64,000 nucleotides of DNA from Bugula neritina (Eukaryota > Animalia > Bryozoa). The stretch covers positions 7,310,027-7,374,026 of the forward strand of contig OZ037770.1 of NCBI GenBank assembly GCA_964035545.1, read 5' to 3'. Of this stretch, positions 1-64,000 are shown one piece after another. The translations under genes and the position numbers were made by a program. Position 1 is the stretch's first letter; the number at the start of each line of letters is the position of its first letter. The notes below the pieces were generated by a model. It saw only the letters and a list, made by a program, of their open reading frames with translations. It was not told where the DNA came from and did not search any database.

Positions 1-3000
1 GTATGTTTCAGTATGTTACAGTACATTTCTGTATATTACAGTATACTTCAGGGTATTTCAGTATGCTACAGCATATTTCAGTATGTTGCAGTATATTTCA
101 ATATGTTGCAGTATATTTCGGTATTTTGCCGAATGTTTCAGTATATTGCAGTATATTTCAATGTGTTGCAGTGTTATTCAATATGTTACAGTGTATTTCG
201 GTATGTTGCGGTCTATTTCAGTATGTTACAGCGTATTTCAGTGTGTTGCAGTATGTTGCAGTATTTTTCAGTATGTTACAGTATATTTTAGTATGTTCCA
301 GTACATTTCCGTATATTAAACTATATTTCAGTGAGTTGAGGTGTATTTCAGTGTGCTAGAGCATATTTCAGTATGGTGCAGTGTTTTTCAATGTGTTACA
401 GTATATTTCAGTATAAAACTGTATATTTAGGTATGTTGCTGTATATTCCAATGTGTTGCAGTGTATTTCAGTATGTTACAGTGTATTTCAGTATGTTGCA
501 GCATGTTGCAGAATATTTCAGTATGTTGCAGTATATTTCAGTATGTTGCAGTATGTTTCAGTATGTTACAACATAATTCAGTATTTTGCCGTACATTTCA
601 GTGTGTTACAGTATATTTCGGTATGTTACAGTATGTTTCGGTATGTTCCAGTATATTTCGGTATGTTTCAGTATGTTTCAGTATGTTTCAGTGTGTTGCA
701 GTATATTTCACTGTGTTGCAGTGTATTTCAATATGTTACAGTGTATTTCAGTATGTTGCAGTGTGATTCAGTATGTTACAGTATATTTCAGTATGTTTTC
801 GTATGTTTCAGTATTTTACAGTACATTTCTGTATACTACAGTATACTTCAGTGTGTTGCAGTGTAATTCAGTATGTTACAGTGTGTTTCAGTATGTTGCA
901 GCATTATTCACCATGCTGCAGTACAGTTCAGTATGTTGACGTATGTTTCAGTAGGTTACAGTACATTTCTGTATACTACAATATACTTCAGTGTGTTACA
1001 GTGTATTTAGGTATGTTGCAGTCTATTTCAGTATGTTACAGTGTCTTTCAGTATGTCGCAGTATGTTGCAGTATATTTCAGTATGTTACAGTGTATTTCG
1101 GTATGTTGCAGTATGTTTTAGTAGTTTGCAACATAATTCAGTATGTTACCATAAATTTCGGTTTGTGGCAGTATATTTCAGTATGTTGCAGTACATTTCA
1201 GTATGTTGCCGTATGTTTCGGTATGTTACAGTACGTTTCTGTATATTACAGTATACTTCAGTATGTTACAGTGTATTTCAGTATTTTGCAGTGTGATTCA
1301 CTATGTTGCAGTATATTTCAGTATGTTGTCGTATGTTTCAGAATTTTACAGTACATTTCTGTATATTTCAGCGAGTTGCAGTGTTTTTCAATGTGTTACA
1401 GTATATTTCAGTATATTAACGTAAATTTAGGTATGTTGCAGTTTATTTCAATGTGTTGCAGTTTATTTCAGTATGTTACAGTTTATTTCAGTATGTTGCA
1501 GTATGTTGCAGTATATTTCAGTAGGTTGAGGTATATTTCAGTATGTTGCAGTATGTTTCAGTGTGTTACAACATAATTCAGTATTTTGCCGTATATTTCA
1601 TTGTGTTACAGTATATTTCATTATGTTGCAGTATGTTTCGGTATGTTCCAGTATAATTCAGTATGTTTCTCAATGTTTTAGTACATTTCAGTATGTTACA
1701 GTACATGTCCGTATATTACGATATACTTTGATATGTTGCAGTATATTTCAGTATGTTGCAGTATGTTTCGGTGTGTTGCAGTGTATTTTAATATGTTACA
1801 GTGTATTCAGTATGTTGCAGTCTATTTCAGTTTGTTACAGTGTAGTTCAGTATGTTGCAGTATGTTGCAGTATGTTGCAGTATATTTAAGTACGTTACAG
1901 TATATTGCAGTATGTTACAGTACGTTTCCGTATATTGCACTATATTTCAGTGAGTTGCAGTGTATTTCAGTGTGCTACAGCATACTTCAGTATGGTGCAG
2001 TGTTTTACACTATGTTACAGTATGTTTCACTATATTACTGTATATTTAGGTATGTTACAGTTTATTATAATGTGTTGCAGTGTATTTCATTATGTTACAG
2101 TGTATTTCAGTATGTTGCAACATGTTGCAGGATATTTCAGTATGTTACAGTGTATTTCAGTATGTTGCAGTATTATTCAGCACGCTGCAGTACATTTCAG
2201 TATGTTGACGTATGTTTCAGTATGTTACAGTACATTTCTGTATACTGCAATATACTTCAGTGTGTTACAGTGTATTTAAGTATGTTGCAGTCTATTTCAG
2301 TATGTTACAGTGTATTTCAGTATGTCGCAGTATGTTGCAGTATATTTCAGTATGTTACGGTGTACTTCGGTATGTTGCAGTTTGTTGCAGTGTATTTCAG
2401 TATGTGACAGTGTATTTCAGTATGTTGCAGTGTTATTGGGTATGTTGCAGTATATTTCAGTATGTTGCCGTATGTTTCAGTATGTTACAGTACGTTTCTG
2501 TATATTACAGTATACTTCAGTGTGTTGCAGTGTATTTCAGTATGTTGCAGTATGTTGCAGTGTAATTCAGTATGTTACAGTGTATTTCAGTATGTTGCAG
2601 TACATTTCAGCATGCTGCAGTGCATATCAGTATGTTGACGTATGTTTCAGTATGTTACAGTACATTTCTGTATATTACAGTCTACTCCAGTGTGTTGCAG
2701 TGTATTTCAGTATGCTACAGCATAATATTTCACTATGTTGCAGTATATTTCAATGTCTCGCAGTGTATTTCAGTATGTTTCAGTATGTTTCAGTGTGTTG
2801 CAGTATATTTCAATGTGTTGCAGTGTTTTTCAATATGTTACAGTGTATTTCAGTATGTTGCAGTTTGTTGCAGTGTATTTCAGTATGTGACAGTGTATTT
2901 CAGTATGTTGCAGTGTGTTGCAGTATGTTGCAGGGTATTTCAGTATGTTACAGTGGATTTCGGTATGTTGCAGTATTTTGCAGTATATTTCAGTGTGTTG

Positions 3001-6000
3001 CAGTAAATTTCAGTATGTTGCTGAGTGTTTCAGTATGTTGCAGTATGTTTTAGTATGTTACAGTATATTTCAGTATGTTGCAGTGTAATTCAATATGTTA
3101 CAGTATATCTCAGTAGTTTACCATGAATTCCGGTATGTCGCAGTATGGTTGAATGTGTTGCAGTGTATTTCAATATGTTACAGTGTAATTCCGTATGTTG
3201 CAGTATGTTGCAGTATGTTGCAGTATATTTCAGCATGTTAAAGTGTATCTCAGTATGTTGTAGTATGTTGCAGTGTATTTCAGTATGTTGCAGTGTATTC
3301 CAGTGTGCTACACAATATTTCAGCATGTTGCAGTGTTTTTCAATGTGTTACAGTATATTTCAGTATATTACCGTAAATTTAGGTATGTTGCAGTTTATTC
3401 CAATGTGTCGCAGTTCTTTTCAGTATGTTACAGTGTATTTCAATATGTTGCAGTATGTTGCAGTGTAATTCAGTATGTTACAGTGTATTTCAGTATGTTG
3501 CAGTCTATTTCAGTATGTTACAGCGTATTTCAGTATGTTGCAGTATGTTTCAGTGTGTTGCAGTGTATTTCAATATGTTACAGTTTATTTCAGTGTGTTG
3601 CAGTCTATTTCAGTTTGTTACGGTGTAGTTCAGTATGTTGCAGTATGTTGCAATATGTTGCAGTATATTTAAGTATGTTACAGTATATTGCAGTATGTTA
3701 CAGTACATTTCCGTATATTACACTATATTTCAGTGAGTTGCAGTGTAGTTCAGTGTGCTGCAGCATATTTCAGTATGGTGCAGTGTTTTTCAATATGTTA
3801 CAGTATGTTTCACTATATTACTGTATATTTAGGTATGTTGCAGTTTATTATAACGTGTTGCAGTGTATTTCAATATGTTACAGTGTAATTCAGTATGTTG
3901 CAGTATGTTGCAGGATATTTCAGTACGTTGCAGTATATTTCAGTATGTTGAAGTATGTTTCAGTGTGTTGCAGTATATTTCAATGTGTTGCAGTGTATTT
4001 CAATATGTTACAGTGTAATTCAGTATGTTGCAGTATGTTGCAGTGTGTTGCAGTATATTTCAATGTGTTTCAGTGTATTTCAGTATGTTACAGTGTATTT
4101 CAGTAAGTTGCAGTGTGATTCAGTATGTTGCAGTATATTTCACTATGTTGTCGTATGATTCAGTATTTTACAGTACATTTCTGTATATTTCTGCAAGTTG
4201 CAGTGTATTTCAGTTTGCTACACAATATTTCAGTATGTTGCAGTGTTTTTCAATGTGTTACAGTATATTTCAGTATATTACCGTAAACTTAGGTATGTTG
4301 CAGTTTATTCCATTGTGTTGCAGTTCATTTCAGTATGTTACAGTGTATTTCAGTATGTGACAGTATGTTGCAGTATATTTCAGTAGGTTGAAGTATATTT
4401 CAGTATGTTGCAGTATGTTTCAGTATGTTACAACATAATTCAGTATTTTGCCGTATATTTCAGTGTGTTGCAGTATATTTCATTATGTTGCAGTATGTTT
4501 CGGTATGTTCCAGTATAATTCAGTATGTTTCTCAATGTTTCAGTATATTTCAGTATGTTACAGTACATGTCCGTATATTACGATATACTTCGATGTGTTG
4601 CAGTATATTTCATTATTTTGCAGTATGCTTCAGTGTGTTGCAGTGTATTTCAATATGTTACAGTTTATTTCAGTGTGTTGCAGTCTATTTCAGTTTGTTA
4701 CGGTGTAGTTCAGTATGTTGCAGTATGTTGCAATATGTTGCAGTATATTTATGTATGTTACAGTATATTGCAGTATGTTACAGTACATTTCCGTATATTA
4801 CACTATATTTCAGTGAGTTGCAGTGTAGTTCAGTGTGCTGCAGCATATTTCAGTATGGTGCAGTGTTTTTCAATATGTTACAGTATGTTTCACTATTATA
4901 CTGTATATTTAGGTATGTTGCAGTTTATTATAATGTGTTGCGGTGTATTTCATTATGTTACAGTGTATTTCAGTATGTTGCAGGATATTTCAGTACGTTG
5001 CAGTATATTTCAGTATGTTGAAGTATGTTTCAGTGTGTTGCAGTATATTTCAATGTGTTGCAGTGTATTTCAATATGTTACAGTGTAATTCAGTATGTTG
5101 CAGTATGTTGCAGTATGTTGCAGTGTACTTCAGTATGTTACAGTGGATTTCGGTATGTTGCAGTATTTTGCAGTACATTTCAGTGTGTTGCAGTACATTT
5201 CAGTATGTTGCCGAGTGTTTCAGTATGTTGCAGTATGTTTTAGTATGTTACAGTATATTTCAGTATGTTGCAGTGTAATTCAGTATGTTACAGTATATTT
5301 CAGTAGTTTATCATAAATTCCGGTATGTTGCAGTATAATTTAATATGTTGCAGTGTATTTCAATATGTTTCAGTGTATTTTAGTATATTTCAGTATGTTG
5401 CTGTGTAATTATGCATGTTGCAGTACATTTCAGTATGTTGACGTATGTTTCAGTATGTTACAGTACATTTCTGTATATTACAGTCTACTCCAGTGTGTTG
5501 CAGTGTATTTCAGTATGCTACAGCATAATATTTCACTATGTTGCAGTATATTTCAATGTCTCGCAGTATATTTCAATGTGTTGCAGCGTTTTTCAATATG
5601 TTACAGTGTATGTCAGTATGTTGCAGTATGTTGCAGTGTATTTCAGTATGTGACAGTGTATTTCAGTATGTTGCAGTGTGATTGGGTATGTTGCAGTATA
5701 TTTCAGTATGTTGTCGTATGTTTCAGTATTTTACAGTACATTTCTGTATATTACAGTATATTTCAGTCTGTTGCAGTGCATTTCAGCATGTTGCAGTATG
5801 TTGCAGTGTAATTCAGTATGTTACAGTGTATTTCAGTATGTTGTAGTATATTTCATCACGTTGCAGTACATTTCAGTATGTTGACGTATGTTTCTGTATG
5901 TTACAGTACATTTCTGTATATTACAGTATACTTCAGTGTATTTCAGTATGCTACAGCATATTTCAGTATGTTGCAGTATATTTCAGTAGGTTGAAGTATA

Positions 6001-9000
6001 TTTCAGTATGTTGCAGTATGTTCCAGTATAATTCAGTATGTTTCCCAATGTTTCAGTATATTTCAGTATGTTACAGTACATGTCCGTATATTACGATATA
6101 CTTCGATATGTTGCAGTATGTTTCAGTATTTTGCAGTATGTTTCAGTGTGTTGCAGCCTATTTCAATATGTTACAGTTTATTTCAGTATGTTGCAGTCTA
6201 TTTCAGTTTGTTACAGTGTAGTTCAGTATGTTGCAGTATGTTGCAGTATGTTGCAGTATATTTAAGTATGTTACAGTATATTGCAGTATGTTACAGTACA
6301 TTTCCGTATATTACACTATATTTCAGTGAGTTGCAGTGTATTTCAGTGTGCTGCAGCATATTTCAGTATGGTGCAGTGTTTTTCAATATGTTACAAGATG
6401 TTTCACTATATTACTGTATATTTAGGTATGTTGCAGTTTATTAAAATGTGTTGCAGTGTATTTCATTATGTTACAGTGTATTTCAGTATGTTGCAGTATA
6501 TTTCAGTATGTTGAAGTATGTTTCAATGTGTTGCAGTGTATTTTAATATGTTACAGTGTAATTCAGTATGTTGCAGTATGTTGCAGTATGTTGCAGTGTA
6601 TTTCAGTATGTTACAGTATATTGCAGTATGTTACAGTACATTTCCGTATATTACACTATATTTCAGTGAGTTGCAGTGTATTTCAGTGTGCTGCAGCATA
6701 TTTCAGTATGGTGCAGTGTTTTTCAATATGTTACAGTATGTTTCACTATATTACTGTATATTTAGGTATGTTGCAGTTTATTATAATGTGTTGCAGTGTA
6801 TTTCTTTATGTTACAGTGTATTTCAGTATGTTGCAGTATATTTCAGTGTGTTGCAGTATATTTTAATGTGTTGCAGTGTAATTCAATATGTTACAGTGTA
6901 ATTCAGTATGTTGCAGTATGTTGCAGTATGTTGCAGTGTATTTCAGTATGTTACAGTGGATTTCGGTAGGTTGCAGTATTTTGCAGTATATTTCAGTGTG
7001 TTGCAGTATATTTTAATGTGTTGCAGTGTAATTCAATATGTTACAGTGTAATTCAGTATGTTGCAGTATGTTGCAGTATGTTGCAGTGTATTTCAGTATG
7101 TTACAGTGGATTTCGGTAGGTTGCAGTATTTTGCAGTATATTTCAGTGTGTTGCAGTATATTTCAGTATGTTGCCGAGTGTTTCAGTATGTTGCAGTGTG
7201 TTGCAGTATGTTACAGTATATTTCAGTATGTTGCAGTGTAATTCAGTATGTTACGGTATATTTCAGTAGTTTACCATAAATTCCAGTATGTTGCAGTATA
7301 ATGGAATGTGTTGCAGTGTATTTCAATATGTTACAGTGTATTTCAGTATATTTCAGTATGTCGCTGTGTAATTCAGTATGTTGCAGTATATTTCAGTAGG
7401 TTGTCGTATGTTTCAGCATTTTACAGTACATTTCTGTATATTACAGTATAATTGAATGTGTTGCAATGTATTTCAATATGTTACAGTGTATTTCAGTATG
7501 TTGCAGTATGCTGCAGTGTAATTATGCATGTTGCAGTACATTTCAGTATGTTGACGTATGTTTCAGTATGTTACAGTACATTTCTGTATATTACAGTCTA
7601 CTCCAGTGTGTTGCAGTGTATTTCAGTATGCTACAGCATAATATTTCACTATGTTGCAGTATATTTCAATGTCTCGCAGTATATTTCAGTATGTTTCAGT
7701 GTGTTGCAGTATATTTCAATGTGTTGCAGTGTTTTTCAATATGTTACAGTGTATTTCAGTATGTTGCAGTTTGTTGCAGTGTATTTCAGTATGTGACAGT
7801 GTATTTCAGTATGTTGCAGTGTGATTGGGTATGTTGCAGTATATTTTGGTATGTTGTCGTATGTTTCATTATTTTACAGGACATTTCTCTATATTACAGT
7901 ATATTTCAGTCTGTTGCAGTGTATTTCAGTATGTTGCAGTAAGTTGCAGTGTAATTCAGTATGTTACAGTGTATTTCAGTATGTTGTAGTATGTTTCAGC
8001 ATGTTGCAGTACATTTCAGTATGTTGACGTATGTTTCAGTATGTTACAGTACATTTCTGTATATTACAGTATACTTCAGGGTATTTCAGTATGCTACAGC
8101 ATATTTCAGTATGTTGCAGTATATTTCAATATGTTGCAGTATATTTCGGTATTTTGCCGAATGTTTCAGTATATTGCAGTATATTTCAATGTGTTGCAGT
8201 GTTATTCAATATGTTACAGTGTATTTCGGTATGTTGCGGTCTATTTCAGTATGCTACAGCATATTTCAGTATGTTGCAGTATATTTCAATATGTTGCAGT
8301 ATATTTCGGTATTTTGCCGAATGTTTCAGTATATTGCAGTATATTTCAATGTGTTGCAGTGTTATTCAATATGTTTCAGTGTATTTTAGTATATTTCAGT
8401 ATGTTGCTGTGTAATTATGCATGTTGCAGTACATTTCAGTATGTTGACGTATGTTTCAGTATGTTACAGTACATTTCTGTATATTACAGTCTACTCCAGT
8501 GTGTTGCAGTGTATTTCAGTATGCTACAGCATAATATTTCACTATGTTGCAGTATATTTCAATGTCTCGCAGTATATTTCAATGTGTTGCAGCGTTTTTC
8601 AATATGTTACAGTGTATGTCAGTATGTTGCAGTATGTTGCAGTGTATTTCAGTATGTGACAGTGTATTTCAGTATGTTGCAGTGTGATTGGGTATGTTGC
8701 AGTATATTTCAGTATGTTGTCGTATGTTTCAGTATTTTACAGTACATTTCTGTATATTACAGTATATTTCAGTCTGTTGCAGTGCATTTCAGCATGTTGC
8801 AGTATGTTGCAGTGTAATTCAGTATGTTACAGTGTATTTCAGTATGTTGTAGTATATTTCATCACGTTGCAGTACATTTCAGTATGTTGACGTATGTTTC
8901 TGTATGTTACAGTACATTTCTGTATATTACAGTATACTTCAGTGTATTTCAGTATGCTACAGCATATTTCAGTATGTTGCAGTATATTTCAGTAGGTTGA

Positions 9001-12000
9001 AGTATATTTCAGTATGTTGCAGTATGTTCCAGTATAATTCAGTATGTTTCCCAATGTTTCAGTATATTTCAGTATGTTACAGTACATGTCCGTATATTAC
9101 GATATACTTCGATATGTTGCAGTATGTTTCAGTATTTTGCAGTATGTTTCAGTGTGTTGCAGCCTATTTCAATATGTTACAGTTTATTTCAGTATGTTGC
9201 AGTCTATTTCAGTTTGTTACAGTGTAGTTCAGTATGTTGCAGTATGTTGCAGTATGTTGCAGTATATTTAAGTATGTTACAGTATATTGCAGTATGTTAC
9301 AGTACATTTCCGTATATTACACTATATTTCAGTGAGTTGCAGTGTATTTCAGTGTGCTGCAGCATATTTCAGTATGGTGCAGTGTTTTTCAATATGTTAC
9401 AAGATGTTTCACTATATTACTGTATATTTAGGTATGTTGCAGTTTATTAAAATGTGTTGCAGTGTATTTCATTATGTTACAGTGTATTTCAGTATGTTGC
9501 AGTATATTTCAGTATGTTGAAGTATGTTTCAATGTGTTGCAGTGTATTTTAATATGTTACAGTGTAATTCAGTATGTTGCAGTATGTTGCAGTATGTTGC
9601 AGTGTATTTCAGTATGTTACAGTATATTGCAGTATGTTACAGTACATTTCCGTATATTACACTATATTTCAGTGAGTTGCAGTGTATTTCAGTGTGCTGC
9701 AGCATATTTCAGTATGGTGCAGTGTTTTTCAATATGTTACAGTATGTTTCACTATATTACTGTATATTTAGGTATGTTGCAGTTTATTATAATGTGTTGC
9801 AGTGTATTTCTTTATGTTACAGTGTATTTCAGTATGTTGCAGTATATTTCAGTGTGTTGCAGTATATTTTAATGTGTTGCAGTGTAATTCAATATGTTAC
9901 AGTGTAATTCAGTATGTTGCAGTATGTTGCAGTATGTTGCAGTGTATTTCAGTATGTTACAGTGGATTTCGGTAGGTTGCAGTATTTTGCAGTATATTTC
10001 AGTGTGTTGCAGTATATTTTAATGTGTTGCAGTGTAATTCAATATGTTACAGTGTAATTCAGTATGTTGCAGTATGTTGCAGTATGTTGCAGTGTATTTC
10101 AGTATGTTACAGTGGATTTCGGTAGGTTGCAGTATTTTGCAGTATATTTCAGTGTGTTGCAGTATATTTCAGTATGTTGCCGAGTGTTTCAGTATGTTGC
10201 AGTGTGTTGCAGTATGTTACAGTATATTTCAGTATGTTGCAGTGTAATTCAGTATGTTACGGTATATTTCAGTAGTTTACCATAAATTCCAGTATGTTGC
10301 AGTATAATGGAATGTGTTGCAGTGTATTTCAATATGTTACAGTGTATTTCAGTATATTTCAGTATGTCGCTGTGTAATTCAGTATGTTGCAGTATATTTC
10401 AGTAGGTTGTCGTATGTTTCAGCATTTTACAGTACATTTCTGTATATTACAGTATAATTGAATGTGTTGCAATGTATTTCAATATGTTACAGTGTATTTC
10501 AGTATGTTGCAGTATGCTGCAGTGTAATTATGCATGTTGCAGTACATTTCAGTATGTTGACGTATGTTTCAGTATGTTACAGTACATTTCTGTATATTAC
10601 AGTCTACTCCAGTGTGTTGCAGTGTATTTCAGTATGCTACAGCATAATATTTCACTATGTTGCAGTATATTTCAATGTCTCGCAGTATATTTCAGTATGT
10701 TTCAGTGTGTTGCAGTATATTTCAATGTGTTGCAGTGTTTTTCAATATGTTACAGTGTATTTCAGTATGTTGCAGTTTGTTGCAGTGTATTTCAGTATGT
10801 GACAGTGTATTTCAGTATGTTGCAGTGTGATTGGGTATGTTGCAGTATATTTTGGTATGTTGTCGTATGTTTCATTATTTTACAGGACATTTCTCTATAT
10901 TACAGTATATTTCAGTCTGTTGCAGTGTATTTCAGTATGTTGCAGTAAGTTGCAGTGTAATTCAGTATGTTACAGTGTATTTCAGTATGTTGTAGTATGT
11001 TTCAGCATGTTGCAGTACATTTCAGTATGTTGACGTATGTTTCAGTATGTTACAGTACATTTCTGTATATTACAGTATACTTCAGGGTATTTCAGTATGC
11101 TACAGCATATTTCAGTATGTTGCAGTATATTTCAATATGTTGCAGTATATTTCGGTATTTTGCCGAATGTTTCAGTATATTGCAGTATATTTCAATGTGT
11201 TGCAGTGTTATTCAATATGTTACAGTGTATTTCGGTATGTTGCGGTCTATTTCAGTATGTTACAGCGTATTTCAGTGTGTTGCAGTATGTTGCAGTATTT
11301 TTCAGTATGTTACAGTATATTTTAGTATGTTCCAGTACATTTCCGTATATTAAACTATATTTCAGTGAGTTGAGGTGTATTTCAGTGTGCTAGAGCATAT
11401 TTCAGTATGGTGCAGTGTTTTTCAATGTGTTACAGTATATTTCAGTATAAAACTGTATATTTAGGTATGTTGCTGTATATTCCAATGTGTTGCAGTGTAT
11501 TTCAGTATGTTACAGTGTATTTCAGTATGTTGCAGCATGTTGCAGAATATTTCAGTATGTTGCAGTATATTTCAGTATGTTGCAGTATGTTTCAGTATGT
11601 TACAACATAATTCAGTATTTTGCCGTACATTTCAGTGTGTTACAGTATATTTCGGTATGTTACAGTATGTTTCGGTATGTTCCAGTATATTTCGGTATGT
11701 TTCAGTATGTTTCAGTATGTTTCAGTGTGTTGCAGTATATTTCACTGTGTTGCAGTGTATTTCAATATGTTACAGTGTATTTCAGTATGTTGCAGTGTGA
11801 TTCAGTATGTTACAGTATATTTCAGTATGTTTTCGTATGTTTCAGTATTTTACAGTACATTTCTGTATACTACAGTATACTTCAGTGTGTTGCAGTGTAA
11901 TTCAGTATGTTACAGTGTGTTTCAGTATGTTGCAGCATTATTCACCATGCTGCAGTACAGTTCAGTATGTTGACGTATGTTTCAGTAGGTTACAGTACAT

Positions 12001-15000
12001 TTCTGTATACTACAATATACTTCAGTGTGTTACAGTGTATTTAGGTATGTTGCAGTCTATTTCAGTATGTTACAGTGTCTTTCAGTATGTCGCAGTATGT
12101 TGCAGTATATTTCAGTATGTTACAGTGTATTTCGGTATGTTGCAGTATGTTTTAGTAGTTTGCAACATAATTCAGTATGTTACCATAAATTTCGGTTTGT
12201 GGCAGTATATTTCAGTATGTTGCAGTACATTTCAGTATGTTGCCGTATGTTTTGGTATGTTACAGTACGTTTCTGTATATTACAGTATACTTCAGTATGT
12301 TACAGTGTATTTCAGTATTTTGCAGTGTGATTCACTATGTTGCAGTATATTTCAGTATGTTGTCGTATGTTTCAGAATTTTACAGTACATTTCTGTATAT
12401 TTCAGCGAGTTGCAGTGTTTTTCAATGTGTTACAGTATATTTCAGTATATTAACGTAAATTTAGGTATGTTGCAGTTTATTTCAATGTGTTGCAGTTTAT
12501 TTCAGTATGTTACAGTTTATTTCAGTATGTTGCAGTATGTTGCAGTATATTTCAGTAGGTTGAGGTATATTTCAGTATGTTGCAGTATGTTTCAGTGTGT
12601 TACAACATAATTCAGTATTTTGCCGTATATTTCATTGTGTTACAGTATATTTCATTATGTTGCAGTATGTTTCGGTATGTTCCAGTATAATTCAGTATGT
12701 TTCTCAATGTTTTAGTACATTTCAGTATGTTACAGTACATGTCCGTATATTACGATATACTTTGATATGTTGCAGTATATTTCAGTATGTTGCAGTATGT
12801 TTCGGTGTGTTGCAGTGTATTTTAATATGTTACAGTGTATTCAGTATGTTGCAGTCTATTTCAGTTTGTTACAGTGTAGTTCAGTATGTTGCAGTATGTT
12901 GCAGTATGTTGCAGTATATTTAAGTACGTTACAGTATATTGCAGTATGTTACAGTACGTTTCCGTATATTGCACTATATTTCAGTGAGTTGCAGTGTATT
13001 TCAGTGTGCTACAGCATACTTCAGTATGGTGCAGTGTTTTACACTATGTTACAGTATGTTTCACTATATTACTGTATATTTAGGTATGTTACAGTTTATT
13101 ATAATGTGTTGCAGTGTATTTCATTATGTTACAGTGTATTTCAGTATGTTGCAACATGTTGCAGGATATTTCAGTATGTTACAGTGTATTTCAGTATGTT
13201 GCAGTATTATTCAGCACGCTGCAGTACATTTCAGTATGTTGACGTATGTTTCAGTATGTTACAGTACATTTCTGTATACTGCAATATACTTCAGTGTGTT
13301 ACAGTGTATTTAAGTATGTTGCAGTCTATTTCAGTATGTTACAGTGTATTTCAGTATGTCGCAGTATGTTGCAGTATATTTCAGTATGTTACGGTGTACT
13401 TCGGTATGTTGCAGTTTGTTGCAGTGTATTTCAGTATGTGACAGTGTATTTCAGTATGTTGCAGTGTTATTGGGTATGTTGCAGTATATTTCAGTATGTT
13501 GCCGTATGTTTCAGTATGTTACAGTACGTTTCTGTATATTACAGTATACTTCAGTGTGTTGCAGTGTATTTCAGTATGTTGCAGTATGTTGCAGTGTAAT
13601 TCAGTATGTTACAGTGTATTTCAGTATGTTGCAGTACATTTCAGCATGCTGCAGTGCATATCAGTATGTTGACGTATGTTTCAGTATGTTACAGTACATT
13701 TCTGTATATTACAGTCTACTCCAGTGTGTTGCAGTGTATTTCAGTATGCTACAGCATAATATTTCACTATGTTGCAGTATATTTCAATGTCTCGCAGTGT
13801 ATTTCAGTATGTTTCAGTATGTTTCAGTGTGTTGCAGTATATTTCAATGTGTTGCAGTGTTTTTCAATATGTTACAGTGTATTTCAGTATGTTGCAGTTT
13901 GTTGCAGTGTATTTCAGTATGTGACAGTGTATTTCAGTATGTTGCAGTGTGTTGTAGTATGTTGCAGGGTATTTCAGTATGTTACAGTGGATTTCGGTAT
14001 GTTGCAGTATTTTGCAGTATATTTCAGTGTGTTGCAGTAAATTTCAGTATGTTGCTGAGTGTTTCAGTATGTTGCAGTATGTTTTAGTATGTTACAGTAT
14101 ATTTCAGTATGTTGCAGTGTAATTCAATATGTTACAGTATATCTCAGTAGTTTACCATGAATTCCGGTATGTCGCAGTATGGTTGAATGTGTTGCAGTGT
14201 ATTTCAATATGTTACAGTGTAATTCCGTATGTTGCAGTATGTTGCAGTATGTTGCAGTATATTTCAGCATGTTAAAGTGTATCTCAGTATGTTGTAGTAT
14301 GTTGCAGTGTATTTCAGTATGTTGCAGTGTATTCCAGTGTGCTACACAATATTTCAGCATGTTGCAGTGTTTTTCAATGTGTTACAGTATATTTCAGTAT
14401 ATTACCGTAAATTTAGGTATGTTGCAGTTTATTCCAATGTGTCGCAGTTCTTTTCAGTATGTTACAGTGTATTTCAATATGTTGCAGTATGTTGCAGTGT
14501 AATTCAGTATGTTACAGTGTATTTCAGTATGTTGCAGTCTATTTCAGTATGTTACAGCGTATTTCAGTATGTTGCAGTATGTTTCAGTGTGTTGCAGTGT
14601 ATTTCAATATGTTACAGTTTATTTCAGTGTGTTGCAGTCTATTTCAGTTTGTTACGGTGTAGTTCAGTATGTTGCAGTATGTTGCAATATGTTGCAGTAT
14701 ATTTAAGTATGTTACAGTATATTGCAGTATGTTACAGTACATTTCCGTATATTACACTATATTTCAGTGAGTTGCAGTGTAGTTCAGTGTGCTGCAGCAT
14801 ATTTCAGTATGGTGCAGTGTTTTTCAATATGTTACAGTATGTTTCACTATATTACTGTATATTTAGGTATGTTGCAGTTTATTATAACGTGTTGCAGTGT
14901 ATTTCAATATGTTACAGTGTAATTCAGTATGTTGCAGTATGTTGCAGGATATTTCAGTACGTTGCAGTATATTTCAGTATGTTGAAGTATGTTTCAGTGT

Positions 15001-17661
15001 GTTGCAGTATATTTCAATGTGTTGCAGTGTATTTCAATATGTTACAGTGTAATTCAGTATGTTGCAGTATGTTGCAGTGTGTTGCAGTATATTTCAATGT
15101 GTTTCAGTGTATTTCAGTATGTTACAGTGTATTTCAGTAAGTTGCAGTGTGATTCAGTATGTTGCAGTATATTTCACTATGTTGTCGTATGATTCAGTAT
15201 TTTACAGTACATTTCTGTATATTTCTGCAAGTTGCAGTGTATTTCAGTTTGCTACACAATATTTCAGTATGTTGCAGTGTTTTTCAATGTGTTACAGTAT
15301 ATTTCAGTATATTACCGTAAACTTAGGTATGTTGCAGTTTATTCCATTGTGTTGCAGTTCATTTCAGTATGTTACAGTGTATTTCAGTATGTGACAGTAT
15401 GTTGCAGTATATTTCAGTAGGTTGAAGTATATTTCAGTATGTTGCAGTATGTTTCAGTATGTTACAACATAATTCAGTATTTTGCCGTATATTTCAGTGT
15501 GTTGCAGTATATTTCATTATGTTGCAGTATGTTTCGGTATGTTCCAGTATAATTCAGTATGTTTCTCAATGTTTCAGTATATTTCAGTATGTTACAGTAC
15601 ATGTCCGTATATTACGATATACTTCGATGTGTTGCAGTATATTTCATTATTTTGCAGTATGCTTCAGTGTGTTGCAGTGTATTTCAATATGTTACAGTTT
15701 ATTTCAGTGTGTTGCAGTCTATTTCAGTTTGTTACGGTGTAGTTCAGTATGTTGCAGTATGTTGCAATATGTTGCAGTATATTTATGTATGTTACAGTAT
15801 ATTGCAGTATGTTACAGTACATTTCCGTATATTACACTATATTTCAGTGAGTTGCAGTGTAGTTCAGTGTGCTGCAGCATATTTCAGTATGGTGCAGTGT
15901 TTTTCAATATGTTACAGTATGTTTCACTATTATACTGTATATTTAGGTATGTTGCAGTTTATTATAATGTGTTGCGGTGTATTTCATTATGTTACAGTGT
16001 ATTTCAGTATGTTGCAGTATGTTGCAGGATATTTCAGTACGTTGCAGTATATTTCAGTATGTTGAAGTATGTTTCAGTGTGTTGCAGTATATTTCAATGT
16101 GTTGCAGTGTATTTCAATATGTTACAGTGTAATTCAGTATGTTGCAGTATGTTGCAGTATGTTGCAGTGTACTTCAGTATGTTACAGTGGATTTCGGTAT
16201 GTTGCAGTATTTTGCAGTACATTTCAGTGTGTTGCAGTACATTTCAGTATGTTGCCGAGTGTTTCAGTATGTTGCAGTATGTTTTAGTATGTTACAGTAT
16301 ATTTCAGTATGTTGCAGTGTAATTCAGTATGTTACAGTATATTTCAGTAGTTTATCATAAATTCCGGTATGTTGCAGTATAATTTAATATGTTGCAGTGT
16401 ATTTCAATATGTTTCAGTGTATTTTAGTATATTTCAGTATGTTGCTGTGTAATTATGCATGTTGCAGTACATTTCAGTATGTTGACGTATGTTTCAGTAT
16501 GTTACAGTACATTTCTGTATATTACAGTCTACTCCAGTGTGTTGCAGTGTATTTCAGTATGCTACAGCATAATATTTCACTATGTTGCAGTATATTTCAA
16601 TGTCTCGCAGTATATTTCAATGTGTTGCAGCGTTTTTCAATATGTTACAGTGTATGTCAGTATGTTGCAGTATGTTGCAGTGTATTTCAGTATGTGACAG
16701 TGTATTTCAGTATGTTGCAGTGTGATTGGGTATGTTGCAGTATATTTCAGTATGTTGTCGTATGTTTCAGTATTTTACAGTACATTTCTGTATATTACAG
16801 TATATTTCAGTCTGTTGCAGTGCATTTCAGCATGTTGCAGTATGTTGCAGTGTAATTCAGTATGTTACAGTGTATTTCAGTATGTTGTAGTATATTTCAT
16901 CACGTTGCAGTACATTTCAGTATGTTGACGTATGTTTCTGTATGTTACAGTACATTTCTGTATATTACAGTATACTTCAGTGTATTTCAGTATGCTACAG
17001 CATATTTCAGTATGTTGCAGTATATTTCAGTAGGTTGAAGTATATTTCAGTATGTTGCAGTATGTTCCAGTATAATTCAGTATGTTTCCCAATGTTTCAG
17101 TATATTTCAGTATGTTACAGTACATGTCCGTATATTACGATATACTTCGATATGTTGCAGTATGTTTCAGTATTTTGCAGTATGTTTCAGTGTGTTGCAG
17201 CCTATTTCAATATGTTACAGTTTATTTCAGTATGTTGCAGTCTATTTCAGTTTGTTACAGTGTAGTTCAGTATGTTGCAGTATGTTGCAGTATGTTGCAG
17301 TATATTTAAGTATGTTACAGTATATTGCAGTATGTTACAGTACATTTCCGTATATTACACTATATTTCAGTGAGTTGCAGTGTATTTCAGTGTGCTGCAG
17401 CATATTTCAGTATGGTGCAGTGTTTTTCAATATGTTACAAGATGTTTCACTATATTACTGTATATTTAGGTATGTTGCAGTTTATTAAAATGTGTTGCAG
17501 TGTATTTCATTATGTTACAGTGTATTTCAGTATGTTGCAGTATATTTCAGTATGTTGAAGTATGTTTCAATGTGTTGCAGTGTATTTTAATATGTTACAG
17601 TGTAATTCAGTATGTTGCAGTATGTTGCAGTATGTTGCAGTGTATTTCAGTATGTTACAGT
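1..17661 (+). repeat. Near-identical higher-order duplication: 1-6617 repeated at 11035-17661 (offset 11034, then 11044)
   Basis: ORF-track translations recur at fixed offset (3/11037, 773/11807, 3273/14307, 5353/16397); a few differences seen (C/T at ~1219/12253, C/T at ~2921/13955, one extra monomer near 16015). Confidence 0.95.
5359..11259 (+). repeat. 3006-bp-offset duplication (5359-8253 / 8365-11259) nested in an 8028-bp higher-order unit
   Basis: ORFs 5411/8417, 6456/9462, 7466/10472 identical at offset 3006; the same unit start occurs at 3, 8031 and 11037 (8028 + 3006 = 11034). Confidence 0.93.
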
Positions 17662-17794
17662 GGATTTCGGTATGTTGCAGTATGTTGCAGGATATTTCAG
17701 CGTGTTGCAGTATATTTTAATGTGTTGCAGTGTAATTCAATATGTTACAGTGTAATTCAGTATGTTGCAGTATGTTGCAGTATGTTGCAGTATG

Positions 17795-20700
17795 TTGCAG
17801 TGTATTTCATTATGTTACAGTGTATTTCAGTATGTTGCAATATGTTGCAGGATATTTCAGTGTGTTGCAGTATATTTTAATGTGTTGCAGTGTAATTCAA
17901 TATGTTACAGTGTAATTCAGTATGTTGCAGTATGTTGCAGAATGATGCAGTGTATTTCAGTATGTTACAGTGGATTTCGGTAGGTTGCAGTATTTTGCAG
18001 TATATTTCAGTGTGTTGCAGTATATTTCAGTATGTTGCCGAGTGTTTCCGTATGTTGCAGTATGTTGCAGTATGTTACAGTATATTTCAGTATGTTGCAG
18101 TGTAATTCAGTATGTTACGGTATATTTCAGTAGTTTACCATAAATTCCGGTATGTTGCAGTATAATTGAATGTGTTGCAGTGTATTTCAATATGTTACAG
18201 TGTATTTCAGTATATTTCGGTATGTTGCTGTGTAATTCAGTATGTTGCAGTATATTTCACTATGTTGTCGTATGATTCAGTATTTTACAGTACATTTCTG
18301 TATATTTCTGCAAGTTGCAGTGTATTTCAGTGTGCTACACAATATTTCAGTATGTTGCAGTGTTTTTCAATGTGTTACAGTATATTTCAGTATATTACCG
18401 TAAACTTAGGTATGTTGCAGTTTATTCCATTGTGTTGCAGTTCATTTCAGTATGTTACAGTGTATTTCAGTATGTGACAGTATGTTGCAGTATATTTCAG
18501 TAGGTTGAAGTATATTTCAGTATGTTGCAGTATGTTTCAGTATGTTACAACATAATTCAGTATTTTGCCGTATATTTCAGTGTGTTGCAGTATATTTCAT
18601 TATGTTGCAGTATGTTTCGGTATGTTCCAGTATAATTCAGTATGTTTCTCAATGTTTCAGTATATTTCAGTATGTTACAGTACATGTCCGTATATTACGA
18701 CATACTTCGATATGTTGCAGTATATTTCAGTATGTTGCAGTATGCTGCAGTGTAATTATGCATGTTGCAGTACATTTCAGTATGTTGACGTATGTTTCAG
18801 TATGTTACAGTACATTTCTGTATATAACAGTCTACTCCAGTGTGTTGCAGTGTATTTCAGTATGCTACAGCATAATATTTCACTTTGTTGCAGTATATTT
18901 CAATGTCTCGCAGTATATTTCAGTATGGTTCAGTATGTTTCAGTGTGTTGCAGTATATTTCAATGTGTTGCAGTGTTTTTCAATATGTTGCAGTGTATTT
19001 CAGTATGTGACAGTGTATTTCAGTATGTTGAGTGTTATTTGGTATGTTGCAGTATATTTCAGTATGTTGTCGTATGTTTCAGTATTTTACAGTACATTTC
19101 TGTATATTACAGTATACTTCAGTGTATTTCAGTATGCTACAGCATACTTCAGTATGTTGCAGTATATTTCAGTAGGTTGAAGTATATTTCAGTATGTTGC
19201 AGTATGTTTCAGTATGTTACAACATAATTCAGTATTTTGCCGTATATTTCAGTGTGTTACAGTATATTTCATTATGTTGCAGTATGTTTCGGTATGTTCC
19301 AGTATAATTCAGTATGTTTCTCAATGTTTCAGTATTATTTCAGTATGTTACAGTACATGTCCGTATATTACGATATACTTCGATATGTTACAGTGTAATT
19401 CAGTATATTTCGGTATGTTGCTGTGTAATTCAGTATGTTGCAGTATATTTCAGTAGGTTGTCGTATGTTTCAGCATTTTACAGTACATTTCTGTATATTA
19501 CAGTATAATTGAATGTGTTGCAATGTATTTCAATATGTTACAGTGTATTTCAGTATGTTGCAGTATGCTGCAGTGTAATTATGCATGTTGCAGTACATTT
19601 CAGTATGTTGACGTATGTTTCAGTATGTTACAGTACATTTCTGTATATTACAGTCTACTCCAGTGTGTTGCAGTGTATTTCAGTATGCTACAACATAATA
19701 TTTCACTATGTTGCAGTATATTTCAATGTCTCGCAGTATATTTCAGTATGTTTCAGTATGTTTCAGTGTGTTGCAGTATATTTCAATGTGTTGCAGTGTT
19801 TTTCAATATGTTACAGTGTATTTCAGTATGTTGCAGTGTATTTCAGTATGTGACAGTGTATTTCAGTATGTTGAGTGTTATTGGGTATGTTGCAGTATAT
19901 TTCAGTATGTTGTCGTATGTTTCAGTATTTTACAGTACATTTCTGTATATTACAGTATCTTTCAGTCTGTTGCAGTGTATTTCAGTATGTTGCAGTATGT
20001 TGCAGTGTTTTTCAATGTGTTACAGTATATTTCAGTATATTACCGTAAACTTAGGTATGTTGCAGTTTATTCCAATGTGTTGCAGTTCATTTCAGTATGT
20101 TACAGTGTATTTCAATATGTGACAGTTTGTTGCAGTTTACTTCAGTAGGTTGAAGTATATTTCAGTATGTTGCAGTATGTTTCAGTATGTTACAACATAA
20201 TTCAGTATTTTGCCGTATATTTCAGTGTGTTACAGTATATTTCATTATGTTGCAGTATGTTTCGGTATGTTCCAGTATAATTCAGTATGTTTCTCAATGT
20301 TTCAGTATATTTCAGTATGTTACAGTACATGTCCGTATATTACGATATACTTCGATGTGTTGCCGTATATTTCATTATTTTGCAGTATGCTTCAGTGTGT
20401 TGCAGTGTATTTCAATATGTTACAGTTTCTTTCAGTGTGTTGCAGTCTATTTCAGTTTGTTACGGTGTAGTTCAGTATGTTGCAGTATGTTGCAATATGT
20501 TGCAGTATATTTAAGTATGTTACAGTATATTGCAGTATGTTACAGTACATTTCCGGATATTACACTATATTTCAGTGAGTTGCAGTGTATTTCAGTGTCC
20601 TGCAGCATATTTCAGTATGGTGCAGTGTTTTTCAATATGTTACAGTATGTTTCACTATATTACGGTATGTTTAGGTATGTTGCAGTTTATTATAATGTGT

Positions 20701-23700
20701 TGCAGTGTATTTCATTATGTTACAGTGTATTTCAGTATGTTGCAGCATGTTGCAGGATATTTCAGTATGTTACAGTATATTTCAGTATGTTGAAGTATGT
20801 TTCAGTGTGTTGCAGTATATTTCAATGTGTTGCAGTGTAATTCAATATGTTACAGTGTAGTTCAGTATGTTGCAGTATGTTACAGTATGTTGCAGTGTAT
20901 TTCAGTATGTTACAGTGGATTTCGGTAGGTTGCAGTATTTTGCAGTATATTTCAGTGTGTTGCAGTATATTTCAGTATGTTGCCGAGTGTTTCAGTATGT
21001 TGCAGTATGTTTTAGTATGTTACAGTATATTTCAGTATGTTGCAGTGTAATTCAGTATGTTACAGTATATTTCAGTAGTTTATCATAAATTCCGGTATGT
21101 TGCAGTATAATTTAATATGTTGCAGTGTATTTCAATATATTACAGTGTATTTCAGTATATTTCAGTATGTTGCTGTGTAATTATGCATGTTGCAGTACAT
21201 TTCAGTATGTTGACGTATGTTTCAGTATGTTACAGTACATTTCTGTATATTACAGTCTACTCAAGTGTGTTGCAGTGTATTTCAGTATGCTACAGCATAA
21301 TATTTCACTATGTTGCAGTATATTTCAATGTCTCGCAGTATATTTCAATGCGTTGCAGTGTTTTTCAATATGTTACAGTGTATGTCAGTATGTTGCAGTA
21401 TGTTGCAGTGTATTTCAGTATGTGACAGTGTATTTCAGTATGTTGCAGTGTGAATGGGTATGTTGCAGTATATTTCAGTATGTTGACGTATGTTTCTGTA
21501 TGTTACAGTACATTTCTGTATATTACAGTATACTTCAGTGTATTTCAGTATGCTACAGCATATTTCAGTATGTTGCAGTATATTTCAGTAGGTTGAAGTA
21601 TATTTCAGTATGTTGCAGTATGTTTCAGTATGTTACAACATAATTCAGTATTTTGCCGTATATTTCAGTGTGTTACAGTATATTTCATTATGTTGCAGTA
21701 TGTTTCGGTATGTTCCAGTATAATTCAGTATGTTTCTCAATGTTTCAGTATTATTTCAGTATGTTACAGTACATGTCCGTATATTACGATATACTTCGAT
21801 ATGTTGCAGTATATTTCAGTATTTTGCAGTATGTTTCAGTGTGTTGCAGTGTATTTCAGTTTGTTACAGTGTAGTTCAGTATGTTGCAGTATGTTGCAGT
21901 ATGTTGCAGTATATTTAAGTATGTTACAGTATATTGCAGTATGTTACAGTACATTTCCGGATATTACACTATATTTCAGTGAGTTGCAGTGTATTTCAGT
22001 GTCCTGCAGCATATTTCAGTACGGTGCAGTGTTTTTCAATATGTTACAGTATGTTTCACTATATTACTGTATGTTTAGGTATGTTGCAGTTTATTATAAT
22101 GTGTTGCAGTGTATTTCATTATGTTACAGTGTATTTCAGTATGTTGCAATATGTTGCAGGATATTTCAGTGTGTTGCAGTATATTTTAATGTGTTGCAGT
22201 GTAATTCAATATGTTACAGTGTAATTCAGTATGTTGCAGTATGTTGCAGAATGTTGCAGTGTATTTCAGTATGTTACAGTGGATTTCGGTAGGTTGCAGT
22301 ATTTTGCAGTATATTTCAGTGTGTTGCAGTATATTTCAGTATGTTGCCGAGTGTTTCCGTATGTTGCAGTATGTTGCAGTATGTTACAGTATATTTCAGT
22401 ATGTTGCAGTGTAATTCAGTATGTTACGGTATATTTCAGTAGTTTACCATAAATTCCGGTATGTTGCAGTATAATTGAATGTGTTGCAGTGTATTTCAAT
22501 ATGTTACAGTGTATTTCAGTATATTTCGGTATGTTGCTGTGTAATTCAGTATGTTGCAGTATATTTCACTATGTTGTCGTATGATTCAGTATTTTACAGT
22601 ACATTTCTGTATATTTCTGCAAGTTGCAGTGTATTTCAGTGTGCTACACAATATTTCAGTATGTTGGTGTGTTTTTCAATGTGTTACAGTATATTTCAGT
22701 ATATTACCGTAAACTTAGGTATGTTGCAGTTTATTCCATTGTGTTGCAGTTCATTTCAGTATGTTACAGTGTATTTCAGTATGTGACAGTATGTTGCAGT
22801 ATATTTCAGTAGGTTGAAGTATATTTCAGTATGTTGCAGTATGTTTCAGTATGTTACAACATAATTCAGTATTTTGCCGTATATTTCAGTGTGTTGCAGT
22901 ATATTTCATTATGTTGCAGTATGTTTCGGTATGTTCCAGTATAATTCAGTATGTTTCTCAATGTTTCAGTATATTTCAGTATGTTACAGTACATGTCCGT
23001 ATATTACGATATACTTCGATATGTTGCAGTATATTTCAGTATGTTGCAGTATGCTGCAGTGTAATTATGCATGTTGCAGTACATTTCAGCATGTTGACGT
23101 ATGTTTCAGTATGTTACAGTACATTTCTGTATATAACAGTCTACTCCAGTGTGTTGCAGTGTATTTCAGTATGCTACAGCATAATATTTCACTTTGTTGC
23201 AGTATATTTCAATGTCTCGCAGTATATTTCAGTATGGTTCAGTATGTTTCAGTGTGTTGCAGTATATTTCAATGTGTTGCAGTGTTTTTCAATATGTTGC
23301 AGTGTATTTCAGTATGTGACAGTGTATTTCAGTATGTTGAGTGTTATTTGGTATGTTGCAGTATATTTCAGTATGTTGTCGTATGTTTCAGTATTTTACA
23401 GTACATTTCTGTATATTACAGTATACTTCAGTGTATTTCAGTATGCTACAGCATATTTCAGTATGTTGCAGTATATTTCAGTAGGTTGAAGTATATTTCA
23501 GTATGTTGCAGTATGTTTCAGTATGTTACAACATAATTCAGTATTTTGCCGTATATTTCAGTGTGTTACAGTATATTTCATTATGTTGCAGTATGTTTCG
23601 GTATGTTCCAGTATAATTCAGTATGTTTCTCAATGTTTCAGTATTATTTCAGTATGTTACAGTACATGTCCGTATATTACGATATACTTCGATATGTTAC

Positions 23701-24870
23701 AGTGTATTTCAGTATATTTCGGTATGTTGCTGTGTAATTCAGTATGTTGCAGTATATTTCAGTAGGTTGTCGTATGTTTCAGCATTTTACAGTACATTTC
23801 TGTATATTACAGTATAATTGATTGTGTTGCAATGTATTTCAATATTTTACAGTGTATTTCAGTATGTTGCAGTATGCTGCAGTGTAATTATGCATGTTGC
23901 AGTACATTTCAGTATGTTGACGTATGTTTCAGTATGTTACAGTACATTTCTGTATATTACAGTCTACTCCAGTGTGTTGCAGTGTATTTCAGTATGCTAC
24001 AACATAATATTTCACTATGTTGCAGTATATTTCAATGTCTCGCAGTATATTTCAGTATGTTTCAGTATGTTTCAGTGTGTTGCAGTATATTTCAATGTGT
24101 TGCAGTGTTTTTCAATATGTTACAGTGTATTTCAGTATGTTGCAGTATGTTGCAGTGTATTTCAGTATGTGACAGTGTAATTCAGTATGTTGAGTGTTAT
24201 TGGGTATGTTGCAGTATATTTCAGTATGTTGTCGTATGTTTCAGTATTTTACAGTACATTTCTGTATATTACAGTATCTTTCAGTCTGTTGCAGTGTATT
24301 TCAGTATGTTGCAGTATGTTGCAGTGTTTTTCAATGTGTTACAGTATATTTCAGTATATTACCGTAAACTTAGGTATGTTGCAGTTTATTCCAATGTGTT
24401 GCAGTTCATTTCAGTATGTTACAGTGTATTTCAATATGTGACAGTTTGTTGCAGTTTATTTCAGTAGGTTGAAGTATATTTCAGTATGTTGCAGTATGTT
24501 TCAGTATGTTACAACATAATTCAGTATTTTGCCGTATATTTCAGTGTGTTACAGTATATTTCATTATGTTGCAGTATGTTTCGGTATGTTCCAGTATAAT
24601 TCAGTATGTTTCTCAATGTTTCAGTATATTTCAGTATGTTACAGTACATGTCCGTATATTACGATATACTTCGATGTGATGCAGTATATTTCATTATTTT
24701 GCAGTATGCTTCAGTGTGTTGCAGTGTATTTCAATATGTTACAGTTTATTTCAGTGTGTTGCAGTCTATTTCAGGTTGTTACGGTGTAGTTCAGTATGTT
24801 GCAGTATGTTGCAATATGTTGCAGTATATTTAAGTATGTTACAGTATATTGCAGTATGTTACAGTACATT
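17795..24870 (+). repeat. 4309-bp-offset higher-order duplication (~17795-20550 / ~22104-24870); ends approximate
   Basis: ORF pairs 17902/22211, 18166/22475, 18542/22851, 19214/23523, then offset 4319 (20210/24529); scattered substitutions. Confidence 0.9.
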
Positions 24871-27800
24871 TCCGTATATTACACTATATTTCAGTGAGTT
24901 GCAGTGTAGTTCAGTGTGCTGCAGCATATTTCAGTATGGTGCAGTGTTTTTCAATATGTTACAGTATGTTTCACTATTATACTGTATATTTAGGTATGTT
25001 TCAGTTTATTATAATGTGTTGCGGTGTATTTCATTATGTTACAGTGTATTTCAGTACGTTGCAGTATGTTGCAGGATATTTCAGTACATTGCAGTATATT
25101 TCAGTATGTTGAAGTATGTTTCAGTGTGTTGCAGTATATTTCAATGTGTTGCAGTGTATTTCAATATGTTACAGTGTAATTCAGTATGTTGCAGTATGTT
25201 GCAGTGTATTTCAGTATGTTACAGTGGATTTCGGTATGTTGCAGTATTTTGCAGTATATTTCAGTGTGTTGCAGTATATTTCAGTATGTTGCCGAGTGTT
25301 TCAGTATGTTGCAGTATGTTTTAGTATGTTACAGTATATTTCAGCATGTTGCAGTGTAATTCAGTATGTTACAGTATATTTCAGTAGTTTATCATAAATT
25401 CCGATATGTTGCAGTATAATTTAATATGTTGCAGTGTATTTCAATATGTTACAGTGTATTTTAGTATATTTCAGTATGTTGCTGTGTAATTATGCATGTT
25501 GCAGTACATTTCAGTATGTTGACGTATGTTTCAGTATGTTACAGTACATTTCTGTATATTACAGTCTACTCCAGTGTGTTGCAGTGTGTTTCAGTATGCT
25601 ACAGCATAATATTTCACTATGTTGCAGTATATTTCAATGTCTCGCAGTATATTTCAATGTGTTGCAGCGTTTTTCAATATGTTACAGTGTATGTCAGTAT
25701 GTTGCAGTATGTTGCAGTGTATTTCAGTATGTGACAGTGTATTTCAGTATGTTGCAGTGTGATTGGGTATGTTGCAGTATATTTCAGTATGTTGTCGTAT
25801 GTATCAGTATTTCACAGTACATTTCTGTATATTACAGTATATTTCAGTCTGTTGCAGTGCATTTCAGCATGTTGCAGTATGTTGCAGTGTAATTCAGTAT
25901 GTTACAGTGTATTTCAGTATGTTGTAGTATATTTCAGTTTGTTACAGTGTAGTTCAGTATGTTGCTGTATGTTGCAGTATGTTGCAGTCTATTTCAGTTT
26001 GTTACAGTGTAGTTCAGTATGTTGCTGTATGTTGCAGTATGTTGCAGTATATTTAAGTATGTTACAGTATGTTGCAGTATGTTACAGTACATTTCCGGAT
26101 ATTACACTATATTTCAGTGAGTTGCAGTGTATTTCAGTGTCCTGCAGCATATTTCAGTACGGTGCAGTGTTTTTCAATATGTTACAGTATGTTTCACTAT
26201 ATTACTGTATGTATAGGTATGTTGCAGTTTATTATAATGTGTTGCAGTGTATTTCATTATGTTACAGTGTATTTCAGTATGTTGCAGTATGTTGCAGGAT
26301 ATTTCAGTATGTTACAGTATATTTCAGTATGTTGAAGTATGTTTAGGTGTGTTGCAGTATATTTCAATGTGTTGCAGTGTAATTCAATATGTTACAGTGT
26401 AGTTCAGTATGTTGCAGTATGTTACAGTATGTTGCAGTGTATTTCAGTATGTTACAGTGGATTTCGGTATGTTGCAGTATTTTGCAGTATATTTCAGTGT
26501 GTTGCAGTATATTTCAGTATGTTGCCGAGTGTTTCAGTATGTTGCAGTATGTTTTAGTATGTTACAGTATATTTCAGCATGTTGCAGTGTAATTCAGTAT
26601 GTTACAGTATATTTCAGTAGTTTATCATAAATTCCGATATGTTGCAGTATAATTTAATATGTTGCAGTGTATTTCAATATGTTACAGTGTATTTTAGTAT
26701 ATTTCAGTATGTTGCTGTGTAATTATGCATGTTGCAGTACATTTCAGTATGTTGACGTATGTTTCAGTATGTTACAGTACATTTCTGTATATTACAGTCT
26801 ACTCCAGTGTGTTGCAGTGTATTTCAGTATGCTACAGCATAATATTTCACTATGTTGCAGTATATTTCAATGTCTCGCAGTATATTTCAGTATGTTTCAG
26901 TATGTTTCAGTTTGTTGCAGTATATTTCAATGTGTTGCAGTGTTTTTCAATATGTTACAGTGTATTTCAGTATGTTGCAGTTTATTGCAGTGTATTTCAG
27001 TATGTGACAGTGTATTTCAGTATGTTGCAGTGTGATTGGGTATGTTGCAGTATATTTCAGTATGTTGTCGTATGTTTCAGTATTTTACAGTACATTTCTG
27101 TATATTACAGTATATTTCAGTCTGTTGCAGTGTATTTCAGTATCTTGCAGTAAGTTGCAGTGTAATTCAGTATGTTACAGTGTATTTCAGTATGTTGTAG
27201 TATATTTCAGCATGTTGCAGTACTCTTCAGTATGTTGACGTATGTTTCAGTATGTTACAGTACATTTCTGTATATTACAGTATACTTCAGGGTATTTCAG
27301 TATGCTACAGCATATTTCAGTATGTTGCAGTATATTTCAATGTGTTGCAGTATATTTCAGTATTTTGCCGAATGTTTCAGTATGTTGCAGTATATTTCAA
27401 TGTGTTGCAGTGTATTTCAATATGTTACAGTGTATTTCGGTATGTTGCGGTCTATTTCAGTATGTTACAGTATATTTCAATATGTTACAGTACATTTCCG
27501 TATATTAAACTATATTTCAGTGAGTTGAGGTGTATTTCAGTGTGCTAGAGCATATTTCAGTATGGTGCAGTGTTTTTCAATGTGTTACAGTATATTTCAG
27601 TATAAAACTGTATATTTAGGTATGTTGCTGTTTATTCCAATGTGTTGCAGTGTATTTCAGTATGTTACAGTGTATTTCAGTATGTTGCAGCATGTTGCAG
27701 AATATTTCAGTATGTTGCAGTATATTTCAGTATGTTGCAGTATGTTTCAGTATGTTACAACATAATTCAGTATTTTGCCGTACATTTCAGTGTGTTACAG

Positions 27801-29375
27801 TATATTTCGGTATGTTACAGTATGTTTCGGTATGTTCCAGTATATTTCGGTATGTTTCAGTATGTTTCAGTATGTTTCAGTGTGTTGCAGTATATTTCAC
27901 TGTGTTGCAGTGTATTTCATTATGTTACAGTGTATTTCAGTATGTTGCAGTGTGATTCAGTATGTTACAGTATATTTCAGTATGTTTTCGTATGTTTCAG
28001 TATTTTACAGTACATTTCTGTATACTACATTATACTTCAGTGTGTTGCAGTGTAATTCAGTATGTTGCCGTATGTTTCGGTATGTTACAGTACGTTTCTG
28101 TATATTACAGTATACTTCAGTATGTTACAGTGTATTTCAGTATTTTGCAGTGTGATTCACTATGTTGCAGTATATTTCAGTATGTTGTCGTATGTTTCAG
28201 AATTTTACAGTACATTTCTGTATATTTCAGCGAGTTGCAGTGTATTTCAGTGTGCTGCACAATATTTCAGTATGTTGCAGTGTTTTTCAATGTGTTACAG
28301 TATATTTCAGTATATTAACGTAAATTTAGGTATGTTGCAGTTTATTTCAATGTGTTGCAGTTTATTTCAGTATGTTAAAGTTTATTTCAGTATGTTGCAG
28401 TATGTTGCAGTATATTTCAATAGGTTGAAGTATATTTCAGTATGTTGCAGTATGTTTCAGTATTTTACAACATAATTCAGTATTTTGCCGTATATTTCAT
28501 TGTGTTCCAGTATATTTCATTATGTTGCAGTATGTTTCGGTATGTTCCAGTATAATTCAGTATGTTTCTCAATGTTTTAGTACATTTCAGTATGTTACAG
28601 TACGAGTCCGTATATTACGATATACTTTGATATGTTGCAGTATATTTCAGTATGTTGCAGTATGTTTCGGTGTGTTGCAGTGTATTTTAATATGTTACAG
28701 TGTAATTCAGTATGTTGCAGTATGTTGCAGTATGTTGCAGTGTATTTCAGTATGTTACAGTGGATTTCGGTATGTTGCAGTATTTTGCAGTATATTTCAG
28801 TGTGTTTCAGTATATTTCAGTATGTTGCCCAGTGTTTCAGTATGTTCCAGTATGTTTTAGTATGTTACAGTATATTTCAGTATGTTGCAGTGTAATTCAG
28901 TATGTTACGGTATATTTCAGTAGTTTACCATAAATTCCGGTATCTTGCAGTATAATTGAATGTGTTGCAGTGTATTTCAATATGTTACAGTGTATTTCAG
29001 TATATTTCAGTATGTTGCTGTGTAATTCAGTATGTTGCAGTATATTTCAGTAGGTTGTCGTATGTTTCAGCATTTTACAGTACATTTCTGTATATTACAG
29101 TATAATTGAATGCGTTGCAATGTGTTTCAATATGTTACAGTGTATTTCAGTATGTTGCAGTATGCTGCAGTGTAATTATGCATGTTGCAGTACATTTCAG
29201 TATGTTGACGTATGTTTCAGTATGTTACAGTACATTTCTGTATATTACAGTCTACTCCAGTGTGTTGCAGTGTATTTGAGTATGCTACAGCATAATATTT
29301 CACTATGTTGCGGTATATTTCAATGTCTCGCAGTATATTTCAGTATGTTTCAGTGTGTTGCAGTATATTTCAATG

Positions 29376-32264
29376 TGTTGCAGTGTTTTTCAATATGTTA
29401 CAGTGTATTTCAGTATGTTGCAGTTTGTTGCAGTGTATTTCAGTATGTGACAGTGTATTTCAGTATGTTGCAGTGTGTTGCAGTATGTTGCAGGGTATTT
29501 CAGTATGTTACAGTGGATTTCGGTATGTTGCAGTATTTTGCAGTATATTTCAGTGTGTTGCAGTAAATTTCAGTATGTTGCCGAGTGTTTCAGTATGTTG
29601 CAGTATGTTTTAGTATGTTACAGTATATTTCAGTATGTTGCAGTGTAATTCAATATGTTACAGTATATTTCAGTAGTTTACCATAAATTCCGGTATGTCG
29701 CAGTATGATTGAATGTGTTGCAATGTATTTCAATATGTTACAGTGTAATTCCGTATGTTGCAGTATGTTGCAGTATGTTGCAGTATGTTGCAGTATGTTG
29801 CAGTATATTTCAGCATGTTAAAGTGTATCTCGGTATGTTGTAGTATGTTGCAGTGTATTTCAGTATGTTGCAGTGTATTCCAGTGTGCTACACAATATTT
29901 CAGTATGTTGCAGTGTTTTTCAATGTGTTACAGTATATTTCAGTATATTACCGTAAATTTAGGTATGTTGCAGTTTATTCCAACGTGTCGCAGTTCATTT
30001 CAGTATGTTACAGTGTATTTCAATATGTTGCAGTATGTTGCAGTGTAATTCATTATGTTACAGTGTATTTCAGTATGTTGCAGTCTATTTCAGTATGTTA
30101 CAGTGTATTTCAGTATGTTGCAGTATGTTTCAGTGTGTTGCAGTGTATTTCAATATGTTACAGTTTATTTCAGTGTGTTGCAGTCTATTTCAGTTTGTTA
30201 CGGTGTAGTTCAGTATGTTGCAGTATGTTGCAATATGTTGCAGTATATTTAAGTATGTTACAGTATATTGCAGTATGTTACAGTACATTTCCGTATATTA
30301 CACTATATTTCAGTGAGTTGCAGTGTAGTTCAGTGTGCTGCAGCATATTTCAGTATGGTGCAGTGTTTTTCAATATGTTACAGTATGTTTCACTATATTA
30401 CTGTATATTTAAGTATGTTGCAGTTTATTATAATGTGTTGCAGTGTATTTCAATATGTTACAGTGTAATTCAGTATGTTGCAGTATGTTGCAGGATATTT
30501 CAGTACGTTGCAGTATATTTCAGTATGTTGAAGTATGTTTCAGTGTGTTGCAGTATATTTCAATGTGTTGCAGTGTATTTCAATATGTTACAGTGTAATT
30601 CAGTATGTTGCAGTATGTTGCAGTGTGTTGCAGTATATTTCAATGTGTTTCAGCGTATTTCAGTATGTTACAGTGTATTTCAGTAAGTTGCAGTGTGATT
30701 CAGTATGTTGCAGTATATTTCACTATGTTGTCGTATTATTCAGTATTTTACAGTACATTTCGGTATATTTCAGCAAGTTGCAGTGTATTTCAGTGTGCTA
30801 CACAATATTTCAGTATGTTGCAGTGTTTTTCAATATGTTACAGTGTATTTCAGTATGTTGCAGTTTGTTGCAGTGTATTTCAGTATGTGACAGTGTATTT
30901 CAGTATGTTGCAGTGTGTTGCAGTATGTTGCAGGGTATTTCAGTATGTTACAGTGGATTTCGGTATGTTGCAGTATTTTGCAGTATATTTCAGTGTGTTG
31001 CAGTAAATTTCAGTATGTTGCCGAGTGTTTCAGTATGTTGCAGTATGTTTTAGTATGTTACAGTATATTTCAGTATGTTGCAGTGTAATTCAATATGTTA
31101 CAGTATATTTCAGTAGTTTACCATAAATTCCGGTATGTCGCAGTATGATTGAATGTGTTGCAATGTATTTCAATATGTTACAGTGTAATTCCGTATGTTG
31201 CAGTATGTTGCAGTATGTTGCAGTATGTTGCAGTATATTTCAGCATGTTAAAGTGTATCTCAGTATGTTGTAGTATGTTGCAGTGTATTTCAGTATGTTG
31301 CAGTGTATTCCAGTGTGCTACACAATATTTCAGTATGTTGCAGTGTTTTTCAATGTGTTACAGTATATTTCAGTATATTACCGTAAATTTAGGTATGTTG
31401 CAGTTTATTCCAATGTGTCGCAGTTCATTTCAGTATGTTACAGTGTATTTCAATATGTTGCAGTATGTTGCAGTGTAATTCATTATGTTACAGTGTATTT
31501 CAGTATGTTGCAGTCTATTTCAGTATGTTACAGTGTATTTCAGTATGTTGCAGTATGTTTCAGTGTGTTGCAGTGTATTTCAATATGTTACAGTTTATTT
31601 CAGTGTGTTGCAGTCTATTTCAGTTTGTTACGGTGTAGTTCAGTATGTTGCAGTATGTTGCAATATGTTGCAGTATATTTAAGTATGTTACAGTATATTG
31701 CAGTATGTTACAGTACATTTCCGTATATTACACTATATTTCAGTGAGTTGCAGTGTAGTTCAGTGTGCTGCAGCATATTTCAGTATGGTGCAGTGTTTTT
31801 CAATATGTTACAGTATGTTTCACTATATTACTGTACATTTAGGTATGTTGCAGTTTATTATAATGTGTTGCAGTGTATTTCAATATGTTACAGTGTAATT
31901 CAGTATGTTGCAGTATGTTGCAGGATATTTCAGTACGTTGCAGTATATTTCAGTATGTTGAAGTATGTTTCAGTGTGTTGCAGTATATTTCAATGTGTTG
32001 CAGTGTATTTCAATATGTTACAGTGTAATTCAGTATGTTGCAGTATGTTGCAGTGTGTTGCAGTATATTTCAATGTGTTTCAGCGTATTTCAGTATGTTA
32101 CAGTGTATTTCAGTAAGTTGCAGTGTGATTCAGTATGTTGCAGTATATTTCACTATGTTGTCGTATTATTCAGTATTTTACAGTACATTTCGGTATATTT
32201 CAGCAAGTTGCAGTGTATTTCAGTGTGCTACACAATATTTCAGTATGTTGCAGTGTTTTTCAAT
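29376..32264 (+). repeat. Tandem duplication, 1430-1440-bp unit
   Basis: ORF pairs 29853/31283, 30005/31435, 30535/31965; CAGGGTATTT at 29491 and 30931. Confidence 0.92.
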
Positions 32265-33667
32265 GTGTTACAGTATATTTCAGTATATTACCGTAAACTT
32301 AGGTATGTTGCAGTTTGTTCCATTGTGTTGCAGTTCATTTCAGTATGTTACAGCGTATTTCAGTGTGTTGCAGTATGTTGCAGTATATTTCAGTAGGTTG
32401 AAGTATATTTCAGTATGTTGCAGTATGTTTCCGTATATTACTCTATATTTCAGTGAGTTGAGGTGTATTTCAGTGTGCTAGAGCATATTTCAGTATGGTG
32501 CAGTGTTTTTCAATGTGTTACAGTATATTTCAGTATATTACCGTATATTTAGGTATGTTGCTGTTTATTCCAATGTGTTGCAGTGTATTCCATTATGTTA
32601 CAGTGTATTTCAGTATGTTGCAGCATGTTGCAGAATATTTCAGTATGTTGCAGTGTAGTTCAGTATGTTGCAGTATGTTTCAGTATGTTACAACATAATT
32701 CAGTATTTTGCCGTACATTTCAGTGTGTTACAGTATACTTCGGTATGTTACAGTATGTTTCGGTATGTTCCAGTATATTTCAGTATGTTTCAGTATGTTT
32801 CAGTGTGTTGCAGTATATTTCACTGTGTTGCAGTGTATTTCAATATGTTACAGTGTATTTCAGTATGTTGCAGTGTGATTCAGTATGTTACAGTATATTT
32901 CAGTATGTTGTCATATGTTTCAGTATGTTACAACATAATTCACTATTTTGCCGTATATTTCAGTGTGTTACAGTATATTTCATTATGTTGCAGTATGTTT
33001 CGGTATGTTCCAGTATAATTCAGTATGTTTCTCAATGTTTCAGTATTATTTCAGTATGTTACAGTACATGTCCGTATATTACGATATACTTCGATATGTT
33101 GCAGTATATTTCAGTATTTCGCGTATGTTTCAGTGTGTTGCAGTGTATTTCAATATGTTACAGTTTATTTCAGTATGTTGCAGTCTATTTCAGTTTGTTA
33201 CAGTGTAGTTCAGTATGTTGCACTATGTTGCAGTATGTTGCAGTATATTTAAGTATGTTACAGTATATTGCAGTATGTTACAGTACATTTCCGGATATTA
33301 CACTATATTTCAGTGAGTTGCAGTGTATTTCAGTGTCCTGCAGCATATTTCAGTACGGTGCAGTGTTTTTCAATATGTTACAGTATGTTTCACTATATTA
33401 CTGTATGTTTAGGTATGTTGCAGTTTATTATAATGTGTTGCAGTGTATTTCATTATGTTACAGTGTATTTCAGTATGTTGCAGTATGTTGCAGGATATTT
33501 CAGTGTGTTGCAGTATATTTTAATATGTTGCAGTGTAATTCAATATGTTACAGTGTAATTCAGTATGTTACAGTATATTTCAGCATGTTGCAGTGTAATT
33601 CAGTATGTTACGGTATATTTCAGTAGTTTACCATAAATTCCGGTATGTTGTAGTATAATTGAATGTG

Positions 33668-33689
33668 CACAGCATAGTTAAGGTCATTC
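33668..33689 (+). repeat. E1 left TIR (L-type, spacer ATAG)
   Basis: CACAGC-ATAG-TTAAGGTCATTC; inverted partner at 39110-39131. Confidence 0.92.
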
Positions 33690-36477
33690 CTAGTTAAATA
33701 TCATCTCATAATCTAGTCTCAGTTCCTAGTTGCTATTGCTCTGTGGGCGGCATGCGTATTGCCTACTTGTCATAATTTAGCATGAGATTGAACAATTGCC
33801 AACAGACCATCAAATTAGCTAGGGCTGCACCTGTTCATATTACAACCATAGCTACAATCTATTGAGCAAGTATGCGGCCATGGCAAGCCTCAGCATCACC
33901 TCATTATTATTATTACAAGAGACCAGTGGTTCGTTTCATGTGCAATGTACTTGATGTACAAAGGAAGATAATTTTCGCAACTTCTTTTTCAACTAGCCAT
34001 GTAAAACTATTTCAGATTCTGGAAGCAAGCTAAATGCTAAAGCTAACTCAATATTTATCCATTTGCCTAGTCTAATAAAGTTGTTAATAATTACAGGCTT
34101 GACTACAACTTTTGAAATTCTATTGCAGATATTGTTTAAATAATGTAAAAGGCAGCCGTAACAAATAATTTAGAGATGCTCTTCTCTCAAAGCATAATGT
34201 TTTTAGGCTAGACTAATAATCTATCTGTTTACTATCATTGACTAACTTAAAGCCAAAATTACCTTCATCATTAAAATCCTCTTCTAGTGGCTAAAAACAC
34301 TTTTCAGTGCTAAACTATTATACAATCAGTTACAGACTCTGCACAATAGCTTAGAATAGTAAAGAGACTTGCAAATAGGTCAGATAGTCATGTGTGAGAT
34401 TTTGTTGGTAGCTGTAAAGATCAGATATGCAGAATTTTGTGTGGCCACTCTGACTTTAGATGGTTTGAGTAAAGGATTTGATTGCTGCAAGTTTCTAATA
34501 TAGCTAGTAGGTACTTTTGTGGTCCTATTGTACGTTAGTATAAGCATTAATCAACACTTATTGAGGTGAATTGGAATTTGGAACTATATAAAAGGTTAGA
34601 CCGTGAGCCTGTGCTTTAAATATATTCTATTTGCTCTCTGTTGTATACATGCAGTCTAAACTTTAAAAGGTCCAATCAAGCCTAAATGGCTTTTAGCTAA
34701 ATGTCCAAAAATTGGCTATGAGCTGTATCTTGTTGCCTTGCACTGAGAAATAAATTTGAGGCCAGCAAACAACTGGGCTCCTTTGTACTCCTGGCAGCTA
34801 CATATCAATAGTTGGTTATCATAGTTGCGCAGTGTTCACTCAAGCATTATATTATCGGCTTGCTGTATGCCAACTCAGAGCCAAGATTATCAACTATTTT
34901 ATGTTTCTAAATTTAGCATCTAATAGAAAAAGCTGCGTCTAGTTAGACTGACTGACACTATGCTTGCCTGAGTGAAACATCCAAAATGAACAGTTTTAAT
35001 CTTAGCTAGGCAAGAATTGAGAATTTGAAGAGAAAACCTCCTTAAGATAAAAAAAGATGTCCAGTGAATTTAGTTGTGTTTCCGGCCTGATAGGTGTCAG
35101 TTAAGCAGCTCAGATATAATTAGCAATGCATTTTCTATTATTCTGATGCTGCAGTTATAATATTCCATAACAAGAATTGACTTAATAATTTAGGGATATG
35201 CAACAAATCAACCAGTTTTATTCTAGTTAACACCAGATAGCCATTGCTAAAGATCAAAACGAAAATCAGTGTGGATTTTCAAACATAATATAATATATAT
35301 ACGCATGATCAGGCATAGAAGTAGCAAGTTCAATGAATAATGTAAACATGCAGAAGGTGTAACAGCTGTGTACTATTGTAAAGGAATAAGTCAGGCCTTC
35401 TTATAGCTATACATCCTATAATAAGTATATTACAAACATGGGGGAAATAATAGGTTAGTTCCCTAATTACTTTTCTTAAACATACATTACAATATTGAAT
35501 GTCAAAACTGATTTTGTAAAAAAGCAGAATCTATAAAAATTCAAGCTGCAAAAGCCTAACTAAAAGGCACATTGCTGGGGTGATTAGTCCTTTCAATTAT
35601 TAATAATTTTAGTTTTTATATCCGTTGATAAAAGTCCTATATTTTTGCAGGTAGAGTCTTGTTATACAGGTGTCAGTTGTAGAGTATTATGCTTTTTAAA
35701 CATAAAATATATCGTCTTGCAAGAGTAGAGAATTTAAAGATCCTAAGAGCTGATGCTGACATAGAAAGGATGTCCTGAGTACACATGCTATAGCATTTCT
35801 TTGACAAAACCTAATCATCTAGTAGCCCACTTGTTTTTGGAACTCAATCTAAAAATATAAATAGCAGTTTTCTCAATACATTGAAGAGTAATTTGCAACA
35901 TTTTGAATTTGAATTAACGTGTTCATACACCACAGTTAGTACTATAGTAATCTATATTCTGTAAAATCTACCTATACTGTAATCAGATCAAAGCTGCCTG
36001 CTGGTAACTTTTTAAAAAACAGAGCTCATAATTACAATTACTATTAGGTTGGATGCTCCCTTGAAATTGTAATTTTCAAATAATTTCTTAGTAGATATGA
36101 TTGCCATGATGACTCCAATCCTTTGAAACATATTATGCTTATAATGTATTTTAAGTTGGTCACTCACAGTAAATGTAGTTTAGTATGCAAGTAGTGGTAC
36201 AATTAGAGTTACTAAACAGAAGATTTTTAGTGCAAAACTATATTTTCTATGTGCCTACTCAACTACAGTACTCTAAATAATTGGAGAAAAAAGTGATAGT
36301 CAATAATAAATTTGGCCATTTTTCTTAGAGTTAATTACATAATGATGAAATGAACTCTGACAATTTTGATCTAGTCTTACAGTCTTAGTAATAGTTCTAC
36401 CATCAATGCATTCCTATTATACTATGCCTTTTTTATGAATATAAAACCCAATTTTGAAGTTTAGTTATACTGTGCAA

Positions 36478-36640
36478 TGCTATAATAATAATAATAATAT
36501 AAATATGAATATAATGATATTAATAATACTAATAGTTATAATACGCAGTATAGGTCTACTGTATAATACTATAATATACTAATAGTACAACTATACAAAT
36601 CCTATAAAATTGGTTAAAAATAAATTATAATATATTATTG
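36478..36640. repeat. AT-rich low-complexity (TAA)n-like tract inside E1; homolog at ~60180-60300 in E2
   Basis: TATAATAATAATAATAATAT and related runs; TTA-rich counterpart at the collinear position in E2. Confidence 0.7.
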
Positions 36641-38779
36641 CTTGAAAGCAATATGAAATATGCGAATTTGCTGAAGGAAGCAGTGGTACTCACTTACCCT
36701 TGAAGTTAAACTCTTAAAGTTAATCAAAGTACACTCTTTCATCCTAGGTTTGAGAGGTAAAAGACGTTTTTCACTCCGTTTTGAAATGATATTCCCACCG
36801 CCAGTTGGCAAGTTCACTTCACAGATTGCGTTTTAACATCGAATTTTTTATTTACCGAGCTAGCTTTTACTAGTAACATATCCAATCGGGCAAGATAAGT
36901 AACGCTTTACCAGCTACGTATGATATTATGCAAAGCAGTTTGTTTGAGGACAGTGCACTGCAGCTGCGGAATTACTAGGGTAGGTTTTGGAGGGGGGGGG
37001 GTGAATGTAAATTATAAACGTTCTATGTGCTTTTTTGAAAGCATTATGATAGCATACGCTTTAGTCATTTATATGTAAAATAAAACTTATTGTTTTATAA
37101 ATTATAATTTACTTATTTATTTATTTTACTATTGTTTTAAAAACTTGATAAAACTTTGAACACCCCCTCATAATACCACAACCGCACTCCACTCCTTTAG
37201 TTATAACATAATTAGATTAGAAGTCACATCTTCAATACAAACAAGCTATTCCGATGCCTGCTGCTGGCATTAGCTTGTAACTGCAGTGAAGCTTTTATAA
37301 CTGAGCTAGTAGGCTGAAAGTGCACTACCTATAGTTAGCTACCAATGTTATGAATTGGTGTAAGCAGTAAAGGAAATGAGTAGTATATATGTGTACAGAA
37401 ACTTGTACTCAAATGCTTATAGAACCCCATAGTTACGGTTATTTGAGATTCAGTCAGGTCCAAAAGAAATTGTGAAATTAAATACCCATTTATATTACAT
37501 CATGCTGAATCTGGTCACAGAATTGGCTATTCAAAGCTAATTGCAATTAAAACCATATTGCAATATAAAATAACCTGCCTAAGTTGCTCCTTATTGACGA
37601 GTAGTCTAGTTGGGCATTTAAGTTCAAACCATGAGCTCATTTCAGCTAAAAATAGCAGCACCTTGTCACTGCCTATATGAATGGCTTGCATGGTCACTGC
37701 CAGAGCCATTAGCAAAATGGCTTACTGCTATTGCAAGCCTGCTACATACAAGCCTCCTACCTGCAAGAACTATTTATCAATCAGAAACTACTTATTTAAT
37801 TGTAAGCTACCAGAATTTTAATACCACAATATTATAAAAAAAGTTGTCTAAGCTGGTAGGTGCGATATAAGCAGAAAAGCTAAAACAGCCTAAATTCTTA
37901 AATTTTTTTAAGAAATTCTAATTTGGTAACATGTCGGAATTATCTCTAAACTTCTTAAGCTGCATCTCACCGCCTGTAATAGGCCCAATAATACGAAATG
38001 CAGGGTTTAATTTCTCAATACCCTCATCACTGCACATACCTCATACTTATTATACTTAGCTGATAAGACTTTACTACTATTGTTGAAAGAAAGTTATGCA
38101 ATTACTATTCAATTGACTAAAAATTCTCTCCAACAATTTTGTAAATTCTGAAAACAAAGTTAATGTTTTAAAATAACAATACAGTGAGTTTGGTTACAGA
38201 TATAATATTATTAGTATAATTTAGATTACTCTACAGAACAACAAATTTGCATTGAAATCACACACAAAAGGCATAAAATTTAGTTGCCTTTACTCTCACT
38301 AGCATCCTAAGATGTCTGGGTTATCATACAGGCTGTATTACTAAACTGCTTTGCACTGGAAAGAAACAAGTCAAAGCAAGAAATGTACGCAGGCTTGAGA
38401 AACCGCTTCATATAAATACAACTGAAATCTAGATTCAGGGTAGATTGCGCATTGTACAGCCTCGCGTCTATAGGCAGTACAACGATATTGCAACCACCAA
38501 GATTCCAACTACTAGCTACTAAAATAATACAATAACCAGTCGCTCATACTGCCTTTTACCCATACCACAGTTTACTGCAGAGATGAACTTTAACCCTTTG
38601 GTTTAGCGCGCACAACTTGAATCGTAGGCCGCATGAGCTCCCTGTAATCATTATGATGGCTAAAATGCAGCGCAGCTCTACCGTGTTCAGCCAAGCGTGC
38701 AGACTGAGCGATATGTAAAATTTTTAATAAAATCAGTGTATAAATTACACGTTTACACCAATTCTATTGAAGTTATCTG

Positions 38780-39061
38780 AAAACTTTAAAAAGCCTCTAA
38801 TAGACAAATATCTTATAAAACTACATTCCAATTTTTGCAGAGATATGTTGCTTGGGAATTGAATAATTCGTGGGGCACTGAGACCATGTTTTTTTATGCG
38901 AAAATGGGCAATTTTTGACTGTTTTTAGAGCATAAAAAGGCAACGGGTTGGGTAGGTGAAGATTTTAAAAAAGCCTCAAATAGAGCAGCAAAATAATTAC
39001 AAGATGGTTTTTGAATTTTGATTCTAGCCTCAAAATTAGTCGAGTTATGAGTGGGGCACTG
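38780..39061 (+). repeat. Degenerate ~180-bp subterminal direct repeat (two units) at the R end of E1
   Basis: AAAAAGCCTCWAATAGA at 38788 and 38968; TGGGGCACTG at 38871 and 39052. Confidence 0.75.
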
Positions 39062-39109
39062 TTTCATATACAATTATAATGGAGCAATGAAATTACTGAT
39101 TCAGTAGAA

Positions 39110-39131
39110 GGATGACCTTAATCAAGCTGTG
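39110..39131 (-). repeat. E1 right TIR (R-type, spacer TTGA)
   Basis: Reverse complement reads CACAGC-TTGA-TTAAGGTCATCC. Confidence 0.92.
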
Positions 39132-42100
39132 TGTTGCAGTGTATTTCAATATGTTACAGTGTATTTCAGTATATTTCAGTATGCCGCTGTGTAATTCAGT
39201 ATGTTGCAGTATATTTCAGTAGGTTGTCGTATGTTTCAGCATTTTACAGTACATTTCTGTATATTACAGTATAATTGAATGTGTTGCAATGTATTTCAAT
39301 ATGTTACAGTGTATTTCAGTATGTTGCAGTATGCTGCAGTGTAATTATGCATGTTGCAGTACATTTCAGTATGTTGACGTATGTTTCAGTATGTTACAGT
39401 ACATTTCTGTATATTACAGTCTACTCCAGTGTGTTGCAGTGTATTTCAGTATGCTACAGCATAATATTTCACTATGTTGCAGTATATTTCAATGTCTCGC
39501 AGTATATTTCAGTATGGTTCAGTATGTTTCAGTGTGTTGCAGTATATTTCAATGTGTTGCAGTGTTTTTCAATATGTTACAGTGTATTTCAGTATGTTGC
39601 AGTATGTTGCAGTGTATTTCAGTATGTGACAGTGTATTTCAGTATGTTGAGTGTTATTGGGTAAGTTGCAGTATATTTCAGTATGTTGCAGTATGTTTCA
39701 GTATGTTACAACATAATTAAGTATTTTGCCGTATATTTCAGTGTGTTGCAGTATATTTCATTATGTTGCAGTATGTTTCGGTATGTTCCAGTATAATTCA
39801 GTATGTTTCTCAATGTTTCAGTATATTTCAGTATGTTACAGTACATGTCCGTATATTACGATATACTTCGATGTGTTGCAGTATATTTCATTATTTTGCA
39901 GTATGTTTCAGTGTGTTGCAGTGTATTTCAATATGTTACAGTTTATTTCAGTGTGTTGCAGTCTATTTCAGTTTGTTACGGTGTAGTTCAGTATGTTGCA
40001 GTATGTTGCAATATGTTGCAGTATATTTAAGTATGTTACAGTATATTGCAGTATGTTACAGTACATTTCCGTATATTACACTATATTTCAGTGAGTTGCA
40101 GTGTAGTTCAGTGTGCTGCAGCATATTTCAGTATGGTGCAGTGTTTTTCAATATGTTACAGTATGTTTCACTATATTACTGTATATTTAGGTATGTTGCA
40201 GTTTATTATAATGTGTTGCGGTGTATTTCATTATGTTACAGTGTATTTCAGTATGTTGCAGTATGTTGCAGGATATTTCAGTACGTTGCAGTATATTTCA
40301 GTATGTTGAAGTATGTTTCAGTGTGTTGCAGTATATTTCAATGTGTTGCAGTGTATTTCAATATGTTACAGTGTAATTCAGTATGTTGCAGTATGTTGCA
40401 GTATGTTGCAGTGTATTTCAGTATGTTACAGTGGATTTCGGTATGTTGCAGTATTTTGCAGTATATTTCAGTGTGTTGCAGTATATTTCAGTATGTTGCC
40501 GAGTGTTTCAGTATGTTGCAGTATGTTTTAGTATGTTACAGTATATTTCAGTATGTTGCAGTGTAATTCAGTATGTTACAGTATATTTCAGTAGTTTATC
40601 ATAAATTCTGGTATGTTGCAGTATAATTTAATATGTTGCAGTGTATTTCAATATGTTACAGTGTATTTTAGTATATTTCAGTATGTTGCTGTGTAATTAT
40701 GCATGTTGCAGTACATTTCAGTATGTTGACGTATGTTTCAGTATGTTACAGTACATTTCTGTATATTACAGTCTACTCCAGTGTGTTGCAGTGTATTTCA
40801 GTATGCTACAGCATAATATTTCACTATGTTGCAGTATATTTCAATGTCTCGCAGTATATTTCAATGTGTTGCAGTGTTTTTCAATATGTTACAGTGTATG
40901 TCAGTATGTTGCAGTATGTTGCAGTGTATTTCAGTATGTGACAGTGTATTTCAGTATGTTGCAGCGTGATTGGGTATGTTGCAGTATATTTCAGTATGTT
41001 GTCGTATGTTTCAGTATTTTACAGTACATTTCTGTATATTACAGTATATTTCAGTCTGTTGCAGTGTATTTCAGCATGTTGCAGTATGTTGCAGTGTAAT
41101 TCAGTATGTTACAGTGTATTTCAGTATGTTGTAGTATATTTCATCATGTTGCAGTACATTTCAGTATGTTGACGTATGTTTCTGTATGTTACAGTACATT
41201 TCTGTATATTACAGTATACTTCAGTGTATTTCAGTATGCTACAGAATATTTCAGTATGTTGCAGTATATTTCAGTAGGTTGAAGTATATTTCAGTATGTT
41301 GCAGTATGTTTCAGTATGTTACAACATAATTCACTATTTTGCCGTATATTTCAGTGTGTTACAGTATATTTCATTATGTTGCAGTATGTTTCGGTATGTT
41401 CCAGTATAATTCAGTATGTTTCTCAATGTTTCAGTATTATTTCAGTATGTTACAGTACATGTCCGTATATTACGATATACTTCGATATGTTGCAGTATAT
41501 TTCAGTATTTTGCAGTATGTTTCAGTGTGTTGCAGTGTATTTCAATATGTTGCAGTTTATTTCAGTATGTTGCAGTCTATTTCAGTTTGTTACAGTGTAG
41601 TTCAGTATGTTGCTGTATGTTGCAGTATGTTGCAGTATATTTAAGTATGTTACAGTATATTGCAGTATGTTACAGTACATTTCCGGATATTACACTATAT
41701 TTCAGTGAGTTGCAGTGTATTTCAGTGTCCTGCAGCATATTTCAGTACGGTGCAGTGTTTTTCAATATGTTACAGTATGTTTCACTATATTACTGTATGT
41801 TTAGGTATGTTGCAGTTTATTATAATGTGTTGCAGTGTATTTCATTATGTTACAGTGTATTTCAGTATGTTGCAGTATGTTGCAGGATATTTCAGTATGT
41901 TGCAGTATATTTCAGTATGTTGAAGTATGTTTCAGTGTGTTGCAGTATATTTCAATGTGTTGCAGTGTAATTCAATATGTTACAGTGTAATTCAGTATGT
42001 TGCAGTATGTTACAGTATGTTGCAGTGTATTTCAGTATGTTACAGTGGATTTCGGTAGGTTGCAGTATTTTGCAGTATATTTCAGTGTGTTGCAGTATAT

Positions 42101-45100
42101 TTCAGTATGTTGCCGAGTGTTTCAGTATGTTGCAGTATGTTTTAGTATGTTACAGTATATTTCAGTATGTTGCAGTGTAATTCAGTATGTTACAGTATAT
42201 TTCAGTAGTTTATCATAAATTCCGGTATGTTGCAGTATAATTTAATATGTTGCAGTGTATTTCAATATATTACAGTGTATTTCAGTATATTTCAGTATGT
42301 TGCTGTGTAATTATGCATGTTGCAGTACATTTCAGTATGTTGACGTATGTTTCAGTATGTTACAGTACATTTCTGTATATTACAGTCTACTCAAGTGTGT
42401 TGCAGGGTATTTCAGTATGCTAGAGCATAATATTTCACTATGTTGCAGTATATTTCAATGTCTCGCAGTATATTTCAATGTGTTGCAGTGTTTTTCAATA
42501 TGTTACAGTGTATGTCAGTATGTTGCAGTATGTTGCAGTGTATTTCAGTATGTGACAGTGTATTTCAGTATGTTGCAGTGTGATTGGGTATGTTGCAGTA
42601 TATTTCAGTATGTTGTCGTATGTTTCAGTATTTTACAGTACATTTCTGTATATTACAGTATATTTCAGTCTGTTGCAGTTTATTCCAATGTGTCGCAGTT
42701 CATTTCAGTATGTTACAGTGTATTTCAATATGTTGCAGTATGTTGCAGTGAATTCATTATGTTACAGTGTATTTCAGTATGTTGCAGTCTATTTCAGTAT
42801 GTTACAGTGTATTTCAGTATGTTGCAGTATATTTCAGCATGTTGCAGTACATTTCAGTATGTTGACGTATGTTTCTGTATGTTACAGTATGTTACAGTAC
42901 ATTTCTGTATATTACAGTATACTTCAGTGTATTTCAGTATGCTACAGCATATTTCAGTATGTTGCAGTATATTTCAGTAGGTTGAAGTATATTTCAGTAT
43001 GTTGCAGTATGTTTCAGTATGTTACAACATAATTCAGTATTTTGCCGTATATTTCAGTGTGTTACAGTATATTTCATTATGTTGCAGTATGTTTCGATAT
43101 GTTCCAGTATAATTCAGTATGTTTCTCAATGTTTCAGTATTATTTCAGTATGTTACAGTACATGTCCGTATATTACGATATACTTCGATATGTTGCAGTA
43201 TATTTCAGTATTTTGCAGTATGTTTCAGTGTGTTGCAGTGTATTTCAATATGTTACAGTTTAGTTCAGTATGTTGCAGTCTATTTCAGTTTGTTACAGAG
43301 TAGTTCAGTATGTTGCACTATGTTGCAGTATGTTGCAGTATATTTAAGTATGTTACAGTATATTGCAGTATGTTACAGTACATTTCCGGATATTACACTA
43401 TATTTCAGTGAGTTGCAGTGTATTTCAGTGTCCTGCAGCATATTTCAGTACGGTGCAGTGTTTTTCAATATGTTACAGTATGTTTCTTTATATTACTGTA
43501 TGTTTAGGTATGTTGCAGTTTATTATAATGTGTTGCAGTGTATTTCATTATGTTACAGTGTATTTCAGTATGTTGCAGTATGTTGCAGGATATTTCAGTG
43601 TGTTGCAGTATATTTTAATGTGTTGCAGTGTAATTCAATATGTTACAGTGTAATTCAGTATGTTGCAGTATGTTGCAGTATGTTGCAGTGTATTTCAGTA
43701 TGTTACAGTGGATTTCGGTAGGTTGCAGTATTTTGCAGTATATTTCAGTGTGTTGCAGTATATTTCAGTATGTTGCCGAGTGTTTCAGTATGTTGCAGTA
43801 TGTTGCAGTATGTTACAGTATATTTCAGTATGTTGCAGTGCAGTTCAGTATGTTACGGTATATTTCAGTAGTTTACCATAAATTCCGGTATGTTGCAGTA
43901 TAATTGAATGTGTTGCAGTGTATTTCAATATGTTACAGTGTATTTCAGTATATTTCAGTATGTTGCTGTGTAATTCAGTATGTTGCAGTATATTTCAGTA
44001 GGTTGTCGTATGTTTCAGCATTTTACAGTACATTTCTGTATATTACAGTATAATTGAATGTGTTGCAATGTATTTCAATATGTTACAGTGTATTTCAGTA
44101 TGTTGCAGTATGCTGCAGTGTAATTTTGCATGTTGCAGTACATTTCAGTATGTTGACGTATGTTTCAGTATGTTACAGTACATTTCTGTATATTACAGTC
44201 TACTCCAGTGTGTTGCAGTGTATTTCAGTATGCTACAGCATAATATTTCACTATGTTGCAGTATATTTCAATGTCTCGCAGTATATTTCAGTATGTTTCA
44301 GTATGTTTCAGTGTGTTGCAGTATATTTCAATGTGTTGCAGTGTTTTTCAACATGTTGCAGTGTATTTCAGTATGTTGCAGTATGTTGCAGTGTATTTCA
44401 GTATGTGACAGTGTATTTCAGTATGTTGAGTGTTATTGGGTATGTTGCAGTATATTTCAGTATGTTGTCGTATGTTTCAGTATTTTACAGTACATTTCTG
44501 TATATTACAGTATCTTTCAGTCTGTTGCAGTGTATTTCAGTATGTTGCAGTATGTTGCAGTGGTTTTCAATGTGTTACAGTATATTTCAGTATATTACCG
44601 TAAACTTAGGTATGTTGCAGTTTATTCCAATGTGTTGCAGTTCATTTCAGTATGTTACAGTGTATTTCAGTATGTGACAGTTTGTTGCAGTTTATTTCAG
44701 TAGGTTGAAGTATATTTCAGTATGTTGCAGTATGTTTCAGTATGTTACAACATAATTCAGTATTTTGCCGTATATTTCAGTGTGTTACAGTATATTTCAT
44801 TATGTTGCAGTATGTTTCGGTATGTTCCAGTATAATTCAGTATGTTTCTCAATGTTTCAGTATATTTCAGTATGTTACAGTACATGTCCGTATATTACGA
44901 TATACTTCGATATGTTGCAGCATATTTCAGTATTTTGCAGTATGTTTCAGTGTGTTGCAGTCTATTTCAATATGTTACAGTTTATTTCAGTATGTTGCAG
45001 TCTATTTCAGTTTGTTACAGTGTAGTTCAGTATGTTGCAGTATGTTGCAGTATGTTGCAGTATATTTAAGTACGTTACAGTATATTGCAGTATGTTACAG

Positions 45101-48100
45101 TACATTTCTGTATATTACACTATATTTCAGTGAGTTGCAGTGTATTTCAGTGTGCTGCAGCATATTTCAGTATGGTGCAGTGTTTTTCAATATGTTACAG
45201 TATGTTTCACTATATTACTGTATATTTAGGTATGTTGCAGTTCATTATAATGTGTTGCAGTGTATTTCATTATGTTACAGTGTATTTCAGTATGTTGCAG
45301 TATGTTGCAGGATATTTCAGTATGTTGCAGTATATTTCAGTATGTTGAAGTATGTTTCAATGTGTTGCAGTGTATTTTAATATGTTACAGTGTAATTCAG
45401 TATGTTGCAGTATGTTGCAGTGTATTTCAGTATGTTACAGTGGATTTCGGTATGTTGCAGTATTTTGCAGTATATTTCAGTGTGTTGCAGTATATTTCAG
45501 TATGTTGCCGAGTGTTTCAGTATTTTGCAGTATGTTTTAGTATGTTACAGTATATTTCAGTATGTTGCAGTGTAATTCAGTATGTTACGGTATATTTCAG
45601 TAGTTTACCATAAATTCCGGTATCTTGCAGTATAATTGAATGTGTTGCAGTGTGTTTCAATATGTTACAGTGTATTTCAGTATATTTCAGTATGTTGCTG
45701 TGTAATTCAGTATGTTGCAGTATATTTCAGTAGGTTGTCGTATGTTTCAGCATTTTACAGTACATTTCTGTATATTACAGTATAATTGAATGTGTTGCAA
45801 TGTATTTCAATATGTTACAGTGTATTTCAGTATGTTGCAGTATGCTGCAGTGTAATTATGCATGTTGCAGTACATTTCAGTATGTTGACGTATGTTTCAG
45901 TATGTTACAGTACATTTCTGTATATTACAGTCTACTCCAGTGTGTTGCAGTGTAATTCAGTATGCTACAGCATAATATTTCACTATGTTGCAGTATATTT
46001 CAATGTCTCGCAGTATATGTCAGTATGTTTCAGTATGTTTCAGTGTGTTGCAGTATATTTCAATGTGTTGCAGTGTTTTTCAATATGTTACAGTGTATTT
46101 CAGTATGTTGCAGTTTGTTGCAGTGTATTTCAGTATGTGACAGTGTATTTCAGTATGTTGCAGTGTGATTGGGTATGTTGCAGTATATTTCAGTATGTTG
46201 TCGTATGTTTCAGCATTTTACAGTACATTTCTGTATATTACAGTATAATTGAATGTGTTGCAGTGTATTTCAATATGTTACACTGTATTTCAGTAACTTG
46301 CAGTATGCTGCAGTGTAATTATGCATGTTACAGTACATTTCAGCATGTTGACGTATGTTTCAGTATGTTACAGTACATATCTGTATATTACAGTCTACTC
46401 CAGTGTGTTGCAGTGTATTTCAGTATGCTACAGCATATTTGACTATGTTGCAGTATATTTCAATGTGTTGCAGTGTTTTTCAATATGTTACAGTGTATTT
46501 CAGTATGTTGCAGTATGTTGCAGTGTTATTCAGTATGTTACAGTGTATTTCAGTATGTTGTAGTATATTTCAGCATGGTGCAGTACATTTCAGTATGTTG
46601 ACGTATGTTTCAGTATGTTACAGTACATTTCTGTATATTACAGTATACTTCAGTGTATTTCAGTATGCTACAGCATATTTCAGTATGTTGCAGTATATTT
46701 CAATGTGTTGCAGTATCTTTCAGTGTTTTGCCGAATGTATCAGTATGTTGCAGTATATTTCAATGTGTTGCAGTGTATAGCAATATGTTACAGTGTATTT
46801 CGGTAGGTTGCGGTCTATTTCAGTATGTTACAGCATATTTCAGTGTGTTGCAGTATGTTGCAGTATATTTCAGTATGTTACAGTATATTTCAGTATGTTA
46901 CAGTACATTTCCGTATATTACACTATATTTCAGTGAGTTGAGGTGTATTTCAGTGTGCTAGAGCATATTTCAGTATGATGCAGTGTTTTTCAATGTGTTA
47001 CAGTATATTTCAGTATATTACCGTATATTTAGGTGTGTTGCAGTATATTTCACTGTGTTGCAGTGTATTTCAATATGTTACAGTGTATTTCAGTATGTTG
47101 CAGTATGTTGCAGGATATTTCAGTATGTTGCAGTATATCTCAGTATGTCGAAGTATGTTTCAGTGCGTTGCAGTATATTTCAATGTGTTGCAGTGTATTT
47201 CAATATGTTACAGTGTAATTCAGTATGTTGCAGTATGTTGCAGTATGTTGCAATATGTTGCAGTGTATTTCACTATGTTACAGTGGATTTCGGTACGTTG
47301 CAGTATTTTGCAGTATATTTCGGTGTGTTGCAGTGTATTTCAGTATGTTGCCGAGTGTTTCAGTATGTTGCAGTATGTTTTAGTATGTTACAGTATATTT
47401 CAGTATGTTGCAGTGTAATTCAGTATGTTACAGTATATTTCAGTAGTTTAGCATAAATTTCGGTATGTTGCAGTATAATTGAATGTGTTGCAGTGTATTT
47501 CAATATCTTACAGTGTATTTCAATATATTTCAGTATGTTGCTGTGTAATTCGGTATGTTGCAGTATATTTCAGTAGGTTGTCGTATGTGTCAGCATTTTA
47601 CAGTACATTTCTGTATATTACAGTATAATTGAATGTGTTGCAGTGTATTTCAATATGTTACAGTGTATTTCAGTATGTTGCAGTATGCTGCAGTGTAATT
47701 ATGCATGTTGCAGTACATTTCAGCATGTTGACGTATGTTTCAGTATGTTACAGTACATTTCTGTATATTACAGTCTACTTCAGTGTGTTGCAGTGTATTT
47801 CAGTATGCTACAGCATATTTCACTATGTTGCAGTATATTTCAATGTCTCGCAGTATATGTCAGTATGTTTCAGTATGTTTCAGTATTTTACAGTACATTT
47901 CTGTATATTACAGTATATTTCAGTCTGTTGCAGTGTATTTCAGTATGTTGCAGTATGTTGCAGTGTAATCCAGTATGTTACGGTGTATTTCAGTATGTTG
48001 TAGTATATTTCAGCATGTTGCAGTACATTTCAGTATGTTGACGTATATTTCAGTATGTTACAGTACATTTCTGTATGTTACAGTATACTTCAGTGTATTT

Positions 48101-51100
48101 CAGTATGCTACAGCATATTTCAGTATGTTGCAGTATATTTCAATGTGTTGCAGTATATTTAAGTATTTTCCGAATGTTTCAGTAGGTTGCAGCATATTTC
48201 AGCGTGTTGCAGTGTATTTCAATATGTTACAGTGTATTTCAGTATGTTGCGGTCTATGTCAGTATGTTACAGCGTATTTCAGTGTGTTGCAGTATGTTGC
48301 AGTATATTTCAGTATGTTACAGTATATTTCAGTATGTTACAGTACATTTCCGTATATTACTCTATATTTCAGTGAGTTGAGGTGTATTTCAGTGTGCTAG
48401 AGCATATTTCAGTATGGTGCAGTGTTTTTCAATGTGTTACAGTATATTTCAGTATATTACCGTATATTTAGGTATGTTGCTGTTTATTCCAATGTTTTGC
48501 AGTGTATTTCATTATGTTACAGTGTATTTCAGTATGTTGCAGCATGTTGCAGAATATTTCAGTATGTTGCAGTGTATTTCAGTATGTTGCAGTATGTTTC
48601 AGTATGTTACAACATAATTCAGTATTTTGCCGTACATTTCAGTGTGTTACAGTATACTTCGGTATGTTACAGTATGTTTCGGTATGTTCCAGTATATTTC
48701 AGTATGTTTCAGTATGTTTCAGTATGTTTCAGTGTGTTGCAGTATATTTCACTGTGTTGCAGTGTATTTCAATATGTTACAGTGTATTTCAGTATGTTGC
48801 AGTGTGATTCAGTATGTTACAGTATATTTCAGTATGTTGTCATATGTTTCAGTATTTTACAGTACATTTCTGTATACTACAGTATACTTCAGTGTGTTGC
48901 AGTGTATTTCAGTATGTTGCAGTATGATTCAGTGTAATTCAGTATGTTCAAGTGTGTTTCAGTATGTTGCAGTATTATTCAGCATGCTGCAGTACATTTC
49001 AGTATGTTGACGTATGTTTCAGTATGTTACAGTACATTTCTGTATACTACAATATACTTCAGTGTGTTACAGTGTGTTTCAGTATGTTGCAGTATGTTGC
49101 AGTGTAATTCAGTATATTACAGTGTATTTAAGTATGTTGCAGTCTATTTCAGTATGTTACAGTGTATTTAAGTATGTCGCAGTATGTTGCAGTATATTCC
49201 AGTATGTTACAGTGTATTTCGGTATGTTGCAGTATATTTTAGTAGTTTGCAACATAATTCAGTATGTTACCATAAATTTCGGTTTGTTGCAGTATATTTC
49301 AATGTCTCGCAGTATATGTCAGTATGTTGTCGTGTGTTTCAGTATTTTACAGTACATTTCTGTATATTACAGTATATTTCAGTCTGTTGCAGTGTATTTC
49401 AGTATGTGACAGTGTAATTCAGTATGTTGCTGTGTGATTGGGTATGTTGCAGTATATTTCAGTATGTTGCAGCATATTTCAGTATGTTACAGTACATTTC
49501 CGTGTATTACACTATGTTTCAGTGAGTTGAGGTGTATTTCAGTGTGCTAGAGCATATTTCAGTATGGTGCAGTGTTTTTCAATGTGTTACAGTATATTTC
49601 AGTATATTACCGTATATTTAGGTATGTTGCTGTTTATTCCAATGTTTTGCAGTGTATTTCATTATGTTACAGTGTATTTCAGTATGTTGCAGCATGTTGC
49701 AGAATATTTCAGTATGTTGCAGTGTATTTCAGTATGTTGCAGTATGTTTCAGTATGTTACAACATAATTCAGTATTTTGCCGTACATTTCAGTGTGTTAC
49801 AGTATACTTCGGTATGTTACAGTATGTTTCGGTATGTTCCAGTATATTTCAGTATGTTTCAGTATGTTTCAGTATGTTTCAGTGTGTTGCAGTGTATTTC
49901 ACTGTGTTGCAGTGTATTTCAATATGTTACAGGGTATTTCAGTATGTTGCAGTGTGATTCAGTATGTTACAGTATATTTCAGTATGTTGTCATATGTTTC
50001 AGTATTTTACAGTACATTTCTGTATACTACAGTATACTTCAGTGTGTTGCAGTGTATTTCAGTATGTTGCAGTATGATTCAGTGTAATTCAGTATGTTCA
50101 AGTGTGTTTCAGTATGTTGCAGTATTATTCAGCATGCTGCAGTACATTTCAGTATGTTGACGTATGTTTCAGTATGTTACAGTACATTTCTGTATACTAC
50201 AATATACTTCAGTGTGTTACAGTGTGTTTCAGTATGTTGCAGTATGTTGCAGTGTAATTCAGTATATTACAGTGTATTTAAGTATGTTGCAGTCTATTTC
50301 AGTATGTTACAGTGTATTTAAGTATGTCGCAGTATGTTGCAGTATATTCCAGTATGTTACAGTGTATTTCGGTATGTTGCAGTATATTTTAGTAGTTTGC
50401 AACATAATTCAGTATGTTACCATAAATTTCGGTTTGTTGCAGTATATTTCAATGTCTCGCAGTATATGTCAGTATGTTGTCGTGTGTTTCAGTATTTTAC
50501 AGTACATTTCTGTATATTACAGTATATTTCAGTCTGTTGCAGTGTATTTCAGTATGTTGCAGTATGTTGCAGTGTAATTCAGTATGTTACAGTGTATTTC
50601 AGTATGTTGTAGTATATTTCAGCATGCTGCAGTGCATTTCAGTATGTTGACGTATGTTTCAGTATGTTACAGTACATGTCCATATTATACGATATACTTC
50701 GATTTGTTGCAGTATATTTCAGTATGTTGCAGTATGTTTCAGTGTGTTGCAGTGTGATTCAACATGTTACAGTGTATTTCAGTATGCTACAGCATATTTC
50801 ACTATGTTGCAGTATATTTCAATGTTTCGCAGTATATTTCAGTATGTTTCAGTATGTTTTAGTGTGTTGCAGTACATTTCAATGTGTTGCAGTGTATTTC
50901 AATATGTAACAGGTTTTTTCAGTATGTTGCAGTATGTTGCAGTGTATTTCAGTATGTTGCGGTCTATTTCAGTATGTTACAGCGTATTTCAGTGTGTTGC
51001 AGTATGTTGCAGTATATTTCAGTATGTTGCAGTATATTTCAGTATGTTACAGTACATTTCCGTATATTACACTATATTTCAGTGAGTTGAGGTGTATTTC

Positions 51101-54100
51101 AGTGTGCTAGAGCATGTTTCAGTATGATGCAGTGTTTTTCAATGTGTTACAGTATATTTCAGTATATTACCGTATATTTAGGTGTGTTGCAGTATATTTC
51201 ACTGTGTTGCAGTGTATTTCAATATGTTACAGTGTATTTCAGTATGTTGCAGTATGTTGCAGGATATTTCAGTATGTTGCAGTATATTTCAGTATGTGGA
51301 AGTATGTTTCAGTGCGTTGCAGTATATTTCAATGTGTTGCAGTGTATTTCAATATGTTACAGTGTAATTCAGTATGTTGCAGTATGTTGCAGTATGTTGC
51401 AGTGTATTTCACTATGTTACAGTGGATTTCGGTACGTTGCAGTATTTTGCAGTATATTTCAGTGTGTTGCAGTGTATTTCAGTATGTTGTCGAGTGTTTC
51501 AGTATGTTGCAGTATGTTTTAGTATGTTACAGTATATTTCAGTATGTTGCAGTGTAATTCAGTATGTTACAGTATATTTCAGTAGTTTACCATAAATTTC
51601 GGTATGTTGCAGTATAATTGAATGTGTTGCAGTGTATTTCAATATGTTACAGTGTATTTCAATATATTTCAGTATGTTGCTGTGTAATTCAGTATGTTGC
51701 AGTATATTTCAGTAGGTTGTCGTATGTGTCAGCATTTTACAGTACATTTCTGTATATTACAGTATAATTGAATGTGTTGCAGTGTATTTCAATATGTTAC
51801 AGTGTATTTCAGTATGTTGCAGTATGCTGCAGTGTAATTATGCATGTTGCAGTACATTTCAGCATGTTGACGTATGTTTCAGTATGTTACAGTACATTTC
51901 TGTATATTACAGTCTACTCCAGTGTGTTGCAGTGTATTTCAGTATGCTACAGCATAATATTTCACTATGTTGCAGTATATTTCAATGTCTCGCAGTATAT
52001 TTCAGTATGTTTCAGTATGTTTCAGTGTGTTGCAGTATATTTCAATGTGTTGCAGTGTATTTCGATATGTTACAGTGTAATTCAGTATGTTGCAGTATGT
52101 TGCAGGATATTTCAGTACGTTGCAGTATATTTCAGTATGTTGAAGTATGTTTCAGTGTGTTGCAGTGTATTTCAATATGTTACAGTGTAATTCAGTATGT
52201 TGCAGTATGTTGCAGTGTGTTGCAGTATATTTCAATGTGTTTCAGTGTATTTCAATATGTTACAGTGTATTCCAGCATGCTGCAGTGCATTTCAGTATGT
52301 TGACGTATGTTTCAGTATGTTACAGTACATGTCCGTATATTACGATATACTTCGATTTGTTGCAGTATATTTCAGTATGTTGCAGTATGTTTCAGTGTGT
52401 TGCAGTGTGATTCAACATGTTACAGTGTATTTCAGTATGCTACAGCATATTTCACTATGTTGCAGTATATTTCAATGTTTCGCAGTATATTTCAGTATGT
52501 TTCAGTATGTTTCAGTATTTTACAGTACATTTCTGTATGTTTCAGCAAGTTGCAGTGTATTTCAGTGTGCTACACAATATTTCAGTATGTTGCAGTGTTT
52601 TTCAATGTGTTACAGTATATTTCAGTATATTACCGTAAATTTAGGTATGTTGCAGTTTATTCCAATGTGTTGCAGTTCATTTCAGTATGTTACAGTGTAT
52701 TTCAGTATGTGACAGTATGTTGCAGTATATTTCTGTAGGTTGAAGTATATTTCAGTATGTTGCAGTATGTTTCAGTATGTTACAACATAATTCAGTATTT
52801 TGCCGTATATTTCAGTGTGTTACAGTATATTTCATTATGTTGCAGTATGTTTCGGTATGTTCCAGTATAATTCAGTATGTTTCACAATGTTTCAGTATAT
52901 TTCAGTATGTTACAGTACATGTCCGTATATTACGATATACTTCGATATGTTGCAGTATATTTCAGTATTTTGCAGTATGTTTCAGTGTGTTGCAGTGTAT
53001 TTCAATATGTTACAGTTGGTTTCAGTATGTTGCAGTCTTTTTCAGTTTGTTACAGTGTAGTTCAGTATGTTGTAGTATGTTGCAGTATGTTGCAGCATGT
53101 TGCAGTATATTTAAGTATGTTACAGTATATTGCAGTATGTTACAGTACATTTCCGTATATTACACTATATTTCAGTGAGTTGCAGTGTGTTTCAGTGTGC
53201 TGCAGCATATTTCAGTATGGTGCAGTGTTTTTTAATATGTTACAGTATGTTTCACTATATTACTGTATATTTAGGTATGTTGCAGTTTATTATAATGTGT
53301 TGCAGTGTATTTCAGCATGTTACAGTGTATTTCAGTATGTTGTAGTATGTTGCAGTGTATCTCAGTATGTCACTGTGTATTTTAGTATGTTGCAGTTTCT
53401 TGCATTAAATTTCAGTATGTTGCAGTATATTTCAATGTGTCGCATTATGTTTCAGTATGTTGCCGTATGTTTCAGTGTGTTGCAGTACATTTCTGTGTAT
53501 TACAGTCTACTTCAGTGTGTTGCAGTGTATTTCAGTATGCTACAGCATATTTCACTATGTTGCAGTATATTTCAATGTCTCGCAGTATATTTCAGTACGT
53601 TTCAGTATGTTTCAGTGTGTTGCAGTATATTTCAATGTGTTGCAGTGTTTTTCAATATGTTACAGTGTATTTCAGTATGTTGCAGTATGTTGCAGTGTAT
53701 TTCAGTATGTGACAGTGTAATTCAGTATGTTGCTGTGTGATTGGGTATGTTGCAGTATATTTCAGTATGTTGTCGTATGTTTCAGTATTTTACAGTACAT
53801 TTCTGTATGTTACAGTTTATTTCAGTCTGTTGCAGTGTATTTCAGTATGTTGCAGTATGTTGCAGTGTTATTCAGTATGTTACAGTGTATTTCAGTATGT
53901 TGTAGTATATTTCAGCATGGTGCAGTACATTTCAGTATGTTGACGTATGTTTCAGTATGTTACAGTACATTTCTGTATATTACAGTATACTTCAGTGTAT
54001 TTCAGTATGCTACAGCATATTTCAGTATGGTGCAGTATATTTCAATGTGTTGCAGTATATTTCAGTGTTTTGCCGAATGTTTCAGTATGTTGCAGTATAT

Positions 54101-57100
54101 TTCAATGTGTTGCAGTGTATTTCAATATGTTACAGTGTATTTCGGTATGTTGCGCTCTATTTCAGTATGTTACAGCGTATTTCAGTGTGTTGCAGTATGT
54201 TGCAGTATATTTCAGTATGTTGCAGTATATTTCAGTATGTTACAGTACATTTCCGTATATTACACTATATTTCAGTGAGTTGAGGTGTATTTCAGTGTGC
54301 TAGAGCATATTTCAGTATGGTGCAGTGTTTTTCAATGTGTTACAGTATATTTCAGTATTTTACCGTATATTTAGGTGTGTTGCTGTATATTTCACTGTGT
54401 TGCAGTGTATTTCAATATGTTACAGTGTATTTCAGTCTGTTGCAGTATGTTGCAGTGTATTTCAGTATGTGACAGTATGTTGCAGTATATTTCAGTAGGT
54501 TGAAGTATATTTCAGTATGTTGCAGTATGTTTCAGTATGTTACAACATAATTCAGTATTTTGCCGTATATTTCAGTGTGTTACAGTATATTTCATTATGT
54601 TGCAGTATGTTTCGGTATGTTCCAGTATAATTCAGTATGTTTCTCAATGTTTCAGTATATTTCAGTATGTTACAGTACATGTCCGTATATTACGACATAC
54701 TTCGATATGTTGCAGTATATTTCAGTATTTTGCAGTATGTTTCAGTGTGTTGCAGTGTATTTCAATACGTTACAGTTTGTTTCAGTATGTTGCAGTCTAT
54801 TTCAGTTTGTTACAGTGTAGTTTAGTATGTTGTAGTATGTTGCAGTATGTTGCAGTATGTTGCAGTATATTTAAGTATGTTACAGTATATTGCAGTATGT
54901 TCCAGTACATTTCCGTATATTACACTATATTTCAGTGAGTTGCAGTGTGTTTCAGTGTGCTGCAGCATATTTCAGTATGGTGCAGTGTTTTTCAATATGT
55001 TACAGTATGTTTCACTATATTACTGTATATTTAGGTATGTTGCAGTTTATTATAATGTGTTGCAGTGTATTTCAATATGTTATAGTGTATTTCAGTATGT
55101 TGCAGTATGTTGCAGGATATTTCAGTATGTTGCAGTATATTTCAGTATGTTGAAGTATGTTTCAGTGTGTTGCAGTATACTCCAATGTGTTGCAGTGTAA
55201 TTCAATATATTACAGTGTAATTCAGTATGTTGCAGTATGTTGCAGTATGTTGCAGTGTATTTCAGTATGTTACAGTGGATTTCGGTATGTTGCAGTATTT
55301 TGCAGTATATTTCAGTGTGTTGCAGTATATTTCAGTATGTTGCCGAGTGTTTCAGTATGTTGCAGTATGTTTTAGTATGTTACAGTATATTTCAGTATGT
55401 TGCAGTGTAATTCAGTATGTTACAGTATATTTCAGTAGTTTACCATAAATTCCGGTATGTTGCAGTATAATTGAATGTGCTGCAGTGTATTTCAATATGT
55501 TACAGTTTATTTCAGTATATTTCAGTATGTTGCTGTGTAATTCAGTATGTTGCAGTATATTTCAGTAGGTTGTCGTATGTTTCAGCATTTTACAGTATAT
55601 TTCTGTATATTACAGTATAATTGAATGTGTTGCAGTGTATTTCAATATGTTACAGTGTATTTCAGTATGTTGCAGTATGCTGCAGCGTAATTATGCATGT
55701 TGCAGTACATTTCAGTATGTTGACTTATGTTTCAGTATGTAACAGTACATTTCTGTATATTACAGTCTACTTCAGTGTGTTGCAGTGTATTTCAGTATGC
55801 TACAGCATATTTCACTATGTTGCAGTATATTTCAATGTCTCGCAGTATATTTCAGTACGTTTCAGTATGTTTCAGTGTGTTGCAGTATATTTCAATGTGT
55901 TGCAGTGTTTTTCAATATGTTACAGTGTATTTCAGTATGTTGCAGTATGTTGCAGTGTATTTCAGTATGTGACAGTGTATTTCAGTATGTTGCAGTGTGA
56001 TTGGGTATGTTGCAGTATATTTCAGTATGTTGTCGTATGTTTCAGTATTTTACAGTACATTTCTGTATATTACAGTATATTTCAGTCTGTTGCAGTGTAT
56101 TTCAGTATGTTGCAGTATGTTGCAGTGTTATTCAGTATATTACAGCGTATTTCAGTATGTTGTAGTATATTTCAGCATGGTGCAGTACATTTCAGTATGT
56201 TGACGTATGTTTCAGTATGTTACAGTACCTTTCTGTATATTACAGTATACTTCAGTGTATTTCAGTATGCTACAGCATATTTCAGTATGTTGCAGTATAT
56301 TTCAATGTGTTGCAGTATATTGCAGTGTTTTGCCGAATGTTTCAGTATGTTGCAGTATATTTCAATGTGTTGCAGTGTATTTCAATATGTTACAGTGTAT
56401 TTCAGTATGTTGCGGTCTATTTCAGTATGTTACAGCGTATTTCAGTGTGTTGCAGTATGTTGCAGTATATTTCAGTATGTTGCAGTATATTTCAGTATGT
56501 TACAGTACATTTCCGCATATTTCACTATATTTCAGTGAGTTGAGGTGTATTTCAGTGTGCTAGAGCATATTTCAGTATGGTGCAGTGTTTTTCAATGTGT
56601 TACAGTATACTTCAGTATATTACCGTATATTTAGGTGTGTTGCAGTATATTTCACTGTGTTGCAGTGTATTTCAATATGTTACAGTGTATTTCAGTATGT
56701 TGCAGTATGTTGCAGGATATTTCAGTATGTTGCAGTATATTTCAGTATGTTGAAGTATGTTTCAGTGTGTTGCAGTATATTTCAATGTGTTGCAGTTTTT
56801 TTCAATATGTTACAGTGTAATTCAGTATGTTGCAGTATGTTGCAGTATTTTGCAGTGTATTTCAGTATGTTACAGTGGATTTCGGTACGTTGCACTATTT
56901 TGCAGTATATTTCAGTGTTTTGCAGTGTATTTCAGTATGTTGCCGAGTGTTTCAGTATGTTGCAGTATGTTTTAGTATGTTACAGTATATTTAAGTATGT
57001 TGCAGTGTAATTCAGTATGTTACAGTATATTTCAGTAGTTTACCATAAATTTCGGTATGTTGCAGTATAATTGAATGTGTTGCAGTGTATTTCAATATGT

Positions 57101-57710
57101 TACAGTGTATTTCAATATATTTCAGTATGTTGCTGTGTAATTCAGTATGTTGCAGTATATTTCAGTAGGTTGTCGTATGTTTCAGCATTTTACAGTACAT
57201 TTCTGTATATTACAGTATAATTGAATGTGTAGCAGTGTATTTCAATATGTTACAGTATATTTCAGTATGTTGCAGTATGCTGCAGTGTAATTATGCATGT
57301 TGCAGTACATTTCAGCATGTTGACGTATGTTTCAGTATGTTACAGTACATTTCTGTATATTACAGTCTACTCCAGTGTGTTGCAGTGTATTTCAGTATGC
57401 TACAGCATATTTCACTATGTTGCAGTATATTTCAATGTCTCGCAGTATATGTCAGTATGTTGTCGTATGTTTCAGTATTTTACAGTACATTTCTGTATAT
57501 TACAGTATATTTCAGTCTGTTGCAGTGTATTTCAGTATGTTGCAGTATGTTGCAGTGTAATTCAGTATGTTACAGTGTATTTCAGTATGTTGTAGTATAT
57601 TTCAGCATGTTGCAGTACATTTCAGTATGTTGACGTATGTTTCAGTATGTTACAGTACATTTCTGTATATTACAGTATACTTCAGTGTATTTCAGTATGC
57701 TACAGCATAT
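39132..57710 (+). repeat. 10-bp satellite array, block 2 (same orientation; higher-order register continues across the insertion)
   Basis: Same monomers and landmark variants as block 1; sequence after 39132 continues the motif order interrupted at 33667 (compare intact copy at ~43870-44010). Confidence 0.99.
48367..50557 (+). repeat. 1150-bp-offset duplication
   Basis: ORF pairs 48414/49564, 48627/49777, 49014/50164; match ends at 49407/50557. Confidence 0.92.
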
Positions 57711-57732
57711 CACAGCTTGATTAAGGTCATCC
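57711..57732 (+). repeat. E2 R-type TIR
   Basis: CACAGCTTGATTAAGGTCATCC, identical to the reverse complement of 39110-39131. Confidence 0.92.
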
Positions 57733-57780
57733 TTCTACTGAATCAGTAATTTCATTGCTCTATTATAATTATATATGAAA

Positions 57781-58060
57781 CAGTGCCCAACTCATAACTC
57801 AATCAATTTTGACTCTAGAAACAAAATTCAAAAACTATGTTGTATATCTTTTGCTGTTCTATTGGAACCTTTTTTAAAACTTTCATTTATGTCATCTCTT
57901 GCACTTTTATGCCCCAAAAACTACCAAATTTTGCCCATTTTTTCTCAAAAAAACATGGTCTCAGTGCCCGAAAAATAATTCAATCCATAATTAATATATC
58001 TTCGCAAAAATTGACCTATGAAGTGATAAGATATTTGTCTATTGGAACCTTTTCAAATTT
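57781..58060 (-). repeat. Degenerate ~180-bp subterminal direct repeat (two units) at the R end of E2
   Basis: CAGTGCCC at 57781 and 57962; TCTATTGGAACCTTTT at 57858 and 58038. Confidence 0.75.
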
Positions 58061-61000
58061 TCTGCATAGCTTCAATAGAATAAGTGTAAACATGTAATTT
58101 ATACACTAGTTTTATTAGAAATTTTGCTTCTCACTTAGTCTGCATGATTGGCTGAACACGGTAGAGCTGCGCTGCATCGTAGCCATCATAATGATTACAG
58201 GGAGCTCACGTGGCCTACGATTCATGTTGTGCGCGCCAAACCAAAGGGTTAAAGTTCACCTCTGCAGTAAAATAATTTGGCAGTATGAGACTGGTTATTA
58301 TATTATAGTAGCTATAGTAGTTGGAATCATGGTGATGACAATGTTGTTGTACTGCCTACAGCCAATACCCTGTACAATGTGTAATCTACTTTGGATCTAG
58401 ATTAATTAGTTGTAGTAAAATGAAGCAATTTCTGAAGTCTAACTAGGAAGCAGAGCTTCCAAGCTAGTGGCGTTCAAGTGTCTACTCTATAGTTTATATC
58501 CTGTATGTTTTTAGTCCAAAACAGTTTAGTAATTATACAGCTTGCATGAGAGCCCTTATAATGCTAATGAGAGGTAATAGCCACTATAAGTTTTTTAGCT
58601 TTTATGTGTGATTTCAAAGCACATTATTTTGTGGTTCTGTACAGCAATCTAAATTATATTAATAATATATTACTTGTAACCAAGCGTATTGTATTGTTAA
58701 TGCAAAATATTAAAAAATTTCAGAGTCAACAAAAATTGTTGGAGGGAAATTTTAATCAATTGAGTAGTAATTGCATAACTTCATTTTAAAAATAATCTTA
58801 TTACCAGTTGCATCAGTATACCAAGTATGAGGTATGTGTAGTGATGAGGATATTGAGAAATTAGACCCTATGTTGAGATGCAGCAAAAAAGTTTAGAGAG
58901 ACTTTTAACCTGTTCTCAAATTAGCATATTTTGACAAATTTAGGCTGTTTAAGCTTTTCTACTATTGCACCTATGTAGGCAACTTTTCATATCATCGTAA
59001 TACAATTCTGGTATGCTTGCAATTGAATAAGAAGTTTCTGATTGATACATAATTCTTGCATGTAGCAGGCTTGCAACAGCTGTAAGCCATTTTGCTAATG
59101 GCTCAAACAGTGGCCAGCCATTCATGTGCACTAATAAGGTGCTGCTATTTTTAGCTGAAATGAGCTCATGGTTTGAATTTAAATGCTATATTACTTGTCA
59201 CTGATACGTAACTTAGTTGAGTTATTTTATAAAAACAGCTTTAAATAGTCAAATATGTAACCTTATTGAGCATGATGTAATGTCTATAATGAGTATTCAA
59301 TTTACAATTTGTTTTAATACAACTGCATCTCAAATAACCATAACCATGGTGTTAGTGTATTTGAGTACATAGTTTCTGTACACATATACTGTTCATTTCC
59401 TTTACTTGCTTATAATAATTTATAGTGTTGGTAGCTTACTAGGTTTTGCACTTTCAGTCTACTAATTCAGTAAGGGCTTCACTACAGTTCAAACTTTCAA
59501 GTTAATGCAGCAGTATAATTATACAGACATCAGAAATGCTAAGCCTAGCTTGTTTGTATTGAAGACGTGACTTCTAATCTAATTAGGTTACAACTAAAGG
59601 AGTGGAGTATAGTTGTGGTATTATTAGGGGTGTTCAAAATTTTATCAATTATTTTTTTCTAAAAAAAGCAATAATAAAATAAATAAATAATTGTTTTTTT
59701 TAAGTAAATCAATATTTTTAAAACAATAATTTTAATTTTATATCAATGACTAAATCGCATGCTATCATTATAATGCTTTCAAAAAAGCACGTAGAACGTG
59801 TATAATTCACATCCACTCCTGGATAGGCTACCCTAGTCATTCCACAGCTGCAGTGCACTGCCTTCAAATAAACCGCTCTGTGTAATATCATACGTAGCTA
59901 TAAGCGTTACTTATCTCGCCCAGATTGATGTGTTACTAGTAAAAGCTAGCCCAGTAAATAAAATATTCGATATTAAATTACAATCTGCAAAGTGAACGTG
60001 CCAACTGGCAATGGGATTATCATGATAAAATTGAGTGAAGAACATCTTTTACCTCTCGAACCTAGGATGAAGGTGTGTACTTTGATTAACTTTAGGAGTT
60101 TAACTTCAAGGGTAAGTGAGTACTAGTACTACTGCCTCCTTCAGCAAATTCACATATTTTTATTTTATATTGCTTGCAAGCAATAATTTAATAATTATAC
60201 TTAATTTTATAGTATTTGTATAGTTGTACTATTAGTATATTACAGTAGGCCTATATACTGTGTATTACTATTACTATTATAACTGTATTATTATTACTAT
60301 TAGCATTGTGCAGTATCACTAAACTTCCAAGTTTGAGTTTTATGTTCAATAGTCATAGTGATGTAAAACTAGATCAAAATTGTCAGTTGGTTTTATTATT
60401 ATAATTATGTAATTAACTTTAAGAAAATTATCTAAATTTATTACTGGCCATAACTTTTTTCAAATTATTTAGAGTTCTGTGGTTGAGTATAGTCACATAG
60501 AAAATATATTTTTGCACTGAAAAGTTTCTGTTTAGTAATTCTAATTGTACTTATACTTGCAGCATACCAACTTACATTTACATTGAGTGACCAACTTAAA
60601 ATATAAGCAATGCATATGTTTCAAAATAATTGTAGTCATCATGGCAGTCATATATAATGGAGAATTATTTGAAAAATGCAATCTCAAGGGAGAATTCAAC
60701 GTAATAATTGTAATTATGAGCTGTGTCTTTTAAAAAGTTACCAGCAGCTTTTATGTAATTACGGTATAAGTAGATGTTACAAAATATGGACTATTATAGT
60801 ACTAACTGTGGTGTATGAGCATGTTAATTCAAATTGAAAATGTCGGAAATTACTTTTGCATGTATTGAGAAAACTGGTATTTGTATTTTAGATGAAGTGG
60901 ACTACTAGATGATCAGGTTTTGTCAAAGAAATGCTAGTATGTCTACTCAGCACATCATTTCTATAATGTCAGCTGCAGCTCTTATAGGATCTTTAGATTC

Positions 61001-62951
61001 TCTACTCCACTCTACTCTTTTTTTTTATCCAAAAAGGATAATACTCTACAATTGACACCTATATATCTCAAGACTCTACCTGTGGAAATAGGACTTTTAT
61101 CAAAGGATATAAAAACTAAAATTAAACTTAAAATAATTGCCAGGACTAATTACCCTAGCAATGTGTCTTTTGGTTAGGCTTTTGCAGCTTGATTTTCTGT
61201 AGATTCTGCTTCTTTACAAAGTCAGTCTTGCCATTATTCATTATTTCGTGTTTGAGAAAAATAATTAAGGAACTAACCTATTATTTCCCTCATGTTTGTA
61301 ATATGCTTATAGGATGTATTGCTATAAAAAGGCCTGACTTATTCCTTCACAATAGTTCACAGCTGTTATACTTTCTACATGTTCAATTTATTTATTGAAC
61401 TTGTTACTTCTATGCCTAATCATATGTATATAAAATAATTATGTTATGCTTTAAGATCCACACTGATTTTTGTTGTGATTTTTAGTAATGACTACTTGGT
61501 GTTTAAATAAATTTGGTTGATTTGTTCCACATGCTTAAATTCTTAAGTCAATTCTTTTTATGGAATAATATATCTGCAGTATCAAAATATGGCAGATAGG
61601 CTAATGCATTGCTAATATTTGAGCTTATTAAATGACACCTATCATGGACTGGAAAAAATCTGAATCCACAATGGATATCTTTTATTTTATCTTAAGGAGG
61701 CTTTCTTTTCAAAATCTCAATACTTGCCTAGCTGAGATTAAAACTTTTCATCTTGACTTTTTCACTCAGGCAAGCATGGTGTCAGTCAGTATAACTAGAC
61801 ACAGCTTTTTCTATTAGATGCTAAATTTAGAAACATAAAACAGTTGATAATCTTGGCTCTGAGTTGGTACACAAGTCCATGATATCATGCTTGAGTGAAC
61901 ACTGCGTTAGCAGTTGCCAGCAGTGCCCAGTAGCCCAGTGTTGAGCACCAAGATGTAGCTCATAGTCAATTTGGACATTCATCTAGAAGCCATGTAGGCT
62001 TGACAGGACTCTTCAGAGTTTAGACTGTATACAACAGGAAGCAAATAGAATATTTATAGCACAGGCTCACGTTTTAATCTTTTATATATAAGTTTCAACT
62101 CACTTCAATGAGTGTTGATTAATGCTTATACTAGTACCAAAGGGACAACACAAGTACTATAGCTTTATTAGAAACTTGCAGCAATCAAATCCTTTACCCA
62201 AACTCAAAGCAGCCGAACAAAATACTGCATATCTGCCCCTTACAGCTGCCAATAAATTCGCACACACATAACTATCTTACCTATGCTAAGCTATTGGGCT
62301 GTCTGTAACTGATAGTAAGAGTCAGCACTAAGAAGTCAATTTTAGCTTTTAGTTGGTGCAACTAAAAATGATTTTAATATTAAAGGTATTATTGGTTTAA
62401 GGTCAGTCAATAGTATTGAGCAGATATATATAAATAGTCTAGCCTGAAAACACTATGTTTTGAGAAATGAGCATATCTCTAAACTATTTGTTGCATCTGC
62501 ATTCTAAATTATTTAAATAATATCTGCATTATCATTTCAAAAGTTATAATCAATAATTATTTCATTAGACTAGCCAAATAGATAAATATTGAGTAAAAGT
62601 ATAAACATTTAGCTTGCTTGCAGAATCTGAAATAGTTTTACATTGTTCGCTGAACAGAAGTTATGAAAATCATCTTCCTTTGTACATCAAGTATATTGTA
62701 CATGAAATGAACCATGCACTAGCCTGTTGTAATAATAATGTGATGCTGAGGCGTGCCACGACCACATGCTTGCTCAATAGATAGTGATAATAGTTGCAAT
62801 GGAAATATAGGCGCAGCCCTAGCTAATGTGATGGTTTGTTGGCAATTGTTCAACCTCATGCTAAATTATAACAAGTAGGCAATACGCATGCCGCCCACAG
62901 AGCATTAGCATATAGGAACTGAGACTAGATTATGAGATGAATTTTTGCTTG

Positions 62952-62973
62952 GGATGACCTTAACTATGCTGTG
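62952..62973 (-). repeat. E2 L-type TIR
   Basis: Reverse complement CACAGCATAGTTAAGGTCATCC, one mismatch to 33668-33689. Confidence 0.92.
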
Positions 62974-64000
62974 ATTTCAGTATGTTGCAGTATATTTCAA
63001 TGTGTTGCAGCATATTTAAGTATTTTCCGAATGTTTCAGTATGTTGCAGCATATTTCAATGTGTTGCAGTGTATTTCAATATGTTACAGTGTATTTCAGT
63101 ATGTTGCGGTCTATTTCAGTATGTTACAGCGTATTTCATGTGTGTTGCAGTATGTTGCAGTATATTTCAGTATGTTACAGTATATTTCAGTATGTTACAG
63201 TACATTTCCGTATATTACACTATATTTCAGTGAGTTGAGGTGTATTTCAGTGTGCTAGAGCATATTTCAGTATGGTGCAGTGTTTTTCAATGTGTTACAG
63301 TATATTTCAGTACATTACCGTATATTTAGGTATGTTGCTGTTTATTCCAATGTGTTGCAGTGTATTTCATTATGTTACAGTGTATTTCAGTATGTTGCAG
63401 CATGTTGCAGAATATTTCAGTATGTTGCAGTGTATTTCAGTATGTTGCAGTATGTTTCAGTATGTTACAACATAATTCAGTATTTTGCCGTACATTTCAG
63501 TGTGTTACAGTATATTTCGGTATGTTACAGTATGTTTCGGTATGTTCCAGTATATTTCAGTATGTTTCAGTATGTTTCAGTGTGTTGCAGTATATTTCAC
63601 TGTGTTGCAGTGTATTTCAGTATGTTGCAGTGTGATTCAGTATGTTACAGTATATTTCAGTATGTTGTCATATGTTTCAGTATTTTACAGTACATTTCTG
63701 TATACTACAGTATACTTCAGTGTGTTGCAGTGTATTTCAGTATGTTGCAGTATGTTGCAGTGTAATTCAGTATGTTCCAGTGTGTTTCAGTATGTTGCAG
63801 TATTATTCAGCATGCTGCAGTACATTTCAGTATGTTGACATATGTTTCAGTATGTTACAGTACATTTCTGTATACTACAATATACTTCAGTGTGTTACAG
63901 TGTCTTTCAGTATGTTGCAGTATGTTGCAGTGTAATTCAGTATATTACAGTGTATTTAAGTATGTTGCAGTCTATTTCAGTATGTTACAGTGTATTTAAG
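62974..64000 (+). repeat. 10-bp satellite array, block 3; runs off the right edge
   Basis: Same monomers; closely matches ~48115-49170, including the private 9-bp monomer in AAGTATTTTCCGAATG. Confidence 0.99.

Follow-up and report, generated by a model that had tools for sequence, protein, structure and literature searches.

The window analysed here, a stretch of 64 kb, is filled by a 10/20-bp satellite whose only interruptions are two large elements, E1 and E2 (Table 1). TRF reports periods of 10, 20 and 150 bp over positions 1-57710 and 62974-64000; the monomer is the 10-bp unit CAGTATRTTK, with higher periods of 20 and 150 bp, and the 20-mer consensus occurs in the array at a density of 21 hits/kb. 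Outside E1 and E2, every stretch of at least 40 bp in the window contains a near-consensus monomer. TRF and the gap scan thus bear out the initial annotation, which had named the two elements as the sole non-satellite DNA in the 64 kb.

Table 1. [quoted passage not shown]
Feature	Position	Strand	Evidence
Satellite array, first block	1..33665	+	TRF; 20-mer hit density; gaps all under 40 bp
E1 TSD, left copy, TG	33666..33667	.	Sequence; empty-site reconstruction
E1, non-coding TIR element, subfamily A, 5464 bp	33668..39131	+	Ends, alignment, no domain found
E1 5' TIR, starts CACAGCATAG	33668..33689	+	Sequence, end comparison
E1 3' subterminal region, ~180-bp duplication, motif spacing 179-181 bp	38778..39131	+	Repeat search
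E1 3' TIR, minus-strand reading CACAGCTTGA	39110..39131	-	Sequence, end comparison
E1 TSD, right copy, TG	39132..39133	.	Sequence; empty-site reconstruction
Satellite array, block separating E1 from E2	39134..57708	+	TRF; hit density; gaps all under 40 bp
E2 TSD, left copy, AT	57709..57710	.	Sequence; empty-site reconstruction
E2, non-coding TIR element, subfamily B, 5263 bp, inverted relative to E1	57711..62973	-	No Pfam, Rfam or tRNA match
E2 TSD, right copy, AT	62974..62975	.	Sequence; empty-site reconstruction
Satellite array, last block	62976..64000	+	TRF; gaps all under 40 bp

E1 aligns over its full length with the reverse complement of E2 at 77-82% identity. The 5' terminal sequence is CACAGCATAGTTAAGGTCAT and that of the 3' end, reverse-complemented, CACAGCTTGATTAAGGTCAT; 19 of the 22 terminal positions pair in most copies. 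Removal of E1 together with exactly 2 bp restores a 26-mer that is seen 11 times elsewhere in the window, and the same operation on E2 restores one that is seen 14 times; when 0, 1 or 3 bp are removed instead, the resulting 26-mer has no match elsewhere in the window. The 2-bp TSD of both elements is thereby demonstrated directly. The two sites are unlike in monomer type and in phase, and the closest relatives of E1 and of E2 in the genome are other copies, not each other, from which it follows that they arose by separate transposition events. Hence both earlier statements on the pair held: that the elements are full-length homologues in opposite orientation with different TSDs (TG and AT), confirmed by alignment and empty sites, and that they entered separately and were not produced by array amplification. 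E1 and E2 are two precise, separate insertions of one non-autonomous cut-and-paste family. The distance of 18.6 kb between them is not itself significant, as 12 insertions spread over 9 Mb of satellite would be expected to yield ~0.3 such pairs.

The family comprises ~50 loci in the 216-Mb genome and falls into two main subfamilies that lie ~20% apart, of which E1 and E2 (~80% identical) represent one each. Its termini are 22-bp inverted repeats, CACAGC...GCTGTG, with a conserved difference between left and right at positions 7, 9 and 10; every copy starts with CACAGC and finishes with GCTGTG. With one mismatch or less, 83 family ends were found genome-wide, and with up to two mismatches there were 357 hits compared with 2 for the control. 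The related 20-mer CACAGGATAGTTAAGGGCAT (~270 hits) was dropped as a control family, since its position in a palindrome loop in one copy (L020) and the absence of inverted pairs among its hits leave its status as an element end doubtful. A perfect 2-bp TSD flanks 16 of 17 complete copies; the duplicated dinucleotides include TG, CC, AC, AA, TA, TT, AT, CA and CG and show no consensus. Movement has been recent, with copy pairs at 99.7-99.85% identity. The youngest pair, L007 and L008, differs at 8 of 5363 bases (99.85% identical) and both of its members lie in the satellite on different contigs, while the second youngest, L021 and L029 (99.7% identical), lies outside it.

The longest open reading frame in E1 does not exceed 78 amino acids, and a Pfam comparison of 115 frame pieces of at least 35 amino acids from E1 and E2 gave nothing below E = 0.028; neither Rfam families nor tRNAs were found in E2. 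Subfamily A carries recurring frames of 130 and 106 amino acids, which are broken in E1 and have no Pfam match. Among public sequencing runs, a search listed one 2023 study of the organism, at 0.40 of words, and 'symbiont metagenome' runs from 2016, at 0.05-0.07, with no RNA run among them. Two long copies, C4:15502832-15518728 (15.9 kb) and C6:7085149-7097590 (12.4 kb), have perfect family ends and match E2 across the 3' 1.5 kb at 72-86% identity. We suppose that a DDE transposase of CMC type (CACTA/Mirage/Chapaev-like) would mobilise E1/E2-type elements in trans, and that these 12.4-kb and 15.9-kb candidate copies, which have the family ends, probably carry it. In whole-genome profile searches, Transposase_21 (PF02992) and RAG1 (PF12940) gave no hits, the KDZ profile gave 10 hits with none within family copies, and DDE_Tnp_4, for which 124 of 124 candidates were scored, gave 113 hits with none in long TIR-bounded family copies.

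Judged solely by its ends, the family fits a non-autonomous CMC-like group (CACTA/Mirage/Chapaev). Its termini are short TIRs of the form 5'-CAC...GTG-3', large gene-less derivatives like E1 and E2 are common among CMC elements, and of the 2-4 bp that CMC TSDs measure, 2 bp is the length in Mirage and in some animal EnSpm elements. The suggestion in the initial annotation that CAC termini together with a 2-bp TSD speak for a CMC-like element rather than Transib therefore agrees with the ends and duplications observed. The ends of Chapaev elements are an invariable CAC/GTG (PMC4079192), and the family TSD is short and falls inside the range of 2-5 bp described for the wider CMCT clade (PMC12730594). 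For non-autonomous elements, the Repbase rule asks that the terminal 11 bases match a curated family (PMC4455052). The family nevertheless departs from the known members in several respects: Chapaev TSDs measure 3-4 bp and are often TWA, those of plant CACTA elements measure 3 bp, a clear array of short subterminal repeats such as CMC elements have is absent, and the CMC profile Transposase_21 is without a match in the genome.

Other superfamilies agree less well. The family ends start with CACAG, as do the RSS heptamer and Transib ends, but Transib and ProtoRAG generate TSDs of 5 bp, whereas those of the family are always 2 bp; with the RAG1 profile also without hits, Transib was rejected. 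The varied, not TA-restricted TSDs speak against Tc1/mariner. Some PIF/Harbinger-ISL2EU (PHIS) members share the 2-bp TSD (PMC12730594), but none of the 113 DDE_Tnp_4 hits lies inside a long family copy, and a KDZ/Zisupton-like origin was discarded because none of the 10 KDZ hits falls in family copies and the TSD is 2 bp, not 8 bp.

Is the presence of two copies in one satellite array more than chance? Two satellite 20-mers have 193,290 and 155,311 matches in the genome, which, converted at 21-22 hits/kb for the first and 17.7 hits/kb for the second, amount to 8.7-9.2 Mb of satellite, or 4.0-4.3% of the 216-Mb assembly. Among the 26 loci whose flanks were read, 11 are independent insertions in the satellite, distributed over 8 contigs, and 15 lie elsewhere, both small samples. 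The satellite share is thus 42% of the flank-read loci and 22-24% (11-12 of ~50) of all loci, and apart from one end no further satellite-flanked copies were found among the loci without read flanks. Relative to the assembly share, the family is over-represented in the satellite by a factor of 5-10, and this excess is real (binomial p between 3e-9 and 6e-6; the most cautious count gives 1.5e-4). A genome search with the family ends and a test of the flanks, as proposed in the initial annotation, accordingly revealed copies that are not distributed in proportion to sequence space, and ~50 loci in 216 Mb are far too rare for two hits per 64 kb to be expected from abundance.

The excess is a bias and not target specificity, as three quarters of the loci lie outside the satellite. 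A target-specific element places nearly all of its copies in the target, compared with 11 of the 26 loci inspected and 11-12 of the ~50 overall, while the bias is apparent from a share of 22-42% against 4.0-4.3% and from 11 events with distinct TSDs and flanks. The earlier proposal of targeting to, or selective retention in, the satellite is hence supported as to enrichment and not as to specificity. Its companion statement, that there are no hits by any other transposable element, applies to the window only; at an array edge, a LINE lies ~400 bp from copy L017.

Within the satellite, the insertions keep a strict phase. All 11 TSDs begin at monomer positions 5-8 (P ~4e-4), so that the staggered cut always falls in the T-A-T-R-T-T half of the monomer, with 4 insertions in plus and 7 in minus orientation. 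Outside the satellite, neither the TSDs nor the flanks show a consensus, and the target sites are no closer to the monomer than are control positions (p = 0.78). The idea of a common target motif was therefore rejected, and the non-satellite targets, being unlike the monomer, yield no simple rule of recognition.

Does the excess arise at insertion or afterwards? The enrichment points to aimed insertion without proving it. The best explanation we can offer, about evenly poised between right and wrong, is a non-autonomous family mobilised by a CMC-type transposase whose satellite excess is mainly an insertion preference. The excess would then stem mainly from where the elements insert and not from better survival alone, and the likely cue would be the structure or chromatin of the helically phased 10-bp repeat rather than a primary-sequence motif. 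We hold more tentatively, and with somewhat less than even confidence, that a CMC/RAG-like transposase truly prefers this helically phased and possibly centromeric satellite, and that the rotational position of the cut would be set by the shape of the DNA or by the chromatin of the satellite instead of by a motif.

The foremost alternative, a serious one although we think it rather unlikely, is that insertion is approximately random and that selection and ectopic recombination clear copies from genes and regulatory DNA, leaving survivors in the satellite and in other junk DNA as safe havens. Such selection would also be expected to leave ~75% of the loci in DNA other than the satellite and one in three of the inspected non-satellite copies in retrotransposons, as observed (5 of 15 lie within LTR or LINE elements). 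The genome is a compact one of 216 Mb, and several family copies carry nested insertions, as is found in heterochromatin. The Arabidopsis element CACTA1, which reportedly is pericentromeric in nature but inserts chromosome-wide in ddm1 lines, also counts for this explanation. However, a transposase that ignores its target would not be expected to produce the strict monomer phase. Furthermore, copies in the satellite are not older than the others by terminal branches or by nearest-neighbour identity (n is small), and the satellite also contains one of the two youngest pairs. For CRM/Athila-type elements, targeting has been deduced from the absence of any gradient in age (PMC12477314, PMC7385966). 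Retroelements with intact long frames are spread over all chromosome arms, which indicates that large insertions are widely tolerated. RT-bearing retroelements, with at least 2192 loci, equal or exceed the satellite in total DNA, yet they hold 5 family insertions against 11 in the satellite, a comparison that is suggestive only.

Insertion preference could also act through sequence alone, if a short preferred target were present once per 10-bp monomer and the satellite were simply the densest source of sites, as TA is for Tc1/mariner and TTAA for piggyBac. That every satellite insertion sits at the flexible T-R step or next to it would agree with such a motif, but its lack outside the satellite, in the TSDs, the flanks and the likeness to the monomer alike, makes this explanation improbable. 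That one or a few insertions gave rise to the satellite copies, through amplification of the array, exchange between arrays or duplication in the assembly, is largely refuted and very improbable: on C106, L009 and L010 lie 50 kb from each other and agree at every base of the element, of 1.5 kb on its left and of 650 bp on its right, so that arrays are able to copy an embedded element, but the other 10 events differ in TSD, phase, orientation and flanks, the flanks of L007 and L008 are no more alike (76-78%) than satellite sequence in general, and the window holds 11 and 14 unoccupied paralogous sites of E1 and E2.

That retroelements can aim their integration at satellite or centromere DNA is well established; for cut-and-paste transposons there is, to our knowledge, hardly any documentation of it. 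The family resembles the retroelements that invade centromeres and satellites, such as CRM chromoviruses and Athila of the Arabidopsis arrays, in its repeated independent entry into a major satellite. It differs from them in mechanism, as these are LTR retrotransposons that use an integrase whereas E1 and E2 belong to a cut-and-paste family, and in distribution, with the majority of its copies found outside the satellite, which is at most a candidate for the centromeric one. Among DNA transposons, Dada (snRNA and tRNA genes) and Pokey (28S rDNA) likewise occupy tandem multicopy targets in which insertion does little harm (PMC3706591, PMC4912750), but they use one exact site, in contrast to the 4-base phase window without an evident recognition sequence described here.

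If the satellite preference is true, the family would be a DNA-transposon counterpart of the centromere-targeting retroelements, and a bias that acts at insertion would bear on target choice by RAG-like and CMC transposases and on how satellites gain and lose mobile DNA. If retention is the cause, it would be an ordinary new transposon family in heterochromatin. A young family of ~50 copies in a small animal genome, with a 5-10 fold excess in one satellite, is open to test, as is the fixed integration phase in a 10-bp repeat that corresponds to about one helical turn. In the candidate autonomous copies, the predicted transposase can be searched for a domain that tethers it to its target or reads DNA shape.

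By composition and TRF analysis, the window is a single satellite save for two blocks of normal composition, the gene-less TIR elements E1 and E2, and a monomer scan found nothing else in it that departs from satellite over 40 bp or longer. The satellite is strand-asymmetric; its monomer is CAGTATRTTK, and TRF periods of 10, 20 and 150 bp were detected. E1 and the reverse complement of E2 align over their full length at 77-82% identity. Upon removal of the element and exactly 2 bp, the resulting 26-mer recurs elsewhere in the window satellite 11 (E1) and 14 (E2) times, as paralogous empty sites, but with 0, 1 or 3 bp removed it has no match in the window for either element; therefore, both are precise insertions with a 2-bp target-site duplication (TSD). 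The repeat units neighbouring the two sites are unoccupied. Spans, TSDs and empty-site reconstruction thus confirm the two TIR-element insertions in satellite described in the initial annotation. The 3' subterminal region of E1 (window 38778-39131) carries a duplication of ~180 bp, with motifs recurring at 179-181 bp spacing. A weak mir-876-like Rfam match in plain satellite, at 62981-63073, was dismissed as chance; it scored 28.5 bits where the gathering score is 88 bits.

Coordinates of the elements, related copies and satellite arrays (C, contigs of the window's assembly; L, family loci elsewhere in the genome)
Feature	Location	Length	Remarks
E1	window 33668-39131	5464 bp	TSD TG at 33666-7 and 39132-3
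E2	window 57711-62973	5263 bp	inverted; TSD AT at 57709-10 and 62974-5
L009	C106:127122-132496		satellite
L010	C106:177173-182547		duplicate of L009
Long copy	C6:7085149-7097590	12.4 kb	225 kb upstream of window
Long copy	C4:15502832-15518728	15,897 bp	
Nested insertion	L018:4944-6161		minus strand
Nested insertion	C8:801256-809138		
Nested insertion	C8:3266754-3275435		
Nested insertion	C5:9748379-9752501		
Satellite array	C1 14.7-15.0 Mb		
Satellite array	C2 17.8-18.3 Mb		
Satellite array	C3 17.9-18.0 Mb		
Satellite array	C4 14.7-15.0 Mb		
Satellite array	C5 9.68 Mb		

In the 216-Mb assembly, 46 pieces match E1 and 50 match E2. A degenerate 20-mer for both ends gave 357 matches genome-wide, compared with 2 for a reversed control, and the 83 of these with at most one mismatch were assigned to the family (~50 loci). 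The TSD is a perfect 2 bp in 16 of 17 complete copies, and any dinucleotide is possible. In all copies, whichever of the two subfamilies they belong to, positions 7, 9 and 10 distinguish the two ends (ATAG versus TTGA); therefore, left and right ends are distinct and conserved. In a tree, complete copies fall into subfamilies A (E1-like) and B (E2-like), with terminal branches mostly of 1-3%. No long ORF was found in E1 or E2, none of their 115 frame pieces matched Pfam, and E2 contains no Rfam family or tRNA; thus, the family element is a large non-autonomous TIR transposon. Two long copies with perfect family ends, homologous to E2 only over the 3' 1.5 kb, are by these ends candidate autonomous partners.

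Which superfamily does the family belong to? Transib makes 5-bp TSDs and Tc1/mariner a TA TSD, and both were ruled out by the family's 2-bp duplication of any dinucleotide. PHIS and KDZ were likewise rejected, as DDE_Tnp_4 matches are absent from every long family copy and KDZ matches from every family copy. The CAC...GTG ends and the 2-bp TSD fit the CMC group (CACTA/EnSpm, Mirage, Chapaev). They lie within the ranges of the wider clade containing CMC (TSD 2-5 bp, CA..TG ends; PMC12730594), and Chapaev has the same CAC/GTG ends (PMC4079192). Repbase merges Mirage and Chapaev into EnSpm and classes non-autonomous elements by ends and TSD (PMC4455052). The family is an ordinary new addition to the CMC-like non-autonomous transposons. 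Ends and TSD support the CMC reading of the initial annotation over Transib. CMC membership, judged from the ends, is putative; a genome search with Pfam RAG1 and Transposase_21 returned no matches. The genome contains many apparently intact mobile-element genes, among them DDE_Tnp_4 matches with open frames of ~276 aa, frames of 451 aa for KDZ transposase, and RT-bearing frames reaching 1558 aa at near-identical scores, which suggests that several TE families are active at present.

Is the family over-represented in the satellite? Two different 20-mer satellite patterns were counted 193,290 and 155,311 times in the whole genome. Per kb, they occur 21.1 and 17.8 times in the window and 21.8 and 17.7 times in 15 satellite flanks on other contigs; therefore, the satellite accounts for 4.0-4.3% of the assembly (8.7-9.2 Mb). 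Each large contig has one or two array places (examples in the table), a layout that would suit a centromeric satellite without demonstrating one. Genome-wide, the satellite pattern is also strongly imbalanced between strands (26,494 forward versus 166,796 reverse).

Among 26 loci with read flanks, we found 11 independent insertions in satellite, on 8 contigs (E1, E2, L004, L005, L007, L008, L009, L014/27, L017/24, L020 and L026), and 15 events elsewhere. L009 and L010, 50,051 bp apart, share an identical element, 1.5 kb of left and ~650 bp of right flank and then diverge; they are one insertion event, reflecting either a large satellite repeat unit carrying the element or an assembly duplication. 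The ~24 loci with unread flanks were screened by patterns joining element end to satellite signature (sensitivity 9 of 11 known events), which added one satellite end, C8:811757, whose opposite end lies outside satellite. Against 4.2%, the satellite holds 11 of 26 inspected loci (42%; binomial p 3e-9), 11 of ~50 loci in all (22%; p 6e-6) and 9 of 48 when E1 and E2 are omitted (19%; p 1.5e-4). Copies spread in proportion to sequence, which the initial annotation had named as the outcome that would count against targeting, were thus not what we observed. Two copies in one window are unremarkable by themselves: 12 insertions spread over 9 Mb of satellite should yield ~0.3 pairs as close as E1 and E2. 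The 5-10 fold, phase-specific excess of the family in the 10-bp satellite is real.

We give insertion preference about an even chance of being its cause. L007 (C192) and L008 (C2) are identical at all but 8 of 5363 bases but have different TSDs and unrelated satellite flanks, so that a very recent jump entered satellite. Satellite copies are no older than others, an argument also applied to Athila (PMC7385966). In 11 of 11 satellite events the TSD starts at monomer positions 5-8 (orientations 4+/7-; chance ~4e-4), and therefore the enzyme reads something in the repeat. Finally, a comparison that is suggestive only: RT-bearing retroelements, with at least 2192 candidate loci along the arms, many with intact frames, contribute no less DNA than the satellite and yet hold 5 family copies versus 11. 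If the preference is real, the likely cue would be how such a repeat, in which a flexible T-R step recurs once in each helical turn, is structured or packed into chromatin.

These same four points weigh against better survival of satellite copies without aimed insertion, a somewhat less probable but serious explanation. It draws on the majority of copies lying outside satellite, among them L021 and L029, which at 99.7% identity form the other very young pair and both lie on C8; on one third of inspected non-satellite copies lying within retrotransposons; and on the nested insertions in several copies. A simple target motif, dense in the satellite, is unlikely, as non-satellite sites share no consensus and show no likeness to the monomer. 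An origin of the satellite copies by array hitch-hiking or as an assembly artefact is very improbable, since the satellite events other than L009/L010 can be told apart by TSD, flank, phase or orientation. The phase-specific excess merits a direct test of aimed insertion.

About half of the family loci lie on C6 (~15) and C8 (~11), compared with only 2 and 1 on the much longer C1 and C2; Harbinger-type and RT matches lack this skew, which may stem from local hopping or from chromosomes rich in repeats. Several family copies are interrupted by nested insertions (4-9 kb), at whose joints the sequences overlap by 5-6 bp, and the one in L018 encodes a Copia-type RT (RVT_2, E = 3e-44). A related 20-mer, CACAGGATAGTTAAGGGCAT, has ~270 genome matches clustering beside C1 satellite arrays (C1:14.9-15.6 Mb and elsewhere); at L020:5885-5904 it lies within the loop of a palindrome of E1-like subterminal sequence, and the 20-mer may belong to a sister family of repeats that contain end-like modules. 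At L029:159-658, a non-satellite copy is adjoined by another tandem repeat, distinct from the satellite and with a 17-bp unit, TATGTTATACAGTATAT (29 copies, 91% matches), that loosely resembles the main satellite.
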